From positions 64,540 through 128,539 of the forward strand of contig JADFZK010000003.1 of the NCBI GenBank assembly GCA_015232565.1: 64,000 nucleotides of DNA. The letters run 5' to 3'. A program made the translations under genes and the position numbers. Every line of letters begins with the position of its first letter. Within the stretch, counting starts at the first letter, position 1. The notes under the pieces are model-generated. The model did no database searches. It was not told the origin of the DNA and was given only the letters and a program-made list of their open reading frames with translations. This document shows positions 1 through 64,000 of this stretch, in pieces. The DNA comes from Candidatus Omnitrophota bacterium (GTDB lineage Bacteria > Omnitrophota > Gorgyraeia > Zapsychrales > Fredricksoniimonadaceae).

Positions 1-3000
1 GCAAATATGCCGGACAGGATGCCCAGCAAACGGCCCGCAACACTATCCGGCATTTCCTGCCAGCCCCGGGTAATGGTCCGCAAGGCGGCCCGCGGATTCA
101 GGAAACTGCGGTCGAAATACTGCAAGGTGCCTTCGACCGTAGCCGCAAAATAGATCCAGATCGACCGGAAAATTCCCGCATTCGGATACTGCCGGAAATA
201 CTTGGCCTTCTGGTTCTTGATCTTGTCGACCAACAGCGCCAGAGTGATCGACTGGTTAAACACGATCGAGACCCCAATGAATAACCCCGCCCACATCAAC
301 GACTGGTACGGCATACTGCTGGAAAAGAGCATGATCGGCAAAAGCGCCAGATTGACCGCGGCCGACAAATGCTTGGCATAGAACTGCTCTTTTACCAGGC
401 GCTCCCGCTTGGCGTACCACGGGACCGTGGGGTTGATCGGGAAATCATCCAGGATATCGGATCTCCAGCGCTCCACATTGCCCCAGCGCGTCCAGGCATT
501 CTGGGCCTGGGCCAAATTACGTTCAAAACTCTCCTTAAGATCAACATAAGGCGCATATTTGGTAACTCCGCCGCCCAGGATAATACGGGCCTGAGTCATG
601 CCCAAAGCCGACATAATATCCTCGGAAGCGAAATCCTGGGCAAATTCGTAACCACCGGAACGCAAATATTTTTCGATCATCCGATTGCCCCGGCCGATCT
701 CCCGGGCGGCAGTGGAGATCTCCAGAAGCGGCATATAATCGTTCTTGAACCCGTACATGGAAGAACAAATACTGTGCCCGTAATGGCCGGAGAACCCTTC
801 ATTGAACAAACGTACCCGGTCCCAGGCATTATGCGCCTCGCCGGCCGCGTACATAAGCGGGGTATCCACCAGCTCCAGCACGCAGTGGGCCGGCTGTACA
901 ATGTCTACCAGAGGATTAATGAACTCCGCGATCATATACGGATACCGGGCCGCCGCAGTACGCGAAATATAGCTGTCGCAATCGTAGGACATCACCACAT
1001 GGCCTTCTTCGAAGAAAATACGGCTCGTCCAGTTGCCGGCCTTGGCGCGCGTACCGGCGGTACGGTTGGTTTCGTGATAACGGATAATATCCTTGAGGAA
1101 AAGCTGTTTGCCATTGTTGGGATATCTTTTCCAGTCCGGATGATTGGCCGGCTTCTCAAAACCCTGGGGATACGAATCGCGGTCAAAACCATGCAAATTC
1201 TGTAAACGGGACCGCACCAGGTAATGGATCTCATCCTTGTTGTGTTCGCGATCCAGCATATATTCCATCTCGGCATATGGCGTATAACCATGGGTATAGA
1301 GGTTATTCATACCCGAGGTCAGGCCGATCAAAGTCTGCAGATGCTGATTGGCCCAGTCCACAATAATGGTCCGGAACAGCGGTTGGGATTCACCAATCTG
1401 AACCATGTCAGAATGCAATTCTGCTCCGTTAAGAAGCCGGATCAATTGCGGGCGCATAACCTCGGCCACTTTATCCAGGACCGTAACGAACTCCGGATTC
1501 TCCAGGACCTCGTTGATAACCGACTCATCCCCTTCAGGAAAAAGCTCCGGCGCCAACTGGTTACGCAGAGCCAGTTTCACCGCCGCGGGGTCGGCCACCA
1601 CACCCTTCATTGCCTTGGCGATCGCTTCTCTGGCCCGGGTTTCGGAAGGCTGCCACACCCCCATCAAATACGCCGCGGCCATAACCCGGCCAAACCCGGT
1701 GGGATTGATCAGGATCGCCCAGTTCAGGATCGATTTGCGCTGGTGCGGCGCCGCCCCCTCGAACTCCGCAGCATAGAACATCTGTTTACTGCCGCCGTTC
1801 CGGTAAGCGTTACGAAAGTTCCGCGGGCCGTCAAAGAAGTTGTCATAGGATTCATAGATCTCTTGCCAGGTATACTTGATCTGCTCATCCGGCAGAGAAA
1901 AGAACACATTGGTCGAGATCGGGATACGGAGGAAACTGTGGCGTTTCGGCTTTTCCACAGTACCTCTCGGGCGCGAATAGACTATCAAGCTCTCCAGGAT
2001 CTCCATGATCGAATAATTTACAAACAGGGTACAGTTAAGCACGAACATGGTAGAGGTTAACAGCATCAACGCCGATCCGCCCACCAAAAGCCCCTTGACC
2101 GCGCAAAACGCCAGGAGCGGAGCGACGAACAACATCAACCAGCCTTTAGGACTCTTGGTAACATCCTTAATGCGCAGTTTAAGCACCAGGGACACCAGCG
2201 CCGCCCCGATCGCCAGGAAATTGCCTGCCGTCGGCAGGTAACTGCTGGCGCAACCGCTCAAGACCCAAAAGACCGCCAGATAAATAAAGGTAGCGGTGGG
2301 CGTACCTTTCTTGAAATACTGCCAATGCGCGGCCATCTTGGCCTTTACGCCGGGAGATCTGTTGGTATTAAGGCTCCGGTAAAACCTGCCCCCGGCCACC
2401 GACAGCAAGACCAGCGCGACCAGGAAAAGCAATATAGGCGCCGTTTGCAGGAGCGGGATACTGGCAAAACAACCCTCCGCCAAAACCCGCGGCAGAAGAT
2501 TCATAAAGAACGGCGCGATCCCCGCGAAGATATAAAGGTTGGCCACCACCGAGAAAACATCGTTAAGGATAAACCACAATTTGGTGCGCCAAATGCCTTC
2601 ACTGCGCGGATCAATACCCGGCCGGCAGAAATTGAACATATCGCCGGCGAATCTATAGGCCGCCTTACCCAGGGCCGGCAGCCAGACCATATTCTTTTCG
2701 CGATCACTCTCGGCACGAGCCGGCGCATCATTGCGCGCCCGGGTCTCGCGCACCAGCTGTAAAACCTTGATAACGTACTGCGACAAAGGCACAAAGATCA
2801 TTATCGCCAGGCCAAACATCCAGAGCTCCGGCCCGCTGTTATGCGCCATGTTCAACAGCGGGCTCACCAGGGGCGAAGCGTCATGGATCATTTGCGCCTG
2901 CTGGGCGACGGTCAATGGCAAAAGCACCGCTTTCGAGATCAGGATCGCGGCCGTGAACAAACCGCCATAAAGAGTGGAATAGTACGACAGGTACAAAGAC

Positions 3001-4240
3001 CAGAGATTATAAAAATAATTCGGCTTGCGGGCCACCTTCTGATAGGCGGTCTCAAAGAAATAACTTACTTCCTTATCGAAATACGTCAGGCCGTCGCGAT
3101 CTCCCGGCACAACGTCGAGGCGCGCCTCCACATTATATTGCACATTTTTTGCCGGGGTGTGGTCCTTGGCGCTATCCATATACCAGACTTTCTCCAGGAA
3201 AAAATCCATCAGCCGTTCCATGGCGAACACATGCTTGATCCGGTTCTCGCTGTCGGTCATTATCCGGTGGAACGAGATTATGGCTTCGTCGGAAAGCTTG
3301 GTGAAATCCAGCCCGGCGAATTCTTTATGGGCCACATTGTCGCCGGTGACCAGGTAGATATACCAGGGATTCTCCTTGGCACCGCGCGCGGCATGGATAC
3401 TAGCCAGGATCGTGTTAATATCCGCGGTCATAAACATATGAACCTGTTGCGAACCTTGTTTGGCGATCTTCTCGACCTTATCCGCCCCCTTCAGAGCCTC
3501 CTTATAGAAGAACAGGAAGAAATCCAGGACTTCGCGCCACTTGACGCTGTATTCAATAACTTCTTTCAGGGAACGTTTTGTGCCGTCTACGGTCTTAACA
3601 TCGCCCGCAAGGTGCCGGGCCAGGAAGTGCACAAAACCCGGAGCCAGGTCCATCAGGCCAAGATATCTTTCCAGCACAATGAAATGAGTAAGATAACGAT
3701 AATTCTTGATGATCAGGGATTCACTTTTCAGAGTAAGGTCCGCGCCGCGCGTATTAAACGCTAACCCAAAGATCAAGGCCCCGCCCGCCACTACCACCCA
3801 TTCGATCAGCGTAACCGGCCAGGTGAAAGTAACCGCCACGTACACGCCCAGCATGCCGATCACGCCGACCAGGGATTTGAAGACCAGGGTCAGTAACATG
3901 CGAATTGACCAGGACAGGCGCATGGAATTAATCACCTTAACCAGCCCGAACGCATCAAGATGTTTACCGATATTGGTCTTTCTCTGGATCGCGTGCAGGG
4001 CCCAGGTTAACGGGGCGGCGATCATGTACAGCACCCCCCCGACCACGGCCCCCACGACCACGACCGCCAGGAGCTTTGACAGGCCCGGCAGGCCCATAGC
4101 AACCAGGGTCAGCGCCTTAAACCATCCCATGACCACCGGCAGATTAACCAGCCAGATCGCACCCCGAACTATTAAACCCAACACCGCCCATATGCCGAAG
4201 TACCCGGCCACAGCCGCCCAGCGTTTCCAGCCCCTCACGA
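1..4240 (-). other. C-terminal polytopic membrane module of the giant protein, containing a DCD (DxD-like) motif at 966-990
   Basis: There are many 20-25 residue hydrophobic segments (…[21 protein letters not shown]…, …[25 protein letters not shown]…, …[16 protein letters not shown]…, …[29 protein letters not shown]…). The soluble insert …[11 protein letters not shown]… is followed later by …NAWTRWGN…. Confidence 0.4.
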
Positions 4241-7200
4241 AACTCACCCGCTCGTCCGCGTTACGCTTATTAATTCCTTCGCGGTCGAAGAACATCTTCC
4301 ACATGCGATCCTTCATCTTCTTGGTATAAGGCTCAAAAACCACGGTAAAGAATGTTTTATGTTTGCTAACCAGCTCATGCTCTTTCCCCTTATAAGCTTC
4401 CAGAGCACTCTGAACCCCGGCCAGAATAGCCTTTACATCCAGAGTCTTAAGCGTTGCTTCAACTTCTTCACAAGGCGTCTTTGCCAGGCTCAACGACATT
4501 CCCGCCATCGCCATCAGATCGTCAAAAGCGGCAATACGAACCCGCAATTTCTCTTCCTCAATGTCACGGCAGACTTTATCATCAATTTCTTTAGGCAACC
4601 CGCGCTCCAGGCCCACAATGTCGTTAACCAAAGACATGACAGTTAAACCGTCCTTGCGCACCAGATCTCCCTGTTGTATTACCTTTTCCTTAGGGCTTAA
4701 GGTGGCGTCATTCTTGATAGCCTCAAGATTAGCCAGAGTATCCATATTAAAACGCAGTTCCTGACGAACCATCTCGGGCAGGATCTCGGGCCGCGCGATC
4801 AAACGGTGGGCGTAATTTCTCAGGAGATCAGCCGTGGCATCCACTATATGGAACAATACCAGTTCGGCGCGATTATTTCTACCAACCGCAGCCAGATCAA
4901 GGGGGTCACTCTTGCCATCCAGTTTCTCAGCCTTTGCAATAGCAAATAATTCCTGGACCGTCCATTGCTCTCCACCTTTCTTCTCTTGAGCCAGGGCCAC
5001 GGCCCGGATCAGATCGAATATCGTCGACAACAAAAGGCCCGCATTTACCCGCCCTTCATCCACATCCTTGCCCTGGGCCTTTTTAAACTCTTTTCTGGCC
5101 GTCCTCAGGCGCCGTTGTTTATCCCCATAGGAATAACCGTTCTCCCGCTCCAATGCCTTCTGATCATTAACCTGACTGACCAATCTTGCCATCATCTTAT
5201 TCAACACTTCTATAATGCTTTCTTCGGTGATAAGTTCTATAATGACTGCACTCCGAAGAACATTCTGCAATTCGTCTAAAGCCGTGGCCAAATCTACCGG
5301 AGCCGGAGCCGCGGGAGTCGCGATCTCGCCCTTTTCATTGTATGTAATCATCTGAGCCACAAAGCTTGCCAAATCCATAGCCTCTACACACACCAGCGCT
5401 GTCTTACAATATTCTGGCTTGGAAGATTGCCATTCATGCTCTATCACTTCTTTGGCCTGTTCTGCATACTCTTTCCGGTTGGCCTGATAAGCCTGCTGCT
5501 TTTCTTTCTCCGAGGCTATCGCCTCCTTAGTGGCCCGGGCCGCTTTCCAGCCCGTAATCCGACGCAAAGCCACCATACCGCTCAACAACAGCCCCAGGCC
5601 CCAGGCATATTCTCTCCAGCTATCCTGCAAATGCTTCCTTACATCCAACAGCCACAAGTCGCTCTTGAGGCGCACCACAAAATTAGGCTTAACCACCACA
5701 TGCTCCACAATATTCGAATACTGCGCCACGGCCACATAAGGCACCGCTTTAAGCCCCGTCTGACGTTCCGCCAGGGACACACTCTTGATCTGCGCCAGGA
5801 CCGTATTGGTGGCGCCGTCGGAATAGTCGGACTGCCGGCCCTCCAGGAACCACAAATAATACAAGGTGGACTCCAGATTATTCGGCCCGGTATGATCGCC
5901 GTAAGAAACATTGTTGTAATCCTGGCCGGAGTGGTTAGCCAGCGGCAAGCCTACGCTCGTCCTGCCGTCCAGCCCGGGCACTGTGGATTCCTCGAGCAAT
6001 TTACCTAAAGTGCGGCGCACGGCCTGGTCCTGCGGATGCGTCGACCCGGCCAGCAACTGGCCCGCGAGCGCGGAATTAACATAAGAAACCAGGTAGCTAT
6101 GATTGGTAAGCCCGGCATTAACCGGAACATTCACCAGATTGGTTTCCGCCAGCCGGTTGGTCCCCGCGATACCAAAACCAACACCGGTCAGGGATCTGGA
6201 ATTTACAAACCGGCTCACTGCATCATCGACCGCGCCATCCGCCAGGACTTTGGTGAACCTCAGCACAGTCGCTGGCAACATGTTCTTTTTATATACTTGC
6301 CCCAGCGCCTGGCGGGCTTCCTTATTACCCAGCACCTGGCTGGCTACCAACTGCAGGCGCACACCAAAACTGTCATCCGCGCGGCCGCTGTCAAACAACC
6401 CGGCCTGGTAATAACGACTGCCTTCGTTATATTGCTTCTGCACAAAACCCAGTATCCGGGTAGCCGCCTGGCGAATTTCGGTGCTGGCGGCAAAATCGCC
6501 CAGGAAGCGGGCATAACGCATCAAAGCCGGATAAGCCAGCACATTGTCCAGCGTGTCTTTACCGCCATGGAACGTGGGCGTGAGCGCATGCCTGGCCGCC
6601 AGGTCGCCGTGCTTGAACAATCCACCGTCCACCTGGTCCTGTAACGACAACAGGCGCTTGGCCAGTTGGCCTGCCAGTGCGCTGAACGCCGGGCGATCGG
6701 CCGCCAATTCCTTGATATCCGCAGTTTCCTGAAGATACTTTACCAGCACCCGCAGGAGCTCCGCGTTATCCGCCACATACACCTCGTCGCCGCCCACAGT
6801 GCCCGGCAAACCCCAGTACATTGACGAGAAGCCCGTAAACTTGTCTCTCCCCGCCATCTGCATTTCATACTGGCGGATATATTCCTTAAGGATCGAAAGC
6901 ACATCTTCCGCGGTTCTTGCGCGGTCCACCGTGCCGTCGGTCTTGCGCAGGTCGTACAAGGCATTCTCGATGAAAAGAGCATTAACACGGCTATAGCTCT
7001 GCAAGGTGCCTTCCTGGGTCGCAGGCAATGTAGTACCGCGCGCGATATTGTTCTCGCCGGCCAGTCCCGCATTGCAGGCCGCGCCGGTATAACGCACGCT
7101 CGCCGCCACCGCCGCCCGGAGCAATTTGATCCGCTGGGCGTCATCCAGGACCGCCTCACCGCGCCAGGAGCGGTAATTGCTCCAGGACATATCCAAAGAT

Positions 7201-10200
7201 ACCCCCAGCGCCAGGTCCGCGGACATCCCCCGCGCCAGTTCCTGGAACTTCAATTCCATCTTGATGAACGCCTGCTGACGCCCAAGGTTCTCGCGCAAAC
7301 GCCGCTCACGGGCCGCGATCTCGCCCCTCTGCGCCGCAAAGCCGGCCAGGGAGGAAGGCACCGCCCTCTGCGGCCCAGCGGCGACAACTTGCAAATTCAA
7401 AGCCCGCATTTCCCGCTCGATCTCACGCAGTTGCGCAACCTGCGGCGTAAAGGCACTGCCCCAGGGCGCGGCAAACATTTGCGTCAGTTCATTCTCCCGG
7501 GTCTTTAACTGCCGGAATAAATTTTCGACCACAGAACGACCGTCCACCAGCTGGCGTTCCAGGAAACGCCTGTCATTCTCATCCAGCAAAAGGAGTTTCT
7601 CCGTTTCCATAGTGGCGATCTGATGGCCGGAAAGACCTTCCAGCACTTTGGAAATAAAGCCGGTTTTCCACCCCAACTCCTCGGCGGCGTTCTTGTAAAG
7701 GGCAAACCGGAAAGCGGCATCGCCGGCAGATTCATAATATCCACCGACCGCCCGTTTCAGGCCGGCCACCCGTTCCCGCTCCGCGGGCGTACCGTAAGCG
7801 TCGGCATATTGTTGTAAGGTGTCCAGGACCCGTTTTAAACGCTCCTGTAATGGATCCAGCCGTTTGGTTAACTGCTGGTCGGCCTGGCCCAGGCTTTGAA
7901 TAAAGCGCCGGTCGGTATCGATCGCCTTCCGGATGGCCTCGTTACGCAGGTAAACAATGTAATACCCCAGGGGATTCTGGTTCTCGGGCACGATGGCGGG
8001 ATAATACGGGGCCAGTTTGGACTTCACACCCATAAAAGCCTGCGAACCAATGGCAAAGAAGTTGGCGTCACTCTCCGCCAGCATTTGCTGTACGACCCTC
8101 CGGGACAACTCGTAAAGCTCCAGCTGATGCGTCAAAAGGCGGATCGTATTATTTGCGCCTTCAGCGTAAAGCCAGGCCATTTCCCGATCCCGGTTCAATT
8201 CCGCCAGTTTCTTTTTCTCTATAGCCAGTTGCTGGCGCAACGCCTCGGTCTCTTGCTCGAGAGTATACTGTTTCTGCAACTGCTCGCTGTAAACCAGCAC
8301 GATGTTCCCAAAACCGCTTTGCGCCTCGAAGGGGTCCATCCAGAGCGTAATCGCCGGAGCAATATATTTGCCCAGGATATAGCTCGAGGATGAAGTCAAT
8401 TCCGGCTGACGCGAAAGCGGGCTGAACACATGGAAGGAATCCGGCACCAAAGACCGGGAGACAAACTCCACACTGGCCGGCCGGCCGTTAAGCATCCGCG
8501 AAGTATCAAACCAGCTGTAAACACCTTCGGTAACTTCCAGCCGCTTGATCGTAGCGCGCGGCAAACTTTCCAGATCGGTGATCGGAATGAACAAACGCCC
8601 GGCAGCCCGGTCCGGATACGTGATCCGGGCCAGCACCCGGCGCATACCGGACTCTTCCAGCCGCCGGGCTTCTTCTTTATTGTTTGCCACGATCAGTTCG
8701 TTATTCAACGGATTCAAGAACAACCGGCCGTCGAAAAACGCCTTTTCACGGTCAATAATAGCCCTGGGCACTCCCACTACCAGGTTAAGATTATCCCGGC
8801 TAACCAGGTCCCAAATAGCATTGGTACCCTGGCTGTACACTAAAACATCAGGTATTTTCTTGGCTACCTGGGCCTCGGTCCAATAATTCACCGACCGGTT
8901 CGACATCGGCACGGCAAAATACTGGCTCAAGAAATTCGTATTCGTCCGCACACTAACCACCGGGGCCGCCAACGGCAAAGCGCCGGGCCGCACCGCTCCA
9001 CGCGCCAGAAGTTCCGCAGGCACCGGGACCGCAGGCAAAGCGGAAACATTATCCTTGTTCCATAAAGCCTTGAGCGCTTCATACGCCGGCTTGAAAGAGC
9101 CGTCGGCCCGGCGGATACCCCAGTGTTTCTCGGGGTGACTGGCCGGAGCCCCAACGCCGCCCTTGAACAAGTTGTCCTTGTCGGACATGGCAAAGAAGCT
9201 CAGTCCCATCTTCCCGGCCATCTGGTAATCATTAACCAAAATCCGCGCCTGCACCGCTTCACCGTGGACAGAAGATACGCCCGCCTCGGAGATCACGAAC
9301 GGCCGGATCATCCCGGACTGCGCATAAGCATCTTTAATATCAGTAACCAGCTGTTCATTATGCCGGTACCAGTTCAAGCCCACTATGTCCACTCCGGTCG
9401 AAAGCGCCCCCACCAGGTCCTTAACGCCCCTTTCCTCCTTGCGGTCGCCCATGGTAGTGGCCACCAGCTGATCCGCACCGATCTCCCGGTGGATCCGCGC
9501 CGTATGCCAGGCTATAGTCGCGAACATTTCATTAAAGACCGCCGGAGACGGCTTTTTATTGACCCAGAGCGGATAACTGAAATCCATATTGGGTTCGTTC
9601 ATAACTTCAAATACCATCACCATACGATTCCCCACCGCCGCCCTGACTGCACGAATATAATCGATGTAATTACCCTTCTCCAATGAAATACGCTGACTCT
9701 CCTCCGGAACTGCCTTGCCCCAGTAGGCCTGCAAATTCTGCGCGCTATACGCCTGGCTATTCATGGGCAGGCTGATCCAGGCCACCTTGATGCCATGATC
9801 GGCCATTTTAACCAGCAAATTCGTCGTTATCGGGTAATACGAGCGTACGGCATCGCCCTGATGAAATTGAATATCGCGTTCGGAATAATTATTGGCATCG
9901 ATAGTTAACCCCCGGAAAGGCTGGCCATTTACCACCAGTGTGGACACCTGGGCGCCGCTCACCGTAGCCGCCACGCCCTTCATCATCGCCGCCGGGGCGG
10001 AAGCGACGGGGGTGGCCAGCGGCGTTGCCGTCGGCGCGGCCAAAACCGCCGGAGCCTGCGCCCGTACCGCCTGCTCCACAACATCATGTTCCACCCGGAC
10101 GGAAACAGGCTTAACCAGTGACGGCAAGGCAATGCCGGCATCGGTAGTATCTATAGCAGCGCCGCCAGCGGCCGGAGGCGTAACCGTATCCAACGAAGCC

Positions 10201-13200
10201 GAGGGGGTTGCCGAAGGAGTGGCGGTAGGCGCCGGCGCCTGAGGAGCCGACGGAGCGCCCGCCTTTTTATCTATAACCTTAATTGTCAACGGCATATAAG
10301 TCTTGCCATTCTTCTCGATCGTCGGCACCTGCTCCTTGCTAAATTCCATCTCATAAATGCCGTTATTATCATAGTAATATGGCCAGCCATCCCCGGTTTC
10401 GATCTGCAGGTCATACAGATACCCCTGGTCAGCCTGCTCTTTTAAATACGCCTCATCCTGGATCCCAAATTGCGGGTTAGCCTGGTCGGCGATAATAAGC
10501 GAAAGGTAAGAGTCATCGGCATTCTTCACCAGGACTTCATATGTTCCCGTATACTGGTACGCCGCACGCATTGCCCGCAACTGTACCCGGCGGGCTTCCA
10601 GCGCCCCTCTGCCCGACTCAAAGATCTCAACTTCATTACCCACCAAACGCGCCATCACTTCACCGGAATACGACTTGCCTTTCAGCTTGAACATATCGCT
10701 GTCGCCAATGCGCCGGGCTTCCTTCATATAGCGCACGTTCTTGAAACCCGCGGGCATGGAATCCACCGCCACCGGCAAGGCCGTACCCAGCACGGTGGAA
10801 CCAAAACCGCCGATCCGGTAACGTTCCCGGGCATTTTGCGCAATAGCTTCCTGCAAATCCCGGGCCCACATATCATAGGTCTTGACCGACGGCTCAAAGA
10901 TACCGATAACTTCCTTGCCATCCGCGGAAAGCACAAACAAGGTGTCCTGCATCACTTCTTCACCATCCGCAAAAGCCTGCGCGAACTCGGAACGGGCCCG
11001 GGCCTGCAGATCCTTGGACAACCAGCGGTACGGCTGCATTTCCCGCTTGATCGCGGACTGGTCTTTTATCACCCAAGGCTTGTGATTGCTCTTGTCGGAG
11101 AAGAACACCAGTCCCAGCTCGTTAACGCCTTGGACTACGATCTGTTTCAACACCCCGGAGGACACCGCGACCACCAGCCCATTGCGGACCTCATTATTCT
11201 CTCCGTGCGGCGCAAAGATATAATCGCGCAACACCGACGGCATTTCTACAGTGCCCAGCGTTTCAAAGTCGAACTTCCGGAAAGCCTCGCTCACCGTGCG
11301 GCCCGCGCCCAGTTCGGCGGCGAAAATACGCCACTGATCCAGGAAATAATCGGTCAGCACAGAGCCTTCGTACGTGGGGCTCTTGGGCGCATAACCCTTC
11401 TCGCCCCGCTCTATAAGGCTCCGGTTGAACCGTTTAAGGTCATCGGTATAAAGCTCGTCGATCTGCGCGATCTTCCGTCTATCTGCCGTAGTAAACTTGA
11501 GGAACGCATATTTCCGGTGCAACTCGCGGTCAACCAGCACTTTTTCGTTGATAAAATCAACCCCCTTCTCATCGCTCCAGACATCGTCCGGAACAACCAC
11601 GCCCCGCTTCTGTAAGGCCGTCAACAAGTCATGCACTTTCAGCTGGCCCATAAACTCGCCCTTATAGAACCAGGAAGACCCAAACCTCGGCGCCACCGGC
11701 TCCGCCTGGCTAATGCTCATCTTGCACAATTCCGGCAGGCTGGTGGGAGAATCAGCATAAGAGAAGCCCATTATCGCCCCGGTAACGCCATTGCGATACG
11801 CCTTCATTATTAACCGTCCGTCGGCGGCACGGCCATTAAGGAAGATCTGCTCGTCCAGAAGCTCACTCATCGAGCGGATCGGTTCAACTATCCTGGACAA
11901 TGTATTATTCTCTTTCACGCCTTGAGCCAGGAACTCCATGGCCACAAAAGAATAAGTCCGGTACATAATTTGCGTGACCGCCTCATTATTCTTGTCCGCG
12001 TGCAGGCGATATCCGGTAATAGTAGCCCTCTGGAAAAGCTTGGTGCCCGGCGGAACCGGACCCCTGACGAGTTTAAATCCGTTATAATGACCCTTCTGAT
12101 CATTCATGCTGGCGGTATAAAGCTCGCTATCCAGGAAATCCTCATAAACCCGGAAATAGGCCGCATTCAGGTCTTTATTCTCGTAAGCCGCCAGATTAAA
12201 GAACTGTTCCTTAAAGCCCGGGCTCACTATCCGGCCCATGCTCTCAAAAGGCGCCTTGGCTTTCATATTGCCAACGTATTGCAGGATCGGTTTGATATTG
12301 ATATGCAAACCCATAAGATTTGCAGCTGCAGTTACCCCGCGATTAACCAGTGAGGGCACGCTCTCCACCAGCTCCATTAAGCCCACCCGCAAGACATAAT
12401 CGTTATCTTTATTATTACCCCGGTCAAAACCTTCCTTACGGGTAACATGAATAGCGATCGTATCCAATACGGCTTTCAACAAACCCTTTTCGGTGTTATA
12501 AACCGCGCTCTGGCCGCGATTGTTATGCGTTAAGGCATAATCGTAAATTTTCAACAAATAATCGAGCGCCACCACCGGTGCCATAACCACGCCCGGCCCT
12601 TTATAAGGAATGCCGTTCTCAGCCAGGCCGCGGATAATAATGTAAGCTTCAACCTCCGGCTGGTTAGGATAATGAAACTGGAAGGCCCAGGTAGACGACT
12701 GGGTGCCATGCAAACTGAAAGGCATAAAGTTATTCTGGGTTACAAAGGTAACATGGTACGGCTGAGTTCCACCAACTGTCAAAATCTCAATACTGAAAAT
12801 CCTTCCACTCTCAATACCATCCCTAAGGAACTTATGGCCTTTAATGAGTTCTTCCAGGTCGGGAAGATCGGCTTTCGCCTTGACCGCTTTCTCCACCGCC
12901 AGCTGGCGAGCAACCGGCTGTTCGTTCTGTTGCTTCCATAACTCTGCACCTTTTAACTGCAGTTTGGCGTCGATTGTCTGCACGGTATCAATAGCGAGCT
13001 CAACATTATCGGATTGATTCGCCAAAGCCTTCTGAATGTCTTTATCCGGCCGCGGACACAACACTTTTGCCACCGCCAGGTTAAAAGGACCCCGGTTAGT
13101 GCTTCCCTTAAGATCGTCATACTTAATGGCATAACTGCCGGGGGTGCTATCTCCCAGTATGTGCATCTTCAGATCAATGGTTGCTCTCTTATATACCAGA

Positions 13201-16200
13201 TCAAACTTGCCACGGAAACCTACGATCGAAGGATCCACCAACATTACCCGGTAGCCCTTATCCAACAGATCATTTACCTTGTCTGCCGTTTCATCATTCA
13301 ACTCAGCCGGCAACCCCTGGGTCTTGCCATACTGGATAGTAGAAATAACTTTACCGTCTATCTTGGCTGCAAAGCTAACCCCTTGTTCCAGGCCAGGCGC
13401 CGCAACAATCTTGTTAACGGTAGCCAATGCAGCCGGCGGAGCCCGGAACGAATCCGGCATAGCCTGGGCACTGGCGTTAAGACTGCCGCCCATCAAACCC
13501 GAAAAGAATAACATAACCCACAGCACTATGGCCCGCGGCAGGAAGCTGGAAAGAACGGCCAGGGCGATACCAAAAACCGGCATCGAAGCGGGAGCTTGCT
13601 GACCCTGGCCTACGACATTGCTGGCCGAGAAGCCCAATGTCGGGGTGACGAACCCTAAATTTGTATTCCGGGGATTTCTTGTATCAGATATATAACCGGG
13701 GAGCTCCGCAGGCACACCTATAGCCGGGACTTTTTGTTCCTCGCGGACACAAACGCCTACCGGTGCATTGCTGTTCCCCGCTGGACGTAAGCTACCGCCA
13801 TCGGGTTGGGCATTTCCTGTTGATATGTCTATTGAGGATCTATTTTCTGGGCCCTGAGCAACACTTTCCACACCCGTCACACCTGGCTTACCCTGCGTGG
13901 ATCCGGAGCTGGTATACGAACCAGTTCCCGCACTCTCCACACCCCGGGCATTGCCGTTTTCGTGAGCGTTGCCGAGGCTGATGCTTAAACCAGCAGGCAC
14001 ACTTCCCACGATCGTGGTGCTACCTTCTCCGCCCTCGGTATTCGCGCTGTATATACACCCAGCGTTCACACTCCGTGCGTAGCGGGTGCCATCATACACA
14101 CTCTGGGCACCTGTACTCTCAATCCAGACTGTTACAGCCTGCGCATTGCCATTGCTGGCGGGCGCAGTCTCTTCAGCTGCGGCAGTACCAGGCACACTCT
14201 GGGCATCCTTACTGGACACACGTGTTCTGGCACCCCTGTCAGAGCGGGCGTTACCGATCACTCCGCATACCCAGGCGTACAGCCTGAGAACGATCGCGGT
14301 GATCTCTCCGTACACTTTCTCAACCGCGGGCACAATACTGGCACCCTTGTTTGCAACAGTGTACAAAGCACTTCTAACCTGAGCCCAACTACGGCTCACA
14401 GAACGGGCACTACGTGCAACATCGACAGTAACCGCGGTATTAACGCGGGCATTCGCTACTGGCACTGCATTTGCTTCATCTACAATAGGCACAACTTTAC
14501 TCGTATTCGCTACTGTACTACCATTACCCTTGGCGTGATTGTCAGCCTTCGAACCATCAGCCTGGGTATGAGCCGGTTCGCCGCTTGCACTGTTAATGTT
14601 GACTGCCTCAACCTGCGCTTTAGCGCCATCTACCATTGCACTGCTTGCTTCATTCACTACTGCACCACTTACTTCATTCGCTACTGCACTGCTCACTTCT
14701 TCTACAACATTCGCTACATTTGCTTCTGTGTTACCGTCCGTTCTTTCTTTTTCAGCACCAGCGATCCCGGACAGACCTTGCGGTCCACTGTTGCTCTTGA
14801 CTGCGTTTACGTTCAACTTCTCCGCGGCACTCAGCCTGCCGTAAGCTCCCAACACTACATTAACGACATAACCAATACTGTCTCTCGTGAATTTCAGGAC
14901 CGCTCCGGCTATGAGAGATAGCCTGCGGTCTTTGATACGACCTCCATCGCCCTCACTTGACTGTTTTTCTTCCAAAGTCGGACCCTTGCGGCGTCCGTAT
15001 ATAAATCTGGCACCACGACCGGCCAAAACAGCTACCACGCCATATACAACCGGTAAAACACCCGGAGGCAGAGCGCCCCCGCCCGACCCGCCGGCTGCGA
15101 AGGCATTGCCAATAAAGCTAAAGAAACTCATGAGGAACAGGACCACGGGCAAAGCGCCCGAATGAGGTGTCATTGGGGTCGTACCCGGCACTTGCGGCAT
15201 AACTGGTACCGCCGGCATTGCCGGAACAGCCGGCGCGGCAGGCATTACCGGTGCAACAGGTGCCGCTGGTGCGGTTGGTACCGCTGGCGCGGTCGGGGCC
15301 GTAGGTGCATTAGGTCCGGGTGGTGCTACCGGGCCGGTTGGAACAGTAGGACCGGTAGTTCCTGGACCGGCAGGCGGTAAAGTATTATTCGCGGCCAGAT
15401 TGGTGGTGGGCGCAGTAGGAATAGCCAGCGGATCAGCTGTTAACGGAGCCGTAGTATCCCTATTGGGCTGGTCACTATTGGCCCGCAATAATTCCGGCAA
15501 GCCATAAACCAGCGTTTCCCCCTCTCTGGTGAACAAAGGTTTGCGTGCCAACTGTTTAGCATCCTCAATGACCTCACGGCTATGCTGTTGCTCAGCTTGC
15601 GCTTTAGATCTGGCGTCAGCCGCCGAGACAGGTTGCTGACTAGCGGCAAAGAGCGAGCCCAAAGCCAGCCATATCGGGAGCGTAGTTCCCTTGGTACCGG
15701 TTGGCGAAGATGGTGCGGCCGGTGAACCCGGCGCTCCAGGAGCAACCGGCTTTGTTGCCACACCAGCGGGACCAGTTGCGAAGGTAAGCGCTTCCTGGTC
15801 AATCTCCATGTGCAGAGCCGCCAAAACATCCATTTTGGCCTTAACATCCGCAATAGCATTCGTAACTGCTTTGGTAACACCCGGCTCAATTCTAATAGCG
15901 TCTTCCAAAACCTGGACAGCTTCAAAAGATTCGTTTAAAGCCGTAGGATTACTGCCCAACATACCCAGCAAAACCTCAGCATTGCGAGCTTGCCTTGCCA
16001 AACGTTCGACATTAAGAAGTTGCACTCCCTCATCTTCACCGAGGGTGAGAGCAAAACTATCCAAATCCGCCTTCAATTGTGCAAGCGCAGAGCTGGCCGC
16101 AGTTCTGGCATTATTGAATTTGTCCGCCGTTATTTCATTCTTCACCACCACCACTTTATCTGGATCGTCTACCAGTTGACCCAGACGAACCTCCATATCA

Positions 16201-19200
16201 CCCGGCAACTCCGCGAGTTTCTGCATCACAGCTTGCGTTTTAGGCTCGTCCATCTCTCTCATTGCCAAAAGCGGCAATAGAGCCGGATTTCCTGCCAGAA
16301 CGCTATTTAAAATAAAGTTGGGCGTAATGGTGCGCCCACGGCTCTGGCCGATCCACCGGGACTGGTTGCTACCCACAACTTCCACTCCGCTGCTGGGCTT
16401 GTTACTAAGGAGAGCGATCGCTTCACGCACCCTGGTTTTCGTTTCTCCGGTAACCAATTCCCCAAGATATGCCAAACCCGCTAACGTACTACGATTGTTT
16501 AACACCACCAGCATCGCAATTGTATTTAAAGACAGCAACTTGGCCTTAACATCGTCCGACTCCGGCAGACTGGCCAGGAAAACCTGAAGTTTCCGGGCCT
16601 CGGCCTCAGCTCCAGCCAGAGTAATGACCTGTTTCGCACCGTCCCGCATTAAATTAAAGGCCGCGGCAAAAAGAAGGGGCGATACTCCGGAACTGGTCAA
16701 GGCCTGCTCCAACATCGGATATGTCAGCACCGCATCTTTCGCCTGCTGTACCGCTTTTGTCAATTCTTCGGCACTGGATTTAACTGTCTGCTCAAGTTCT
16801 TTGCGTTTATTCGCCCGCTCCTCAACCTGTGTGGGGGTTAAGCCGTCCGCAGATTCGGCCAATTTAGGCTCGGCTAATTGAAACTCGGTATTAACTAGTT
16901 TCTTATATGCCTGAATAACCTTATCGGCAATAGTAACAACATTATCTAACGCATCTATAGTTGGCTGGTCTATACCATGTGTAACCTCATTAATCTTTGT
17001 CAACCATGCATTAAGATACACCAAGCAGTCCTGGTTATTAAGCGCCTCCTCAGCCAATTGCAAAGTCTCTGCCAGAACCGCCGATTCCTGAGGGGAGAAC
17101 CAATTACGGAATTTGTCCGCCAGCTTCCGATGGGTGGCTTGCCGGGCAATCATTTTATTAAGATCAGACCAGCCATCCTTAGCGCTATTAAGCGCCAGCG
17201 CAGCCAGTTTCAAAGCCTCTTCCTTGGTATTCAACAGACCAAAAGACGCCATTACCGATATGGCCGGAATATCTTGCGCCCTTAAAGGAGTGCCCACCAG
17301 GGTTACAGCCAAAGAAACAATGTCCGAGGGGCTAACCAATAATTCGGCCAGTTTCTCGCGCGCAGGGACGTCCAACATGACGATTCGCGGCAAAATAGCC
17401 AGAACACTCTTACCCGTAGGCGTAACCACACCCTTGTTCAGCAGTTGCGGATTGTTTTCAAACTGCTTGCGGACGACTTCCTTTTCCACCTCGGTCAGGC
17501 CGCTCTCCGCTACATACTTGTTAAAAGTCTCCGCGCCTTCGTAATGATCAAAAACATTCTGCTCGATCCTGTTAGCCAAGGCCGCTATCTGCTGGTCAAC
17601 TTGGGCCAGGAAAGCCCGGTTCTCCGCAGAAGCCTGCCAAAGCGCCCGTACGGTACCGGCACTACGCAAACCAAGTTCGTCTTTGAACTTCCGGGCATCC
17701 TGCGCTACAAACGCGGCGCGTACTTCCGGTAAGAAAGTAGCCAACCGCTTTTTATCATCAATAACGAACCGGTTTTCAGTCTCCAGGTTGAGCCGCACAT
17801 AAAAGCTCGGCAGGCCAAACTTTTGCATACCCACACGATTTTTGGATTGAGCACGCTTGGCGAACTGGGTATAAGAGTCCTCATCCATGTGATAACCAAT
17901 AATTACCGCGCCAGCCTGCAATTTAGTGAGATCGAGCTCTCCGTTCGCATTAACAAAGTGCTCCTTGAAAGGATTACTGCCCGTGGGTTCCCCGACCATT
18001 AAAAGCACCAGCGGCTTACCGTCGGACATTTCTTCGAAAGCGTCCTTCAGGGCCATTTTGATACTATCGCGATCATTGCCGCCAATGCGTCTTATGTCGG
18101 CTGACGGAACACCTTTGGCAAGCAAATCGGCCTCGACATCTCTCAGATTGGCCTCCGGGGCAACATAGATAACGCCAACTTTACCATTTGCGTTATGCAC
18201 ATTACGAAGGCTAATAATATCCTTGCCTACTGTTTGAATATCCTCTTTATAGGTGTCAAAAAGGCGAACATCATTGTCCTTGACCGCCTCAAACATCGAT
18301 TGTTCTTCTTCCAGAACCACGATCTCGTGGCCCAAAGTCTTAAGAGTGGGCGAACTGGTACCGCTGAAAGAACCAACCTTATTCAAGCCAACCTGCTTAA
18401 CCGCCATCAAGAAACTGGTGCGTTCTTTCTGCTCCGAATGCAGGGCATTGATGATAAACCGGAGCGCTTCATCTTCTTCGTTATCACGCAGCAAATCCTT
18501 GGCAAGATAAGCATTAGCAAAGGCCGACTGATACGGGTCGCCAAAGATCGTATTCGGCTCGGTCACCAAAACCTGGTCTAAAATGTTGTACAAATACAGG
18601 GCTTGCGGCTTTTCCAGAAGAGCCTTGTACTCATCCCGGGCTATTGCAGCCCCAGAACGGTTGCCAGCCTGGATAAGACCTTCGATCTCAGCTTCTTTGT
18701 TGGCCAGTTCCTGACGCAAAGCCAGGCTTTCGTCTAACTGTGCTCGAGTGATCTTCTGGTAATCGCGGCCTTCGGCCATCCGCAAGAAATTAGCGGCCGA
18801 CTGAACAATGCTCCGGAAAGCATCCAGCCCGTACACACCGTCCGCAAACTTCTCCCGGAACAAGGCCTCAATGACCGGCATATATTCTTCGCGAATTGTC
18901 CCCACAAAGCGGTTCTTGGCCTCGCCGCCCGGTTGCAGAGTTGGATTATCCAGGAGATCAGAATGTACGATCATCAACTTTTTGAGTTCATCAACCAGCT
19001 TCAGGAAAACCCGGCCTTCCCGCTTTTTGGCTTCCAGGGCTTTCGCGCCCTCTTTTTTGGCCGCTTCATAGGGCTGATCACCCGTGGAACGGATAGAATC
19101 CGGACGCGACGTGACCGACTGGAATTCATCCACCACCACCGCCATTAATTCTTCCCCATCCCGGAAAGTTACCGCCTTCATATAATCCGGATGATGCTCT

Positions 19201-22200
19201 ACCAGGTTCGCACGGGTAATAACCTCGTCGTAAGCCGCATAGCGGATGGTAAATTTCCTGCTTTCATCATAGGAAAAATGCTTAAAGAAATTCGATCCGG
19301 CCATGAGCGGATCTTTCATGTCTTCATCGCGGCCGGCAAAACGTTCGGCAACCATATCGGTTGGCTGGATCCCGTTAGCCGCAACTTGCCCCTCGGGAGC
19401 CTTGATCTTGACAATACGCGACAAATTGGCATATTGGTTAACGCACTTATAAAAGAACATAGCCAGATGATCGTTAGCTATCTGATCGATCGAAAACTCC
19501 TGTAAAACCCACATTTCGATGGTGCCCTTTGCCTCGGCGCTGGTCTTATTGAGTATCCTGAGGGTCAGCGCCAGGGCGCCGTACTCAGCCGCAGTCTTAC
19601 CCGCACCAAGACTAAGGATAATAGAAAGCGCCTTTTTATCTTCATCATCACGTAACAAACTGGCCGTACGTAAAAGAGTTTCCACGATCTGTTCGGGATT
19701 GTACTTGAAGGCCGGCAGAACTTTCAGAACACCACTGACAGGATCGGTGACCTCTTTATAAAGGGCTAAGCCTTCCAACATTATCATTTTTGCAAGGTCG
19801 TCAGAACCTATCAACCACGCGGCGGTACTGGAGGAGGAAGACTTCTCTTTAATGATCTCTCTGGCTTGCTTAAACACGCCCCTAAATGCTTCTAACCTCG
19901 CCTCTTCCGCACCGGCCAGCGCGGCTCGGTCATTGGTGCCGGTAAAAAGCTGTTCTTCCGGCCCGGGCTGGTTAAAGTCTACCGGCGTAACATTACTGGC
20001 CGGGATAGCGGGTAAGGGCACCACATTGTCCGGCACCACCGCCGACGGCTTGCGGGCAGATCCGGCGCTCAAAGCCGAGAGTTTGGGCCCGGCGGTTGGT
20101 AATACTTTAGCCGGGGGCGCAGGCGGGTTCATTAACTTGCCGGGCAGGCCGATAATGCCATCCACCAGGCGTTTCACCCCCGGCGGAACGGCCGGCAGAG
20201 GCGCTTCATTATCCAGCTGACCCTTGGCGGCCCAGGTCGGAACCTGGCGTAGCCCTAATATCTTGGGATCAGTCACACCCACCGTTGCCGGTGTGGTCAC
20301 GCCGTCATCGGCAAAGAAACTCTTGCCTGCTTTACCATCACCCTGATCAACGCTATCAGCTCCCAGCGATTCATCCTCTACCGCCAGCGGCTCAACCACG
20401 GCCGGAATACCGGCGCCCCGGGGAGCATTGGCCGCGGACAGACGGGCCTCGGCCAGAATAGCCCGGGCTTCCGCCAAAGACTGGGCCTGCGCCTCGGCCT
20501 CGGCTTGAATAGCCTGGGGATCGTTCCACGGATAGCGGGCTTTGTAAACGTCTTCGCTAAGTTCGGGCGCTTTGCCCTGGCGCAAGGCTTTAAGATTGCG
20601 GATCTTCTCCAGCAGTTCGTCCTTCTCCTTACGAGTAAGGGTGCGGTCATTACGCAATTGGTCACGCATGCGGGCCAAAGCCTTAACCTGGCCCTGATTG
20701 GCTTCCGGCTTTCTGGCTTCGGCGCGCCGATAGTTCTTGGTAAAGAGCTCGAAATAGTTGGCGTTAACGGTCTTGACAAAGATCACCCCGTTCGCATCCA
20801 CATAAACCTCGAGCATGCGGCCTTCCCACTTCTTCAGCCAGGTATTAAACTCGGCCAGGCGAGCTTCCACCGCCGGAGCATCCGCGGCATTGGCTTTGGC
20901 GAATCTACGCACTGCAATTAACTGGCTGGCGATCGAGTCGTTCAATTCATCCAGCCGGAACACGTGTCCACTGCCTGCCAACTGGCCGTTAACTCTGTTC
21001 CATTCGTCCTGCACGGCTTTGGGCCATTTGCCAATACCGTACTTGAAGTTCAGCAGGTCCACAATACCCTGGGCCTGAAGCTCGCCCTTAGTGGCATGAT
21101 GCTTGAACGCCTTTATAGCTTCAACAACCGAGGCCGCATCAGCAGGCACTTCCTTGATAATTGCCCGTACTTCCGGCGGCACTTTATCCAGAATGTAGCT
21201 CATGAACCAGGTCCAGAACCCGGGGAGATTGGCTCCGAACTTGCCTAAAGCCCAATTCACCCAGGTGGGGTCCTTAGCGCTCTGCGCGGCATTGGCACTG
21301 ACCTGGAAGCAAGAACCCACCTGGATACGGTCGGCCGCAGTAACCTCGGATAAGCCGGAACGGTCGGGCGCCGGCAGGCCCAGGCCTCTATACAAGAAAT
21401 CCACTTTTTTATCCGTCAACCGGGCTATCGCGGCCAAAGCGCCCGCATTATCAGTACCACCGGTTAAAGCGTCTCTCAATTCTGGCTTCGAATGATCCCG
21501 CATGATACTGGCCAACGAAGTTTCCAGAGTTGCATCGTTAGCGGCAGGATCAACAACCAGGCTCGGAGCGGGCAATGGCAAATTGGTGCCAGGCAAAATA
21601 CCATTGGTATAAACATGAGAACGAGCATCCGGATTGGCCGGCTCCACCGGGCCCTTTATCTCCGGCGTTCCGGCCGAAGATTTTCGCTCCAAACGCTCCT
21701 TGGAAATAATAATACTTCCCGCCTGCGCTGGCTTTAATCCTGACCTGGCATCCGCGGCTTTAAGAACCGGATTAACCCTGGCCGGATCATAAAAAATAAC
21801 ATCATTGCCCCAACTCCGGGAATATTGCTGATGCACCATCGGCCAGGCGGCATTCCCGGCATAAGCCTGCCAATTCTGATCGAAATAACCAATAGGCATC
21901 CCCACCCTGACCCGGGTGCCAACCTTGACATTGCTGAAATTAGCGTGGGATACGCGCAACTGCATACCGTCAATAGTATCTATGAGGACCGACCCGCCAT
22001 GCGGCACCGCAACGCCATCAAAATATTCGTAATAATTAGTTGCAACCTCCTTAACCTGCCCGTTAACTACCGAGAGTACCGGGATCTTCCGCCCGCCCTT
22101 CAAAGACTCCAGTGCCATGAAATTCAACTGTTCATCATGTCCAAGATGGATCCTGGAATTGGACTCACTGTTGCCATTCGCACGGCCGCTGGCAAACTGG

Positions 22201-25200
22201 TCTTTTGCGCTGGCGGCCATCAAATTACCAAAAGGAACTGTGAACCCGTGCAAGCCGGTTGTTTTAGCCGAGCCATTGCTCCACTCCAAAGGAGAAGCCA
22301 GAACACTGAGCGTCTGAAGATCCAGTCTCTTCAGGAAGGCCTGCCCGCGTGCCAGCGGATAAATAACCTTACCGTTAACCTTGACCTTCAGCTTGAAATT
22401 GGCATCAGGGAACAGCTTGGCCAAATCCGCTTCCGGCGGTAACAGCGGCAATACATCCTTAAGCGCCAGGGCGCCAGCGCCCTTTGCCGTTAGATCGATC
22501 CTGGTGTTGTATAAGGCATTGCAATTCGTAACGATCTGCCGGGAGATCGCATTATAAAAAGTCCGGGGACTCAAGGGGAAGTCTACCGATAATGCCACCA
22601 TCAACTGCTGGGCCGGAGTCAACTGCTCCAGGGTATACCCGGACAACTGCAGTTGGCCGTCTAACCGCTCAAGGTTTTCGGCCATCATCAACAGTCCTAT
22701 TTGTGCCGACTTCTCAGGATCCTCGAGAGTCTTTTCATAAAGTATCCCACGCTGAGCGGCCGGGGTAGACGAAAGAACTGCCGCCGGGATAACCTTGTTC
22801 CATATGGCTTGCGAAACACTACCGGCGCGGATCTGCAATTTGCCCAACGACTTTACATAAAGAGAAGCCGGCACTTTGGTACCCAGGTTAAACACCGTGG
22901 CGGCCTTCTTTACCTCTTGCAAGAAAGAAGCTTCGGCGGCACGCGCCTGTTTCTCAACACCAAAATAACGCTCCAATTCCGTGATCGCCCTTAAGAAATC
23001 CTTGGCTACTTGCCGCCGGCCGGTAGGACGATAAGTCTCCGAACTGGCCAAATGCTCAATAGCCGCCTGCCCTATATTCCCCTTGGCCAAAGAGTCTTCC
23101 ACGGCACGTTGTTTCACGATCGACGGCACACCATTACAACCCAGAACACCCAGCGCCACCGCCATCATTGCGGAAGTCCTTACAACACCATATTTTACAT
23201 CGCTCCATTTACGCTGGCTCTTTAACCAGCGGTATGATGTTGAAGCCAGCGCCGGAAGGGCCACCATACCCGCTACCGCAACACCCACGGAAACCAGTTT
23301 GTGATCATAATTGTAGCCGAGCGTGCTATTCAATGCCTGAAAAGCCGACAAATATCCCAGCGAAAGCGCTCCGCCAATAGCGGACGGAGAAGCCTGCAGG
23401 GGATTTAAAGCCGTCCTCAAGAACTGGCTAATAGGCCCGCCAAAGCGTTTAGGCGCTTCAGATCCCGACTCTGAAACGGACTCGCTGTTTAACGGCGCAT
23501 CACCGGCCAGCGCCAGTGCCGGAGCAGGTGCGAGCTCGGGTGCTGGCGCAAGAGCATCCGGTGTCGAAGCGGCAACCGCAAGCAACGGCGTAGGCGCCGG
23601 TGTTGACGCGGGCTGAGGCGCAGGTGTTAACCCGAAAGCGGCGGGGATCATGGCCAGAAGCAGATCGGCCGCAGGCGCCGGAGCAGGCGTGGAGAACGCA
23701 ACCGGCGGAAGCCCAGTTGGCGGCGAAACAAAAATAAACGGTGTGAGCGGATTGTCAGTCGCGGGAGCGGCAGGAGCCTCAAGGACAACGGGTTCAGATA
23801 CGGCGGAAGCCGGAGCGCTCAAACCCGTGGAACCCGAAGCCGCAGTCGGTGGCAAAGAATCATTCTGATCACCCTGAGGGGGAGCCTGGGGCTGATTTGT
23901 ATCTTCCTCATTACTAACAAGCTCAAAACCAGGGCGCCCCGCCACAGGCTCAGTCAATGCAATGAGATCATCAACGCTGGTTTTAAATTCAACAATAGCC
24001 GAACTCGCGCCAGCCTTATATTCCACATCCCAAACCATCTTCTGCAATGCATCTATTGCCGCTGCTTGATGCTCCATGTTTACATCAAACCGGATCTGAT
24101 TAATTCCCAGCTTTTTGGCCCGCAATGCCACGGAACGCAAAAGGGCCGCGCCCAAACCAAGTTTTGCTTTAGCGGCAACATGCTTGATAACGATATACGG
24201 CTCACTCCCGGCAACTTCCGGGCCCTGCTCTGCCACCACATAACCCAGGACAGCCCCTATTTTATCGGCTACGATAGCATTAAGCGCTAACGGATCTTCA
24301 CCCATGAATAACGCTTTGATCTGATCGCCATTTCCACCTAAGCCGCCCACCTCCTTATTAAGCAGATCGGCCTTGAACCACAGGGCTTGCTTCAGCTTTT
24401 TGATTCCCTCGTAATCATTCAAGAGCGCCAACGGGATCATTTTTAAATCTCCACGTTGCGTAACCTGCAACGGAGCTTCTTCTGTGGGCAGAACACCAGA
24501 TTCAGGCGTTGCCAAACCAACTGGTTCCGGTGTAGCCTGTTCAGGCGGGACGACCCCCGGGTAAGTAAGCAATTTCTGTTCATTCGCAGATCTTTCAGAA
24601 TACCTGGGATAACTCCAATGCTCCGCCGTTCCCCGGTGATTAAGGAACTCATTGATCTTGTTTATCCGGTGCTGTATGGCCGGCTTTTCGTCTGGCCGCG
24701 CTTTCAGTAAACGCAGGGTCAACTGCTCCAGTTTTCTGTATGCCACTGGTATCTCGCCAAACATACTGGCCTGAGCAGCCAAAAGATCCAGCCGGTCCAC
24801 CAGCCCATCAAACGCCTGGCCTCTTTCCGGATCAGTCTTCCTTAAATACGCCGCCAAAGTGCGCCGATTACTGGCCGCCGCGGCCGCCTCTTTTAATGCG
24901 GCATCCGAAGCAAAGTTATCCCTGTCACTCATTAAAACGATATGTGTTTCATATATCCGGCAGAACCCATCCGTAATTCTCAGCGAATCACTGAAGATCT
25001 TCTGCAGGTGCGTCCGCAGGTCCCCGGCCTGCCACCGGCCCTTTTCTTTGCCAATAGGCTGCTGCAAAGTGAAAATATTGCCATTAGACGTGATCATGCG
25101 GAATTTAACCACCTGATTACCCTTGGCATCTTCCGTTATGGTATTCATCAATTGCTCATCCGACATGCTGTCCAGAACCGTTACCGCAGACCCGAAAGCC

Positions 25201-28200
25201 AGCCGGGACTTGAGCGCCATACCACGCCCTCTCAACAGCATGGTCTTAATAGAGGAAGCCTGCGCCCTGGACTCCTCGATATCTCCGCGTTCAAAAGATT
25301 CCTGCATAACTGCGAATTTACCGCGGAAAATAGAAGCCGGCAAGCCCGGCTTGCCGCCCAGTCCGTTTCTTAATGCTTCAAAGAAACCCCTCATCGGTGC
25401 CAGCAGTGTCTGCATAACAGGCGGCAGTTCACTCCACTTCTCGGGAATACCAAAAGTCTCCACATAATGAGTCTTGATCTCTTCCGGCGAGAACTCTTTA
25501 TCGTAAATACCGGACAGAATATCGGCGATCTGCTGTAGCTCGCTGTTATTCTCCAAACGCGCCTGTTCCAAAGCGCCGGGCAGTTCGTTATCGCCGTGCT
25601 TGCTGATGATCAGTTTCTCTTCTTCGTGCATAAGCTCATGCAAAAATACCGCAGCGGAATCGAAATCCATTTCACCGCTCAACAAGAACTTGGTTAAAGC
25701 CCGGCCGGTATGAAATAACTCGTCTGTCGACAAAGCGGCCGAATTACGCTCTTCCAGGGCCGAAGTAGCAGTAATGCGTTTTTTATAACGCTGTTCTACA
25801 AAATTTATCAGTCCGGCTACGAACGAAGTGCTATCGGGATCCGCTTTAAAAACCAGCGAATACGTATCGGCCTTTCCCCCGGCCGCAACCTTGTTAAGTT
25901 TCTGGTCCAGTCCTATCACTTCCACACTAACGCCCCAACCGGACGCTCTTACCTGGAACTTGTTGGCGAGATCATCCATATCCTCTTTGGTAGCGCCCGA
26001 CTTAACGGCTTTTTCCCAAATCTTGTTAAAATCATTGGAAAATTTCTGTGCCTCGGCAATAGCCCGCTCAAAATCAACTGCCTTAACAGTAAAATCCGAT
26101 CCTGCCGCAACCTTACTCACTGTATTGCGGTCCAGAAACTCAACCGTTTGAATATCGCTTTGCGGGATCAAATAATTATCGCCATCCTTAACCAGGATCT
26201 TGTCGAAGAAGAACAGGCCTACCTGATTGCCTTCCTTATCGCGCAAACGGCCCTTTTCCCGATCGATCTCCGTGCCTTCAGCGAATGTGTTGGCACCGTA
26301 AACCAGGTCGCGAGCCAGCACCGACCGGGCCCGGACCACACCCATACCGGCATGGTCAACGCGATAGGTATCCACCGTTTCAATGCGCGAAGCTTTCCTG
26401 CCATCCGGACTTATAGCCCTTACCTGGGCCTTGGAAACATCAAATGCCCCGTCATGATTAGGCATATAGATATGTTCGCCGAATACCGCGGCCTTCACTT
26501 CTCCCTGCTGGCCGCGGATCACCAGGACCTTTTCGCCCTTGTCGTCGTTAGCAAACTCCACCTTGTCGCCGGCCTGTACATTAATGCCGGGCAATAACAC
26601 CGGCGCCTTGTTAACCACTTCACCAAACTTCTTTACCACTCTGCCATCCACCACTTCCATGCGGCTCTTCACAAATAGCTTCTCGTGCCGCATATCCGGC
26701 AATTGCACGTGGTCTTCGGTAACGGCATCAAAAGAAAAAGCCCGCGGGTCATTATCAATACTGGTCCTTTTATACAAAACCCCCTCAAAGATAACCCCCT
26801 TTATGATCTCCGCCTGTTGACCATTAAACGTAAACCGCTCGGTGATTATTTGCGCTTTACGGCCGTCCATATCGGGCATCGGCCGGCCGACAACCAAATT
26901 GTTTGCATCACTGGCCCCCACAGCCCGGGCAATAGCTTGCCGGCTGGCCGCAGTAACGCCCTTATAGAAGTTCGGATCGGCAATACCCTGCCCCTGGTCA
27001 AACTGGGAAACCAGCGCAACATTGATCGGAGCTTGCGGAGCACCTTTACTATCCATAACTTGCGGAACACCGTTACTGTCCATAACTTGCACCGACTGAT
27101 TCTGCGTATATTCAGGCGTTGCTCCATTCCAGGTAATACTGCCGCTTACCCAGCCCCTTACCATAAGAGGACCTTCCCAGGGGCGCACATTAGCAATAGC
27201 GCCATGCGTTATATAGCTCACCGGCCGCACCAGCGAACCGTCCTCACGCTTGCCGTTGCCATCGAAACGCGCCTTGATCCAGTCGGCCATGCTGGCGAAA
27301 ACACTGTAACCTTCATTTACCAGGCCGTTCTTCATGTCGGCCACCTGGCCGGCTTGCAAAAGCACCTTCCCGTCCCGGTCCATCCTTACGCCGTGGCCAT
27401 TCTCCAGCGCCACCAGAGAAATAAAAGAATAATCCTGACGGTTATTGTCCAAGATGGCTTCGTGATACCCTTCCCCCAAAGCGTGCGTAAAGATCCGGGC
27501 AAAGGAACCCCCGCCGTTCAAGGTTTTGTATTGATTAATGGCTCGTACAACGCTGGCCTTGTTGATGTCCTGAACAAACTTGTCTATAGCCTCCAGATTC
27601 ACTGTGCGGGCCACCACTGCTGTGCTGTGCACACTCTGCACGGAAGCGTCCTTGGCCATTTCTCCCATGATCTGTAACAAAGCACGCTTGGCTTCTTCTT
27701 CATTGCCATTTTTGTATAAATTGGCCAAAAGATCACGCCGGTCCTTGGATAAAGACGGATCGGCATTCTTCTCTTTCAAGCTGGTGACGGTAATGTATTC
27801 ACCCTTGGATCGTGTAACGTTAAACAACTTTTCTTTTTTAGTTTTAGGATTCAAAGAGTCCACGCGCAAAGCCGCCTGGTCATGGCCGAACTTGGGGCGC
27901 AAAGTATAGTCGCGAACAGTTACAAAACCCACGTTCTCAATAGAAACCGCCGCTTCCATAGCAGTCAAAATAATGACCCTTTTGCCCGCTATTGAAACCT
28001 CATTGCCGGACTGATCGATTATTTTACCCTCCCCAAGCAACTTCGCGGTCTTACCCATCCGGGAAGGATCCACCTTGACCGTTATCACATCGCCGCGATT
28101 CAAACCGGCAATATTTTCCCAGGCTTCATTCCGGGCAGGCCCCGAATTACTATTAAGCACAAGCACCTGCGTTTCCTTATCCTTCAGACTGTTGAAGAAA

Positions 28201-31200
28201 TCCTTAGCATCAGCGGCTATAGCTTCAGACACGGTCTGTTCCGGCCTAAATTCCGCCTTCCAATTGGTGTGCAGTTCGATCTCCGGCGACGGACCGTGCG
28301 GTTTGGAAAGGATATTTAAAAGTTTGGCCATGTCATTACCCGGCTCGGCAGTACCGGAGTAGCCGATCTTGCCCGGCATCAGGGTGAGCAATTCGGCCGA
28401 AGTTATCTCCCGGTCGTGGCCCTGTGCCACCAATTCCGCAAACCGGGGCAAATTGGTCGCAATGCCTTTCCTGTACACATAATCGTAAACACCCAAGACG
28501 CCGCGCATCTTATGCTTTAAACCATCCTTAGAGCTATAAACCCTGCCGCGCGCCTCCGCACCAAGGTTTTCCAAATACTCATAAATAATCAGCTCTACAT
28601 CGCCCTTCCTGTTGGTCTCGATAACATTATTAACTCGATGGATCTCGTTACGAAAAGACCAGGCGATCTCGTCTAAAAGCGGCGTTAAAACCCCTTCCTC
28701 CACCAATTTCTTGTGCCATTCGGTTTCCCCAAATTTCGCTGTTAACTCCTTCGTGAACTCTTCCTTGAACTTATCCGCGTTTATACCTCCCTCATCTATA
28801 TTGTCAACAATAGGTTTAACTTTTTCTTTGTTATCAGCTACTGTTTTGTCCTTTAACGCCAGGGTTCCAATAGCGTCTATCAAATGCGCCACGTCCTGCT
28901 GGCTCCGCTCTAATCTTTCGCGATATTCCCAGCCCCTTTGACTCAAGAAATCAGCTCCGTCAACGCTATTGCCCTTTATCATCGTTGGATTTAAAAGGAA
29001 ATTATGTTTTTCATCAATAAAAGTCAAAGTCTTGAACCAGGGATTGCTGGGATCCTGGGTGAAGTCCGTGCTGGCCATCACCTCCGACGTCAACTCGGCC
29101 GACTTCTCGCCTTTAAACTGCAAGCCGATCTCTTTAGCCTCGGCAAAAGTCAGCACCATAACCTTGCCCGATTCTCTCCCACCCACTATTTTGCCATCTG
29201 CCACTTCACCACGTGAGAACAAGTCACTGGCATTACAAGCTGTTGCGGCCTGGTTAGGATCGGCCTTTAAAAGGATAAAAGTAACTCCCGAGCCACTTTT
29301 TACTACGTATTTCATTAAAGCATCAAAAACGAACCTTTCCATCGTGGTTTTACCGCCCGCCATAGCCAAGGCCAATAATTGCGCTTCCATAGACCCGAGA
29401 TTGGCGACCGTGTCGATGGCATGGAACGAATAGTTCAAAAGATCGCGCAAATAATCACTTTGCTCCTTTGAGATCGAAGGAGTCTCGCCTTTCTTCGCTT
29501 GAGACTCAAAATACGTCAACAATTCTTTTTGCAGGCCTCGTTGAACCGTGCTCAAGCCGTCAGCGCCATCAATCTGTAGTTGACTATGCAATGCCAACTC
29601 CTGGCCCGCTTTCTGAATATCGGTTTCCACTTTATTCAGAAGAGTATGCCTGTCGAGAATAACGGATCTTTCAAATATCCGCAGTTCTCCGGCGCTTATC
29701 CTGAAATCACCACATATTTTGGTAAACAAGGCCTCCCATGTCCGGGCCTGCTGCTGAGGCGCCCCGGCAACATCGGGCATTTGCTTCTTTAAGAAACCCG
29801 CGGCATCCTCCGGCTTGGAATCTTTGCTCTGGTAAACCTTCAAGGCTTCACTCAGAGCATCCAGGGACTCTCTTAAACCGGTTAGACCACCGTCAATATT
29901 AAGCGCTTCCGCATTAACTTTTCTCAGATTCTGCCGGGCCGCCTGAACCATAGTGGTCAATTCTGCCGTAAGAGCAGGATCTGGTTCACCAGCCGTCTTC
30001 AGTTTGTCCACTATGGCCTTACGCTGGGTAAACACTTCAGCTATATTGCCATATCCGGCATGAGGGGCGATCTTATGAGCTGCGTTAAAGTTCTCAACCA
30101 GAGTTTGTTCGTTAACCTCGGACGCAGGCTTGTTAAGTTCACTTCTGATTGCATCCATATGCGGCTGAAGCTTGATCGCCTGACGAAGCAGGTCGGCATC
30201 CCGGTCATTCTCCAGTGCCTTTACAGCCAACAATTTACCGGCCTTGTCAAGATGTTCTTGTGCTTTCCGGGACATCTCCGCAGACTCCTCGCCCACGGCG
30301 GTCTTTTGTGCTGGCTCGGAGGTCTTGCCGGCGATCTCTGTTAAAGAAGCCGCCGTAGTATAGGCGATATCTCTTATGGACATCCGATGCTTGGCTATCA
30401 AAAGGCTGATCTCGCCAGTACCCCGTTCCGTCTGCGCCTTAGGCAATACGCTCTCAAGCTCGGCTATTCTTTGCTCCAGGGCCTTTATCCTGGACGCTAC
30501 TGGATCAACCTTACTCACAGCTTCCGGGCCAAGCCGGGTTATATCTGCGCCAGGGACTGCCGAGTTACGAGCGGCAACGCTGAACGGATTACCGCTGTCA
30601 TACACTTTGGTAACAACGATCTCACTGCCCAGCTTAGCCTGTGCCACCAGGATATGGTCCTTAAGCATATCCTTGACTTCGGAACTTATAGCTTCATTAC
30701 CCTCAATTAACCGGTGCATGTCGGCAATACGGGCGGCTAAAGCGGCCTTTTCAGTCGAAACATCCGCCGATTGGTTGGTACCTTTAAACTCCGCCCGTTG
30801 TTCGCGCCCATAACGCTCATGCGTCAGCAGGTTCAACTGGGCAATAGCATTGGCCGCCAAATTAGCATCGGAAGAACGTGCCGCAAACTGGTAACTTTTA
30901 ATAAGCCGGTCGTTAACAGCGTCGGCCAGGTTAAAGTTGCCGTCAGTTGCCGCTTGTGCGGCGATCTTGCGTAAATTTAAATTCTCGCCATACGCAGTAT
31001 CCACCACATAGATCTGCACTTCCGGCCGCTCTGTAAGAGTCTGCAATTCGGCCTGCAATCTACTTATCTCAGAACCAGTACCGTCCGGATTATCCTTCCG
31101 CATACGCTCAATCTCAGATTCGATCTTGCCGATCTTCTTAAGCGTTTCATGAACAGGCTCAACAGCGCTCTCTAGCTGTTGCTTTTGTTGCTCAAGAGCG

Positions 31201-34200
31201 GTTCTTTGATTTTGCAAATCCCCTGAAACAGACGCATCTTTTGTAGACTTGATTTGCCGATCAAGAGCGGCGATCGTACTCTCTATGCCCCGCACCACAG
31301 CCTTTACCTGCGCCGCCACCCTCGGATTATCAACCTTCTCCCGCAAGCCCTGGCGCAATAATGCGTCCGGCTTGCCGCCTATCTGTAACGCCTCCACATC
31401 TTTAACTACAACCGAGGCCATTTCGCTGGATATCCTGTTTTCTGCCAGGGCTTTCTCCAGGACACCGGCGACTGCCTTAACCGCTACCTCCACGCTCTGA
31501 GTATTTGGTGACCGTAGCAATACTAATTGCTCCGAAACTTTTTCAATTACATCATTGGCCGCGCTGGCGGCAGAACTTACCGCCCGGTCGCCGGAATTAC
31601 GTAACGGCAACAATTCCAACTTCCGAGCCTGCAGGCGGATCTTTACAAAATCTTCTTTACCCGCATTGTCTGTGGCTGGCTTTACACCGCTGGCTCGCAC
31701 AAAAGCTGTGTCCAGATAAAAATCGCCCTCGGACTTTAATGCAACGGCCTTTTCACGTGCGGCTTTCGCCTTGTCTGTTTCACCGGAAGCTTCCAGAGAA
31801 TTGGCGCGGTCCAGCAAAACCTCGGCTTCAATAAGAATTTTCCGGCCCAGCGCCCTATCCAGCTCCACCGGATCTTTTGAATTTTTCAGCACATATTCCT
31901 GCTCACCCAACCGGGCACTCTGTGCCGCCTGATAAGCTTGATTGGCATTATCTTTAAGCTTGGAAATTTCTGGCGCGCTTGCACCTTTTTCCGCACCAAG
32001 CTGTAATGCTAATTGGGCTTGCTGTAATTCCGCTTCGCGCAGACGACTGACGGCTCTCTGCTCCGCCATGGAGGCAAAGACCTTGGGCGCCGCCACTGCC
32101 GGAGCTGGCGCAACTATTGGCGCCGGTACGGCAGAAGGCAGATGAACAGCGGCCGGCTGAGGCACAGGCGCCGCTGACGCCGCTGGAACCGTAGCCGCGG
32201 CTTCTGCGGCCTGCCGCTGTTCCATGTTTTTGCGAATGCCCTCTATATTCTTTTTCAATCGTAAAATCTGGGCACCCTTGTCATAATGGCCCTTTGTTTT
32301 GGGCTTTAGTTTCCCCAGATCAGTTGTCGCCTGGTTGAGCAATCTCTCAAGATGTGCTAATTCTTGAGCCGGAGAACGCCCCTGTGCGGGCTTTGCTGTG
32401 GCCATCTTGGCAGAGGTGCCATCAGCCTTAGGCTTAACAGTCGGCGTGGAAACCACCGCATCCGCGGGACGAGCCGCCGGAGCCATTTCGGCATCGGAAC
32501 GGGCCTGACCAGCGGCCGGTTCTAATTGCGGAACGCCCGTTTCGGCCCGGCCGGCTTCGCCGGGTTTAGCTACCTCGGACGGCCTGGACGCTCCAGGCAA
32601 AGAAGCTGACGGTTCATGTGCCGCCGCTGGGGCCGCGGCCGGCTCAACCGCCGCAGAGCCCGGCTTGCCGGCACCCGCAACATTAGCCGATTCAGGGGCA
32701 GAAGAAGATTTGGGAGAAAGCTCAACAGAATTTCTAGCCAGCTCCGGAGCAGGAGAAGCCGCCGCTGGGCTGGCTGAAACCGGTGCCGCCGCAGAGGCTG
32801 AGGCCGCGGCCGGCTCAGCCGCTGAAGACCCTGGCTTTCCGGCACCCACGGCATCAGCCGGTCCGGAAGCAGAGCCAGATTTAGGAGCAAGAGCAGACGC
32901 CGTCGGAGCCGCAGCACCCGGCACAGGAGGCAGAACTGCAGGCGCCGCCGCCGGAGCTACAACCGGTGCAGAAGGCGCCGCCGCGGGCGTTCCCGCCGAA
33001 GCACCCGCCGTTGAAGCAGGCGCCGAAGCCGCGCCGGAACCCGCCGGTTTCGCCGCCGCTGGCGCAATAACGGGCGCCGCAACAGGCGCCGGAACAGGAG
33101 GCATAACTGCAGGCGCCACCACCGGTGCCGCCGCACCCGGCACAGGAGGCGCCGTAGCGCGGCCCGCCAGATTAACAGGCGCTGGGAGCGGGGCTGGAAC
33201 AGCCGCCACTCTGGGCGCCGGCGCCACAGTTGCCGCAGGCGCACCCGCCGCCGGGCCAGCTACAGCCGGAGCGGTGGCCGGCGCAGGCGCCAAAGCCCCT
33301 GCCGGTACCACAGTCTGCAACAAAGACACCAGCTTGGCCTGCTGTTGCAGCTGCCTTTTGAGAGACGGCGATTTACCCATATTCCCGCCCGGCACAAAGA
33401 ACAAGCTTACAAAAGCGCCCTGCTTGGCCAGCTCGGTGCGCTTAACCTTAACCATATCTTCAATAACTTTATTGTCTATGGCCGCATTGCCGCTAAGCAG
33501 TCCGGCCATATCGGCCCGAGCTTCTTTTTCCAAACGAGCCACCATCCCCGGAGCAATATAAGGAAACGCCTTGTACACCAAAGCGTCGTTCAAGGACAAT
33601 ACGCCAATAGTACCCGCCATACCAAAGCCATGATAAATCCCGGAAAGACGCCCGGCGCTCCTGGCCAGCAAGCCGGTGGGCTTGGCCGAGATCGCCGATA
33701 ACGGCATCTGCAACACACCCAGCGTGGGCCCCAGGCTGTAACCGCTTTGCAAGCCGCCCACCACGTCTTCCTTTAACATCTCGCCAAAGCCGGTCCGTTT
33801 CAGGCGGCCTTCTTTGTCGAATTGCGGCAAGCCGCTGCCATCCAGCGCCAGCGGCCGGAAAGTATTAAAAGACTGCACCCCGGCCTCAGCCCAGCTGATG
33901 CGGCTCCCGATCGTATTCTCTACTCCGTAATTCACTATTCTCTGCACCGGCAGGCTTACCAGGCGCCAGGCCGGCATCATAACCGCAAAGTCCAGGGAAG
34001 CGGCGATCGACATCTTTACGCTCATCTGCGGATAAAGGCTCATGTTCAAAAGGTTGGCATCCAGCTGAACCATGTCTGGCCCCACCATTACATTGCGCGA
34101 CCAGGTCTGTAAGACCGGCCGGGTAATAGCCAGAACGCTCAGCAACCCGCCCGCCGTAGCACCATAACCCACATAGCCCAGGCGCTCTTGCCAGGACATG

Positions 34201-37200
34201 TTTTTCTGTGGATCGGCATACGAAGCCGCCCACCCGCCAGCCGCGCCAACAGCGGTTCCGCCAGCCAGCCTTTTTACCGCGCCCGACGTTAAAAGATCTT
34301 TAAAATACACACCGGCGGTTATCTGCCGGTTGGCCGCGACTGTGCCGGCAGTCTGGAACGGCGCCGAAGAATACGGTGAGAGCTCAAAAACAGCCTTCAC
34401 CCGGTCTACAAAAACATCCAGCCGCGACGTAGGCGGACCCATGGGTTTAGCCGCCGGCTCACCCCACACCGCCCGTTGTGCCCAGCGCGGCACGATCTTA
34501 ACGCCAGCCGAGGCCAAAAGACCAAAGCCGGCATCAAAAATCATCTGCCGGTTGATTACATTGGTATCGCTGTAATTTCTCTTCCAGGCCTCGTTACCGC
34601 CTTGGGCCAGATACCGGTCGGTCATACCACCGCCCACACTCACCAGCGTATAGCCCGCCGCGTCGTAAAGAGAGCCCCAGGCATTGGTTTTCCAGAAACT
34701 ACCAGGTAAGATATTCTTTACACCACCCACCACCAGGCCGCCCGCCACGCCCACACCGGCATCGACCAGTACTTGCCGGGTCTTGATGTAATCGTTCCAC
34801 ACATCGCGGCCGCTAAACTTGGTAAGCACCGCGCCGCGCAGTACATTCACCGCCATACCGCCAATAGCTTTACCCGCCAGTTCCCGGGCGTAACTGGATT
34901 GTATGCCCGCGAAAGACCGTGATAACTGGGCCCCGCCGCCCAAAGCCAAGCCCGCCAGAGCGCCCCAGCCCCAGCTCTCGGCTCCCTTAATAAAACCGTT
35001 ATCTTCTTTACGATACAATTTCTCGTTCACCACGCTGTCTATGCCCAGCTGGATATTGCCCGCGGAAAGAGCCGAATTAACAAAAGCCTGCCGAGCCGAT
35101 ACCTGGGCGGCATCTTTTACCGCCGCCGGCAACATGCTCCTGGCCAACAAAGTGGTCACCGGGACTATCGCCAATATGGCGGCATCCTGCTTGAGCGTTA
35201 ACAATTCGCCGTTAACCAGCAATGAACCCGCGTTAGACAAAGCCGCCACGCGCACGCCGCTGGCCATGGATTCCAGCGCCCGGGCCGAGAACCCATTGCC
35301 CATCACACCCGGGTTCCGCATACCAAGCACAGCCAAAGGCACGAAAGCGGCGCCGATACCCGCATCTTTGAGGATTTGCCCGCCGGTTACATAATCAAAT
35401 ACGGTTCCGCCTTGCGCCCGGTTGCTGGTAACGCCATAAGCCACATTAGCAGTCGCTCCGCCAGCGGATAAAACCGTTAAGCCCACCGCCCATTTTTGCC
35501 CCTCAGTCAAAACCACAGGAGTAGAGGCTCCCAGCTTGGAAGCGACAAAAGTAAACCCTCGGGAAGTCGCCACGGCATTGCCCAAGCGCGGAACACCACT
35601 GCTAATTGCTGTTGAAGTTCTCGCCGCCAAACCACCGGCACCAAAAACGCCCAACCCCGAGATAGCCTTGGCACCCAGATTAAAAATGCCCATAGCCAGA
35701 ATAGCCGAATTCATTTCATCTTGACCTAAGCCCCTGCCGGTGTTGTACAGGCTATAATTATCCAATGCTACAGTTGAAACGGCCCCGATGGCAGATCCAG
35801 CTCCTGCAACACCCGTCAACCTTCCTCCCAAATACGCGTAGGCACCCTTACCCAAAGTTCCACCCGCATAAAGGAAAAACGAATCCCAACCCTTATTCTC
35901 TGGCCGAACCGACGCGTTCTCAGCATCACTAAAAATGTCCAACACATGACTATAACGCTCGGGTTTATTTTCATCGGTATACAACCGGCTATACCACCCG
36001 TTATAAACCCAGGTCTTACCCAGATCTCGCATCTCTTTGTTGCCTACATAAGGGATAAGACCACCCGCATACATAGCGGCCCCTATAAAGGGCTTTGTAG
36101 CTCCCCATAACGCTTCACCCGCTTTTCGTGAACCCCAGGACCATGGATTATAGGAAGGGTCATAAGTCTTGTCAGACTTGAAGCTGTTAAAGAATACTCT
36201 GGCCCCATTCGTCTCAAATATCTCCGCCACTCCATTTGTAAGGCCGGTAATATTCTTGTCCAGCTTGCGCATATCAAGCAAAATGTTCTGATAATAATCC
36301 TTTTGCGCATCGGTCAAATTGCCGGCGTTGATCTCACCTTGCAATGTAGCGCCAAAATCTTTCATTTCCTGTTGTCTTTGCTTTTCATTCTTGGTCAAAG
36401 CATCTTTCAGTTCGGAAGACCGCTTGTCCAAATTACGCTTAAGATCTATGGCCGGGATCTGGTTTTCTTCACCATTACCGGCAATAACTATAGATTTTCC
36501 GGTCTGTTCGGCCAGGTCCCTCTTCTGACGCTCAATACTTTCCAGCTCGGCCACAATAGCATCGGCCTCGGCCTTCATTTTTTGCCCCGCCGCCCAGAAT
36601 TGCACAGATAGGGGAGCCGCCTTAAGCACCTCGGCGATAACCTTCCTTTGTATATCGTCTTCGTTAACCCACAGTTCTTTCCCGTGGTCCGGCACCGTTA
36701 ATTTGTCTTCCAGTTTGGGGATCACCGCATTATCCATCAACTCCGGCAAACTATTCTCAAGCATGAACTGATCGAGCTCACGCAGTTTGGCGGCATAATT
36801 GTCCTGGGCTTCCTTAAACAACTTCTTCTCTTTGGCATCGTTAACCACAAGCCCGAACCAGTCGAAAGTATTCATTTTCTTATGAAATTCAAAACGACCG
36901 ATATAGAACATGTCTCTGGCGTAAGACGTCTGCTCCTTCAGCGCCGAAAACTGCGCCTGTTTCTCGGGAGTCATAACCGGAATCGGTAAATCCAACTTGG
37001 GCGCCGCATCTCGTATAGCGGTCTTGACGATCCTGGCGCCGTCATAATTACGGTAATCAACTATAGCCTGGCCATTCTCATCGAAAAAGATCGATTTCTG
37101 GCCCGACCCCAAAACCGCCGTCACCAGGTTTACCGGCTGAACACCATCGGCAGTCAGGCCGCGTTCACGCTGATACGTCACCTGTTCTATACCCTTACCG

Positions 37201-40200
37201 CCCAAACCAATAACCGCTACCTTGCGCAGATCACCATGGGCGGCGCCGCTAAAGTTGTAAAAATCATAAGAATCCACCATCAATCTCTGTTTACCGGTGC
37301 CCCATAAGGCGCCATCCGAATACACATTGTTCACAGTTAAATATCGGCGTGCTATTTCGGCGCCCTGCGCCTCTTCCCGGGTTTGCGGAGCCGACTTAAA
37401 TTTACTCTTGGCCTCCAGCCCTTCACTGGCAAAAAGCGGCAAAACAGCCTTACCGTAAACCCCCACCGTTATAACCGGCGAACCGTTCTCAATACGAGCG
37501 CTGGCCGGTGTAAAATTCTGCCCGCCATCCACCGATAAGCCATTAACCTGGAATTGATCCCAAACCGCGCCCACCACCCAACGCCCTTTTTCATCCTTCA
37601 CATAATCGCCGTACTGAGAGATCTCTTGCCCGGCCTTCATGTTAAATACCACCTTCTTATCCACCAATCCTCTTCCACTAGTTAATACCGGCGTAACCAT
37701 TGCTATGAGCGCATCGTCCAGAATGGCTGAAGTTGTAACAACCGCCGCATAGTCCAATTCGGAACTGCCATTCTCCTTAAAACGCACCTGATCGCTGTCT
37801 ACCCCAAAAGCATAACGCGACGCCTGCACAACCTTGCCATTCTTGTCCACACCCACCTGAAACACCAGGTTAGGCGTGTCATCTATACGGGTAATGTTAA
37901 AATCCCTGAAATCTCCGGAGAGCGTAGCCTGCGCAACATTAAGATTAGGCAAAGAAAAATCGGCTTTCTGCATACCATCCAAAGAAGCTATCCCGGCGTT
38001 TGTAGTCAGCAAACCTTCCCGTGCACGCACCGGGATCTTTAAAGCATTCAAGCCAGCCGTCGATTTCTCCTCATTCTTTTTTTCCAGCGGCTGTTTTATA
38101 ACCTCCAGCGACGTCTGCGGAAGAAGCGCAGGATTACTTCCACCAACAAGAATAGACGGATTACCAAATTCATCCAAACCAGCTCCAACACTGGCCTCAA
38201 CATCATTCAACAGCAAAGACTTAACATCAAAAGACTGCCACTTCTTTCCGCCATTGGTCACCCAAAAGTCTACTCCGCGCAATTCAGCTTTACCTTTAAG
38301 GATTTCCTTGTCGTCAACCGCGTACTTCAGGAACGACGCATCCGTGTTAATATTGGACCACCCCGACCGTAAACCCGGCGTGACCACAAAACCGTTCTGG
38401 TTGATCTCGGCCGTTTTCCCGTCCAGACTGCCCTTTTCGTTATTTACGGCTATGACCTTACCGGTAACTGCGAACTCGCCATTTTCCTGAACCTGGCCCT
38501 GCACGCTGGAAACAAAATCCTTAAAATTGAGGCCGCTGAAAGAATGGTATACTCCAGAGAACATGGGCGCAAAAGAAACCGACTGTTCCTGCAGGCTTTG
38601 CGGGCTGGTAACATTATCAAAATTTAGAACTGCGATCTTGGCGCTGTCAAACCAGCCTACCCGAGAGGCGTAGATCAAAGGCAAGACTTCGCTCGTTAAA
38701 AAACCGGATCCTGGCGGACGCAAGCCGCCATTACTATTATCCCCGGCCGCCTCCGGACTGCCCGTCTTGTTATCCGCATTGCTCTCCGGCGGTTTCTGCA
38801 TTATCTGCGAAGTGTAGAAAAATCTTTCCTGGCCATCCGCGCTGGCCTGAGCATAAAGATCGGTAAAATTCTCCGTCCGTCCGTAAAATACCGCGCTATC
38901 AACTAACTTCCCCTTGGCGTCGAAAACTTTACCGTCCCCTTTTATGCGCTGTGTAATGGGCGTAAACCTTTCATCCAGGCTCCAGGTGCCGTGTTCCCCG
39001 GTAAGACCCTCGGTGCCGCTTAAGGTCCAGCCCCGGGGCTTGCCTTCCGGTTCCGCGGTCTCGTTAACAGTCACCGCATGGCCGCTTTTTGTGCCATCCG
39101 GCAACACCATTACCATGCTCTTGGTGCCCGCCGTTAAAGAGTTCCAAAAAGTTTCCTGCCGCTCCACTGTACTTAACGGGAACAAAGCCCCGTTCTGCCC
39201 TATCTCCAGGCCGCCGCCCCAGAACGTATTGTTGGCACCGTATAAAGATATCGGCGATCCTTCGGTTATGGTCGGCCCGAAATAAGCCTTGGCACCGGGA
39301 TTAAAATTGATATCCTGCAAAGCGCCTTTCTGGAACGCAAACTCCAAAGAGCCGAAAGCCTGGCCAAAAGCGGTTTCACCCGGAATTTTGTCCAGGTTGA
39401 ATATTGCCTGGGTATTTATCGGCTTGGAGGCCGTGCCACCCTCAGATTTGCCTGGCAAAGCCAGCAATCCGAAGCCAACACCACCCAGCACCAGGGTATT
39501 GCCTTCCCCGCGAGCGCGGTCCAAATAAACCCTATGCTCCGGAGAATCCAGGTCCTCCCTATATGTAGTATAGGTACCGTTAACAGTCGTGCCATCCACA
39601 TTGCCCAAGGGCGGCACATACCGGAACTCGCCGTTTTTGTCTACTAACAAATGATTAACTATGAAATCCTCCACTATGACCTTGCTGGCGTCCGCAGGAT
39701 TCTGCATTAAATTACGACGTTCCAACGTACTGAACACTTCGGCAGGTTGCCAGTTGCCATTCTCCTGTTGGTCCGCCATTATGCCGGAGGCATTACCCAT
39801 TCTGTCTCCGGTAAGTATAAAGCGGGTAACCGGCAGGTCAGACTTGCCGTCGGCGCTATAATCGGGAGTAGTAAAGACCATCTCGTCATCTTGCCAGGCT
39901 GAATCCCGACTGTATACTCCTTTACCGTCACTAAAGTTAAGTTCCGGCAGGAAAGCATTGTTGCCCGCCTGTATCCATACCGGCTGGCTGGCGTACAATA
40001 TGGCGCCCGTCCGGTTATCCAAAGCCACCGGAGCATCGCCTTCCAGACGGTAATGAAAATTACCGTATTGCTCGTTAACCCGGGTGATCTGACCGTAAGC
40101 ATTGATCACCGGAGTTAGCCCGGCCTCAAAGCGCGAAACGAATTGCGGGCCGTTAGGATCCGGCGGCGAAGAAAGCGCTTTACCGAGCTCGTTCCAAACA

Positions 40201-43200
40201 GCATTTTCGCTAATATCCGTAGAATTATCCGCCACACCAAAGCGCCAGCCGGAACCAATAAAATTCGGCAAACCAAATGCGTCTATAAAAGATGCCTCGG
40301 GCCGGGTCCAGACAGTGTGTGTAGGCGATACCTGGTCCTGATATTTCCCCTCGATCTCAACCGACGTCATTTCCTTGGCCTGGCCAAAGAAAGGCACATT
40401 GGTAACCAGTTTACCGTTCTCGTCCCGGGTTTCCCAGTTTTGGCCATTCCAATCAAAAGCCGCGCCCTTTGGCGCTTGGGCATAACCCGGTGTCCGGACA
40501 ATTCTCTTTATACCATCCAGCTCATCCTCAAACACTTGTTTATCAGGGTCAAAGGTCAGCTCCGTGGCGGCAGTGCCTTTAATCCATGAAACCCGGCCAT
40601 TACTGTCGACCTCTTTACCGCCCTTGATCAAATACATGCTTTCAATAAAACCATTGATCAGCTCAAAATTACCCGGAACTTTAACCGCGTCCTCCGTTGC
40701 CAGCCTTTTATCGCCCACCGACCACGACTCGGGAGTTTTAGGCATCAGGGTGTTGCCGGTTAAAAGCGCCCGGCCTTTATCGCCCTCCAATGCAAAACCC
40801 ACCAGGTACGGAAACGCCCCGCCGTTAGGTAAATTTATCGGCCGGCCAAAAGTGCCTCTATTGCTGACGTCTTTGCTGGGAGGGCCCGGCAACTCATTAG
40901 TAGTTATAATATTGCCGTGGCTTAAATAACCCTCGGTGGTTATCGAGAACGGCTGGATACGATCGATCACCGGCTTATCGCTTTGCGATTTGTCGGGATC
41001 AATATTATCCAGCCCCACCACAATGCCGGCTTTATTCTCTGCCGAGAAATCGGCCGACCAGCGCGGCTGGCTCGGGAATACATTTATGCCTGCGGCATCG
41101 GTTTGAGCCTGAAAATATTTGCCGCTCTTGACCACCAGGCTGGCACGTCCTTCCGGGTCTACCCCGATATATGAATGCGGCTTATCACCACCGGTAACAA
41201 TATCCAGCCCGTACACCATGGCCGCCCCGGTCAAAGCCGCCGAACCATATCCGTTCCCACCCTGAACAAACGTGGGAGAATATTTCACGCTCACTCCCTC
41301 ATTAAAGAGCGGCATATAAAAAAATGTATCGGTGGGAGCTTCGTCCTTGAATAGAGTCCGGGTGTCGCCAACCGTTTCACTGTTGAGGTCTTTACCCTTC
41401 TTGCCCAGGATATTCACCTGCGATTGCTGTCCGGCAAAACTGGAGCCGCGGCTTGCGTCCCGCAACCAGCCCGCCAGCTCCGCAAAATCACTCCCCATGT
41501 AACTGTTATAATTACCGGAAGCTTGGTCGCCAAAGAAGTCCGCACCGAAAATTGTAGCAAAACCGGTAAGGCCGAAAGCTTTAAGGTCATAAAGACGACG
41601 CCCTTCACGAACTATGTTCAGTGAACGCCCCGCCCCGCTGGCCAAAGACAGGTCGAAGGTGGATTTACTGCCAGTCAGCACAAAATTCCGAATGAACGCT
41701 TTTTGGGTGTCGCCCAGCTTGCTAAGGTCGGTAAGCCCCTTGGCTTCAAGATCCAGGGTCATGGGCCCGCCGGCCAGGTTCCTGCGGGCGCTGACTTCCA
41801 ACTTGTTATCTCCGACCACGCGAAAATCATCGGTAGTAAGGTCCAAAAGGTTGCGGCCCGCTCTTTTTTCCCGGTACACATTGCCGAAATCCATACCGTC
41901 CAGCGAACCGCGGAAAGTGCTAGTGCCCTGGTAAAAGAAAAGCCTCCCGTAAGAGCCATCTTTTACCGAAGACTCATACGTATAAGGCTCGTCTTTTTCC
42001 TGGGGTGCCGGCTTTTGCGGAACAGGCGCAATTGCAGTATCATCTGGCTTGTCCAGCCGATAATCATACCCGGAATATATACCCGAAGAAGCCGCCATAT
42101 CCTGCGCATTGACCCCAGGATACATGTACGAAGAAATATCCTGCACCGGGGCCACCGGCTGATCCTGGGGCTTGACGGCGGCCTGAACCGGCGGACGGGG
42201 AGCTGGCAGATCCTTCAGATTCAGAGAACCGCCCTCGGAATCGCTTACAAACAACTTGTCTTTGCCAGCAACCTTAACAGTGGTAAGCATGTTATTTGAA
42301 ATATTGCTGGTAAACGACCGCCAGTAACCCGGCTTACCCTGCCGGGATTCAAAGCCTTCATTTACGACCTGTTCATGTGGAACGAAACCCTGCGTTATGG
42401 GTTTCAGATTATCTTCTTTATCCCTTAAAGGATCGCCATACAAGTCGTCCTTAAACGACTTGTCGCGCGTATATTTACCATAGCGCATACCTTTGGCGTC
42501 GATACTGACCGGCACGTTTATAGTTACCGAATCCGCCGCGTACAAACTTTGGGCATAAGCCTGTCCGCCCAGGCCCCACAAACCGTTCTGGCCGGCCTTG
42601 CCCAGCACCGCCACTGAAATAAGCTGGCGCATTACGTCTTCCCTGGTACCGTTATTAAACATGGCCTGGCCACCAAACGAGTACACATCGCCTGTCTTCA
42701 AAGGAAAAGCCCCGCAACAATAATGCAAAGCGCTAAAGTCAGCCGAAAACCGACTCCCCGGAAGATACCCGTTACCATCATCCTTGCGGTCCTTTACCCC
42801 GGTGAATTGAGCGACCATTTTGTAACCACTATCATTATAGAACGTGGTTATACTGCGATTGCCTTCGGTGGTCTTGGCGCCGGTAAAAGTTTTATCCATG
42901 CCCAGGGGGCCGTTCTTTACATTCCTGCGGGCCTGTTTCTCGAGCTCTTTATCCGAATACTCGGCGCCTATATCCAAAGCTTCCAGCCGCCGGACCTCGG
43001 CCCTGATCAAAGCCGGGTCTTTGGCGCGCTCGGCCAAATTCTCCACCGCCTGCTTGTACAAAAGCTTGTATTCGGTAGGCTCAACACCATACATGGCATC
43101 CATTTTTCTCAGCCGCCGGATCTCGTCCTCCAGAGCCTTGGAATTCACCGCCTGCTGATCACGCAGACGCTGATGCGCCATAGACAAAGCGCCGGTCGAG

Positions 43201-46200
43201 ACCGCCGCAATATCCTGCCCGAACACATATGTGTTCGCCATCTTCACTATATTACCGAACGAGGCCGCACCTACCTGCGAATACTGATCGCTCCGGTAAT
43301 TCAGGCTGGACAGTTCCCAGCGCCGGGTAGAATCCAGGATCCATTGCATTTCCACGTCTTCATCACTACGGCGCTGATCGTCGGGCAAAGCGGCGTTGGC
43401 GGCTTTGGCCTCTTCCTTTTGCTTCTTCGCGGTAATAGCGGCCTGAATAGAAAAGCCCGACATACCCGCCAAATGCTCGCCAAAAGCCAGCATTTCCAAA
43501 GGATTAGCGAAACGAAAACTGGTCTGGGAATTACCAAATTCGAGGTACCGGGTGCCGTAAACAATGTCTTTACCCATTACAACTTGAGAAAAAAGAGCGT
43601 CCGGAACCGCATTGTCACCGGGAAAGATTATGCCGTCCAGAGCCGCAACCGCCCTGGCCTTCTCCAGCGGTTTGGCCCCATTATCCTGGGCCCCCTTTGC
43701 GGCTTGATCATGAGTATAGCCATTGTCCGCACTTCTGCGCTGGATCTTGCCCTTGTTCTTTGGGTCATTGCCAAAGATAATCGCTTTATCCCATAATTCC
43801 CGAGCCTCGGGATGATCCTCGGCAAACTTGCAATCCCAAAGATCAAGTTTTTCGTCCACCTCACTCTTGATACTGGAATAATCATCCTTCTTCGCCAGAA
43901 TTGCAGTTCTTTCTTCCTCGGTTTTCGCGGCCATCAGTTTAGCTTTGTCATCAGGAGTTAAGACGCTGGAGAAATTGTCTACTGCCTCCCGAACATACTC
44001 ACTTTGCGCCTGGTCGCGCTCTTTCATATATTGATCCGCCAGCCGTGCACCCTGCCGCACATCTTCGTTGATCTTGGGCTGGTCCAAAGCATCCAAAGCC
44101 CCCAGCGTAACACCGGCCATAAAATTAGCCATCGTGCCCGCCACTATATTGTATTGCGCCGCCAGATAAGCATGGTTACGGGACTGATCATCTTCGCCGA
44201 TGATCTCTTCCCGCAAAGTGTCAAAAGCCCAGGCCGAAAGCGAGCTTAATACCGCGCTTCCCACGCGCACCTTGAGGTTGTCCCACACACTACCGGGGCC
44301 TGCGGCCAGTCGTTCGCCCGGGGTTTGCATAAGGTTACCCGCGCCATAGGAAACCACCCCCGCCACACCCTGCCCTACCGCTTTGGACGCCAAAGACTCC
44401 GGATCACCGCCCACCAGATAACGCGCCAGACCGCCCGCCAACTGGCCAATAGAACTTTGCGCTCCGGCCCGGGCAAAGCCCTTTAAAGCCGTCCAGACAT
44501 TGCTCCGGGAAAAAGAAATCTCCGACCTCGCCAGCCGGTCATTAGCCACCGCATCCCGCGCGGCCATGACCTCAGGTTTAGACACATCCAGCTTGCCGTC
44601 CTTAAACATGCCGTTCAGATCGGTCACATGAGCCTGCATTTTGTCCAGGCCTTCCAGCCGGGTCATCTCTAGTGTTTCCTTTTTGGTAAGGCCAACCTCG
44701 CCATCAAAAATGTTAGCGTCGTCTTGAGTTTTAAGTAAAGCCAGCCGTTTCTGGGCGTCATTGTCCATAAGGTTTTTGAACTTGCCGGCTTTTTGCTCCT
44801 TCGCCATATCGCCGGCGATCTCATTTTTGGTAATTTGCTCGGATTCCGCCAAAAACGCTTTGCCGGCGGCATCTCTTTGCCCCTGGTTAAAGTCCCGGAA
44901 CTCCGGGCTGGCCAAGATTTCTTTGGCCAATTTCTGATCGTGCTGGGCATCCCCGGTTCTTTCAATAAGGCGGTCGTTTACCTTATCCGCACCGTTTATG
45001 GGTTTGCCATTATCATCGAATTCCGGAACGAACTGATCCTTGGATTTCACAATGGCTTCGTTCTCAGCCGCTTGCTCCCTGGAGGCATCCTGCATAGTGT
45101 CAGTCTGCACCCCCACCATATCTTTAAAATAAGTAATATCGTGCCCGGCAACCTGGGCGGCCACGGCGTCAAAGGCCACCGCGGTTCCGGTAATGGCCAG
45201 GCCGGCGGCCAGCGAACCGGCCACCCCGCCTATCGTCTGGCTGGCAATGATACAACCCTTGTCGTCCTTGTCGCAATCAAAAGTCTCGGCTATAACCAGC
45301 TGAACCTCGTAGCTTACCCCAGCGCCTACCAGCGCTACTGCGAAAGACGTGGCAAAATCCTGGACCATACCGGAAGCAAAACCGGCCAGAGCACTGGTCC
45401 CGGCGTCCTTGGCGTTCTCGATCCCCGATACTCCGCCGCTCACACCAACGCTCAAGGCTGTACTTAAAGAAATACTAAGAATGGTTCCCGTCTTTTCCGA
45501 ACAGTTGCCCGACATTACGCAAGCTTGCGCTACCGCACCTACGAATTTACTGATCCCGATGCTCGCTATGGCCATGGCGATCACGGTTTGTATTTTGGTC
45601 GCGATCATGCCCATCTTGGCCAGGAAGATCAGGATCTTTTGGATCGCGTTAAGTGTTTCTCCCGCTTTTTGAGCCGCTATGGCGGCATTCGCCGCACCGC
45701 TCAAAGCCGCGCCCACGCCAAGGGAAACCACCAGCATGGCAAAGCTCAACCCCACATCGGTCCAGATCTGGCTGGTGCTCACCAGGCCCGGCAGGTCGCC
45801 GGAACGGTCGCGCCACTTGTTGCCCCACACAAAAGTAAGGGTGGTGTCGTCCACCGCGGTAAAATCCGCCCGCACAAAAGTGCCCATGTCTTTCGCCAGC
45901 GCAAAACCGGAGAGTTTGGCAATAAATTCGGCTTTGGGGCTTTGGCTGATCTTGCCGATATCGTTAAAGAAAACCGTGTCTTCCGTTACCTTGGTGACCG
46001 TAACGAAGTGCTCCTCTTTAAAATGCGCCACGAACGGCGTGCGGAGTTTTACCACATCATCCGGGGCCAAACGGGCACCGCTGTATTTCAGGCCGAAAGC
46101 CTTGGCGGCCTGGCTGATTGAAAAGAGGGAAATCTTAAGTTTGGGTTCCCCGGCCTTGATAACATTGCTCAAAAGGTCGGTAGAAATGGTAAGCACCGCC

Positions 46201-46913
46201 AGCTCTTCCAGCGGCTTATTTATCCCGGCATTAGCCAGAATGTCCTGCAGAGCATAAACGCCGCAATTCAGCACGTTCAGGCTGGGCTTATTAAGCCATA
46301 CAGCGATATCTTTGATTTGCGTGGGCGTAAACTTGGCCAAAGCGTTGATCAACAGCGCTTTGCCGTCTTTTTTCTGGTCGTCAAGTCTAAGCGATACGCT
46401 CTCGGCCTTCTGGCGGTTAACGTCGGTCAGCAACTGGTCCACACTGCCCGCTACCTGGCGAGCGGCCAGTTCGGCCGGGGTAATATCCGGGTTCTGCATT
46501 ACCAGCGGAGCCTTGTTGCCCCAGATAATGGCCGGATTATAGTTAAACGCCCAGCTGATCTGGTCGGGGATGAAAACACAAAGCACCGTAAGCGCAATAG
46601 CCCGGATCCAGTTATTGAACCGGGAAGCAAACTGACCTTCCGGGTAACCGGCCGTTACACCTTCGCCAGCAGGAGGAAACTGATCGCCACCCGGCACGTT
46701 AGCATTATAGCCAGCAAAACCGGCGCCAGCCAGGTCCGGAAATTGCCTAACCAGCTCGGAATCCGAAAGTTGCACATTGTCATTTGCCGCAGAGGACGGC
46801 TCAACCGGGGAAATTTCAGCAGATTGGGGGAGGGCAAAAGAAGAAATATCCTCTTTATTATTAAAAGAAGATTCAGAATTGTTAGAAGACTGTGGTTTAC
46901 CGTTTTCAGTCAT
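1..46913 (-). CDS. Giant multidomain protein, partial. The N-terminus is in the window; the C-terminus runs past the window start. At least 15,637 codons.
   Basis: No stop is reported in minus frame 2 (coordinate 46913 mod 3) across 46.9 kb. All listed minus ORFs in 1-46913 lie in the other two frames, and the plus ORFs are short antisense shadows. ATG at 46911-46913 follows an in-frame TGA 48 nt upstream. GC3-rich codon periodicity holds throughout. A reverse-complement read gives continuous protein-like sequence with domain motifs. Confidence 0.8.
9060..9900 (-). other. Clan GH-A (GH5-like) TIM-barrel glycoside hydrolase domain within the giant protein
   Basis: …[19 protein letters not shown]… carries the NEP acid/base motif (codons at 9586-9606). 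…LNWYRH… follows, then …[12 protein letters not shown]… carries the nucleophile motif (codons near 9285-9300). The spacing is typical of GH5-type enzymes. Confidence 0.55.
13600..15430 (-). other. Low-complexity Ser/Ala/Val/Asn region followed by a Pro/Ala/Thr-rich linker (15160-15430) in the giant protein
   Basis: The translation shows …[23 protein letters not shown]… repeats and …[43 protein letters not shown]…. The DNA has imperfect 24-bp tandem repeats at about 14590-14720, and the Arg-rich plus-strand shadow ORF 15162..15380 overlaps it. Confidence 0.55.
21850..22100 (-). other. Degenerate M23/LytM-like or hybrid-barrel segment
   Basis: …[73 protein letters not shown]… follows the M23 beta-barrel spacing but lacks the HxH metal ligands. 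Confidence 0.25.
24000..24480 (-). other. GNAT-like acetyltransferase segment
   Basis: …[82 protein letters not shown]… has the beta-strand/V-shaped fold pattern and an R/Q-x-x-G-x-G/A acetyl-CoA motif (KLGLGAAL). Confidence 0.4.
25626..25640 (-). other. HExxH (HELMH) zinc-metallopeptidase-type motif
   Basis: Minus-strand codons CAT GAG CTT ATG CAC at 25626-25640 give …[16 protein letters not shown]…. This is a motif only. Confidence 0.25.
29330..29370 (-). other. P-loop-like motif (LAMAGGKTT) resembling helicase / SecA motif I
   Basis: Codons GGC GGT AAA ACC ACG at 29343-29357 on the minus strand give GGKTT. The surrounding sequence is …[42 protein letters not shown]…. Confidence 0.25.
32150..33330 (-). 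other. Ala/Pro/Val/Gly-rich low-complexity linker of the giant protein
   Basis: Minus-strand translation is dominated by AP/APA/PAV repeats (…[32 protein letters not shown]…). The plus strand here gives the A/G-rich shadow ORF 32665..33561. The DNA is built from GCC/GGC/GCG triplet runs. Confidence 0.6.
45100..45800 (-). other. Cluster of hydrophobic segments (predicted transmembrane anchor region) after the peptidase-like domain
   Basis: Long runs of A/G/V/I/L-rich segments (…[20 protein letters not shown]…, …[21 protein letters not shown]…, …[14 protein letters not shown]…) read between verified landmarks at 45748-45812 and 45098-45146. Confidence 0.4.
45950..46330 (-). other. Papain-fold (C39-like) cysteine peptidase motif region at the N-terminus of the giant protein
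   Basis: Read on the minus strand: ...[16 protein letters not shown]... (Cys codon at 46263-46265), then about 80 aa later ...[21 protein letters not shown]... (His near 46010). The spacing and context match a C39-type Cys/His dyad. Confidence 0.4.
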
Positions 46914-47074
46914 ATTTATACCGAGTTTGTGAAACAATGGAAGTATAGCACATATATGCTGTCAAGCAAATTTTTGGCAAAAATAAATGCCCTCACAACC
47001 CATTTCTCAACAATGCCTTACATTCCATGCAGAATCTTTTTTCCAAAAAAAATTGCATTAAATCTCTTAATATA

Positions 47075-47117
47075 AAAAAAACAAAAAAAAGATTGCAAAA
47101 CTCTGTTTGGACATTAA
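47075..47117 (-). promoter_or_regulatory. Putative sigma70-type promoter for the giant gene, with an adjacent TGGACATTAA half-site
   Basis: On the minus strand, TTGCAA sits at 47093-47098, an A/T-rich 17-18 nt spacer follows, and TATATT sits at 47069-47074. An A/T tract lies upstream. The half-site 47108-47117 exactly matches the right half of the 59188-59210 palindrome. Confidence 0.25.
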
Positions 47118-47160
47118 ACAAAAACCAAAGCCCCCCTCCCTGACCCGCCCCACCAGGGGG

Positions 47161-47305
47161 CGGGTATCAAGCAGCATGCAGAATCTTTTCACGAATAACT
47201 GCTCCACCAAGAGCGGGCATCAAGTAGCATGCAGAACCTTTTCACGAATACCTGTCGTATCAAGAGCGCGTATCAGGTAACGTGCAAACCCCTTTCACAA
47301 ATACC
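47161..47305. repeat. Three tandem repeats of about 53 bp, sharing the GCATGCAGAAYCTTTTCACGAATA core. A fourth partial core copy lies at 47026-47040.
   Basis: 47161-47213 and 47214-47266 match at roughly four of every five positions. 47267-47305 is a decayed third copy. Confidence 0.6.
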
Positions 47306-47340
47306 CTCCCCCTCTGTGGGGAGGGTCAGGGAGGGGGACA
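47304..47340 (-). terminator. GC-rich hairpin (CCCTCCCC / GGGGAGGG stem, 6-nt loop) followed on the minus strand by UAUUUGUGAAA, copy A
   Basis: An inverted repeat with an 8-bp G/C stem sits at 47304-47325, and a U-rich tail follows in the minus sense. The element is duplicated at 47507-47545. Confidence 0.3.
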
Positions 47341-47354
47341 TGCTCACAAAATAT

Positions 47355-47373
47355 ATTGTCCAGACTGGACAAT
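47355..47373. promoter_or_regulatory. Perfect 9-1-9 palindrome ATTGTCCAGACTGGACAAT (core TGTCCA-N3-TGGACA), copy 1
   Basis: The inverted repeat was checked base by base. It is duplicated at 47559-47577 and related to the site at 59188-59210. Confidence 0.6.
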
Positions 47374-47506
47374 CTCTTGAAACACAAAGACCCTAAATGG
47401 TTTACAGCACCAAAGAGGGTCGCTTTTTACTTCATAAAGAATGTCCAAACACCCAAAAGACTTCCTTAAAACAGAAACTTAATCATCAACAAATCCCGCT
47501 CACAAA

Positions 47507-47545
47507 ATACCCTCCCCCTCTGTGGGGAAGGTCAGGGAGGGGGTT
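47507..47545 (-). terminator. GC-rich hairpin plus U-rich tail, copy B, about 40 nt downstream of the tadC-like stop codon
   Basis: The sequence matches copy A with one stem mismatch. In the minus sense it is followed by TATTTTGTGAG. Its position just after the stop at 47584 fits an intrinsic terminator. Confidence 0.35.
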
Positions 47546-47558
47546 GCATAAAGCACTT

Positions 47559-47577
47559 ATTGTCCAGACTGGACAAT
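47559..47577. promoter_or_regulatory. Perfect 9-1-9 palindrome ATTGTCCAGACTGGACAAT, copy 2
   Basis: The sequence is identical to copy 1 and sits about 7 nt from the tadC-like stop. Confidence 0.6.
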
Positions 47578-47583
47578 TTTAAA

Positions 47584-48483
47584 TTACTTGCCTAACCCGC
47601 CCAGCGGATTGTTCATTACGAAATCCAGGAAGATCGGCGCGCCAACTAAAATGAAAACTACCGGAAAAATAAAGAACAAAAGCGGGATAAGCATCTTGAG
47701 CGGAGCCTTTAAAGCCATCGCTTCCCCGCGCCGAAAACGAGCCAAACGCATATCTTCCGAAAGAATGTTCAAAGCCTCGCTGACTGAAGTACCCATCTTG
47801 TCGGCCTGAATAAGCGTCCGGGCAAAGGTGGAAAGGTCCGGCAATTCGTACTTTTTGGCCAGGTCACGCAAAGCCTCGCGCCGGGGCTTGCCTACGCTGA
47901 TCTCCTGCAAAATATTGTTCAGTTCCCGGTTCACTACCGAATCGGCCGATTTCTCCACCACCCATTTAAGAGCCATCATAAAGTCCAGCCCGGCATTTAC
48001 GCACAAACCCAGCAGATCCACCGAATCCGGCAATAAACGCACAATATCGTCCTTGATCTTGCCAATGCGTGAACGCAATACCATCTCCGGGCCTATATAA
48101 CCTATTGCAACAGCCATCAGAATACCAAAAACCAGCAAATCTGGCGGCACAACCCGCGATAGCAACATAATAAGCGCACCCGTCAAAACCAGCTTGATCA
48201 ACATAAAAGCTTCCGGCGTAAGGTCGGTCTGCGAGATCATCAGGTCGCGCGTGAGGCGCTTGCGCATTTCCGGGCTAATTAACGGCTTAACGATCAAAGC
48301 AATACCGTTAAGAAAGAAAAAACGGTCCACTTTCTGCTTTTGCACCTTAGCTTGCGGCGTTAAAGGCGATATACCCAGGTCCTTAAGGTTCAAAGAAGGC
48401 CTATCATCCTTTGCCACCGGGGAAAGGCCCACGATCAACAAGGAGATCGAAAGAAAAACCAGGATCAATGTAGCTGTTAACAT
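47584..48483 (-). CDS. Inner-membrane platform protein with a single T2SSF domain (GspF/PilC-half, TadC-like)
   Basis: This is a 299-aa ORF with three hydrophobic segments. The conserved T2SSF cytoplasmic helical domain pattern (…DLLGLCVNAGLDFMMALKWV…, …RREALRDLAKKY…, …SVSEALNILSEDMRLARFRRGE…) is read directly. Confidence 0.6.
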   Translation of the reverse strand: MLTATLILVFLSISLLIVGLSPVAKDDRPSLNLKDLGISPLTPQAKVQKQKVDRFFFLNGIALIVKPLISPEMRKRLTRDLMISQTDLTPEAFMLIKLVLTGALIMLLSRVVPPDLLVFGILMAVAIGYIGPEMVLRSRIGKIKDDIVRLLPDSVDLLGLCVNAGLDFMMALKWVVEKSADSVVNRELNNILQEISVGKPRREALRDLAKKYELPDLSTFARTLIQADKMGTSVSEALNILSEDMRLARFRRGEAMALKAPLKMLIPLLFFIFPVVFILVGAPIFLDFVMNNPLGGLGK

Positions 48484-48501
48484 GAAATGTCCTCGAAAAC
48501 G

Positions 48502-49359
48502 TTAAACATCTTTAAAAGAGCTGATCTTAAGGATCAGGAAAGTCCCCACTACCCACAGGCCAAGGCACAATAGTAGTAACATGCGCCCGGTATCGGTGGT
48601 GGTCATGGTCTGAAAATACCCCGGATTGGTAGTATTAACCATAAGAAAGAACGCTACCGGCAACCCGCTCATAACAAAGGCCTGGATCTTGCCCTGCACT
48701 GTAAGCACCGCCAGGCTTTCCTCGACCTTTTTGCGCTCGCGGATATTCTGCACGATACGCGTAAAGATCACCGGCAGGTTACCGCCGGTCTCGCGGGCCA
48801 GCAAAATAGCGCTGATCATCTGTTGCATGGACGGCGAAGGCATGCGCCGGTACAGGCGGTTTAAGGCTTCGTCCATGGTAACGCCCATCTTGTTCTCACC
48901 CAGCACAATGCTGAACTCCTGGCGGATAGGCTCGGGCATTTCCTCGGCCACCGCTTCCATGGACTGAATAAGGCTCAACCCCCCGCGGAACGAGCTCGAC
49001 ATGATCATCAGGGAATCCACCAGCTGAGCATTGAACAATTCCCGCCGCCGGGTCACCAGCATGCCGGCATAGAAACGCGGTAAAATAATCCCCACTACCA
49101 TCCCGGCCAGCATACCGTAAAACTGATACCGTTCGGGGCTGAAATAAAACCCCAACCCGCCCAACACGATAGGCGCCAGGAAATACAGCGGCAGGATGCG
49201 CTTGAAATCGTCCTGCATAAGCGAGCGGTCCATATCGGCCACCAGCTTGTTGGCGCGGTTCTTGTTAAGGTCAACATAAGTCGACACAATGAACGGCACG
49301 CCAAAGAAAGTGAACAAAGACACCGCCAGGAAGATCAGCAAAGTTATTACAAAAAGCAT
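48502..49359 (-). CDS. Second single-T2SSF-domain platform protein (TadB-like)
   Basis: This is a 285-aa ORF. …SLMIMSSSFRGGLSLIQSMEAVAEEMPEPIRQEF… and …TMDEALNRLYRRMP… resemble the GspF/TadB family. It sits next to its paralog at 47584-48483. Confidence 0.6.
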   Translation of the reverse strand: MLFVITLLIFLAVSLFTFFGVPFIVSTYVDLNKNRANKLVADMDRSLMQDDFKRILPLYFLAPIVLGGLGFYFSPERYQFYGMLAGMVVGIILPRFYAGMLVTRRRELFNAQLVDSLMIMSSSFRGGLSLIQSMEAVAEEMPEPIRQEFSIVLGENKMGVTMDEALNRLYRRMPSPSMQQMISAILLARETGGNLPVIFTRIVQNIRERKKVEESLAVLTVQGKIQAFVMSGLPVAFFLMVNTTNPGYFQTMTTTDTGRMLLLLCLGLWVVGTFLILKISSFKDV

Positions 49360-49439
49360 ATTTTGGCTCCGTGGTTTAACGTCTATTCGCCGGGCCCGGC
49401 CGCCATGGCGGGCCTACACCCTGCTTGAACTTGTTTAGC

Positions 49440-49560
49440 GAATCGAGAGCTCGTCGATCGTAGGGGCCGACCTTGTGTCGGCCCGGCACAAGATGCGCAA
49501 CGACCTGCAATTGCTTCTCCGCCGGGCGGACATAAAGTCCGCCCCTACGAAAACGATAAA
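49440..49560. repeat. Structured intergenic element with nested inverted repeats (CGTAGGGGC…GCCCCTACG; GGGCCGAC-N5-GTCGGCCC)
   Basis: The inverted repeats are read directly between 49360 and 49613. The element shares the CGTAGGGGC / GCCCCTAC arms with the 28-bp palindrome at 59280-59307. Confidence 0.35.
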
Positions 49561-49613
49561 TCCTCTCGACTTGCTAAACAAGTACAAACGATTAATTTTC
49601 TCGCTGAACATCT

Positions 49614-49967
49614 TCAATTAACCTTGCACCCGTTTAGACAGGCATGCATTGCTGTGTTGGTGCATAGGATGTAATTGATACTGCTCTTGCAACCGCTTAC
49701 AGCATGCTGATGGTCGTAGCAGGCCTGCGAATACCAGATATCTTCCTTGTCGTCGTAAACGCAGGCAATGGTATCGTTTGGGTCGTACTGCCGGCCAAAA
49801 GCAAAGCTTTCCCCGGCGGTCGCCATCTGGCCCTGGTAAGCCCGCTGAATATAACCCCGAAAAGCGAGCAGGCAGGAGATGACCACAATGATCAGCACCA
49901 TGTACTCCACCAGGGCAAAAGCTTTTTTGGGCACGGTTGTTTTTATCATAGTTAATGCGTTGGACAC
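49614..49967 (-). CDS. Pilin/pseudopilin-like protein with a Cys-rich C-terminal half
   Basis: The N-terminus …KKAFALVEYMVLIIVVISCLLAF… is a class-III-type leader. The C-terminal 70 aa hold 8 Cys. The overlapping alternative-frame ORF 49618..49974 is Arg-rich junk. Confidence 0.5.
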   Translation of the reverse strand: MSNALTMIKTTVPKKAFALVEYMVLIIVVISCLLAFRGYIQRAYQGQMATAGESFAFGRQYDPNDTIACVYDDKEDIWYSQACYDHQHAVSGCKSSINYILCTNTAMHACLNGCKVN

Positions 49968-52435
49968 GCCTCATTACACTTGATATACCTCATTCTATAA
50001 CTATTATCTTCCACAAAATACTCGGCACAAACCTCGGTAACATAACCCTGCCGAATAGCAGCCTGCACCGCGTCGGCACAATCCAGCCCGTACTTGTTGG
50101 TATAGTCGTCGCCTTTGTTGATCATAAAAGAAGTTGGTATGTAATAAGGCTGGCCGCCGATCTCCACTTTGTCGTGGTTAAAACAGGCCTCCAGATTTTC
50201 CAGGGGCGGTTTCATCTCATTGGCCGGATGGCCGGTAAAGATACCCCAGAACGGCAAACCACCCACAAAAGTCAAGGCCTTGCTGATCCGGTTCTCATCC
50301 CAGCGCGTAATACGCACCTTAACGCACCCGTTGCCGTCGGTAAGCGTATAACAGCGCCCCATCTCGCCGGATTTCTCCGACTTGACCCAGGGAAATTTAA
50401 CCGCACCGCAAGAACGCGCCACACCCCCGCGCTCCCGGCTCCACCATTCACAACGCTTGGGCGTAGCCACTTCCACCTTAACCACGTGGCGATAGCCGCG
50501 GTCCCGGGTTTGGGCCGCCGCCTGCCAGCCATAGATCACGTACGGGCTGATGGCCACCACGTCCTCGATCTTCCGGGCCTCTTCAAAAAGGTACTGTAAA
50601 TATGCCAGGCGGTCATTGGCGGTGCCCATCTTTTCCGCGCACAGGTCGGGATCCCTGGCCGTCTCGCAAAAGAACACCTGGTTAGCGACGTCAAAATTGT
50701 TCACAAAGACCGCGGCGTTATCCGCGGCTTTCTGCAGTTCCACCGTACCCTCGCCCACCAGGGTAAACCCGGTAGTTACTTCCGAACTGGTCAGCATGCC
50801 ATTGATCATGCTGAAGTCCCTCTTGAGCATTCTGAAATTAGCCATCGCGTCGTTAAATTCTTGCGCAAACATATCAGGCGAGACCATAAAAACCTGCTCG
50901 GCATACGGGGTATCAAACGCGCGCATGACCATCGAAGTATTACGCAGGTTATTCACCATCTGGTCGAAGCGATCGCCTTTCCATAATTTCTGGTCCGTAA
51001 CAAGCGGGCTTTTACACTCGCACACCCTGTCGGCCTCCCTGTTTCCGTCGGCATCAGTGGTGATCTTGGTAGTGTCGCACCCCATGGAAAAAGAACAATT
51101 CGACGAATGCGGCGCGGAATAAAAACCGTCCGGAGTTTCATTGCTCTCGCAAAACCGGTCATCTCCCGGGCGCCAGCGGTTATTAATCCCGGGATCCGTC
51201 CTGAGGATGTCCAGCGTGCTATCCAAGCTTAATCTCATATCCGACGGACAACCGGCCAGATCCGGGCTCTCGTAGAAATATTTCATCCGCACACGCTTAT
51301 CATCAAAAATATCCATCGGCGCATTTATCGGATCCTGCCTGTGCGCCTCAATGCTCTTGTCTGTCGCCGCTTTCAGGTTCCACATAAAACTGAACAAAGG
51401 CCCCTGCTCCGGCTCAGCCTGCCTGACCTCAGCGCCGTTGTCGATCAAGATCACCCGTTCCCGGCCCACCAGCGCGGCCACAGTAGTGTTGTCCCCGGTG
51501 ACCACGCCATTTACCGGCGCAGAAGACAAACACCGCAAAAGGTCTTCGGCATAAGGGAACCCCTGATATGGCCCCTGGTTGCAAGTGGATCCCCACGCCA
51601 TTGCCGTCTGATCGGACGCTATGGTGACCGAAGCCTGAAACTGACATTCCTTTTTACAAGAACTTTCCGCACAACAGGTACCCACTTTGCCTTGATCCAG
51701 GCCCAGGTCACGCGCAAAATCAGACAACTCTTCGGTGAACTTGTCGAACTTACTGGGCGCCAGCGAAACACTCTTCAGGCGATTGGTGTAATGATAACTG
51801 AAGCGGGAGATCATTTCCCTGGGATCCGAGCCCGGCTGACTCGCCACGTTCCATTTACCGTTCATATTGTAATCCAGCAAGTCGGGGATCTCTACCGTAT
51901 CGGTGTTCACGGCCTGAATAGCTGCCTGCACCGCCGCTTCCAGGTACTGGTCTTCCACGGTAGGAATGTTATTCTGCAATTTATTCCACATTGAAGTGAT
52001 CGTAGGTTGAATATACGCGAGCTGTACCGCTACCGTGGCGGTGGTCAAAACCAGGGCGGTGGTTAACCCGACTGTTACCGCCGTCACAACTTTAGCAGAT
52101 ACCATGCACCCCCAAGCCATTCCATACGCCGCCGGTAGAATAACCAGAAAGGCAATCATAATTATGACTATTATGATGATCATGATAATGAGAGTCAGAA
52201 CCCCGTTCTGACTGCATTTCTGGGCCTTGCCCTCCAGCTGGGTTTGCATAATATTCTCGCCATAGCTCGCCATGCGCGACACCATCGTTGCGGCCGTAGT
52301 AGTGGCGGCCACCTGGGCCTGGGTTTTAAACTGCACCGCCTCGCTCCAGTTCATCACCATGGCCATAAACACCAAACCCAGCGCTATGGCCACAATGAAC
52401 AACATGGAGATCTGGGCTTTATTATTGCGCAGCAT
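49952..52435 (-). CDS. Large (827 aa) membrane-anchored, Cys-rich pilus-associated protein (TadG-like by architecture)
   Basis: The N-terminus is MLRNNKAQISMLFIVAIALGLVFMA (a pseudopilin-like TadE/G N-terminal segment). A second hydrophobic run is followed by a long Cys-rich extracytoplasmic region. The gene is translationally coupled on both sides (1-nt overlaps). Confidence 0.4.
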   Translation of the reverse strand: MLRNNKAQISMLFIVAIALGLVFMAMVMNWSEAVQFKTQAQVAATTTAATMVSRMASYGENIMQTQLEGKAQKCSQNGVLTLIIMIIIIVIIMIAFLVILPAAYGMAWGCMVSAKVVTAVTVGLTTALVLTTATVAVQLAYIQPTITSMWNKLQNNIPTVEDQYLEAAVQAAIQAVNTDTVEIPDLLDYNMNGKWNVASQPGSDPREMISRFSYHYTNRLKSVSLAPSKFDKFTEELSDFARDLGLDQGKVGTCCAESSCKKECQFQASVTIASDQTAMAWGSTCNQGPYQGFPYAEDLLRCLSSAPVNGVVTGDNTTVAALVGRERVILIDNGAEVRQAEPEQGPLFSFMWNLKAATDKSIEAHRQDPINAPMDIFDDKRVRMKYFYESPDLAGCPSDMRLSLDSTLDILRTDPGINNRWRPGDDRFCESNETPDGFYSAPHSSNCSFSMGCDTTKITTDADGNREADRVCECKSPLVTDQKLWKGDRFDQMVNNLRNTSMVMRAFDTPYAEQVFMVSPDMFAQEFNDAMANFRMLKRDFSMINGMLTSSEVTTGFTLVGEGTVELQKAADNAAVFVNNFDVANQVFFCETARDPDLCAEKMGTANDRLAYLQYLFEEARKIEDVVAISPYVIYGWQAAAQTRDRGYRHVVKVEVATPKRCEWWSRERGGVARSCGAVKFPWVKSEKSGEMGRCYTLTDGNGCVKVRITRWDENRISKALTFVGGLPFWGIFTGHPANEMKPPLENLEACFNHDKVEIGGQPYYIPTSFMINKGDDYTNKYGLDCADAVQAAIRQGYVTEVCAEYFVEDNSYRMRYIKCNEACPTH

Positions 52436-52668
52436 TATTTGCCTTTCTTGAAAAGCGCCGCATCCAGCGGCCGCGGGCGGTGAAAATTCGGGTTGAGCTG
52501 GCCGTCAAGCGGGCCAGCGGCGGTTAAAACCGCTTCGTGGTCGTAACGGCGTTCGGCCAGGTCCATCATTATCCAGCGCACAGTCTGCACCATCCCGAAA
52601 AGCAGTAACATAAAGACCGCGCAAGCAAAACAAAACTCGATAATGGATTGCCCTTTAGCGCCGCTCAT
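52435..52668 (-). CDS. Small TadE-like pseudopilin (77 aa)
   Basis: MSGAKGQSIIEFCFACAVFMLLLFGMV has a G-x4-EF motif followed by a hydrophobic helix. Confidence 0.45.
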   Translation of the reverse strand: MSGAKGQSIIEFCFACAVFMLLLFGMVQTVRWIMMDLAERRYDHEAVLTAAGPLDGQLNPNFHRPRPLDAALFKKGK

Positions 52669-54176
52669 TTTACACCCAGCAGTTTTTCAGTGCGTTCGGT
52701 ATCTATATTCCTGATCCACATTCGGCCGCGCTCATCTGTTAAACGACTGCGAATGAACAAGGTACGGCTGTTCATGTCGAAACAGGTTAAAAGCACGTTC
52801 GGCACCGAACGCTTTGTTTTAATAAGATCCGCTACAGTATTCATACAACAGCCGCCCTCCGCCGGAGGCGTAAGCTGTGGATAAAGAGGCTTTTCCTCGG
52901 TAGACGGCTCGCTCTGACAATAAGCTTCTACCGACCCCGGGTTCCTTTCCACAAAGTTCCACGGATCGATCATCTGGCGGTTCAATTGCCAGGTGCGGGA
53001 AATAAAATCCCTTTGTTTCTTCTTGTTAACGCTCATCGCCAGCTTATTGGTATTCGGCAGGAAAGCCTGGCCGTTACGGATCTCCATCACGGTGCCGTCT
53101 TTTAGTTCGGTAAAGATCTGCGCGTCCATCTTGAGCCCCGGAACATCCCGGGCATTATCATAACGTTCCGGGCCTTCACCGGCCATATCGCCGGCGCTGT
53201 AATCCTGGATAGCCAAGTCGAATACCGCCTCCCCTTCACATTTAGTCTTGCTGGTATCCTTCGCGGCAGCCGAAAAAACCGATTCTTCCACCAGATCCCC
53301 GTTCACATCCGCCTGCTCATTCTGATTTTCACCGTCATGGGCGTTAACATCCCCCGCCAGCTCCCAGCGCCACAAAGCTTTCTCCAGGCGTTCATTCCTT
53401 AAATTCGGGCGGCTCCAAAGGTCATCCGTTAAAAAATCGTTACGATTGTAGTTGTACTTCCAATCGTAAAGAGCCTTGTCCGAATCGGCGGCAGTAGCTT
53501 CCGCATCAAACCAGCCTTTATTGCCGTTGGCCTTAATAGCAAAGAAAGTAGGCGCCGCCTGTCCGGCCGGCCATTCCCGCTTAAGACGGGCAAAAGCTTT
53601 TTGATTGTCGACAAAAGGCCGGCCTTCCTCACAGATCGGCAGTTTCTCAGCGTCATAGAACCAGGTAGTGGTAACCGTGCCATCCGGCTTCTTGCGCAAC
53701 CGCAACACATAAGCCGCCGAACCGGTAAGCTCAAAAGTCTGGCCATTCACCGTAAGTTCGGTGACCCCTATGGCGTTTTTCTTCGGATCGCTTACGTCTA
53801 TCCACTCTACCGGGTACATCAGCCCGGTGGTCAAACTCCCCGACCCCGACATAATAGCCGGCCGGCGATCCACCGCACCATACTTTGCCAGTCCCGGTGA
53901 AAGCCGGTCCTGCACCACATGAATGCTGACTGATTGACGTTTGAATACCTCGGGTCCGCTGTCCTTGCTGATATACTTGGTGGCCATATACGATTTCAAC
54001 AAAGCCATGCGCATAGGCTGTAACTGGGCCTGCTGGTATTCCATACTGGCATACCCTTGCTGAAAGATAGACCCCACCACGAAAATAAAAATAGACCCGA
54101 ACACCGCCAGCTCAATTATAGCCTGGGCACGCCGGGACAAAACAGCTTTGGGGGAGGCCGGTTGATCACTAGTCAT
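52665..54176 (-). CDS. Large (503 aa) protein with a pseudopilin-like N-terminus (TadE/TadF-like)
   Basis: …RRAQAIIELAVFGSIFIFVVGSIF… lies at the N-terminus and the rest is soluble. The stop and start are coupled to both neighbours. Confidence 0.4.
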   Translation of the reverse strand: MTSDQPASPKAVLSRRAQAIIELAVFGSIFIFVVGSIFQQGYASMEYQQAQLQPMRMALLKSYMATKYISKDSGPEVFKRQSVSIHVVQDRLSPGLAKYGAVDRRPAIMSGSGSLTTGLMYPVEWIDVSDPKKNAIGVTELTVNGQTFELTGSAAYVLRLRKKPDGTVTTTWFYDAEKLPICEEGRPFVDNQKAFARLKREWPAGQAAPTFFAIKANGNKGWFDAEATAADSDKALYDWKYNYNRNDFLTDDLWSRPNLRNERLEKALWRWELAGDVNAHDGENQNEQADVNGDLVEESVFSAAAKDTSKTKCEGEAVFDLAIQDYSAGDMAGEGPERYDNARDVPGLKMDAQIFTELKDGTVMEIRNGQAFLPNTNKLAMSVNKKKQRDFISRTWQLNRQMIDPWNFVERNPGSVEAYCQSEPSTEEKPLYPQLTPPAEGGCCMNTVADLIKTKRSVPNVLLTCFDMNSRTLFIRSRLTDERGRMWIRNIDTERTEKLLGVK

Positions 54177-54499
54177 TAATAATGCCCTATTTGCACGCCG
54201 CCATTCTTGGTTTCCCGGGAAGAAGCCACGTCAGAACGCATGGTATAATAACCTGCCACGCCCTGATTACCGCCGCGGATGGTCTGCACCCGGGATTCGG
54301 AATTGGATTCGATCCGGTGCGTTACCACGCTGTTGGTCTTCTCGGGGTCGTACTGGTCGCCCAGGCCGTCCACGGAATCTTTCCAGCGCCCCTGGATGCC
54401 GCGCTTAAGATAAGTGTTCATGCTGATAAGGGCCGCAATAATGACCACTACCAGGATAGTGTATTCCAAAAGGCTTTGTCCCCGCGCCGAGATCCGCAT
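54176..54499 (-). CDS. Pilin-like protein (107 aa) with a GQSLLEY leader
   Basis: MRISARGQSLLEYTILVVVIIAALISM shows a GXXXXEY motif plus a hydrophobic helix. Confidence 0.55.
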   Translation of the reverse strand: MRISARGQSLLEYTILVVVIIAALISMNTYLKRGIQGRWKDSVDGLGDQYDPEKTNSVVTHRIESNSESRVQTIRGGNQGVAGYYTMRSDVASSRETKNGGVQIGHY

Positions 54500-54519
54500 T
54501 CCGCCTCCTTTAGCAAGCG

Positions 54520-54864
54520 TTACTCATCTTTGGTAAAACCCATATTCGTCAACGAATTGGTCAACGAAACGGTTTCTTCCACGGTCCTTACATTCCGCGC
54601 CCACATGGTTTTATTCATCGCCATGAAAGTGTCTTTCTGCGAGTTCGCCCGGGTATTGGAATAAAAATACTCGGTATAACCGCTATCGGCGTTGAAATCC
54701 TGCTCGGAATTCCTCTGCACGCCGATCTGGTCCGCCCCGGCCTTGATAAGGCTTTGGGTGCCGCGCTTGACCATCGGGAACATCATCGCCACGGCCGCCA
54801 CCACAATGGTGGCCATCACCACATATTCACCAAGGCTCTGGGCTTTGTTTTTTAGCTTGAACAT
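54520..54864 (-). CDS. Pilin-like protein (114 aa)
   Basis: MFKLKNKAQSLGEYVVMATIVVAAVAMMF is a class-III-type leader. Confidence 0.5.
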   Translation of the reverse strand: MFKLKNKAQSLGEYVVMATIVVAAVAMMFPMVKRGTQSLIKAGADQIGVQRNSEQDFNADSGYTEYFYSNTRANSQKDTFMAMNKTMWARNVRTVEETVSLTNSLTNMGFTKDE

Positions 54865-54903
54865 AAAAGACCTTGTGGCCGTTGGGCCCCAACCTTCAAC
54901 TGC

Positions 54904-55260
54904 CTATTTCGACATATAGGGCGCCAGCTGGTTGCTGGACATGCTCATGCCCTGCTCGGTATTAATGATCTTGTTATACGCCCCGCCGGCGGCCAGGAAC
55001 GAATTGTCCTTTTGGTAACTGTCGATATTCGCCGTCGACTCCACGTAATAGGGCTCGTATTCCATGTTCACCTGGACCGTACCTTCCAGCGCGTTAGTGG
55101 CCTTGACCATCACCCAACGCTGGGTGTCATGAGTGCGGGCCTGCAAAGCCCGCCGGATATACGTAGACATTACTGTGATCGCGATCACGATCAGCACCGA
55201 CGCCACCACATATTCCCCGCTGATGGCCTGCCCTTTTCTGGAATAAAAATTTTTTAACAT
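54904..55260 (-). CDS. Pilin-like protein (118 aa)
   Basis: MLKNFYSRKGQAISGEYVVASVLIVIAITVM. Confidence 0.5.
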   Translation of the reverse strand: MLKNFYSRKGQAISGEYVVASVLIVIAITVMSTYIRRALQARTHDTQRWVMVKATNALEGTVQVNMEYEPYYVESTANIDSYQKDNSFLAAGGAYNKIINTEQGMSMSSNQLAPYMSK

Positions 55261-55297
55261 AAGGCCGCCTGAGAAGAAAAATGTATCCGACGATTAA

Positions 55298-55328
55298 TTC
55301 CCGAAGGGGATACCTGCCCCCTTCGGGA
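55298..55328 (-). terminator. 12-bp perfect-stem hairpin (TTCCCGAAGGGG / CCCCTTCGGGAA, 7-nt loop) 46 nt after the stop of the 108-aa pilin gene. It is a likely attenuator or terminator.
   Basis: The inverted repeat was checked base by base. It lies between pilin genes 55374..55700 and 54904..55260. Confidence 0.35.
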
Positions 55329-55373
55329 ACTAAAGCCGGTGAATTATACTTTCACTAACAACCTGGTAAAACT

Positions 55374-55700
55374 TTACGGCATGTATTCAGCGCCGTCACC
55401 CGTCGTCATTCGCACATTAGTAATAACGTTAGTTGTCATCTGAGCGCCAGCCTCGCTACGCTTACCGGTCATCGCGGTACCAGCCAGATTATTGCTGTAC
55501 GTATTGCTGATCGACACCGTGGACTTGTAATAATTTGCCCCGGTGGAGAACTGATCACCAATATCGTCGGTAGCGCTTCTTAAGCGGCCCTGTACGCCTC
55601 TTTTAACATAAGTGTTCAAACTCAAGAGCGCCGCGATAATGATAATTATTAGGATCGCGTACTCCAGCGTGCTCTGGCCCTTACTATTTTTTTTCATCAT
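55374..55700 (-). CDS. Pilin-like protein (108 aa) with a GQSTLEY leader. It is a candidate major subunit because of the downstream hairpin.
   Basis: MMKKNSKGQSTLEYAILIIIIIAALLSL shows GXXXXEY. Confidence 0.55.
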   Translation of the reverse strand: MMKKNSKGQSTLEYAILIIIIIAALLSLNTYVKRGVQGRLRSATDDIGDQFSTGANYYKSTVSISNTYSNNLAGTAMTGKRSEAGAQMTTNVITNVRMTTGDGAEYMP

Positions 55701-55744
55701 AAGCTTTCTCCATAATAAAGACTTTAGTAAAAATTATCTCCGTT

Positions 55745-56152
55745 CTATGGTGCAACCCCTTCACCCTCTACCCTGCCGACTTGAGTCGGAGCCGCGGTAG
55801 TTTCAATCTGCTCGATCTTGTTAGTGAACGTCGATCCATTTGCGGTAAAAAGATCTTGCTCCTTGTTCTGGATAGCAGTACTGCTCTTGTCTACTTTCTC
55901 GTCTGTATTGGTGTAATAAGGCTCATACTGCAAAGTAGCATACTGAGCGCCAAGCCCGATCTCAGTGCCACCCACCCCGCCCGTACCGGCGCTGGTCTTG
56001 GTAGCCATAAACCGGCTGGTATCGCGCACACGCGCCTGTAAAGCCCGCTGGGCATAGGTCTGCATAGCCACTACACCGCCAATTACCAGCGCGATCAGAA
56101 TGGCGTATTCCGCCGTATTCTGGGCTTTTTTATTTCGGATATTTTTTAGCAT
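55745..56152 (-). CDS. Pilin-like protein (135 aa)
   Basis: MLKNIRNKKAQNTAEYAILIALVIGGVVAM. Confidence 0.5.
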   Translation of the reverse strand: MLKNIRNKKAQNTAEYAILIALVIGGVVAMQTYAQRALQARVRDTSRFMATKTSAGTGGVGGTEIGLGAQYATLQYEPYYTNTDEKVDKSSTAIQNKEQDLFTANGSTFTNKIEQIETTAAPTQVGRVEGEGVAP

Positions 56153-56197
56153 GCACAGCTCCTTCTAAAAAACCACGAACTGGTTATAGTTCCGTTA

Positions 56198-56431
56198 CTA
56201 TTCTGTTGCCGTAGCCGCCGTTTCATCAGCCCCCGCAAAAGTAGTGCCGATCTTGCCACCCATCTCATTCATAGTATTCGTACTTGACGTAAGCGTGCTG
56301 TTCAAAGCCGTCCTGAAAGGCGAACTATTGGAGCCTACGAACGCAATAATGGCAATGACCACCGCTGTCATCAGAATGATGTACTCCAGCGTGCTTTGCC
56401 CTTTCTTGACCTTCTTTTTTTCTTTTAACAT
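56198..56431 (-). CDS. Flp-type pilin (77 aa). I trimmed the start from the track ORF to the internal Met, which has a GGAGGG Shine-Dalgarno upstream.
   Basis: MLKEKKKVKKGQSTLEYIILMTAVVIAIIAFVG shows GXXXXEY. The ATG at 56429-56431 is preceded 8 nt upstream by GGAGGG. Confidence 0.5.
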   Translation of the reverse strand: MLKEKKKVKKGQSTLEYIILMTAVVIAIIAFVGSNSSPFRTALNSTLTSSTNTMNEMGGKIGTTFAGADETAATATE

Positions 56432-56468
56432 TGTCTGTTCCCTCCGTTTTACCGCGTATGTATAATGA

Positions 56469-56621
56469 CTATTCCCTCGAGTATTCTTCTCCGATGTCCT
56501 TTTGTTTGGCCTGTACGGCCCGATACACATAGGTGCTCATGGCAACCACCGCCGCCGATACGATCGCAACGACAAGGCAATATTCAACAAGATTCTGCCC
56601 CTGGCAATTTTTTATCCTCAT
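56469..56621 (-). CDS. Unannotated 50-aa Flp-family-like pilin sORF, below the track length cutoff
   Basis: I translated the minus strand by hand: MRIKNCQGQNLVEYCLVVAIVSAAVVAMSTYVYRAVQAKQKDIGEEYSRE. The GQNLVEY motif, a TAG stop at 56469-56471 and an AGGGG Shine-Dalgarno-like element upstream support the call. Confidence 0.45.
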   Translation of the reverse strand: MRIKNCQGQNLVEYCLVVAIVSAAVVAMSTYVYRAVQAKQKDIGEEYSRE

Positions 56622-56700
56622 CGCGCGCCACCCCTGTGAACAAAATACATCTGGCCGGGGCTTCCTTGAACATCACTGCGAAGCGAGAATGTTCCCGGCT

Positions 56701-56729
56701 ATTATACCGCCCCGGGTTACCCCGGACGG
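56701..56729 (-). promoter_or_regulatory. Putative promoter for the Flp-like sORF, with a perfect TATAAT -10
   Basis: The minus-strand TATAAT sits at 56701-56706 about 80 nt upstream of the ATG. A small CCGGG-TTAC-CCCGG hairpin lies in the spacer. The -35 is weak, and an AT-rich tract lies upstream. Confidence 0.3.
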
Positions 56730-56889
56730 CCCGCAAATAATATCAAACAAACTTTATTCGCAGTACAACCCCGCTTTAAACGGAGCCGAAAGGCGTTACG
56801 GCACACCCCTTCCATACAAGCGTCACCAAAGTATAACATATGAAATTGAACGCCGCAATGGTGAAAACGAAATTAGTTTTGTGGAAAAG

Positions 56890-59145
56890 TTAAAGTGTAA
56901 AAACTATGCGGCGGCCATCGGCGGTTTTGAAAAAAGCGGCGTTAAGCGAACTTAAAATAATAGTTAATTGCGGCTGGTAAGCGTAATCTTCCGGTAACTG
57001 AAAACGCAAGAAAACGGTATCAGGGTGTTCCTGAATGTAACCAGAGAGGTCGTAAAGCCAGTGGCACATTCCCAGCCAGGAAAGCGCCTGACAGGTGGAA
57101 TCCAGGAAATATTTCCGCAGTAAAACATCAACTTCCCTGATCACAGCCGAAATACTGCCTATTTGTGGAGCAAAAGACAGCGCTTTACCCTCAATTAGCT
57201 GGCCGCATCCCACATCAGAGGCGATAGTAGAATTGAATAATTGCCGGAAAATATCTTCCGCACCGCACTTTTCAGCCGGAATATTTGACAATAATACAAA
57301 TTCTTCCCCCCAGCCTTCCGGCTTGACTGTTAACACCCTTAATGGCTGATCCGCCCCCTCGACCGCCAGCGCGCCTTCAAAATATCCGCAGGACCTGTCC
57401 GCTATGGGGTCGAAGTACGCGCGGTGATTGTCGATCATTTCGTATTCCACGCGGGCCATTTCGCTTTCGGAAAGGCGCACCCGCAGAATAAAATCCCGAC
57501 GGATAGCCGGAATGGACAGAAATTCCGCGCATTTGGTGTCATTATCGCCAATAAGCTCCAGGGAACCAAAGACGTCCTCACCGCGGCCGTCCATTAAACG
57601 GATAAAAGCCAGCAGTTCCGGCTGTAGGCCAAAAGCGGGCACATTGGCCATTACCGGCTGCATATTGGTGATAATGCTGTCGACCGCCCGCTCGACCGCC
57701 ATGAATATTGGCAAAGCGGCCGCCGGGGACTGGCCGAATACCGAAGCCTGGCCGGCGTCGATGAATTCATAATTCAGGGCCGGTAAGGCGGCATCCAGAT
57801 AAAAACGCGCGCCTTTAGCCGACAACAGGCGGAAATATTTCACCGGCGTGAACGCCATGGTAAGCTCGGTATGTATGGCCGTGCAAAGGGTTTTGTTATT
57901 TTCCAGGACGAACGCTTTATCTATGATCGCCCGGCCCTGCCGGTCTTCCAGCCCGGCCAGCCGCCAGAGCGTCGAGAGGTCATTGGATTCAAAACCAGGG
58001 CGATGTTCCGCGAACATATCCGCAAAAAGTACCGCTTCACATTGCGCCGAAGTTACGCCCTCCGGCAAAGCGCCCAGCTCGCGGGCCAAGGCCTCGCCCA
58101 AACGACAGGAAGAACAAGCCGCCTGAAAAGCGTACCAGAGCGCCGCCGCCCCCAGCCGCCCGTAAAGCTTGCCCACGTTCCCCAGCCAAAGCGCCGAACG
58201 CTCCCGGGCCTTCTCCTCTTCCCGCTCCCGGGCGCGAATGCCATCCTCAACCTCAGCCTGCACCTGTTCAAAGGAAGGCGTGCCAAAAACGGGGTCCGGC
58301 ATCAGCCGGAGAGCCCGATCGTCAGTCAACGCATTGACCGGCTCCTCAGAGTTAGCGGTCGCAGGCGTTAAGGCCTCCGGCGCCGCCAAACCAGGATCGC
58401 GCTCCGGGACCGACATGAAGGGGTCTTCTGGCTCAAGCGCCGACTCAGGCGCTATTTCCTGAGTCAGATCATTCTCAATAGGTTGCGATACAACGGGTTC
58501 TGTTAATGGCTCAGGCACTGGCTGGTCCGAGTTAAGCTCGGCCCCTACGGCCAATGAGGCTTCCGGCTCGATCGACTGATCCGGAGCATTCTCAATAGGT
58601 TGCGGCACAATGTGTTCTGCTACTGGCTGGGCACATTTATTGGGCGAATCTTCGGCTCGTGAAGTATCGTCAGATTGCCGGGCCGACACCAGGTCGGCCC
58701 CTACGGCCAATGAAGCTACCGGCTCAATCCCGGTTTCCAATGCAGCCCCGGCAATGGGATTCAGCGACTGGTCGGGCTTAGCCTCTGGGGCTCTGTCAGT
58801 TTCCGCGATCATCTCCGGCTTTGGCTTGACTTCCTCAAAAACCGCGGGCACCGTTACGGCGGGGACTACTGCCGGCAAGAACATTTGGACATTCTTCAGG
58901 AGTATGTCCTTCTTGTGCTGGGGAATAGCAAAGTTCTTGGGGGCTTTATATATGGAATGCCGGCCGATCGGCCCGCTCAGCCTGGCTTGCTTTAAAACCG
59001 CATTAACCGAGGATTTGGACACCTCAAAATTGAACTTATCCTTGATCATTTTAACCAAACCGCGGCAACTCAAAGAATGGTCGGTCCTTTTAGTTTGGAC
59101 AATAAAGTCAACAATATCCTGCCGCAATTTGTAAGCTACACCCAT
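56890..59145 (-). CDS. 751-aa protein with an N-terminal HTH-like domain, a long acidic Pro/Glu-rich tandem-repeat region and a C-terminal globular domain. Function unknown.
   Basis: …LRQDIVDFIVQTKRTDHSLSCRGLVKMIKDKFNFEVSKSSVNAVLKQARL… is HTH-like. The repeats IEPVASLAVGADLV / IEPEASLAVGAELN produce DNA repeats at about 58537-58580 and 58693-58735. No DDE triad is recognisable. Confidence 0.5.
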   Translation of the reverse strand: MGVAYKLRQDIVDFIVQTKRTDHSLSCRGLVKMIKDKFNFEVSKSSVNAVLKQARLSGPIGRHSIYKAPKNFAIPQHKKDILLKNVQMFLPAVVPAVTVPAVFEEVKPKPEMIAETDRAPEAKPDQSLNPIAGAALETGIEPVASLAVGADLVSARQSDDTSRAEDSPNKCAQPVAEHIVPQPIENAPDQSIEPEASLAVGAELNSDQPVPEPLTEPVVSQPIENDLTQEIAPESALEPEDPFMSVPERDPGLAAPEALTPATANSEEPVNALTDDRALRLMPDPVFGTPSFEQVQAEVEDGIRAREREEEKARERSALWLGNVGKLYGRLGAAALWYAFQAACSSCRLGEALARELGALPEGVTSAQCEAVLFADMFAEHRPGFESNDLSTLWRLAGLEDRQGRAIIDKAFVLENNKTLCTAIHTELTMAFTPVKYFRLLSAKGARFYLDAALPALNYEFIDAGQASVFGQSPAAALPIFMAVERAVDSIITNMQPVMANVPAFGLQPELLAFIRLMDGRGEDVFGSLELIGDNDTKCAEFLSIPAIRRDFILRVRLSESEMARVEYEMIDNHRAYFDPIADRSCGYFEGALAVEGADQPLRVLTVKPEGWGEEFVLLSNIPAEKCGAEDIFRQLFNSTIASDVGCGQLIEGKALSFAPQIGSISAVIREVDVLLRKYFLDSTCQALSWLGMCHWLYDLSGYIQEHPDTVFLRFQLPEDYAYQPQLTIILSSLNAAFFKTADGRRIVFTL

Positions 59146-59187
59146 ATTTCAGCCCTTATTCCTGAAACAATACCCATAAACACCCCT

Positions 59188-59210
59188 TTAATGTCCACAC
59201 TGGACATTAA
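59188..59210. promoter_or_regulatory. Perfect 10-3-10 palindrome TTAATGTCCA-CAC-TGGACATTAA in the AT-rich region upstream of the 751-aa gene
   Basis: The palindrome was checked base by base. It has the same TGTCCA-N3-TGGACA core as the two sites at 47355 and 47559. Confidence 0.6.
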
Positions 59211-59279
59211 AATAATAACATAAAATCACGTCTCGCGCCATAAATGTATAAAAAATAAATATGATTATTTGCACGCATC

Positions 59280-59307
59280 GTAGGGGCACGGCATGCCGTG
59301 CCCCTAC
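59280..59307. repeat. 28-bp perfect palindrome GTAGGGGCACGGCA|TGCCGTGCCCCTAC (14-bp arms)
   Basis: The palindrome was checked base by base. It lies between the abiEii-like stop (59509) and the 751-aa gene start (59145). Confidence 0.8.
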
Positions 59308-59508
59308 ATCGAGTGATCAAAATAACGGTTCAGGAATAATTAATGCATGCAGGGGCAAACGGCGGCCGACATCCCCAGTGAACTTGCTGGCTAGGCATCC
59401 TCGCCCTTCGAACTCGTCTGCTAGGGTGCGCTGTTCGACATGCTGGTAGGTTACCGCTTTTAAACCTGTTTCGGGCTATTCTGCCAGCAAGGAAACAAAA
59501 TTTGGCCA

Positions 59509-60264
59509 TCATTTGCCGACCAAATTGCGCTCAATCTCTCTAACCAAGGCATCCGGGAAACCCTTGATGATCAAATGCTGGTTAACCGGCAGAAACTGCT
59601 TCAGCTCATGCCTGAAATCGCGCCCTTCTTTCTTAACAGCGTTTATTAATTCCGCCTTCAAAGCCTTGTTTTTGGTAAAAACCGCCTGAAATGCCATCCG
59701 CCCGCGTAAAATAAAATATAGATCGTAGAAATCCCGCGCCTTGCCTCGTGTCAAACATGCCCGGATCTTCTCCCCCACCAGAATCTCCTCATCTAAATGA
59801 ATCAACGCAAAGGCAGGAACAAAATCAGACTGGATCAATGTGGCCGCGGCCAAGGCCGCGCCTCGAATCTTATTCTCTTTGCGTAAAGACACCTCTATCT
59901 GGATACGGCTGCTATATGCTCCGGTCCGGAAATCAAAGATCGCAAGATATCCACCAGTTGTTGCCTTTGACTCATCAATCCTGGTCTCGATCCCTGACTG
60001 CTCGATCTTCCCGAGCGTGTCTTCCATAGTGGCCTCAATGCCGCGAAGGCCCAAATTAACCCCAGTAAAATCCAGATCCTCCGAAAAACGGGGGCTCTGC
60101 CAGACTATACGCAGCGCGGTTCCCCCTTTAAAAAGGAATCCCTCCGACCCTTTTGCCTGATAAAGCTGAGCAAGGAATAGATGCTGGAAATATTCGCGAA
60201 TAACATTGTCGGCTGTCGTTTGATATCGCTCGGCAAGTTGCTGGATCAGTCTTTTTTCTATCAT
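59509..60264 (-). CDS. abiEii: AbiEii/AbiGii-family nucleotidyltransferase toxin (DUF1814-like), type IV TA toxin
   Basis: …FLFKGGTALRIVWQSPRFSEDLDFTG… is the family motif (GGTAL … RFSEDLDF). The length is 251 aa. The gene sits directly downstream of an AbiEi-like gene. Confidence 0.65.
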   Translation of the reverse strand: MIEKRLIQQLAERYQTTADNVIREYFQHLFLAQLYQAKGSEGFLFKGGTALRIVWQSPRFSEDLDFTGVNLGLRGIEATMEDTLGKIEQSGIETRIDESKATTGGYLAIFDFRTGAYSSRIQIEVSLRKENKIRGAALAAATLIQSDFVPAFALIHLDEEILVGEKIRACLTRGKARDFYDLYFILRGRMAFQAVFTKNKALKAELINAVKKEGRDFRHELKQFLPVNQHLIIKGFPDALVREIERNLVGK

Positions 60265-60272
60265 GAAGCTCC

Positions 60273-60929
60273 TTACATCTGAAGTTTTGCAGACAGAGGA
60301 ACGGAATCCTGCCCGCCCTGGATGGGCTGGCAGCAGGATAAAACCTCTTTAACCAGTTTAAGCAAACTCGGCCGGCCAAACAAAGCCGCATACTCCATAA
60401 CCATCTTTTTATTCAGCTTCCGTGTGTTCAATCGATCATTGTGACTTCTCAGTTTCAAATCCACAAAATAGTAGTAATCCACGAATGCCTTTTCGGGTTC
60501 GGCCATGAGAACCGTCGCCCCATCGATCTTTTCTGCCCTGTAACCGCGGTAAGCCTGTTTCTTGATACGTGCGTACTCAAAACTCTTATTGTTTACAGTG
60601 AATTCCCGGGTAACCCGGGTTGTGGCCGAGGTGATCGTATAAACTGTCTCTGGAATAATGCCCTGCCGGGCCATAGCGTATTCAAAAGAAATATAGCTGG
60701 GCGCATAAACCCGGTTAGCGATCTCCCCATCGGATGGCAACTCAATACGCAAAGCATACAGGCCATTGCGCATCTTCAAAAAAATATCCTGCGAATGGTC
60801 TTTAATAAACTCCTGGGCCGCCCGTAATGAGACAGAGAAAGTCCGCTGGAATTCAACCGGAGAAAACAGCCGGATTCCCTGGTCTTTCAAGACTTGCTGA
60901 ACAACTATAGGTTTAAGTTTTCGCTCCAT
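60273..60929 (-). CDS. abiEi: AbiEi-like antitoxin / transcriptional regulator (wHTH N-terminus plus C-terminal domain)
   Basis: …FLKMRNGLYAL… and …YAPSYISFEYAMARQGIIPE… match the AbiEi pattern. The length is 218 aa, and an 8-nt gap separates it from abiEii. Confidence 0.55.
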   Translation of the reverse strand: MERKLKPIVVQQVLKDQGIRLFSPVEFQRTFSVSLRAAQEFIKDHSQDIFLKMRNGLYALRIELPSDGEIANRVYAPSYISFEYAMARQGIIPETVYTITSATTRVTREFTVNNKSFEYARIKKQAYRGYRAEKIDGATVLMAEPEKAFVDYYYFVDLKLRSHNDRLNTRKLNKKMVMEYAALFGRPSLLKLVKEVLSCCQPIQGGQDSVPLSAKLQM

Positions 60930-60961
60930 ATAGCGCTATAAGTAAAACCGCCTCCAAAGCA

Positions 60962-60989
60962 AGTATACCTGCCAATCATGAGAATTCAA
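60962..60989 (-). promoter_or_regulatory. Putative sigma70 promoter for the abiEi/abiEii pair
   Basis: On the minus strand TTGAAT sits at 60984-60989, a 16-nt spacer follows, and TATACT sits at 60962-60967, about 30 nt upstream of the abiEi ATG. Confidence 0.3.
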
Positions 60990-60999
60990 GATTTTTTAA

Positions 61000-61533
61000 T
61001 CAACGCTTGGTGAGGCGGATCTGGTTTACTACCAGGGATCCGCGTAAAGAGGCGGAGATATCGGAATATTTTTCAGCATTCATGTCATCGATCCCAAAAT
61101 AACAGGGCGCGGCTTGCGCCAGGTAAATAAACTTGATAAAAGCGCTCCACTGGCCTTCCCAAACCACTTCGACCGAATGGACCTTGTAGAAACCCTTGTC
61201 CCGGGATGGGCGCGGCTGGATATTCACAATATGCACACCCGCCGCATTGGCCGCGAATTCCAGGCTGTCCACCATCTGGGAAGTTTCTTCGCCATCGGAA
61301 GCGGCTACCTTAATATGGGAGGCTATGACCTGGTAAACCGAGTCCAGGGCCCCTTCGCGCCCTACCACCGCCTTTACGTTCTGCAAACGCCGGCGCGCAG
61401 ACTCAATACGGGCGTCCAATTCCTCGGCCCGGTCGTGCGCCGGCAGGATAATGCCCCACACCAGCACATACACCCCCAGCAAAACCCCGCAAACCGCCAG
61501 AATAATCTTTTCACGCCCGGAAAGTTTCATCAC
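61000..61533 (-). CDS. PilO/GspM-like bitopic assembly protein (177 aa)
   Basis: An N-terminal TM segment (ILAVCGVLLGVYVLVWGIILP) is followed by a coiled-coil and a periplasmic domain. A 4-nt ATGA overlap joins it to the upstream PilM/N-like gene. Confidence 0.4.
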   Translation of the reverse strand: MMKLSGREKIILAVCGVLLGVYVLVWGIILPAHDRAEELDARIESARRRLQNVKAVVGREGALDSVYQVIASHIKVAASDGEETSQMVDSLEFAANAAGVHIVNIQPRPSRDKGFYKVHSVEVVWEGQWSAFIKFIYLAQAAPCYFGIDDMNAEKYSDISASLRGSLVVNQIRLTKR

Positions 61534-62945
61534 TTGACCACCCCGTCCTTGATCTGCAGTACGATCTTGAAGAAATTAACCTCGCCGCTGGCCTCAATGC
61601 GCTTGTTAACGAACTCCAGGCCCACCTTGCCAAACCAGCCCGAAGCCAGCAAAGCCTTCTGAAAGATATTAATATCCTCGTTGCGGATCGCCACCCCCTG
61701 AAGCACCATGGAATAACCCTGCGACAAAGACAAGGAAACCAGCGACATACCCGGAGGAATAGCCTGGTATATGGCCGCTATTACGTCGGCCACGAACAAA
61801 CGGTCGTTTATCAGCCCCGCCAGCAGGCGGATGCGCCCGGATTTTTCCTCCACTTTAGCGGCCTTGACCTTAAGATCAGCCGACTCATTCTCCAGCGCCT
61901 CCACGTACAAACCGCCCTTGACCCGCTCCACGCTGAAAACAGCTATAAGAGCCAGGAAAGCCAGGCCGCCAGCCAGCGCCAGGCGCCAGGCCATCGACCG
62001 GCGTTGGCGTTCCTGCGCACCCAGCTTTATCTCGTCGGGGATCAGGTCAAAACCCTTCTCGCGCGCCAGCGCCACGCCGATCAGGGCCGCCCGCGGCGCA
62101 TTATCCCGCCCGGGCGCCGGCTTGCCCTTCCACTGTACTTTACCGGCGGGAGCCTCCCAGTGCACCGGCAGGCCGAACGACTGTGTCAGCTCCTGGCAAA
62201 AAGACTCGTCCCTGACTTCGGGGGAAACCACCACAATAGACAACGCCGCCGGCCCGGACTTTTGCCGGGTATAATTCGCTAAAGTCATCTCCAACTGACG
62301 GATAAATCCCTGTATAGACCCGGCGGCCAGCTGGGTAAAACCCCAGTCCAGATAGCGGGAAGTAAAAACCTTGCCGCGGCCGCACACGCAAATTTCACAC
62401 TCGGCGTCCTGCAGATCGATCACGCAACTCGCCGCCTCCGGCGCCGCCACGCTAAAACGGGCACACCATTGCGCCAGGCCCCAGGAACTGAGCGTCATAT
62501 GTTTTAGAGGCACCCCGGCTCCGGCGCACGCCTGGATGACCCGCTGGTACTGCTCGCGCAACACTGCCGCCAGCACCACTCCGGTATATCCGGCCGGATA
62601 CCCGCCGGCATTGCCGTCGAGAGCCATAAAATCCAGCGCGATATCCTCGCGAGCATACGGCACCTGCTGGGCACACTGCAGTTCCACCATCCGGCGCAAT
62701 TCTTCCGGGTCGCGCGACGGCAGCACCAGCTGGCGCATTATTACGCTCTTGCGCGGGAACACCACCCACACCTCGGCCCCGGCCCGCATAAAGCCTTTGG
62801 ACCGCGCCAGCCCGACCAGCCCCGCCCCCGGGTCCGGCGCCGGGCCCGTCAGCTCCTGGACGGCCGAGAACACCACCGCGTCGCCGGACACCTGCAGTAC
62901 GCTTACCCGGGTGTCAGTTATCATGATGACCGTGCGTATCGTCAT
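61530..62945 (-). CDS. PilM-like actin-fold cytoplasmic domain fused to a PilN/GspL-like TM-periplasmic domain (471 aa)
   Basis: An actin-like domain of about 300 aa is followed by the TM segment …WRLALAGGLAFLALIAVFSV… and then about 130 periplasmic residues. It sits in the operon next to the GspK-like and PilO-like genes. Confidence 0.5.
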   Translation of the reverse strand: MTIRTVIMITDTRVSVLQVSGDAVVFSAVQELTGPAPDPGAGLVGLARSKGFMRAGAEVWVVFPRKSVIMRQLVLPSRDPEELRRMVELQCAQQVPYAREDIALDFMALDGNAGGYPAGYTGVVLAAVLREQYQRVIQACAGAGVPLKHMTLSSWGLAQWCARFSVAAPEAASCVIDLQDAECEICVCGRGKVFTSRYLDWGFTQLAAGSIQGFIRQLEMTLANYTRQKSGPAALSIVVVSPEVRDESFCQELTQSFGLPVHWEAPAGKVQWKGKPAPGRDNAPRAALIGVALAREKGFDLIPDEIKLGAQERQRRSMAWRLALAGGLAFLALIAVFSVERVKGGLYVEALENESADLKVKAAKVEEKSGRIRLLAGLINDRLFVADVIAAIYQAIPPGMSLVSLSLSQGYSMVLQGVAIRNEDINIFQKALLASGWFGKVGLEFVNKRIEASGEVNFFKIVLQIKDGVVK

Positions 62946-62949
62946 AAGA

Positions 62950-63948
62950 TCATTCCCTGTGCCATTCTTTTATCAGCGGCCAACTGTCGGAACTTTTCTT
63001 CTCGACCACCGCCTCCACCACGGCCTTCATGCCGGTATTCTCGTCGGTGCCAACCACCCGCACCCGCCATAAAGACTTGCCGATATTCAGGTCCGCGAAC
63101 GGATACTGCCGGGCAAACGCGCTGGCCGCCAACGCCTTGCCGTCGTCAAGAGTAAAAGGCAGGCCGTCCGGCCCGTCCCGCAAAACCGCCAGCTGACGCA
63201 TCAGGTCCCCGGCCGCCGCCCCCGAAGCCGAAGGGCTAAGCTGTGCGTAGAACGCCAGCGCCACATTATTGGATATGGTCGCCGAATTAAAATTCAACTG
63301 CGCCCCGGACTCTTTGGGGAAAACCGTCAGGAATTCCCGTATCCGCCCCAAGGCCTCCACCGTCATACCCTCGCAAACCAAAAGCTCGTCCACACTGTCG
63401 TAGGGCCGTTTTTTTAACTTGGCGTCCCCTGTGCCGGTAGCGCCCGCGTCGGCCCAGTTCACCGCGCAAGCCGCCGCCAGATTGGCCTGCGGGGCCGCCA
63501 GGCCGGCCTGGGTCAACAGCCCGACCAGGATCGCCATATTCCCGGCGTTGATGGCATTCAAATTCACCCGCCGGCCTTCGTCACTAAAACCATAGACCAC
63601 CCGCGCACTGCCATCGGCGGTATACCCGCGGGTCACATAAGCTATATCCGCCCGCGCCCGCGCCCCCACTTTTATATTCTTAAAGAAACTTTCCGGGTCT
63701 TCACCCTCGGTGTCTATCCCGCATAACGCCAGGCCGGCACATTTGGCATCGGAATGCGCCAGCAGGTTCAGGGCATAAGACATACCCGACCGGGCCGCCG
63801 CATACGCTTTTACCCGGCCGACGGCATTAGCCATGTACCACGCCTGCCCGCCGGTGTAACGGCCGATAGCCAGCGCCATCAGCGACAACAATATCATGGT
63901 CCACAGAACCGAAGCCAAAATTATTCCGGACTCGTCGCGGCGCATCAA
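62950..63948 (-). CDS. GspK-like minor pseudopilin (332 aa). The true start may be the ATG at 63943-63945.
   Basis: The N-terminus is a hydrophobic pseudopilin segment (…GIILASVLWTMILLSLMALAIG…). The length is GspK-like, and …DSVDELLVCEGMTVEALGRIREFL… is a helix-hairpin-helix-like stretch. Confidence 0.5.
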   Translation of the reverse strand: MMRRDESGIILASVLWTMILLSLMALAIGRYTGGQAWYMANAVGRVKAYAAARSGMSYALNLLAHSDAKCAGLALCGIDTEGEDPESFFKNIKVGARARADIAYVTRGYTADGSARVVYGFSDEGRRVNLNAINAGNMAILVGLLTQAGLAAPQANLAAACAVNWADAGATGTGDAKLKKRPYDSVDELLVCEGMTVEALGRIREFLTVFPKESGAQLNFNSATISNNVALAFYAQLSPSASGAAAGDLMRQLAVLRDGPDGLPFTLDDGKALAASAFARQYPFADLNIGKSLWRVRVVGTDENTGMKAVVEAVVEKKSSDSWPLIKEWHRE

Positions 63949-63966
63949 GGCCCCGCCATATCATCT

Positions 63967-64000
63967 TTAAGCCGTTCCGCCGCGCTGGCCCGCAACCGGT
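63967..64000 (-). CDS. 3-prime end (last 10 codons and a TAA stop) of a further minus-strand gene running off the right edge
   Basis: There is an in-frame GC3-rich stretch …PVAGQRGGTA* with the TAA at 63967-63969. It is too short to classify. Confidence 0.3.
   Translation of the reverse strand, partial: PVAGQRGGTA

Follow-up and report, generated by a model that had tools for sequence, protein, structure and literature searches.

A reading frame that occupies 46.9 kb of DNA and is still open where the DNA ends raises the question of whether it represents one genuine gene and, if so, what kind of protein it encodes and what this protein could do in the cell. We addressed this question by analyzing the whole stretch of 64,000 nucleotides in which the frame is located (hereafter, the window). 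The explanation that we favor, with a probability of roughly 0.75 including the mechanism proposed below, is that the window contains the first 46.9 kb, counted from the 5' end, of a real giant gene of the Omnitrophota C39 giant-ORF class, which is the last gene after a run of Tad (Flp) pilus genes. Both the class and the genomic setting of its members have been published before (Seymour 2023; West-Roberts 2023; Nielsen & Lui 2026), and giant membrane proteins encoded beside a pilus cluster have been described as a class in tiny, probably predatory Omnitrophota bacteria.

Extent and coding signature of the giant frame

1-46913, minus strand: giant gene, 5' part (frame 3-46913, ATG at 46911-46913, stop-free, open at the window edge)

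Along its full length, the frame is unbroken and has the character of coding sequence. The initial annotation reported a single frame of at least 46.9 kb and predicted that translation of the reverse complement of 3-46913 would yield no stops; indeed, the 15,637 codons contain 0 stops, compared with approximately 707 expected by chance from the base composition, and the other two minus-strand frames contain 33-82 stops per 3 kb. Elsewhere in the window, no stop-free stretch is longer than 850 aa on the minus strand (outside this region) or 392 aa on the plus strand, in agreement with the earlier statement that the plus-strand ORFs within 1-46913 are all shorter than 400 aa. The first in-frame stop 5' of the ATG is only 16 codons away (46962-46964), and the two closest relatives, L002 (MNENLNPQSS) and L001 (MNKKLDPQSP), begin at the same methionine with the same first residues, which supports the ATG at 46911-46913 as the start. 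At the opposite end, no stop is reached before base 1 of the window, and the sequence is therefore a 5' fragment of a larger gene, as had been supposed.

The in-frame codon frequencies closely match those of eight neighboring genes (r = 0.91 overall; 0.71-0.93 in all 1,500-codon blocks), and the correlation in the two wrong frames is about 0. This uniform match indicates that the whole length looks like coding sequence of one genome. With 15,637 codons and 46.9 kb, the fragment already exceeds the sizes used to delineate giant ORFs, namely, at least 10,000 aa (Nielsen & Lui) and more than 20 kb (Seymour et al.). The repeat regions that had been named as an assembly concern are a minor one: the 24-bp repeat at 14637-14699 comprises 2.6 copies, no other tandem repeat longer than 59 bp was found within the giant gene by a tandem-repeat scan, and comparison of the protein with itself (BLASTP, E <= 1) revealed no internal repeats.

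A conserved N-terminal module with a C39 peptidase domain

Four features, all on the minus strand, make up the N-terminal module:

46629-46913: polar N-terminal tail, aa 1-95, variable among relatives
46545-46622: first hydrophobic helix (aa 98-123), conserved and bearing the family signature SRFxxWxR...
45819-46481: C39 cysteine peptidase domain, aa ~145-365 (Pfam PF03412, alignment, AF2, Foldseek)
45144-45776: Gly/Ala/Ser-rich helical hydrophobic bundle, aa 380-590 (hydropathy, alignment, AF2 with low confidence here)

The Pfam scan that had been proposed for this protein was informative for this module only: the N-terminal C39 peptidase is the single recognizable domain. The PF03412 match spans aa 216-339 and is above the gathering score (E 5e-8, 33.3 bits against a cut-off of 22). 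Cys217 (46263-46265), His302 (46008-46010) and Asp318 (45960-45962) are invariant in 12 of 12 aligned sequences. The C39 fold of aa ~145-365 is confirmed by structure prediction, with AF2 pLDDT values of 80-94 across this region, and Foldseek matches the N-terminal model to PCAT1 (E 2e-6), LahT150 (6mpz, TM 0.70) and HlyB. In a profile alignment to 6mpz, the EHFV and ND motifs, including the His and Asp, match those of LahT150. Active members of family C39 combine a papain-like fold with a catalytic Cys and His, plus Asp; given the retention of these residues, the domain is apparently an active peptidase of the PCAT type. The NCBIfam match to an NHLP ABC transporter is confined to the peptidase part and scores far under the family's cut-off (27.6 bits against 853). 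No classical signal peptide was seen in the tail (aa 1-95), and the helical bundle, which contains the conserved motif CVMxGxCSEK, is modeled with pLDDT values mostly below 60. As read from the sequences, the positive-inside rule places the C39 domain on conflicting sides of the membrane when applied to the first or to the second helix.

The N-terminal module, that is, the polar tail, the helix, the C39 domain and the bundle, is conserved across the phylum and nearly always heads an open-ended giant frame. Searches with the N-terminal 1,200 aa retrieved only partial proteins from Omnitrophica/Omnitrophota, one MAG labeled Elusimicrobia and some unnamed sources, at 34-44% identity and all with PF03412. 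Among the GTDB species representatives, the module is encoded in 96 stretches, nearly all from Omnitrophota MAGs; a few relatives are binned under other names, for example Planctomycetales, Elusimicrobia or Caldithrix. The best identity in this set is 50-56%, a value that pertains to the N-terminal module only, from which it follows that the species is not in the collections searched. TadB and TadC share 79% identity with their counterparts in the Omnitrophota MAG ELA581; together with the relatives of the N-terminal module, they assign the window to an Omnitrophota genome. No rRNA or tRNA that would allow an independent check of the taxon was found in the window.

The claim that this is one real, very large gene gained support from the relatives, which come from independent assemblies and also have open-ended frames: in 75 of 80 related loci, the frame remains open to the end of the DNA examined, for up to ~3,900 aa. 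Five loci depart from this pattern. For at least three of them (L008, L032 and L080), the cause is a single frameshift or nonsense break, past which the frame reopens, and in another one (L061), the contig ends ~580 bp past the stop.

A non-repetitive body with membrane-type segments

Beyond the module, the protein is non-repetitive and fast-evolving. The main features, again on the minus strand, are:

36954-39497: Block A, aa 2473-3320, Gly/Asn-rich, 24-33% identity to giant genes from at least six other Omnitrophota genomes
33267-35639: Block B, aa 3759-4549, 36% identity to the closest relative, L002
32043-33362: most extensive Pro/Ala-rich low-complexity linkers (aa 4518-4795, 4896-4957), coinciding with the window's high-GC stretch
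23115-23297: hydrophobic segment pair, aa 7873-7933, with a Pro/Ala linker (aa 7713-7822) before it
13476-15488: Pro-rich linker, aa 10476-10594, then two hydrophobic pairs, aa 10587-10631 and 11107-11146
228-4211: polytopic membrane region, ~14-16 hydrophobic segments, aa 14235-14960 and 15516-15562, at the fragment end

The remaining ~15,000 aa showed no matches in Pfam or the PDB. In the 15.6 kaa present, no Pfam family other than PF03412 was detected at E <= 0.01; even at E <= 5, there were no Ig-like, cadherin, RTX, dockerin, TSP3, condensation, adenylation or ketosynthase domains. Two sub-threshold leads are Peptidase_M23 (aa 8276-8347, E 0.011), in which the HxH motif is incomplete, and GNAT (E 0.16). 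A full HMMER search with aa 7501-8700 yielded zero relatives among 1.84 billion proteins, and a homologue search with the polytopic region at the fragment end found none. Block A, for which Pfam and the PDB gave no match, is probably beta-rich. The core of Block B (aa 4150-4470) is common to at least six loci, and weak hydrophobic segments lie within this block at aa 3847-4065. The positions and copy numbers of the blocks differ among the relatives, and one locus (L031) carries Block A four times. The initial description of domain-like blocks separated by low-complexity linkers is correct in that Pro/Ala linkers exist, but their 8 stretches amount to 833 aa, only ~5% of the protein.

A hydropathy scan (Kyte-Doolittle mean >= 1.6 over 19 aa) detected approximately 30 hydrophobic segments. 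The majority fall into some 8 main clusters, and a few are isolated weak peaks; by this measure, the protein has the multiple transmembrane helices typical of the giant-ORF class. The many membrane-type segments argue against a simple secreted fibre and for a membrane-threaded protein.

Genomic context: a Tad/pilin gene run and a palindrome-containing leader

The N-terminal module follows the pilins, TadB and TadC on the same strand. The upstream features are:

46914-47583, minus strand: intergenic leader, 670 bp, between the TadC-like gene and the giant gene
47160-47318: 53-nt tandem repeat in the leader, inside a long hairpin that is followed by a U tract
47354-47373 and 47558-47577: palindrome TATTGTCCAGACTGGACAAT, 20 nt, two copies in the leader
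47584-48483, minus strand: TadC-like platform protein, one T2SSF domain, immediately upstream of the giant gene
48502-49359, minus strand: TadB-like platform protein, one T2SSF domain
49614-49967, minus strand: pilin-like ORF
49952-52435, minus strand: 827-aa protein with a pilin-like hydrophobic N-terminus, conserved in the loci of relatives
52665-54176, minus strand: 503-aa protein with a pilin-like hydrophobic N-terminus, conserved in the loci of relatives
54176-56530, minus strand: six tandem Flp-type pilin genes, 107-135 aa, with a G/XXXXEY-type processing motif, e.g. KGQSTLEY
59189-59208, no strand: TAATGTCCACACTGGACATT, the palindrome's third copy, a short way upstream of the 751-aa ORF (56890-59145)

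The 751-aa ORF (56890-59145) is the head of the pilin/Tad gene run. Genes for PilM-N, GspM/PilO-like and GspK-like proteins are also located upstream on the same strand, the Flp-type pilins on this side number six or seven in total, and one of them matches the class III signal peptide Pfam model; the genes that come before the giant gene are thus of the T2SS/T4P/Tad-like and small class III signal peptide kinds that characterize its class. This arrangement is not limited to the window: among the 80 related loci, TadC is present in 61, TadB in 57, the 827-aa protein in 51, the 503-aa protein in 40 and the pilins in 15-29, with order and strand maintained. TadA, TadZ, TadV and the RcpA secretin are missing within the window, and in particular, there is no gene for a TadV-type prepilin peptidase among its 17 genes; TadV, TadA and the secretin may be encoded outside it. 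In the leader, each copy of the palindrome TATTGTCCAGACTGGACAAT is followed by a C/G-rich hairpin, and an AT-rich, promoter-like stretch lies past the long hairpin and U tract. Hairpins resembling terminators lie between TadC and the giant gene, which suggests that the two are transcribed separately.

Proposed role and alternative explanations

From the genomic context and by analogy, we infer a surface or host-interaction role for the giant protein. The polypeptide would be threaded repeatedly through the cytoplasmic membrane, such that large unique segments are exposed alternately inside and outside; the C39 domain would be catalytically competent and make site-specific cuts, either in the giant protein or in a partner; and the product, together with the Tad pilus at the cell surface, would serve to attach to host or prey cells and to attack them. 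This role is modeled on the proposal for the 39,678-aa protein of Velamenicoccus archaeovorus. The initial annotation had also pointed to surface or host-interaction factors: the literature ties the Omnitrophota giants to attachment and predation, but the protein itself lends this assignment no adhesion domain or repeat, and no domain implicated in adhesion or cell-wall degradation was found within the 15.6 kaa present. A more speculative extension, which we consider quite doubtful, is that the N-terminal module is a docking or processing device that couples the giant protein to TadB/TadC, so that the Tad machine, rather than Sec alone, would insert or export it, with co-regulation via the palindrome TGTCCAnnCTGGACA; the ~15,000 aa that follow would then be a fast-evolving, lineage-specific payload, lacking relatives that can be detected among billions of proteins and shaped by an arms race with the host or prey.

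Two alternatives assign a different function to the same module. The protein could be a polyprotein precursor that is translated once and then cut, in a virus-like manner, by the C39 domain or other proteases into many membrane and soluble proteins, a possibility also raised by West-Roberts et al. (10.1101/2023.11.21.568195). The intact, invariant catalytic residues are compatible with this scheme, as is a body composed of unrelated, unrepeated blocks between Pro/Ala linkers and hydrophobic clusters, and the variable position and copy number of these blocks in relatives (Block A four times in L031) suggest that the modules could act alone. We nevertheless regard it as possible but unlikely: double-glycine-type cleavage motifs are not enriched (2 against 1.2 expected under the strict definition, 4 against 3.8 under the loose one), the single N-terminal site of this type is kept only in the two closest relatives, one N-terminally tethered peptidase would need to gain access to sites on both sides of the membrane, and cleavage products have been reported for no relative. 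Alternatively, the module could be a component of the Tad machine, either processing prepilins or cargo or forming a PCAT-like gate that lacks its own ATPase, with the long tail as cargo or accessory. The giant gene directly follows TadC in 61 of 80 loci; the order of the C39 domain and the bundle is that of PCAT1 and HlyB, over 426-484 columns aligned by Foldseek; the 17 genes of the window include none for a TadV-type peptidase; and the same palindrome heads the pilin run and twice precedes the giant gene. This reading appears rather improbable considering that the TM-scores against PCAT1 and HlyB are 0.13-0.19 for a bundle of low model confidence, that a nucleotide-binding domain is absent, that the genes for TadV, TadA and the secretin could just be located beyond the window, and that the hairpins upstream of the giant gene point to separate transcripts. 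Moreover, C39 peptidases cut after Gly-Gly, whereas the pilins carry sites of the KG/QSTLEY type, which are normally cut by aspartic prepilin peptidases (Flp/TadV).

The two other explanations concern the nature of the frame itself. The window is probably derived from a metagenome, and a chimeric or collapsed join of several genes could in principle have produced the frame. This is highly improbable: a chance junction would be in frame in only one of three cases, the ~707 expected stops would remain, codon usage is uniform along the gene and equal to that of the neighbors, there are no collapse-prone repeats, and in 75 independent assemblies, the same N-terminal module heads open frames of thousands of codons. 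A conventional large protein, such as a repetitive adhesin, an RTX/Bap-like fibre or an NRPS/PKS megasynthase, is the usual explanation for bacterial genes longer than 20 kb (PMC11573180); with no internal repeats, none of the expected domains (E <= 5) and many membrane-type segments, it retains next to no credibility, being effectively refuted for the 15.6 kaa present, and such domains could occur only in the unseen C-terminal part. What we favor, then, is a genuine, membrane-threaded giant protein of the C39 class. Omnitrophota giant genes are among the longest protein-coding genes known, and the window adds one divergent example rather than a new category. What is conserved across the phylum is only a module of ~500 aa with an apparently active C39 domain, tightly tied to the end of the Tad pilus gene run, and nearly all the sequence past it is unique and lacks repeats and known domains. 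Experiments in the only relative in culture could start from the catalytic Cys, from the junction with TadC and from the candidate regulatory palindrome.

Comparison with known systems

The N-terminal module resembles the PCATs (PCAT1, LahT, ComA) and the C39-like domain of HlyB in having a C39 fold followed by a helical membrane region and in retaining the Cys, His and Asp of active PCAT peptidases. It differs from them in the extra helix and polar tail of ~100 aa that precede the peptidase, in a membrane bundle that shows no confident similarity to those of PCAT1 and HlyB (TM 0.13-0.19), in the lack of a nucleotide-binding domain and in the more than 15,000 residues that follow the bundle; furthermore, no oxyanion-hole Gln is evident in the sequence upstream of the Cys. 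In a PCAT, the C39 domain is joined to a six-helix ABC exporter membrane domain and a nucleotide-binding domain. Because there is no ABC_tran or ABC_membrane Pfam match in the giant protein, we rejected its identification as a PCAT. The gene run is similar to the Tad/Flp pilus systems of predatory and host-associated bacteria, with Flp-type pilins, large pilin-like proteins, TadB and TadC, but no giant gene closes a classical tad locus.

Among the giant proteins, the dockerin type (West-Roberts 2023), with its many dockerin (PF00404) and TSP3 (PF18884) repeats and few transmembrane helices in the N-terminal part, was rejected: there are no matches to these families and no internal repeats, and hydrophobic clusters are present throughout. 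The archaeovorin type (West-Roberts 2023; Kizina 2022 as cited in PMC10066038), which has the Velamenicoccus archaeovorus LiM protein of 39,678 aa as its type sequence, is likewise a membrane-threaded giant beside a Tad complex, and C39-like domains are reported for some members, as here; archaeovorins are defined by their glycosyltransferase, methyltransferase, glycoside hydrolase, NUDIX, HEAT and TPR content, and the type was rejected since none of these domains was found in the 15.6 kaa present (E <= 5, 2,500-aa pieces). In V. archaeovorus LiM, which encodes a Tad complex and a giant ORF, peptides of the latter are up 3-fold in attached cells (PMC10066038), and giant genes of Omnitrophota have been linked to attachment and predation (PMC10066038; 10.1101/2023.11.21.568195).

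The earlier view that proteins of this size are rare does not apply to this phylum, in which giant ORFs that exceed 20 kb are common, occurring in 77 of 116 Velamenicoccia species genomes (PMC10066038, Seymour 2023). Omnitrophota giant genes encode an N-terminal C39 domain and many transmembrane helices, and upstream of them lies a T2SS/T4-like system accompanied by small class III signal peptide genes (West-Roberts 2023, 10.1101/2023.11.21.568195); most full-length giants also contain a divergent SecA_DEAD domain, and PilZ genes are found downstream. Here, the C-terminal part of the giant and the genes that follow it are outside the window; Pfam scans detected no SecA_DEAD domain in the 15.6 kaa present, and this domain may lie beyond the window edge. 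The giant gene resembles the published C39 giants: it is located just downstream of T2SS/Tad-like and small class III signal peptide genes, and its product has approximately one hydrophobic helix per 400-500 aa and poor sequence conservation (West-Roberts 2023). Like the 'PF03412 architecture cluster' of Nielsen & Lui 2026 (10.64898/2026.06.07.730766), a study that clustered 5,761 proteins of at least 10 kaa, it comes from the same phylum, is longer than 10 kaa and has C39 as the sole or first Pfam domain near the N-terminus.

A continuous giant reading frame

Translation of the minus-strand frame at positions 3-46913 of the window yields 15,637 codons with 0 stops, as the initial annotation had anticipated for the reverse complement of this stretch, where the base composition of the region would predict ~707; the two remaining frames of that strand contain 33-82 stops per 3 kb. 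The frame leaves the window at base 1, and the gene is therefore represented by its 5' part only. On the other side, a TGA at 46962-46964 closes the frame 16 codons before the ATG (46911-46913) from which amino acids are numbered here. This ATG is likely the true start because the giant genes of the two most closely related loci, L001 and L002, begin at an aligned Met followed by near-identical residues (MNKKLDPQSP and MNENLNPQSS, respectively). The in-frame codon usage correlates with that of eight neighboring genes (r = 0.91 overall, 0.71-0.93 for individual 1,500-codon blocks), the correlation being ~0 for the wrong frames of the region, and the GC content of each of the three codon positions stays even throughout; thus, over its full length, the frame looks like the coding DNA of one genome. 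The giant frame is real, continuous and coding-like, and the earlier claim of a single uninterrupted ORF is borne out, at the level of the sequence, by the lack of stops and the uniform codon usage.

The N-terminal module contains a predicted C39 peptidase

The only Pfam family detected above the threshold in the giant protein is Peptidase_C39 (PF03412; aa 216-339, E = 5e-8, 33 bits compared to the cut-off of 22). Over the other ~15,000 residues, no further Pfam family exceeded the threshold, and a permissive Pfam rescan of 2,500-aa pieces produced only sub-threshold noise. We rejected a Peptidase_M23 candidate at aa 8276-8347 (E = 0.011), in which the HxxxD motif is present but the HxH motif is degenerate, and a sub-threshold GNAT acetyltransferase match (E = 0.16); both leads are unsupported because aa 7501-8700, searched with full HMMER through 1.84 billion representatives, gave 0 hits at E <= 0.001. 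Sequence searches of the Protein Data Bank (PDB) with all four pieces of the protein yielded no meaningful match.

The first 1,200 aa, used as a query, retrieved 11 protein matches (34-44% identity), all 11 with PF03412 and almost all partial; the named matches come from Omnitrophica/Omnitrophota MAGs, except for one labeled Elusimicrobia. In the alignment of the N-terminal module (a helix, the C39 domain and a helical bundle) from the window and its relatives, Cys217 (within LNCGVYAL), His302 (within EHFV) and Asp318 are invariant, along with a helix motif just ahead of the peptidase, starting with SRF..W.R, and a WG.KWRDRS motif after the peptidase domain. AlphaFold2 modeling with this alignment gave pLDDT values of 80-94 over aa 145-365, the remainder being poorly modeled, and a Foldseek search of the PDB with the modeled domain retrieved PCAT1 (E = 2e-6), the HlyB/D complex and LahT150 (6mpz), an isolated double-glycine protease (TM-score 0.70, 24-25% identity), to the corresponding motifs of which the EHFV and ND motifs of the alignment profile align. 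On the strength of the structural match, the invariant Cys, His and Asp, and the LahT150 motif alignment, the domain at aa 145-365 is, in the predicted structure, a C39 fold that retains the catalytic residues, with predicted peptidase activity. The C39-like domain of HlyB, in contrast, is degenerate and lacks the catalytic Cys.

Positively charged residues, an indicator of membrane side, lie at the N-side of helix 1, ahead of the peptidase, and also at the N-side of helix 2, and place the peptidase on conflicting sides of the membrane. Five or six long helices are predicted after the peptidase (aa 380-623). The same order, C39 followed by helices, is found in PCATs, but the TM-scores to PCAT1 and HlyB are only 0.13-0.19 and the protein in the window has no nucleotide-binding domain, so we do not claim homology of aa 380-623 to the PCAT membrane part. 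One good match to a double-glycine leader (aa 54-64) precedes the C39 domain; such a leader was rejected as a family feature because the motif is not enriched and the match is limited to the two closest relatives.

Relatives of the module

A scan of GTDB (one genome per species) with the module alignment identified 96 module-encoding stretches; 80 of them were retained. Omnitrophota MAGs account for nearly all, and the best identity is 50-56%, so the species in the window is not among the GTDB representatives. Look-ups of the exact TadC and TadB products, a search for an exact 40-mer and a protein search of the JGI metagenomes did not recover the source contig. Several module-carrying contigs, including L003 (DYOS01000245.1), L004 and L027, are labeled Caldithrix, Elusimicrobia or 'uncultured Planctomycetales', probably as a result of binning or labeling errors. 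The module-headed frame is open to the end of the DNA examined in 75 of the 80 loci, for up to ~3,900 codons. Of the five exceptions, at least three (L008, L032 and L080) show a single frameshift or nonsense interruption followed again by an open frame; sequencing errors, pseudogenes or programmed recoding might explain these early breaks. The frame re-opens within a few bases (L008, ~10845-10864; L032, 2875-2879; L080, 10252-10627). In L061, the giant frame stops, and the contig ends ~580 bp beyond the stop. Pfam search of the first 3.9 kaa of the L001 and L002 proteins detected PF03412 only.

A divergent body with many hydrophobic clusters

A Kyte-Doolittle scan of the giant protein detected ~30 hydrophobic segments (~1 per 500 residues), most of them in some 8 clusters, with isolated weak peaks elsewhere (e.g. 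aa 6313-6331 and 7542-7560).

Hydrophobic clusters in the giant protein (Kyte-Doolittle)
aa 105-123
aa 383-586
aa 3847-4065, weak
aa 7873-7933
aa 10587-10631
aa 11107-11146
aa 14235-14960, dense
aa 15516-15562

The similarity to the relatives collapses past ~aa 600, and further downstream is confined to a few stretches.

Conserved stretches of the body
aa 790-1547, common to L001 only
aa 2473-3320 (block A), 24-33% identity to six or more loci (tblastn)
aa 3759-4549 (block B), 36% identity to L002; core aa 4150-4470 common to six loci

Block A is Gly/Asn-rich. Part of it (aa ~2974-3322) has four consecutive matches along the L031 giant gene (14690-20062), so this module is tandemly multiplied there and single-copy in the window. 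Pfam gave no match for the blocks or their homologs in the relatives, profiles of blocks A and B had no meaningful match in the PDB, and a single-sequence AlphaFold2 model of aa 2500-3050 of block A was unusable (pLDDT 32). No relatives of the last 1,437 aa (14201-15637) or of the last 400 aa were found in the protein collection (word-indexed search) or the JGI metagenomes. A word-indexed protein search with aa 2470-3330 also found none, although tblastn on the related loci does detect relatives with 24-33% identity; this type of search can thus miss distant relatives.

BLASTP self-comparison revealed no internal repeats, even at E <= 1, and the longest tandem repeat within the giant gene is at most 59 bp. 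The low-complexity linkers described in the initial annotation do exist, mostly as Pro/Ala-rich sequence in eight stretches, but they amount to only 833 aa, ~5% of the protein. The body of the protein is non-repetitive and divergent, with many hydrophobic clusters.

Genomic context

The genes upstream of the giant gene, all on the minus strand, are as follows, starting from the nearest.

Genes upstream of the giant gene
nearest upstream, minus, TadC-like and TadB-like proteins, one T2SSF domain each
49614-49967, minus, small pilin-like ORF (...KKAFALVEYMVLIIVVIS...) between the 827-aa protein and TadB
49952-54176, minus, 827-aa and 503-aa proteins with pilin-like hydrophobic N-termini and many Cys
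beyond the 503-aa gene, minus, six tandem genes (107-135 aa) with Flp-type processing motifs, e.g. KGQSTLEY and KAQNTAEY
56890-59145, minus, 751-aa ORF heading the pilin run, function unassigned by Pfam/NCBIfam (no matches)
59509-60929, minus, AbiEi/AbiEii pair (AbiEii toxin PF08843, E = 2.5e-26; AbiEi antitoxin, weak match)
farthest upstream, minus, T2SS/T4P-like GspM/PilO-like, PilM-PilN fusion and GspK-like genes

The giant gene is tightly syntenic with the end of this Flp/Tad pilus gene run: the order and strand of the pilins, the 503-aa and 827-aa proteins, TadB, TadC and the giant gene are conserved in the relatives. The numbers of loci, among the 80, with a tblastn match are 61 for TadC, 57 for TadB, 51 for the 827-aa protein and 40 for the 503-aa protein; in L002, TadB and TadC are 79% identical to those in the window. 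One of the six tandem Flp-type genes matches the Pfam class III signal peptide. The 827-aa and 503-aa proteins have no Pfam or NCBIfam match and may be minor pilins of the TadE/F/G type or tip proteins. The pilin-like ORF at 49614-49967 overlaps the end of the 827-aa gene and is easily missed because of an overlapping 118-aa ORF in another frame.

The 751-aa ORF has an N-terminus that resembles a helix-turn-helix, internal direct DNA repeats (58445-58730), and GC-rich hairpin motifs that reappear in the intergenic region between TadB and the 827-aa gene (49450-49550); its L002 homolog (50% identity) occupies the same place. AbiEi/AbiEii are a type IV toxin-antitoxin or abortive-infection pair, here located between the T2SS/T4P-like genes and the pilin/Tad run.

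The leader of the giant gene

The 670-bp leader that separates TadC from the giant gene carries two copies of a module in which a perfect 20-nt palindrome precedes a C/G-rich hairpin.

Palindrome copies
47354-47373 and 47558-47577, leader of the giant gene, TATTGTCCAGACTGGACAAT, perfect, 20 nt
59189-59208, just upstream of the 751-aa ORF, third copy, 85%

The core TGTCCAnnCTGGACA occurs at 3 sites in the window, compared to 0.05 expected. It is also present in L002 between TadC and the giant start (9718-9734, one mismatch to the 17-nt form) and in L003 upstream of the giant start (4-20). The palindrome may serve as a common operator, or it may be a small hairpin of the terminator or REP type. 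Minus-strand bases 47345-47120 form a long hairpin (-112 kcal/mol, z = -6.75) with a U tract after it. Its 29-nt C/G-rich arms, 148 nt apart, flank a 53-nt tandem repeat present in 2.8 copies; this inverted repeat may represent a large terminator or an insert of the MITE type between TadC and the giant gene. The leader kilobase is rich in terminator-like sites (7 versus 1.2 expected), suggesting that the giant gene is transcribed separately from TadC, on its own transcript. Neither an Rfam family, in the window or the leader, nor a tRNA, in the window, was detected.

Functional implications and alternatives

We estimate at about 0.75 the probability that the gene encodes a giant C39-class membrane protein functioning, in general outline, beside the Flp/Tad pilus run. 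With considerably less confidence as to the specific steps, the polypeptide would be woven through the cytoplasmic membrane, with long unique segments alternately inside and outside; the C39 domain would cleave the giant protein itself or a partner; and the protein would cooperate with the Tad pilus when the cell attaches to, and exploits, hosts or prey. With respect to mechanism, the main rival is a polyprotein cleaved into numerous products; double-glycine sites are not enriched in the giant protein, and we regard this reading as rather unlikely. A role for the N-terminal module as a functional component of the Tad machine itself, next to whose genes it is encoded, appears quite improbable.

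Other explanations concern the nature of the frame. The 24-bp repeat that had raised concern in the initial annotation does exist (14637-14699), but it is small (2.6 copies), and a 46.9-kb frame produced by misassembly is highly unlikely. A conventional adhesin or a megasynthase is scarcely credible: the repetitive adhesin and NRPS/PKS readings were rejected because the part of the protein in the window has no internal repeats and no such domains.

Comparison with known giant proteins

Giant ORFs of >20 kb, with few annotated domains and poor conservation, have been reported for 77 of the 116 species genomes of Velamenicoccia, and also for other classes of Omnitrophota (Seymour et al., PMC10066038). 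In the same study, V. archaeovorus LiM was found to possess a complete Tad complex, together with a protein of 39,678 aa and 42 predicted helices; peptides of this protein were up 3-fold in attached cells. Full-length giants often have a C39 peptidase close to the N-terminus as well as numerous transmembrane regions, with PilZ genes usually located downstream (West-Roberts et al., 10.1101/2023.11.21.568195), and a catalog of 916 long proteins is available (Nielsen & Lui, 10.64898/2026.06.07.730766); the density of hydrophobic segments in the giant protein of the window falls within the Omnitrophota long-protein range in the latter. The glycosyltransferases, methyltransferases, hydrolases, NUDIX and HEAT/TPR domains of the Archaeovorin type were not found in the available part of the protein, which also does not fit the domain definition of the Dockerin type. 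By contrast, every feature of the published Omnitrophota giant class that is testable on the 5' part of the gene, that is, excluding SecA_DEAD and the downstream PilZ, is present in the window. The initial annotation, which considered proteins of this size rare, was right in outline, but the class is already known: the giant gene is a new, divergent member of a class that is common within its phylum.

Follow-up and report, generated by a model that had tools for sequence, protein, structure and literature searches.

A C39-family peptidase domain with a conserved leader-like motif behind its core near the N-terminus of a giant Omnitrophota protein

The giant proteins of Omnitrophota reach lengths of tens of thousands of residues and thus belong to the largest known, and published work is undecided on whether such a protein functions as a single chain or is cut up. 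We analyzed a 64,000-nucleotide stretch of Omnitrophota DNA (the window) that encodes such a protein with a candidate cysteine peptidase near its N-terminus. The explanation that we consider the best overall, with a probability of about 0.5, is that of an active and exported C39 peptidase, which would cut its own chain once, behind the peptidase core.

The giant protein is encoded by an open frame on the minus strand that runs from 46961 to base 3, and past the window edge, over 15,653 codons. This is the longest open frame at the locus; some ORFs on the plus strand overlap the region, but they run antisense to this frame, the protein product of which is conserved in 57 genomes. The product from the first ATG comprises at least 15,637 aa, and the residue numbers used here count from the Met at 46913. 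The features of the N-terminal region are summarized in Table 1.

Table 1. Features of the giant protein and their coordinates in the window.
Feature	Coordinates	Strand	Basis or remark
Giant ORF	3..46913	-	ATG 46911-46913; C-terminus beyond the window
N-terminal tail, aa 1-96	46626..46913	-	Polar, low complexity; length varies between relatives
Signal-peptide-like or signal-anchor segment, aa 97-122 (followed by FNYNP)	46548..46625	-	Hydropathy
Linker, aa 123-205	46299..46547	-	Conserved FNYNP, long helix, beta-hairpin, helix
C39-family cysteine peptidase core, aa 206-341	45891..46298	-	PF03412, AlphaFold/Foldseek, conserved triad
Double-glycine-leader-like motif, aa 351-365 (followed by KW)	45819..45863	-	Conserved; proposed self-cleavage site
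Connector, aa 366-386	45756..45818	-	Conserved, then disordered
Ala/Gly-rich hydrophobic cluster, aa 387-586	45156..45755	-	Kyte-Doolittle; the "anchor segments" of the preliminary description

The conserved module of the N-terminal region spans aa 97-372. The tail ahead of it is presumably cytoplasmic, and its length differs such that the conserved motif closing the hydrophobic segment begins at residue 35 to 139 among the relatives. The SD.[DE]L[IV].QFPDL motif of the tail is also present in another protein (P0001), which indicates that the tail is translated. In the linker, Y125, N126, P127, and L162 are conserved in the relatives, and its helices and hairpin are visible in the AlphaFold model (m659d0acbd86d), where the ten-residue block means of the pLDDT were 47-57 at aa 126-145 and 66-94 at aa 146-205. 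In regards to the connector, W367 is kept in at least 85% of the relatives and LPGL is the majority consensus. The hydrophobic cluster, the sequence of which is weakly conserved between relatives, gave Kyte-Doolittle peaks at aa 387-405, 427-467, 524-542, and 561-586. The first of these lies approximately 45 residues past the core and not immediately after it, as had been described. No Pfam matches with E ≤1e-3 were found in aa 401-15637, and no internal repeats with E ≤1e-5 were found in the giant protein; the C39 domain is the sole recognizable domain in the first 15,637 residues.

The Pfam profile Peptidase_C39 (PF03412) matched aa 216-339 with an E-value of 4.3e-10 and 40 bits, well beyond chance and above the gathering cut-off of 22 bits, and the same profile was present in 25 of 25 word-indexed homologues. 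The best NCBIfam match was a partial one to the peptidase part of the NHLP bacteriocin exporter (TIGR03796), with 28.6 bits against a cut-off of 853. The preliminary description, which was made from the sequence alone and proposed a C39-type peptidase in the giant protein, had placed the core correctly, with a lower bound that was too short by approximately 50 nt, as the Pfam domain reaches aa 339 (45897). The catalytic residues that it named were found on translation. Cys217 lies in NCGVYAL (aa 216-222) and is encoded exactly by the codon given for it (46263-46265). His302 (46008-46010), in EEHFVTV, follows 85 residues later, where about 80 had been estimated, and Asp318 (45960-45962), in FFNDIG, is 16 residues further on.

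The predicted structure gave a mean pLDDT of 80, with ten-residue block means of 86-97 in the core. When this model was used as the Foldseek query against the PDB, the 17 best matches were all C39 or C39-like domains (best E = 1.8e-6), including LahT150 (6mpz), PCAT1, ComA PEP, and HlyB CLD, and the target-normalized TM-score against C39 domains was 0.70. The profile alignment set LNCGVYAL against LECGAASL of LahT, which placed Cys217 on the catalytic Cys at the start of helix α1. Conservation was counted in 135 independently retrieved cluster representatives that had been picked by the whole-profile score and not by these residues. The Cys was kept in 129 of 133 relatives and the His in 126 of 129, and of the 128 relatives compared at the Asp position, 96 had D, 15 had E, and 7 had N (118 together). 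Ser replaced the Cys in only four relatives (P0075, P0080, P0118, and P0137), all of which are stand-alone or otherwise fused proteins. The preliminary description had named two outcomes that would refute it, a lack of profile or structural hits and a lack of Cys and His conservation, and on both counts the results bore out its assignment. These results indicate that the domain is almost certainly a true cysteine peptidase of the C39 family, with the papain fold and with Cys217, His302, and Asp318 as an intact triad. Proteolysis is credible because the full triad is kept across the family, and we consider the domain probably active.

A hydrophobic, signal-like segment that was absent from the preliminary description precedes the peptidase domain. 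The hydrophobic stretch covers aa 103-123 and its hydropathy peak is located at aa 105-123, with basic residues on the N-terminal side and an acidic residue after the segment. The segment ends in a possible signal peptidase I site, where -3 is A or S in 121 of 125 relatives and -1 is A in 121 of 125. In distant relatives, the homologous segment is a textbook signal peptide that begins within approximately 10-30 residues of the N-terminus and closes with AQA or AWA (for example, in P0121 and P0072). In the window it sits 100 residues into the protein, an uncommon place for a signal peptide that is cleaved. Cys217 is the sole Cys within aa 123-365. Predicted signal peptides have also been reported to adjoin these C39 domains (West-Roberts et al. 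2023, bioRxiv 10.1101/2023.11.21.568195). The position of the signal-like segment ahead of the domain suggests that the domain is exported, and this reading is favored by the charge pattern, the small residues at -3 and -1, the signal peptides of the distant relatives, the lone Cys217, and the literature. The domain is thus most likely carried over the cytoplasmic membrane by the Sec pathway and located on the periplasmic side.

Approximately 10 residues after the peptidase core, the chain contains a motif with F351 at -15, V354 at -12, L359 at -7, V362 at -4, Gly364 at -2 (codon 45822-45824), and Asn365 at -1. Among the relatives, Gly was found at -2 in 85 of 88, V or I at -4 in 84 of 88, and V, L, or I at -12 in 87 of 95. 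In the MAFFT alignment, FVWGN of the window is in register with the consensus of a sister subfamily, L[ST]..E[AS]K.[IV][LM]G[AGS], which agrees at 6 of 7 positions with the published leader consensus of L at -12, E at -8, V/I at -4, and Gly-Gly/Ala/Ser (PMC6363468). The -7 position, where LahT150 requires a hydrophobic residue, is Leu in the window and usually Gln or Lys in its subfamily. In the AlphaFold model, aa 356-361 (-10 to -5) form a helix of two turns, the residues from -4 to -1 are extended, and the order ends at Gly364; this geometry matches that of the leader bound in 6mpz, which is helical from -4 to -11 and linear from -1 to -3. Furthermore, in four stand-alone relatives that are independent of each other, a genuine stop codon comes straight after the homologous WG, which indicates that this Gly marks the natural end of the module. 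The last residue of these proteins is thus the Gly, one position short of the canonical scissile bond, and the register of a cut is therefore uncertain by one residue.

On the basis of this arrangement, the most likely substrate of the peptidase would be its own chain. The motif lends indirect support to the function that the preliminary description had guessed, namely self-processing or the cleavage of double-glycine-type substrates. Residues 351-365, a short amphipathic helix with a near-invariant Gly, would occupy the substrate groove; they are arranged like a double-glycine leader, in which -4, -7, -12, and -15 are hydrophobic and -2 is Gly. One cut at or beside Gly364, for example between Asn365 and Lys366, would free the protease head (which would comprise aa 123-365 if SWA122 is in addition a site of signal peptidase cleavage), and the remaining giant protein would gain a new N-terminus (KW.D.S..LPGL) just ahead of its first membrane segment. 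The odds that self-cleavage occurs at this motif are, in our estimate, slightly short of even. The complete form of the model, in which an exported, self-releasing C39 peptidase with a built-in leader makes one autocatalytic cut that frees a periplasmic protease of approximately 27 kDa, is put forward more tentatively still.

The peptidase may instead act in trans, either by cutting the giant protein into several polypeptides or by cutting other proteins, with the motif being incidental. This is the published proposal (West-Roberts et al. 2023), and it accords with the conserved triad, with the possibility that a head released in the periplasm could act on other chains, and with the finding that LahT150 accepts many different residues after the cut site. 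Self-processing into fragments was also among the possibilities considered in the preliminary description; however, only one such site was found. In a PSSM scan of the visible 15,637 aa, the motif scored 31.6 bits, the next best site scored -0.1, and the shuffle maximum was 6.5. Because the motif of the window was itself part of the PSSM, its score is inflated, but the absence of further sites is unaffected. No second site like the family motif or the canonical leader was present in these 15,637 aa, which may represent only about one third or less of the protein. The window also showed no gene that encodes a peptide with a double-glycine leader, and the signals in the small upstream genes are of the Flp type (G↓xxxxEY), as recognized by prepilin peptidases. 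We regard action in trans as rather unlikely.

A further alternative, to which we give a still lower probability, is that the leader-like segment remains uncut as a permanent pseudo-substrate or structural lid, which inhibits the peptidase until displaced or completes its fold. The -1 residue in the window's subfamily is Asn, Asp, or Ser and not the Gly/Ala/Ser set, and it is Asn or Asp, which are non-canonical for C39, in about two thirds of the members. Moreover, stand-alone relatives that lack the Cys, the His, or both (Cys to Ser, His lost) and are catalytically dead still retain AFVWG at the C-terminus. The motif is thus retained without cleavage in these proteins, and the segment may have a structural role that is independent of cleavage. 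In contrast, the sister subfamily has the canonical Gly-Ala, Gly-Gly, or Gly-Ser at the site in 69 of 69 members, the chain is disordered directly after the Gly in the model (pLDDT below 50 over aa 364-379), and the stand-alone relatives stop there as a cleavage product would. These observations favor a single self-cleavage over a lid.

It is very improbable that the domain is non-catalytic and serves, as in HlyB, as a docking or chaperone module for the secretion of the giant protein, a role that is mentioned by West-Roberts et al. (2023). The C39-like domain of HlyB, an RTX exporter, was among the structural matches (3zua and 7sgr); it has the same fold, and both domains are tied to a very large secreted or surface protein. 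The canonical oxyanion Gln at Cys-6 is also missing. The window has Ser211 at this position, which is variable in the relatives; Gln was found there in 2 of 59 proteins of the closer set and was outside the seven commonest residues in 132 relatives, and the Pfam match, which covers HMM positions 12-126 of 133, begins only at position 12 of the profile. However, it is doubtful that the Gln has this role even in LahT, the Gln of which is 4.3 Å from the oxyanion (PMC6363468). C39-like domains of the pseudo-peptidase kind lack the catalytic residues, as is the case for AMS/PCAT proteins without activity (PMC6363468) and for HlyB, which has no catalytic Cys, whereas the Cys, His, and Asp are strongly conserved here. 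Furthermore, no ABC transporter is attached: neither ABC_membrane nor ABC_tran matched across aa 1-15637 (Pfam), which leaves no such domains in this part of the chain to dock onto. Finally, chance resemblance of the Cys...His...Asp pattern in unrelated or non-coding sequence is refuted by the PF03412 match above the curated threshold, the confident fold with its PDB matches, the 206 cluster representatives at E ≤1e-30, and a frame that is open across 15,653 codons.

West-Roberts et al. (2023) have described giant proteins of Omnitrophota in which a C39 domain lies close to the N-terminus, by signal peptides and type II secretion-like genes, and a PF03412 architecture cluster has been reported (bioRxiv 10.64898/2026.06.07.730766). 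The C39 feature is therefore already published, and the present protein is another member of that group. It has the same N-terminal placement beside a signal-like segment, and the domain is likewise the sole recognizable one in a long N-terminal region. The genes upstream include two T2SSF genes, PilM/PilN, T2SSM/PilO, T2SSK, and six small Flp-type prepilin genes with class III signal peptides; this is the type II secretion/pilus and class III signal-peptide neighborhood of the published description, with no difference at that level. Related loci numbered 57, the best of them at 72% identity, and almost every one was labelled as Omnitrophota or Omnitrophica. The ORF reaches the end of the fetched DNA in 51 of them, and the motif is located 156-245 residues from the start, barring one ORF that is cut by the contig start. 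Neither report mentions a motif for cleavage or a double-glycine site, and neither comments on the absent Gln or on how many sites there are. The points added here are the missing oxyanion Gln, the single conserved leader-like motif, and, probably, the export of the domain behind a signal-like segment.

Compared with the peptidase domains of the PCAT/AMS exporters (LahT150, 6mpz; PCAT1, 4ry2 and 6v9z; ComA, 5xe8; MEROPS C39), the domain has the same fold and, as in LahT, the same triad with a His-to-Asp spacing of 16 (His101 and Asp117 in LahT; PMC6363468). Also common to both is a leader-type recognition element in which -4 and -12 are hydrophobic and -2 is Gly. In contrast, the present domain is not fused to an ABC six-helix membrane domain or an ATP-binding cassette, and it is predicted to lie outside the cytoplasm, whereas theirs lie inside. 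It also has a Cys-to-His spacing of 85 instead of 74, no Gln at Cys-6, and an extra helix-hairpin-helix ahead of the core. Its candidate substrate is part of the same chain and lies on the C-terminal side of the enzyme, and in the window's subfamily it has Asn, Asp, or Ser at -1.

The cysteine protease domain of MARTX and TcdB toxins (MEROPS C80) is triggered by inositol hexakisphosphate, and LapG acts on the adhesin LapA under the control of c-di-GMP signalling. The logic may be common to these systems and the present one, as a cysteine protease makes a defined cut and thereby releases a portion of a very large protein that is exported. This is no more than an analogy: neither their folds nor their families are related to C39, and the recognition motifs and triggers differ.

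The leader-like motif narrows the general idea of cleavage to one predicted, Cys217-dependent cut at FVWG-N↓K. If this is true, the domain would be the first known C39 peptidase to act in cis and to do so beyond the cytoplasm and independently of an ABC transporter. The processing of the giant protein would then be one defined cut that creates the mature N-terminus and not a fragmentation, and the C39 family would reach beyond the removal of leaders by ABC exporters.

The giant protein is encoded by a minus-strand frame that is open from 46961 to base 3, where it leaves the window; residues are numbered from the first ATG, at 46913, and no fewer than 15,637 of them lie inside the window. The preliminary description reported an NCGVYAL motif followed by HFVTV...D, and this arrangement was borne out: NCGVYAL corresponds to aa 216–222, EEHFVTV contains His302, and FFNDIG contains Asp318. 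The Cys codon at 46263–46265, as it had been given, encodes Cys217. The His302 codon (46008–46010) and the Asp318 codon (45960–45962) lie 85 residues past Cys217 and 16 residues past His302, respectively. The plus-strand ORFs over the same bases run antisense to this reading frame, whose protein sequence is conserved across dozens of genomes.

Pfam Peptidase_C39 (PF03412) matched aa 216–339 (E = 4.3e-10), its score of 40 bits exceeding the curated cut-off of 22, and no other papain-clan family was found in the Pfam search at E≤1. The best partial match in NCBIfam was the peptidase part of the NHLP bacteriocin exporter (TIGR03796), far under the full-length cut-off, as expected since the giant protein is not an ABC transporter; FapD was the other partial, sub-threshold match (E = 0.18). 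A sequence-only search of the PDB was weak (6mpz at E = 0.044, or 0.016 with a profile), and a fold comparison was therefore needed. The AlphaFold2 model, which covers aa 96–400 and was built on an alignment of 26 sequences, has a mean pLDDT of 80, with 10-residue block means of 86–97 across the C39 core. With this predicted model as the query, the first 17 places in a Foldseek search against the PDB were all C39 or C39-like domains, including LahT150 (6mpz), PCAT1, the C39-like domain of HlyB, and the ComA peptidase domain (best E 1.8e-6; target-normalised TM approximately 0.70). The family profile alignment set LNCGVYAL on LECGAASL of LahT, which holds the catalytic Cys, and His101 and Asp117 of LahT are likewise 16 residues apart (PMC6363468). 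The profile match, the modelled fold, and the conserved residues thus identify the region as a C39 peptidase domain, which upholds the interpretation proposed from the sequence. It shares the fold and the triad with the PCAT/AMS peptidase domains, whereas the giant protein, which has no ABC domains, falls outside their transporter architecture.

All 25 homologues obtained by a word-indexed search carry PF03412 and retain Cys, His, and Asp. When one genome per species was scanned, 57 related loci emerged, all but a few of them carrying the label Omnitrophota or Omnitrophica (best identity, 72%). The ORF reaches the end of the fetched DNA in 51 of the 57 and exceeds 3,600 aa where the flank permits, and the Cys motif lies 156–245 residues from the start, save in one ORF cut by the contig start. 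The scan pattern included the Cys motif, which makes its Cys counts circular; we therefore added an exhaustive profile search, which returned 961 cluster representatives at E≤1e-3, of which 206 reached E≤1e-30. In an unbiased set of 135 new representatives, picked by total score alone and aligned by hmmsearch, the Cys column was C in 129/133 and the His column H in 126/129, so that the Cys/His pair is conserved; in the Asp column (n = 128), 96 sequences had D, 15 had E, and 7 had N. Homologues of 297–610 aa are rather fragments or broken calls than separate small genes, against which stands the continuation of the homologous ORF beyond 3,600 aa at the genome loci. In L001 (10001–21707), from a 91-kb ENA contig, a homologue called as 568 aa is followed by approximately 14 same-strand ORFs, which suggests a giant gene disrupted by frameshift errors and explains why the first database homologues seemed short.

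Position Cys-6, canonically Gln, is Ser in the giant protein and variable among its relatives. Gln occurred in 2/59 of the closer set and was not among the seven commonest residues of 132 relatives, and neither a conserved Gln nor a conserved Asn was found at this position to form an oxyanion hole. A defining feature is therefore missing; its absence is not disqualifying, since a co-crystal study of LahT150 doubts the role of the Gln, which lies 4.3 Å from the oxyanion (PMC6363468).

Features of the giant protein and of the genes upstream of it
Feature	Position	Strand	Remarks
N-terminal tail	aa 1–96		polar, length variable
Signal-like segment	aa 97–122		short hydrophobic stretch; basic residues ahead, acidic residue after
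Linker	aa 123–205		conserved FNYNP, then helix, hairpin, helix (model)
C39 core	aa 206–341
Cis motif	aa 351–365		double-glycine-leader-like
Disordered stretch	aa 364–379		AlphaFold2 model
Hydrophobic segment cluster	aa 387–586		Ala/Gly-rich
T2SSF, half-size (two genes)	47584–48483, 48502–49359	minus	upstream of giant ORF
ORF, 827 aa	49952–52435	minus	pilus/secretion cluster
ORF, 503 aa	52665–54176	minus	pilus/secretion cluster
Six tandem small genes, 107–135 aa	54176–56530	minus	upstream of giant ORF
ORF, 751 aa	56890–59145	minus	pilus/secretion cluster
AbiEii-type nucleotidyltransferase toxin gene	59509–60264	minus	mid pilus cluster
ORF, 218 aa	60273–60929	minus	just upstream of AbiEii-type gene
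T2SSM/PilO	61000–61533	minus	upstream of giant ORF
PilM-PilN fusion	61530–62945	minus	upstream of giant ORF
T2SSK	62950–63948	minus	upstream of giant ORF

The N-terminal tail is translated, as indicated by the string SD.[DE]L[IV].QFPDL common to the giant protein and its closest homologue, P0001. A part of the tail (aa 65–81; window 46671–46721) that starts LSxxEL was considered as a leader and rejected, as its register and spacing to Gly-Ala-Gly misfit; even P0001 does not preserve the Gly-Ala-Gly, and it has only SD.[DE]L[IV].QFPDL in common with the tail. The signal-like segment, absent from the preliminary description, carries small residues at its end, in positions −3 and −1 of a putative signal peptidase I site, where the unbiased relatives have Ala at −1 (121/125) and Ala or Ser at −3 (121/125). 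In distant relatives (e.g., P0121 and P0072), the homologous stretch lies within approximately 10–30 residues of the N-terminus, ends AQA or AWA, and reads as a textbook Sec signal peptide. Since the segment resembles an export signal, the C39 domain is most likely situated beyond the cytoplasmic membrane. Cys217 is the sole Cys in aa 123–365, which is consistent with this location, and predicted signal peptides beside such C39 domains have also been reported (West-Roberts et al. 2023, bioRxiv 10.1101/2023.11.21.568195). Hydrophobic anchor segments had been described as following the domain immediately; they do follow it, but after a gap of approximately 45 residues. Further clusters of hydrophobic segments occur at approximately aa 3700–4060, 7870–7930, 10590–11150, and 14240–14960.

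Distant family members carry, approximately 20–30 residues past the catalytic Asp, a string such as LSPAESKKILGA, LSDKEAQGIMGA, or LTKEEASGILGG. In C39 substrates, positions −12, −8, and −7 are occupied by Leu, Glu, and Leu, and the last two residues are Gly-Gly, Gly-Ala, or Gly-Ser (PMC6363468); judged by its residues, the string is the double-glycine leader pattern. A loose pattern picked it up at the corresponding location in over 50 of the more distant representatives. In a MAFFT alignment, the string of the distant members (subfamily B) shares its register with another, no less conserved string of the subfamily to which the giant protein belongs (subfamily A).

Residues of the cis motif in the two subfamilies, counted back from the supposed cut
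Position	Subfamily B (n = 69)	Subfamily A (n = 107)
−15	L/A/I/F	F/Y
−12	L/V/I	V/I
−11	S/T	P/S
−8	E 55/69	M/L
−5	variable	F
−4	I/V	V/I
−3	L/K/M	W
−2	G 68/69	G 107/107
−1	A/S/G 69/69	D/N/S

In the unbiased set, Gly was found at −2 in 85/88, V/I at −4 in 84/88, and V/L/I at −12 in 87/95. The motif of the giant protein comprises F351 (−15), V354 (−12), L359 (−7), V362 (−4), W363, G364 (−2), and N365 (−1) and is followed by K366. The model has a two-turn helix at aa 356–361 (−10 to −5), after which aa 362–365 are extended; the block mean pLDDT is 68–78 over aa 346–365 and the stretch below 50 starts at aa 364, so that the motif lies at an order-to-disorder boundary. When the visible 15,637 residues were searched with a position-specific matrix built on the motif, only this site was found (31.6 bits); the runner-up scored −0.1 bits, and shuffled sequences reached 6.5 at most. 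The matrix includes the motif of the giant protein itself, but this does not account for the lack of other sites.

Four independent relatives (P0075, P0118, P0137, and P0080) end exactly at ...AF[VI]WG. The DNA was read for two of the four, and the stop codons are real and inside the contig (e.g., tgg ggg taa in the nucleotide record L059). Ser replaces Cys in all four and three also have no His; these proteins are not self-cleaving, yet they show that the module naturally ends at the conserved Gly. The helix and disorder of the model, the uniqueness of the matrix site, and the ends of the stand-alone proteins are all compatible with Gly364 marking a cleavage site or the edge of a module.

These dead relatives (L059 664–1383; L060 2390–4786) have no signal segment. 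In P0080, the C39 module is joined to a region resembling a metallopeptidase (Peptidase_U49 in the precomputed annotation; a weak M48 match in our search), and the gene adjoins one for Pepco, reported to be a protease-activated defence effector (bioRxiv 10.1101/2025.11.14.688446). P0072 (3237 aa) contains three internal C39 copies, one at approximately 600–770 and an adjacent pair at approximately 1640–2010; the first is followed by LETQEAQAIRGA, and the sequences after the other two are less clear. P0095 and P0116 (complete, approximately 5,000 aa) have a Cys...His arrangement (DNCAVAAL...NYHTIRLL...D) in the last ~200 residues that is reminiscent of a second papain-like domain; the C-terminal stretch of P0095 had no match in a Pfam scan.

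From these features we propose that the C39 head is exported, active, and cleaved off. The signal-like segment would direct the export of the protease head, and the C39 core would fold with aa 351–365 occupying its own substrate groove in the fashion of a leader peptide. Cys217 would then cut at or beside Gly364, and this one cut would part the head from the giant protein, whose mature chain would start KW.D.S..LPGL, just ahead of the first membrane segment. In subfamily A, two positions weaken this proposal: −1 is Asn, Asp, or Ser, and −7 is mostly polar, being Leu in the giant protein. The register is uncertain by one residue, since the stand-alone proteins terminate at the Gly itself.

A protease that acts in trans, cutting the giant protein into several pieces or processing other proteins, is somewhat unlikely. 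This reading follows the published suggestion that the C39 domains may act proteolytically on the giant protein or on other substrates (West-Roberts et al. 2023), but no further sites were found in the visible part of the giant protein and no leader-peptide genes were seen in the window. A subfamily B matrix gave nothing above shuffles over the visible protein, and canonical double-glycine leaders were not enriched in the whole ORF (strict pattern, 0 against 0.1 expected; relaxed pattern, 1 against 2.8 expected). Self-BLAST at E≤1e-5 detected no internal repeats that could represent repeated processing sites. No Pfam domain was found in aa 401–15637 at E≤1e-3, the sole weak matches in aa 401–1400, below threshold, being DUF6402 and HlyD_D23. 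The visible protein contains 35 Cys (0.2%).

The six tandem small genes were considered as sources of C39 substrates and rejected. Each product has a short basic leader, G/A|Q(S/N)..EY, and a hydrophobic helix (e.g., MMKKNSKG|QSTLEYAILIIII), and these N-termini correspond in sequence to a Flp/Tad-type class III signal, not to a leader helix with Gly-Gly. West-Roberts et al. (2023) likewise described genes resembling those of type II secretion, and genes with class III signal peptides, next to such giant genes. A secretion ATPase, a secretin, and a prepilin peptidase were not identified within the window, and the 827-, 503-, and 751-aa ORFs of the cluster had no Pfam match at E≤1e-3. The AbiEii-type toxin gene was recognized with E = 2.5e-26; the 218-aa ORF beside it, which had no Pfam match, may encode an AbiEi-type partner.

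In regards to the cis motif, it is improbable that the segment is an uncleaved pseudo-substrate or lid; a structural role is conceivable because catalytically dead relatives retain the motif. A non-catalytic C39-like domain, as in HlyB, is very improbable and is disfavoured by the conserved triad. A chance origin of the Cys...His...Asp arrangement is excluded. For the cis motif, the pattern L-[ST]-x-x-E-x-x-x-[IV]-x-G-[GAS] is expected by chance at approximately 1.6e-6 per position and 6e-5 per 40-residue stretch, calculated by hand from the composition of the giant protein with the whole family taken as a single event.

The C39 domain and its N-terminal placement have already been described for Omnitrophota giant proteins. 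West-Roberts et al. (2023) reported full-length Omnitrophota giant genes whose N-terminal regions have no identifiable domains save C39 near predicted signal peptides, and a 2026 preprint (bioRxiv 10.64898/2026.06.07.730766) reported a PF03412 architecture cluster among these proteins; a double-glycine motif is mentioned in neither, nor is a cleavage site of any kind. What is added to these two papers is the cis motif with its single occurrence in the ORF, the absence of the canonical Gln, and the probable extracytoplasmic location, and these points make the question of whether the giant proteins are processed testable.

Follow-up and report, generated by a model that had tools for sequence, protein, structure and literature searches.

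The genes upstream of the giant gene are best explained as an Omnitrophota-specific Tad-type (Flp) pilus module (59145-47584), the partner locus of a C39-headed giant gene that would be co-regulated with it and carry its own promoter, and the T2SS-like and AbiE genes further upstream are neighbours unrelated to the module. For this reading as a whole, the module assignment included, a probability of about 0.75 seems appropriate. The window, that is the whole 64,000-nucleotide stretch of DNA analysed, derives from an Omnitrophica MAG (locus tags HQL20_*). Positions 46914-64000 comprise three distinct units and no single cluster, all encoded on the minus strand: the 3' tail of a T2SS/T4aP-like operon (61000-63948; GspK-like, PilM-PilN fusion and GspM/PilO-like), an AbiEi/AbiEii toxin-antitoxin pair (59509-60929) and the Tad-like module (47584-59145; a 751-aa HTH gene, 11 class-III/Flp-type proteins, TadB and TadC).

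The original prediction treated these 17 kb as one filament system associated with the giant gene. The association stands, being non-accidental and accompanied by conservation of the Tad module, but the single system has to be divided into three units. All of the components listed at the time were recovered upstream of the giant gene through profile matches and N-terminal motifs, and the pilin count agrees with the 11 proteins bearing a [KR][GA]-Q-x-x-x-E-[YF] type N-terminus, namely a 50-aa Flp-type pilin, eight other small proteins and two large ones (503 and 827 aa). The 50-aa pilin, the GspK-like protein and several pilins score under curated thresholds. A profile search of 46914-64000 likewise returned no T2SSE ATPase, secretin or A24 peptidase, and for this genome none of the three was located. 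The picture of tightly packed genes with many 1-4 nt overlaps needs revision, as overlaps of 1-4 nt are found at only 4 of 19 junctions and the gaps between genes include 670, 363, 268 and 254 nt. Furthermore, three genes (about 3.7 kb) had been omitted (AbiEi, AbiEii and the 751-aa gene), the start of the second pilin is most likely 56431 (77 aa) and not 56530, and the Cys-rich pilin occupies 49614-49949, sharing the frame of ORF 49614..49967 and not that of the overlapping 118-aa ORF 49618..49974.

The Tad-like pilus module

The first gene of the module (56890..59145) encodes a 751-aa protein in which a disordered linker joins an N-terminal HTH of transposase type to a C-terminal domain of ~430 aa; it has no Pfam match and is probably a DNA-binding regulator. 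It is followed by the 50-aa Flp-type pilin (56469..56621), which has the N-terminus QGQNLVEY, matches Flp_Fap at 2.2e-5, under the gathering score, and is 84% identical in the related locus L004. Six paralogous small pilins with class-III-type N-termini occupy 54176..56431, with lengths of 77 aa (56198-56431), 135 aa (55745-56152), 108 aa (55374-55700), 118 aa (54904-55260), 114 aa (54520-54864) and 107 aa (54176-54499). They share a K/R-G/A-Q-x-x-x-E-Y motif followed by a hydrophobic helix, two of the six match Class_IIIsignal (4e-5 and 5.5e-3), and their order is kept in L004/L085, L009 and L021.

Beyond the small pilins lies a 503-aa protein (52665..54176) with the TadE/TadF-like N-terminus RRAQAIIELAVFG, a candidate large minor pilin. 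It has no Pfam match; tblastn detects it in 45/82 genome loci, in each case flanked by the small pilins and TadE. The 77-aa TadE-like minor pilin (52435..52668; Pfam TadE 2.4e-5, 24.8 bits, above the 22.9 cut-off) overlaps its two neighbours by 4 and 1 nt. The next protein, of 827 aa (49952..52435), is Cys-rich (25 Cys) with the TadG-like N-terminus NNKAQISMLFIVAIALGLVF and no Pfam match; homologues are found at the matching position in 54/82 genome loci, and it could be a tip or adhesin minor pilin. A 111-aa Cys-rich (7 Cys) pilin-like protein beginning KKAFALVEYMVL (49614..49949) is homologous to genes of 120 aa in L085 and 114 aa in L086, both of which lie just upstream of TadB. The inner-membrane platform is represented by a TadB-like protein (48502..49359; T2SSF 6.8e-17), 79% identical in L004 and present in 60/82 genome loci, and by a TadC-like protein (47584..48483; T2SSF 3.5e-17), 78% identical in L004 and encoded by the last gene of the module, each with one T2SSF domain. 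In order, the module consists of a gene for a transposase-derived HTH protein, the Flp-type and six small pilins, three minor pilins of the TadE/F/G kind, of which two are large and rich in Cys, the Cys-rich pilin, TadB and TadC.

In known Tad/Flp pili (Aggregatibacter flp-tad, Caulobacter cpa, Velamenicoccus archaeovorus LiM; PMC10066038) the platform is similarly split into TadB and TadC, minor pilins precede the platform genes, and a short Flp pilin with a G/A-x4-E-Y motif accompanies a TadE-like minor pilin. The present module differs from them in having seven paralogous small pilins and two very large Cys-rich minor pilins, in opening with a transposase-type HTH gene, and in the absence of TadA, TadZ, RcpA, RcpC and TadV from the 17 kb. 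Distant relatives show the order TadA-DUF192-p751-like, with a Tad-type ATPase upstream of the 751-aa homologue, but no such ATPase is present at that position here, and housekeeping or unrelated genes replace TadA-DUF192 in this lineage. In this lineage, the ATPase part of the Tad system is not encoded at the locus.

The T2SS/T4aP-like operon and the AbiE pair

The operon tail at the right of the window shows the canonical order of a T2SS or type IVa pilus alignment subcomplex at an operon end. The GspK-like minor pseudopilin (62950..63948) matches Pfam T2SSK_1st at 2e-4, under the curated cut-off, and NCBIfam T2SS_GspK at 2.4e-12 (47 bits, below the 130-bit cut-off), and is 57% identical to its L083 counterpart. 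The GspL-like PilM-PilN fusion (61530..62945; PilM_2 8.1e-9 and PilN 6.7e-8, both over Pfam gathering scores) is 100% identical to the NCBI MAG protein P0020 and 66% to P0021. The GspM/PilO-like gene (61000..61533; T2SSM 8.2e-11, NCBIfam GspM 7.5e-10) overlaps the fusion gene by 4 nt, ends the operon and encodes a protein 74% identical to its L083 counterpart. In comparison with known systems, PilM and PilN are fused here and the scores fall under NCBIfam equivalog cut-offs.

These three genes are the end of a separate operon outside the giant-linked module; in the relative L083, this operon comes with a secretin, GspE, GspF and GspG of its own. In L083/L084 the order is Secretin-GspE-GspF-GspG-131-266-GspK-PilMN-GspM, followed by unrelated genes. 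By synteny with L083, the secretin and an ATPase, of the GspE type, that were anticipated past position 64000 are probably present there, but they would belong to the T2SS-like operon and not to the pilus module.

A hybrid machine, in which T2SS-like genes (with a secretin and ATPase past 64000) combine with the Tad-like pilins and platform to export or mount the giant protein, is an improbable alternative. It would account for the two sets lying adjacent on one strand and for a Tad module with no ATPase of its own nearby; in addition, the giant gene of locus L038 is directly preceded by a T2SSE/GspF-type operon, and gspD and gspE are among the upstream genes listed in one report (West-Roberts 2023, 10.1101/2023.11.21.568195). 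However, the L083 operon forms a complete set and includes a full-length GspF of two domains, and the MAG that carries it (GCA_015233765.1) holds the Tad-like module on a separate contig. Moreover, neither the T2SS tail nor AbiE occurs in any of 160 related loci (0/160), and in other genomes the operon is unlinked to giant genes. In distant relatives, the module adjoins a TadA or TadZ-TadA dedicated to it. Here, the operon and module are also divided by a 363-nt gap and the AbiE pair. The latter consists of an AbiEi antitoxin of the type IV toxin-antitoxin/abortive infection kind (60273..60929; PADLOC AbiEi 6.3e-35) and, 8 nt on, the AbiEii nucleotidyltransferase toxin (59509..60264; Pfam AbiEii 2.5e-26, 93.5 bits; PADLOC 2.1e-27). 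This is the usual AbiE arrangement, inserted between two filament gene sets; the GC content of AbiEi is 0.47 against 0.55-0.62 in the adjacent operon, and no AbiEi homologue was found among the 160 loci.

Linkage with the giant gene

Linkage of pilus genes and giant genes in Omnitrophota has already been published (West-Roberts 2023, 10.1101/2023.11.21.568195; Seymour 2023), and a conserved T2SS/T4P-like locus is confirmed upstream of 13/14 giants by a further source (10.64898/2026.06.07.730766). The locus described by West-Roberts 2023 also has GspF-family and many small class-III-signal genes immediately 5' of a C39-headed giant and on its strand. It differs by gspD, gspE, rcpC and rotamase genes, which are not found here between the module and its upstream neighbours; the right-hand genes here form another operon, with the AbiE pair inserted. 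Neither the HTH protein nor the palindrome nor the giant's own promoter is described in the available parts of West-Roberts 2023 and the further source.

The proposed comparison of giant gene flanks confirmed linkage, though not in every case. In 58 of the 62 genome loci with at least 3 kb of upstream DNA, the TadB/TadC and pilin module lies upstream of homologous C39-headed giant genes on the same strand, and in the reverse direction a giant N-terminus follows in 20/24 TadC-anchored metagenome loci. In 45/49 loci, the giant ORF runs without a stop for at least 9 kb. Only the Tad-like module, and not the T2SS tail or AbiE, is conserved beside these giants, and its boundary is visible in L085, L086 and L088, where housekeeping genes (CNNM, CrcB and others) stand before the homologue of the 751-aa gene.

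It could be argued that the gene order is simply inherited and that pilus and giant protein work independently of each other, and this too is improbable. The module is missing from four of the 62 loci (glycosyltransferases lie upstream in L014, a different T2SSE/GspF system in L038), tadC-giant spacers range from ~0.1 to 5.6 kb and sometimes contain other genes, and a terminator-like hairpin and promoter-like block precede the giant gene. In L086, Ank and ABC genes stand immediately after TadC. Against this, the order is kept among relatives whose proteins are only 30-60% identical and whose other-side flanks change, a rare palindrome marks both module and giant gene, and V. archaeovorus is reported to express its Tad complex, with giant-ORF peptides enriched in attached cells (PMC10066038).

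The tadC-giant spacer and the palindrome

The 670-nt spacer between tadC and the giant gene (46914..47583) is structured, with two copies of the 19-nt palindrome ATTGTCCAGACTGGACAAT (47559-47577 and 47355-47373), two GC-rich terminator-like hairpins (47532-47509 and 47326-47303; -34.7 and -35 kcal/mol, z -2.9) and three 53-nt tandem repeats (47160-47318). Before the giant ATG, a promoter-like block is kept in three genomes (here, L004 and L003), consisting here of TTGCTT (46969-46964), a 16-nt spacer and a TG-extended TATACT (46950-46942). The giant gene most likely starts from this conserved promoter, and co-transcription with the module would not be required, because a terminator-like hairpin follows tadC and the promoter-like block precedes the giant ATG.

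A further palindrome, AATGTCCACACTGGACATT (59190..59208), lies 36-60 nt upstream of the 751-aa ATG, just after a TATTAT box, and is a candidate operator. The sequence GTCCAnnnTGGAC also precedes the 751-aa homologue, at a distance of 18-60 nt, in L085, L086, L088 and L146, and with one mismatch in L124; altogether, the palindrome precedes the homologue in 6/9 distinct loci. The window has three copies, all of them intergenic, where 0.045 would be expected per 64 kb. Of the 17 exact copies in 1.92 Mb, 16 fall in the tadC-giant spacer or upstream of a 751-aa homologue. Across loci, palindromes are 12.6-fold enriched in the spacer, with a copy at up to one mismatch in only 18/58 spacers. Since GTCCAnnnTGGAC marks both the module start and the spacer, it suggests co-regulation and not obligatory co-transcription. 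The module's own HTH protein probably binds the palindrome, by which production of the pilus and of the giant protein would coincide. The palindrome is duplicated together with the GC hairpin in this stretch, and could be an RNA hairpin or part of a repeated element.

The giant protein

The giant gene (3..46913, minus strand) runs past the left edge of the window and encodes at least 15,637 aa; its frame is open from 46961 to the edge, with no stop from the ATG at 46913. Peptidase_C39 (3.2e-9) is the sole Pfam match across these residues. Its N-terminal part combines a hydrophobic helix (~aa 98-123) and a C39 double-glycine-type peptidase domain (aa 172-341) with more hydrophobic helices, which also follow the C39 domain in PCATs. 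The AF2 model of the C39 core has a pLDDT above 90 and matches LahT150 (6mpz, TMt 0.70, E 7e-6) and PCAT1 in Foldseek, pointing to the fold of PCAT/AMS ABC exporter C39 domains, with C217, H302 and D318 conserved in 20 homologues. Unlike in those exporters, the domain heads a protein of more than 15,000 residues and not an ABC transporter. No substrate of the double-glycine kind was identified; the pilins encoded next to it carry K/R-G/A|Q sites instead of GG.

The giant protein is unlikely to be a secreted cargo or tip subunit of the filament: tight linkage in both directions and the unusually many and large minor pilins, which could adapt a tip, would fit, but its PCAT-like N-terminus lacks a class-III or prepilin signal, ~33 hydrophobic segments are spread over the 15,637 aa (published giants have tens of transmembrane helices; PMC10066038), and 15-36 thousand residues with many membrane spans are implausible as a pilus subunit. 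The partner-locus reading would have the pilus fasten the tiny cell to its host or prey, in line with published Omnitrophota work, and the membrane-anchored giant protein act at the point of contact in adhesion or predation. In the closest relative (L085), the giant gene encodes 36,327 aa and follows TadC.

Linkage of the Tad-like module to the giant gene

A functional association between the Tad-like pilus module and the giant gene is well supported by gene linkage in related sequences. A genome scan with the giant N-terminus gave 80 loci, and the linkage count was made on the 62 that have at least 3 kb of upstream DNA. TadC lies upstream of the giant N-terminus and on the same strand in 58 of these, usually together with TadB, homologues of the 827-aa and 503-aa proteins described below and small pilins, in unchanged order. 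In the reverse direction, with TadC as the anchor in metagenomes, 24 loci have at least 2.5 kb of downstream sequence, and in 20 of these the giant N-terminus follows TadC on the same strand. The remaining four are not firm counter-examples, since their downstream sequence covers only 2.6–4.1 kb and spacers elsewhere reach 6 kb. Unlinked orthologous loci, which the original prediction had named as a refutation, are therefore rare.

The four exceptions in the forward count are L014, L038, L058 and L067. In L014, a glycosyltransferase cluster lies upstream of the giant gene, and in L038 a different filament system takes the module's position ahead of the giant gene (1064-9166), made up of a T2SSE-type ATPase, a GspF with two domains, an N-methyl pilin that also carries a phage tail-collar domain, and a protein resembling TraU. 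A further apparent counter-example, L001, in which T2SSF was unannotated, was discarded when tblastn showed that TadB and TadC are both there, as fragments within a noisy assembly. All giant N-terminus homologues come from Omnitrophota MAGs or metagenomes, and the 751-aa and PilM-PilN proteins of the window have 100% identical NCBI counterparts in a Candidatus Omnitrophica MAG (locus tag HQL20_01345). The frame carrying the C39 peptidase domain is open to the locus end in 45 of the 49 loci that extend at least 9 kb downstream.

Gene content and the three units of the 17 kb

Twenty minus-strand genes lie between 47584 and 63948, 5' of the giant ORF and on the same strand. The first encodes a GspK-like protein (62950-63948) with sub-cut-off family scores (T2SSK_1st 2e-4, 22.5 bits vs. 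a 26.2 cut-off; NCBIfam GspK 2.4e-12, 47 vs. 130 bits); it is 57% identical to the gene in the related locus L083, and its position also agrees with GspK. A PilM-PilN fusion (PilMN, 61530-62945; PilM_2 and PilN above the Pfam gathering scores) and a GspM/PilO-like gene (61000-61533; T2SSM above the Pfam gathering score) follow. The next two genes match an AbiE type IV toxin-antitoxin system, with the AbiEi antitoxin gene (60273-60929; PADLOC 6.3e-35) immediately upstream of the AbiEii nucleotidyltransferase gene (59509-60264; Pfam 2.5e-26, 93.5 bits; PADLOC 2.1e-27) and a gap of 8 nt between them.

The Tad-like genes begin with that for a 751-aa protein without family match (56890-59145), followed by a 50-aa Flp pilin (56469-56621; Flp_Fap 2.2e-5, below the gathering score) and six small pilins with pilin-type N-termini (54176-56431). 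Further along are a 503-aa protein (52665-54176), a 77-aa TadE (52435-52668; Pfam TadE 24.8 bits vs. a 22.9 cut-off), an 827-aa protein with 25 Cys (49952-52435) and a 111-aa Cys-rich pilin with 7 Cys (49614-49949), and the adjoining TadB-like (48502-49359; 6.8e-17) and TadC-like (47584-48483; 3.5e-17) genes, with one T2SSF domain each, complete the series. The pattern K/R-G/A-Q-x-x-x-E-Y/F followed by a hydrophobic helix is common to 11 proteins of the window, and the Flp pilin and its six paralogues share a G/A-x4-E-Y motif. The 503- and 827-aa proteins have pilin-type N-termini and no family match, so that their link to the TadE/TadF/TadG class consists of the N-terminal motif and kept position only. 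The 111-aa pilin is encoded in a conserved frame and replaces an overlapping 118-aa ORF (49618..49974), which was rejected as a gene. The Cys content of the 827-aa and 111-aa proteins, compared with 0.2% Cys in the giant protein, suggests that these two proteins could be disulfide-stabilised extracellular tip or adhesin parts.

The family matches and pilin-type N-termini thus confirm the inventory of the original prediction, its eight pilins, Flp and two large proteins making up the 11 pilin-type products, although ~3.7 kb occupied by the AbiE pair and the 751-aa gene had been overlooked. The tight packing with translational coupling that it described holds less well, as overlaps of 1-4 nt occur at four junctions only and four gaps measure 254-670 nt.

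The same prediction treated the 17 kb as a single system, whereas comparison with relatives divides it into three units. The closest relative having a giant gene (L004/L085; TadB/C 78-79% identical to the window) has the order 751-aa homologue, Flp50, six small pilins, proteins of 522, 87 and 879 aa, a 120-aa Cys-rich pilin, TadB, TadC and a gene of 36,327 aa. In L085 the 10 kb 5' of the 751-aa homologue hold housekeeping genes, and in L086 the same module stands behind CNNM/CrcB. In addition, tblastn with the window GspK, PilMN, GspM, AbiEi and AbiEii gave zero matches in 160 related loci. From the gene order in relatives and the lack of the T2SS-like tail and AbiE pair in these loci, the conserved unit extends from the 751-aa gene through TadC (59145-47584).

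The right-hand genes (63948-61000) have a different counterpart. In L083 and L084, GspK, PilMN (66% identical to that of the window) and GspM are the final three genes of a complete operon with the order Secretin, GspE (MshEN+T2SSE), full-length GspF (409 aa), GspG, two pseudopilins, GspK, PilMN and GspM, and unrelated genes (C25 peptidase, Laminin_G_3) follow on its 3' side. In the L083 MAG (GCA_015233765.1), the 751-aa homologue and Flp genes are on a different contig, after CNNM, CrcB and ZnuABC genes. Compared with a T2SS/T4aP operon, the window has the GspL/PilM-PilN and GspM/PilO parts, and the secretin, GspE, GspF and GspG, which L083 and L084 have in that order, would lie beyond 64000. 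On this comparison, the right-hand genes are probably the end of a separate T2SS/T4aP-like operon. This tail and the AbiE pair are lineage-specific neighbours of the module, and the AbiE genes have a GC (0.47-0.49) below that of the genes beside them.

Some minor observations belong here. A 743-aa gene after the L083 T2SS operon, considered as a 751-aa homologue, proved unrelated. The 751-aa homologue of L086 is 54% identical to that of the window, and L086 has no giant gene directly after TadC; the 1.2 kb available there hold genes for an ankyrin-repeat protein and an ABC-2 membrane protein (20752-21899). After the AbiEii stop stands a perfect palindrome of 28 nt, GTAGGGGCACGGCA/TGCCGTGCCCCTAC (59280-59307), which probably terminates transcription of the AbiE pair. 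It overlaps the sole match that Rfam gave over 46-64 kb, to Termite-leu (59277-59345, E 0.014), which at 28 vs. 51 bits is below threshold and was taken as chance.

The missing ATPase, secretin and peptidase

Family searches of 46914-64000 found no T2SSE/TadA-type ATPase, secretin or prepilin peptidase, in agreement with the original prediction that the window lacks them. Distant relatives indicate where the ATPase would stand in a full locus. DUF192 lies directly upstream of the HTH gene (the 751-aa homologue) in L081, L124, L146 and L149, and a T2SSE ATPase lies upstream of DUF192 in L081, L146 and L149, with these segments at 552-3485 in L149, 61-2001 in L146, 23-1264 in L081 and 2-187 in L124. 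The L149 ATPase is a ParA/TadZ-like and T2SSE fusion of 723 aa. The full distant-relative locus can therefore be written TadA-DUF192-HTH-pilins-TadB-TadC-giant, of which DUF192 is a seemingly constant, undescribed member.

In the clade of the window (window, L085, L086 and L088) the 5' TadA-DUF192 segment is not at the locus, and neither the window nor the 10-kb stretch 5' of the module in L085, L086 and L088 encodes an RcpA secretin, RcpC or TadV. The Tad ATPase segment thus appears to have become separated from the pilin and platform genes in this lineage. It is unlikely that the C39 domain of the giant protein replaces the missing prepilin peptidase, since each of the 11 leaders is of the class-III type, ending in K/R/Q-G/A ahead of a Q or F, and none ends in Gly-Gly.

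The giant protein

The giant minus-strand frame is open from 46961 to the left window edge, and translation from the ATG (46913) gives a stop-free product of 15,637 aa or more. Residues 172-341 match a C39 double-glycine-type peptidase (Pfam 3.2e-9, 37.2 bits vs. a cut-off of 22), the AF2 core of which has pLDDT >90 and finds LahT150 (TMt 0.70) and PCAT1 in Foldseek. His302 is invariant, and Cys217 and Asp318 are nearly so. The N-terminal domain is therefore predicted to have the C39 fold with the catalytic Cys and His and to be a peptidase. It is flanked by a hydrophobic helix (~98-123) and further hydrophobic helices. A Pfam search over all 15,637 in-window residues recovered C39 alone, leaving >97% unannotated, and a profile of the giant N-terminus had no match among PDB sequences. 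GC along the gene ranges from 0.49 to 0.63.

The original prediction regarded the giant protein as a cargo, tip or anchored partner of the filament system and not as an unrelated neighbour. Partnership is borne out by the linkage, but a cargo or tip role is unsupported, as no class-III leader was found on the protein and ~33 hydrophobic segments are distributed along its in-window part. These features fit a multi-pass envelope-anchored protein and not a pilus subunit or secreted cargo.

A candidate regulator, its palindrome and the tadC-giant spacer

The 751-aa HTH protein has three parts, of which the middle linker is disordered, lineage-specific and mostly a gap in homologues, which run ~100-190 aa shorter. 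This linker (residues ~90-290) is Pro/Glu/Ala-rich, with an internal repeat IEPVASLAVGADL / IEPEASLAVGAEL. At 50% identity the family comprises 693 clusters; its matches are full-length, no Pfam model covers it, and its profile had no match among PDB sequences. An identity as an IS4/Tn5-like DDE transposase, which would entail an RNase-H-like catalytic core with a DDE triad and multiple mobile copies, was considered for the 751-aa protein.

The palindrome GTCCAnnnTGGAC, 19 nt long in this locus, has three copies in the window, where 0.045 would be expected. Two are in the tadC-giant spacer (47559-47577 and 47355-47373), and the third (59190-59208) follows directly on a TATTAT box, 36-60 nt 5' of the 751-aa gene. 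It is also found 18-60 nt upstream of the 751-aa homologue in L085, L086, L088 and L146, and with one mismatch in L124, so that six of nine distinct loci, the window included, have it there. Related loci totalling 1.92 Mb hold 17 exact copies, 12 of them in the interval from TadC to the giant gene, four upstream of a 751-aa homologue and one elsewhere. Positions of the palindrome in relatives include 9961 and 20995 in L085, 9961 in L086, 9952 in L088, 2054 in L146, and 9563 and 9625 in L021. With one mismatch allowed, its density across 58 loci is 12.6-fold greater in the tadC-giant spacer than elsewhere.

The most economical reading is that the 751-aa protein is a domesticated transposase-type DNA-binding regulator that would control itself and link module and giant gene. 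It is also possible that the hairpin acts at the RNA level or that the palindrome derives from a repeated element. A transposon-like cassette with the palindromes as its ends is less likely than regulation, because in distant relatives the palindrome is internal to the Tad locus, where it separates DUF192 from the HTH gene. The regulatory reading provides a testable candidate regulator/operator pair, in which an uncharacterised transposase-type-HTH family is combined with a palindrome almost confined to two positions.

The 670-nt spacer (46914-47583) is itself highly structured. The 19-nt palindrome ATTGTCCAGACTGGACAAT starts 7 nt past the tadC stop and is followed by a GC-rich hairpin and UAUUUUGUG, the top terminator-like site of the region. 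Palindrome and hairpin are repeated as a pair ~205 nt on, and each copy has a folding energy of about -35 kcal/mol (z -2.9). The hairpin ACCTTCCCCACAGAGGGGGAGGGT (47509-47532 and 47303-47326) forms an ~80-nt unit with the palindrome, and an inverted partial copy is present at 47132-47160. This duplicated hairpin may act as a terminator, belong to a small repeated element, or do both. Three tandem 53-nt repeats with the core CATGCAGAAYCTTTTCACGAATA (47160-47318) follow, and a fourth, partial copy (47026-47049), ~75-110 nt upstream of the giant ATG, matches a conserved box in L004 and L003 and may be an activator site.

About 30 nt 5' of the giant ATG, AAAATTTGCTTGACA...ATGTGCTATACTTC provides a -35-like TTGCTT separated by 16 nt from a TG-extended TATACT. 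This block is almost invariant in L004 and L003, in which the giant N-termini are 62-63% identical and the remaining spacer has diverged. The promoter call relies on this conservation, since a generic sigma-70 scan gave 16 promoter-like sites vs. 16.1 in shuffles, with no enrichment. With a terminator-like hairpin after tadC and this conserved promoter-like block, co-transcription of module and giant gene, which the original prediction had proposed to look for, is not required and is unsupported. The giant gene most probably initiates transcription on its own promoter, and read-through is also possible.

Possible function and relation to known systems

Omnitrophota giant genes encode some of the largest predicted proteins known, and the constant presence of a Tad-type module is one of the few handles on their function. 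One speculative reading, to which we give a probability of about 0.12, is that the module, which in this lineage has no local ATPase, secretin or peptidase, is not an ordinary adhesive pilus but a device dedicated to assembling or presenting the giant protein. In such a device, the N-terminal transmembrane and C39 head of the giant protein would dock on TadB/TadC, and the 11 pilins would form a short pseudopilus lifting or anchoring it at the surface. The 751-aa protein, as a domesticated transposase, would control the whole unit via the 19-nt palindromes, whose positions 5' of its own gene and in the tadC-giant spacer enclose the module.

The companionship of pilus genes and giant genes is already known, so the present instance adds detail and not discovery. 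Giants with N-terminal C39 domains are also described (West-Roberts et al., 2023; 10.1101/2023.11.21.568195), secretion or pilus flanks are given for 13 of 14 giants, one Tad cassette included (2026 preprint; 10.64898/2026.06.07.730766), and Tad complexes and giant ORFs are listed among symbiosis traits, with attached V. archaeovorus cells expressing Tad and enriched in giant-ORF peptides (Seymour et al., 2023; PMC10066038). The additions here are the clean split of the 17 kb into a conserved module and two bystander units, the linkage figures in both directions, the apparent own promoter of the giant gene, the candidate regulator/operator pair and the separation of the Tad ATPase segment in this lineage. 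The linkage statistics, module boundary, own promoter of the giant gene and HTH-palindrome pair, all of which we infer computationally, were not found in the available portions of these three sources.

The window locus is a further member of this group with variant features, namely the division of the locus, the T2SS-like operon next to it and the inserted AbiE pair. With the Tad/Flp pilus, the window shares the split TadB/TadC, each with one T2SSF domain, and the short Flp pilin, whereas TadA/CpaF ATPase, TadZ, RcpA, RcpC and TadV are not in the window. The locus of West-Roberts et al. (2023) shares with ours the Omnitrophota host, the same-strand position directly upstream of the giant gene, gspF homologues and many small genes with class-III signals, but its gspD, gspE, rcpC and Rotamase_2 isomerase are absent from the window and from the upstream flank of the three closest relatives. 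Their gspE/gspF/class-III description agrees with the TadA-DUF192-HTH-pilins-TadB-TadC-giant order of the distant relatives.

Follow-up and report, generated by a model that had tools for sequence, protein, structure and literature searches.

A probable control region upstream of an Omnitrophota giant gene: a conserved promoter and putative operator boxes interleaved with lineage-specific repeats

Giant genes of 20-440 kb are a signature of the Omnitrophota, and a role in attaching to other cells or in preying on them is attributed to their products; to our knowledge no account of the control of these genes exists. Two groups of described DNA-binding proteins bear on what follows: GalR, LacI, AraC and DeoR are autoregulated helix-turn-helix (HTH) repressors with several operators and sometimes DNA loops, and the DNA-binding modules of Tc1/mariner and IS630 transposases and of the Pax paired proteins bind asymmetric sites as monomers. 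Omnitrophota giant-gene loci have been described with an upstream type II secretion or Tad-like cluster (West-Roberts et al. 2023, bioRxiv 10.1101/2023.11.21.568195; Seymour et al. 2023, PMC10066038), and in Velamenicoccus archaeovorus the peptides of the giant ORF are up about 3-fold in attached cells (PMC10066038). The words promoter, intergenic and palindrome are absent from both of these reports and from a further preprint (10.64898/2026.06.07.730766), and no description of the box, the promoter, the HTH family or the candidate regulator presented here was found in the searchable literature. With regard to repeats, the closest described system is the BoxC/PIT/TM motif, for which the E. coli consensus is CCCTCNCCC-N3-6-GGGNGAGGG-N3-GGGNGAGGG (Holder et al. 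2015, NAR, PMC4666352).

The DNA analysed here is a 64,000-nt stretch from an uncultured Candidatus Omnitrophota bacterium (the window). The giant ORF, on the minus strand, has its ATG at 46911-46913 and is open from 46913 for more than 15,637 codons up to the window edge. As in the previously described Omnitrophota loci, a pilus/secretion cluster leads to two T2SSF genes and then to a giant ORF whose N-terminal domain is a C39 peptidase (Peptidase_C39). The pilus operon ends with a tadC-like gene of the T2SSF family (47584-48483, minus strand; Pfam T2SSF E=3.5e-17; MBF0386470.1), and a gap of 670 bp, the spacer (46914-47583), lies between the operon and the giant gene. We judge it somewhat better than an even bet that this spacer serves the giant gene as its upstream control region, with conserved functional parts interleaved with lineage-specific repeat DNA; the same degree of confidence applies to the explanation as a whole, which joins a conserved promoter, boxes, a candidate regulator and filler repeats.

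A first-pass annotation of the spacer had likewise proposed a control region and had listed a series of repeats, all of which are present with small corrections to their coordinates. The repeats are of three different kinds, and all are far beyond chance. As RNA, the spacer is structured far above its shuffled versions (z = -9.4 on whole-spacer folding), and a terminator scan of the 1.5-kb region returned 8 terminator-like sites as compared to 2.4 expected. Rfam gave no credible match in 46500-48000 (best E = 0.75, well under the gathering score), nothing reaching the gathering score in 13 related loci, and no family in the pilin leader.

The giant-gene promoter is predicted at 46942-47026, and its sequence conforms to a sigma-70 promoter with an extended -10. 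The core (46942-46980, minus strand) comprises an extra TTGC block, TTGCCA, at 46980-46975, a -35 element, TTGCTT, at 46969-46964 and, after a 16-nt spacer, the extended -10, TGCTATACT, at 46950-46942, with 28 nt from the -10 to the ATG. Further upstream on the same strand is a conserved block, GGAATGTAAGGCATTGTTGAGAAATG (47001-47026), for which the family consensus is CGTAAS-N3-ATTGAAAATAAA. Among 72 orthologous regions, 66 have the pattern TGnTATAHT and 39 the 8-mer TGTTATAC (1 expected), and the window promoter sequence aligns with those of related loci over about 100 nt. The first-pass annotation had rightly expected a promoter for the giant gene but had placed it in AT-rich DNA at 47040-47100, away from the conserved site.

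In the 19-bp palindrome of the spacer, two copies of a 14-nt box, TAAT[G/T]TCCA[A/T]TCTG, overlap in inverted orientation. One such palindrome, O1 (ATTGTCCAGACTGGACAAT), is located at 47559-47577, 7 nt past the tadC stop codon, and an identical one, O2, at 47355-47373, 204 bp from O1 and some 415 bp ahead of the -10 of the giant gene; in shuffled versions of the window, 0.00 matches are expected. The distance from O2 to the -10 fits the usual range of box clusters in related loci (-600 to -200), and in the closest relative (L004) the 20-mer at O1 follows tadC in identical form. Two solitary half-sites, AATGTCCAAACA, escaped the first pass, one at 47440-47451 on the plus strand and one at 47104-47115 on the minus strand, the giant-gene sense strand. 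Altogether the window spacer has six box copies, of which four belong to the palindromes and two are solitary; they lie at 165-620 bp from the promoter, on its upstream side. The nearest is some 135 bp upstream of the -35 and none overlaps the conserved core promoter, so that direct repression by occlusion is not evident here.

Within the phylum the box is widespread. In 80 metagenome loci, enrichment of its hexamers (5-9-fold) is confined to the 1.2 kb that precede giant-gene homologues, and the extended box is present in 64/72 non-redundant giant-gene upstream regions from metagenomes, at a density upstream of giant genes of 2.37/kb versus 0.149/kb in the flanks (16-fold), where base composition would predict about 0.08/kb. 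Of the 72 regions, 39 contain the 8-mer AATGTCCA versus 1.5 expected. The position weight matrix of the box is one asymmetric block. A two-block reading, as for an alternative sigma factor, was rejected since no second conserved block lies within +/-45 nt, and DnaA-box, CRP, sigma-54 and CsrA readings were set aside as poor matches, by eye, to the consensus sequences.

The box cluster tracks the giant gene, not tadC: it is retained in 4/5 loci without tadB/C upstream, and no box follows tadC in a tad locus (L084) that lacks a giant gene. Its placement varies between lineages. For instance, the interval from the -35 to the -10 holds a box in L070, a box abuts the -35 in L073, L075, L078 and L079, some loci have direct arrays with a 17-nt period, and in many others boxes are also found in the 5' leader and inside codons 4-7. 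The sequence and location of the box are kept between loci with flanking proteins of only 35-60% identity, and the site is conserved at orthologous positions across diverged genomes. The earlier suggestion of a control region for the giant gene is supported, and the palindrome has the appearance of a conserved motif of the protein-binding type, as had also been proposed.

The pilus locus is headed, ahead of its pilin genes, by a 751-aa ORF (56890-59145, minus strand; MBF0386483.1, HQL20_01345) whose product, with an N-terminal paired/Tc3-type HTH, is a candidate for the protein that reads these boxes. The family has 676 cluster representatives; among 60 members, 17 match HTH_Tnp_Tc3_2, 12 match HTH_32 and 6 match IS630-family transposases, with weak matches also to IS4/Tn5-type transposases. 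The HTH matches are weak (best E about 1e-4). In the structure model (pLDDT 85) an N-terminal three-helix domain superposes on the DNA-bound paired subdomains of Pax5/Pax6, the best structural matches, at 1.3-1.4 A, a similarity that is not statistically significant. These signs, weak but consistent, suggest that the candidate regulator carries a DNA-binding domain of the kind found in Tc1/mariner, IS630 and Pax proteins. It differs from the transposases among them in that DDE residues are not conserved and in that the gene, unlike a transposon, keeps its position: no acidic residue is conserved in the family alignment, and hence there is no DDE catalytic signature, and the place just upstream of the pilin genes is fixed even in members as distant as E = 1e-37 (in the gene-order comparison, downstream genes were not captured on L210 and L211).

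The gene for the 751-aa protein has a box of its own. A palindrome, TTAATGTCCAGTGTGGACATTAA (59188-59210), which the first pass had also missed, starts 1 nt downstream of a -10-like element, TGTTATTAT (59220-59212). A box lies between the family's own -10 and the ATG in 7/7 independent loci (the window, L084, L086, L207, L208/L209, L210 and L211), and the palindrome abuts the -10 in 5/7. The geometry of the window recurs in L084, L086 and L211, and L207, L208 and L210 have variants of it. An operator directly after the -10 is the usual geometry of autorepression, to which the TGTCCA-N3-TGGACA palindrome of the HTH gene would correspond. By this co-occurrence of protein and box, we infer that the boxes are operators of the 751-aa HTH family, and the earlier nomination of this protein as a binder appears sensible.

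In the explanation that we prefer, a sigma-70-type promoter formed by TGCTATACT, TTGCTT and the upstream block to 47026 would, judging from conservation, start transcription about 22 nt before the ATG, and the six boxes would be putative DNA operators for a locus-encoded paired/Tc3-transposase-type HTH protein of about 600-750 aa. The box is found both at the giant gene and at the HTH gene's own promoter, so the regulator would couple expression of the pilus locus and the giant gene. The effect would most likely be negative, presumably by a roadblock or by looping between box clusters, although its sign is a guess. Such an arrangement would resemble GalR, LacI, AraC and DeoR in the dyad site on the candidate regulator's own promoter and in sites hundreds of bp from the target promoter or, in some lineages, within the core promoter. 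It would differ from them in an asymmetric box, which occurs alone, in direct arrays or in inverted pairs that overlap, and in a candidate that is a protein of about 600 aa with a transposase/paired-type HTH and an uncharacterised C-terminal domain. The conserved promoter, the 14-nt box and a named candidate regulator together make giant-gene control testable.

We offer one bolder proposal as tentative speculation, and would not ourselves bet on it: that phylum-wide transposase-derived proteins of about 600 aa, with catalysis lost, are the master regulator of the pilus-plus-giant-gene locus, former transposon ends serving as operators in a looping or roadblock switch. The operator boxes would then occupy three places: one on the promoter of the regulator, a second 200-600 bp ahead of that of the giant gene, where they form arrays, and a third, used in many lineages, within codons 4-7 of the giant ORF. 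If true, such a switch would decide when a cell commits itself to the transcription of genes that are the longest known in bacteria.

The more eye-catching elements of the spacer appear to be of another nature. A GC-rich unit, CCCTCCCCCTCTGTGGGGA[G/A]GGTCAGGGAGGGGG, occurs on the plus strand at 47304-47337 (copy A) and 47510-47543 (copy B), 206 bp apart, and the two copies are separated from their palindromes by gaps of 17 and 15 nt; the first-pass annotation had recognized these two units of hairpin and palindrome correctly, with a spacing of 203 bp and a gap of about 17 nt that needed correction. Copy A consists of a pyrimidine domain (47304-47312), a loop and a complementary purine domain (47318-47325), together CCCTCCCCC-TCTGT-GGGGAGGG, followed by a TCA loop and a mirror-image purine domain (47329-47337), in which GGGAGGGG(G) mirrors GGGGAGGG. 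Copy B, CCCTCCCCC-TCTGT-GGGGAAGG-TCA-GGGAGGGGG, has one G-to-A change. A third copy, C, missed in the first pass, is inverted (47131-47164, minus strand); its stem, CCCGCCCCC-TGGT-GGGGCGGG, has a compensatory change (CCCGCCCC/GGGGCGGG) and is followed by CTTTGGTTTTTGTTT on the minus strand, and it pairs with copy A across the tandem repeats described below. Copies B and C have one mismatch each to the mirror image.

By their sequence the GC-rich hairpins are BoxC/PIT-type intrastrand-triplex motifs, a repeat known from many phyla, the triplex itself being predicted. They share with BoxC/PIT/TM the order of domains (pyrimidine, 4-5-nt loop, complementary purine, 3-nt loop, second purine). The three copies here are intergenic and in both orientations, and near-identical copies are found in many phyla: at least 120 exact 20-mer matches, several to a genome, come from unrelated phyla (Alphaproteobacteria, Chloroflexi and Geobacter among others), and among the matches listed no visible title names Omnitrophota. 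They differ from the described motifs in the purine tract, here GGGGAGGG and not GGGNGAGGG, and in the presence of three copies within 410 bp, two of them beside a conserved operator-like palindrome. The triplex motif is absent from all 83 related Omnitrophota loci, including that of the closest relative.

The second prominent repeat is a tandem array of 53 nt with 2.8 copies (47160-47305, 81% matches), described at first as three units from 47161; the first and third copies share only 62% identity. Each unit holds a core of about 32 nt (TATTCGTGAAAAGRTTCTGCATGCTRCTTGAT, minus strand) and a degenerate copy of the hairpin, and a 29-nt inverted pair (47132-47160 / 47309-47337) encloses the array. 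An extra 15-nt copy of the core (CATGCAGAATCTTTT, 47026-47040), already seen in the first pass, abuts the conserved upstream promoter block. The core has no match in the 83 related loci and is not among the enriched 8-mers, and was rejected as a conserved motif; a MITE or REP-RAYT unit was also rejected, with no further copy of unit or core in the window or in related loci.

These observations bear on the model of the first-pass annotation, in which the hairpins are dedicated terminators or insulators between the pilus operon and the giant gene and the 53-bp repeats are a binding array for a regulator. We now consider this model unlikely. On the minus strand, copies A and B form a 9-bp GC hairpin (-19.8 kcal/mol) with a U-rich tail, UAUUUGUG (A) or UAUUUUGUG (B), the terminator scan flags the hairpin of copy B (47509-47532) and the palindrome O2 (47355-47373), a T-run follows copy C, and some related loci (L003) have an ordinary terminator hairpin right after tadC. 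The tails of A and B, however, are short, interrupted U-tracts, the hairpin of copy A was not flagged, 13 nt separate the stem of copy C from its T-run, and PIT-type elements are reported to show neither promoter nor terminator activity in E. coli (PMC4666352). As to a binding array, a core TCACRAAWTA can be read from the sequence five times at a spacing of about 52 nt. Against both parts of the model, hairpin unit and core are found in none of the 83 related loci, no hairpin unit is kept at an equivalent position in any of them, and L004, which lacks both, keeps the palindrome. Nothing thus supports a regulatory role for the 53-bp repeats, and because of this absence we regard hairpins and 53-bp repeats as lineage-specific filler. 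The possibility, raised at the outset, that the repeats are a common family of the REP/MITE type has turned out to apply to the hairpins as a family and not to the palindrome.

We note that BoxC/PIT/TM motifs have been linked to local instability and rearrangement (PMC4666352). Within our preferred explanation, the 53-nt repeat and the duplication of hairpin and palindrome would be local rearrangements of this kind, and the triplex hairpins may add weak terminator-like hairpins after tadC, outside the conserved part of the control system. In the two duplicated units both the hairpin and the palindrome are 97-100% identical while the 15-17-nt gap between them has diverged, a pattern that also speaks for the terminator model; the hairpin could be under selection here. 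The informative parts of the spacer, palindrome and promoter, can in this manner be told apart from the eye-catching but ordinary ones, triplex hairpins and local duplications, and such a separation helps when scanning other "highly structured" spacers.

Alternatively, the boxes might work at the level of RNA and control translation or stability, inverted pairs as hairpins in the 3' UTR of the pilus mRNA and single copies by pairing with the complementary start-codon copies or by CsrA-like protein binding to a motif with GGA, which we think quite unlikely. The start-codon copies in other loci always have one orientation (29/29), which hints at an RNA-level or translational role, and in 19 loci one of them is placed exactly at +9 from the ATG; among upstream copies the complementary orientation predominates (119 versus 50), and O1 and O2 each fold as an 8-bp hairpin (z about -3). 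Yet upstream and start-codon copies match no better within a locus than between loci (permutation control, p = 0.09), and the box in the leader of the HTH gene is in the opposite orientation or palindromic, so that no single RNA strand is consistently used. Moreover, the upstream cluster precedes the conserved promoter in most loci and is therefore not part of the giant-gene mRNA, and neither the window nor its closest relative has a box near the giant-gene start codon.

A further alternative takes the boxes as sites of recombination or transposition, either the ends of an invertible promoter segment for phase variation or relic transposon ends flanking a pilus cassette. The weak matches of the HTH protein to IS630/Tc3-type HTH and IS4/Tn5-type transposases would suit such a role, as would box arrays that face each other across the promoter in many loci, like multi-site transposon ends, and boxes at either end of the pilus locus in the window (head, 59188-59210; tail, 47559-47577). 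Inverted arrays flanking the promoter of a surface-protein gene also recall a fimS-type inverton. In contrast to an inverton, however, none of the 72 loci has the giant-gene promoter in inverted orientation, and the window has no box between promoter and ATG, so inversion between boxes would not flip the promoter; together with the fixed position of the HTH gene and its missing DDE signature, this renders the alternative very unlikely. That only the promoter is functional, the palindromes being selfish or neutral repeats like the hairpins, is highly improbable: the spacer clearly accumulates repeats, but the box is kept in sequence and place between diverged loci and recurs at the HTH-gene promoter.

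Lastly, the AT-rich tract noted in the first pass is indeed present (47041-47100, about 17-22% GC, with 16.7% GC in 47030-47089). This tract is distinct from the conserved promoter and could represent UP-like or curved DNA. Within it, on the minus strand, lies a weak candidate for a second promoter (TTGCAA, an 18-nt spacer and TATATT; 47069-47098), and the solitary half-site at 47104-47115 ends 5 nt upstream of this promoter-like match.

What is new at this locus is a conserved box, a conserved promoter and a candidate regulator family, none of which is mentioned in the searchable literature on Omnitrophota giant genes; the hairpins and 53-bp repeats of the same spacer are ordinary. All genes across 47.5-64 kb of the window lie on the minus strand and encode pilus machinery of the type IV/Tad-like kind: PilM/N, proteins resembling T2SS-M and T2SS-K, small pilins bearing class III signal peptides, and two T2SSF proteins, of which the TadC-like one is MBF0386470.1. 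The giant ORF (start 46913, minus strand) remains open for >15,637 codons up to the window edge, begins with a C39 peptidase domain, and has as homologues the N-terminal parts of Omnitrophota giant proteins. Giant genes preceded by a secretion/pilus cluster have been described before (10.1101/2023.11.21.568195; PMC10066038).

The repeats that the first-pass annotation listed in the spacer are confirmed: the palindrome ATTGTCCAGACTGGACAAT at 47559-47577 (O1) and 47355-47373 (O2), a 34-nt GC-rich unit at 47304-47337 (copy A) and 47510-47543 (copy B), a 53-nt tandem repeat of 2.8 units (47160-47305), an extra copy of its core (47026-47040) and an AT-rich tract of 17% GC (47030-47089). Spacer repeats had zero matches in any shuffle of the window. 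Overlooked were a third, inverted GC-rich unit (47131-47164), two solitary box half-sites (at 47440-47451 and at 47104-47115) and, at 59188-59210, a related box palindrome. As RNA, the sense strand of the spacer is much more strongly folded than its shuffled versions (z = -9.4), chiefly owing to pairing of the inverted GC-rich units across the tandem repeats and to the palindromes. The annotation's reading of the whole as a dedicated control region is partly supported, in that the palindrome box is conserved and the gene appears to have its own promoter, whereas the hairpins and 53-bp repeats are nothing special.

We compared the spacer with three loci found by exact protein look-up and 80 from a metagenome scan with the giant N-terminus alignment as query. 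Across these, TGTCCA/TGGACA reaches 5-9-fold enrichment only in the ~1.2 kb preceding the giant gene, with background levels elsewhere. Oriented sites yield one asymmetric 14-nt block, tAATGTCCAaTCTg, in which TTTCCA replaces TGTCCA in some lineages. The extended pattern was found in 64 of 72 non-redundant giant-gene upstream regions, at a density of 2.37/kb vs 0.149/kb in the flanks. Boxes are found as single copies, as direct arrays (compact loci show a 17-nt period), as head-to-head pairs and as overlapping palindromes; the last, TGTCCA-N3-TGGACA, is present in 8/72 loci, two of which are the window and L004, its closest relative. Clusters are most frequent 200-600 bp upstream of the giant-gene -10 element, and O2 (~-415) and O1 (~-620) of the window fall within their range. 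The cluster belongs to the giant gene and not to tadC, since four of the five loci that lack upstream tadB/C keep it and the tad locus L084, which has no downstream giant gene, shows no box after tadC.

Closer to the giant gene, enriched 8-mers point to a strongly conserved predicted promoter: TGTTATAC occurs in 39/72 regions vs 1 expected, and TGnTATAHT in 66/72. Approximately 100 nt can be aligned across loci, running from CGTAAS-N3-ATTGAAAATAAA through AAAAAYTTGC-N5-6-TTGCC and a further 16 nt to TATACT. That this block aligns in the window, with the upstream element GGAATGTAAGGCATTGTTGAGAAATG at 47026-47001, TTGCCA at 46980-46975, a -35 TTGCTT at 46969-46964 and an extended -10 TGCTATACT at 46950-46942, 28 nt from the ATG, argues that the giant gene has a promoter of its own. 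The first-pass annotation had placed a promoter inside the AT-rich tract; the conserved one is found downstream of that tract. A weaker promoter-like match within the tract (47098-47069), beginning 5 nt past a half-site, is only a possible second promoter.

The candidate regulator is a 751-aa ORF (56890..59145, minus strand; 100% identical to MBF0386483.1, HQL20_01345) with a conserved N-terminus of ~90 aa. Its family comprises 676 cluster representatives in a profile search, and the family N-terminus matches transposase-type HTH domains (HTH_Tnp_Tc3_2, 17/60; HTH_32, 12/60; IS630-family transposase, 6/60). The AlphaFold model (pLDDT 85) places three helices in an N-terminal domain, joined by a linker to a large alpha/beta domain; its top Foldseek matches as a whole are weak ones to Tn5 transposase, and the isolated N-terminal domain superposes best on the DNA-bound paired subdomains of Pax5/Pax6. 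No conserved D/E residue was found in the family alignment. The gene is directly upstream of the pilin genes in all loci whose downstream neighbors were captured (L210 and L211 yielded none), and it follows a DUF192 gene in three distant members (L207, L209, L211), with a T2SSE ATPase gene also preceding it in L207.

A box lies between this gene's own -10 and ATG in 7/7 independent loci: in the window, L084, L086, L211 and L207 (degenerate in L207) it takes the form of a TGTCCA-N3-TGGACA palindrome right against the -10, L208/L209 carry it as two direct copies, and L210 as a single perfect consensus copy. As a random hexamer match in so short a stretch has a ~0.03 chance per locus, seven such boxes are not a coincidence. 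Such a placement is classically that of a DNA-binding protein regulating its own gene, and on this basis we infer that O1 and O2 are predicted operators of the HTH protein. A role at the RNA level is suggested by loci other than the window, where box copies sit beside and inside the giant ORF, all in one orientation (29/29), ATGGAYGACAGATTGGACA there encoding M-D/E-D-R-L-D; complementarity within a locus is, however, no better than between loci (p = 0.09), and the HTH-gene leader has the opposite box orientation or a palindrome. A reading of the boxes as invertible-promoter or transposon ends fits both the box arrays that face each other and the protein's resemblance to transposases, but none of the 72 loci has a flipped promoter and the gene order is fixed.

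The GC-rich hairpins can be recognized from their sequence as the class II intrastrand-triplex motif, BoxC/PIT/TM, which in E. coli is exclusively intergenic and without strand bias; PIT elements were reported to have neither promoter nor terminator activity, and intergenic variability to be raised at motif-carrying loci (PMC4666352). A scan with GGGGNGGGTCAGGGAGGGGG, one genome per species, gave at least 120 matches; those listed include Alphaproteobacteria, Chloroflexi, Geobacter, Nitrospinota, Planctomycetota and further groups, almost all share the architecture CCCTCCCCC, a 4-5-nt loop, GGGGGAGGG and TCAGGGAGGGGG, and several of the genomes have multiple copies. Among these matches (L087-L206), the identical 20-mer GGGG(N)GGGTCAGGGAGGGGG, preceded by its complementary arm, is shared by very distant lineages, such as an archaeon of the Methanomicrobiales, a Bacteroidales MAG and an isolate of Erwinia. 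In the 83 other Omnitrophota loci neither the hairpin motif nor the 53-nt core has a match. Each 53-nt unit ends in a degenerate hairpin copy, so the tandem looks like a local duplication seeded around the triplex motif, and both elements are best read as probable lineage-specific filler. The terminator scan flagged copy B and O2, and the hairpin repeats may contribute weakly to termination.

Several further observations concern the coding regions. A further box copy, TTATTGTCCAAACTAAAA, at 59092-59101 (minus strand), ~45 nt into the HTH coding region, brackets the start codon together with the promoter palindrome. The P/E/A-rich, low-complexity linker between the HTH and C-terminal domains (58100-58870) is ~235 aa vs ~60-135 aa in homologues of ~560-640 aa. 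At 59509-60929 (minus strand) the HTH gene is separated from the PilM/N-type assembly genes by what looks like an insertion into the pilus locus, consisting of a nucleotidyltransferase toxin gene of AbiEii type (Pfam E = 2.5e-26) and an upstream 218-aa ORF without a family match. In the giant ORF (46631-46913, minus strand) ~94 residues precede the first conserved block (FxSRFxxWIR...) vs ~40-60 in most homologues, whose alignments begin near residue 95; this extension is lineage-specific.

At least 20 other giant-gene loci have two or three direct, sense-orientation boxes 31-38 nt apart around the start codon (e.g., L011 ~5815-5870, L025 ~5830-5880, L083 ~5870-5940), the last within codons 4-7 (ATGGAYGACAGATTGGACA, M-D/E-D-R-L-D-K/I/N) and, in 19 loci, at precisely +9 from the ATG; no such copies are present in the window or in L004. 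Outside the window, many giant genes (e.g., L008, L011, L012, L015, L016, L022) have 100-550-nt leaders with one to three GCCACGG boxes. After these comes a hairpin of terminator-like form (GGGCTACCA...CCGYGGTAGCCC, then a T-run), and the 3' arm of this hairpin is complementary to the box. These look like attenuator/antiterminator leaders; in 13 related loci searched, L011 and L012 included, no Rfam family reached gathering score. Finally, a conserved structured leader of ~220 nt separates the first small pilin gene from a ATATGTTATACTT promoter (window 56610-56835, minus strand; L084 11968-12185; L086 11972-12190; L207 6138-6362; L211 3346-3600). It had no match in an Rfam search and is a candidate new cis-regulatory RNA: its RNAalifold consensus has 49 pairs, 21 with compensatory changes, and the region of the pilin start codon is paired with its outer stem.
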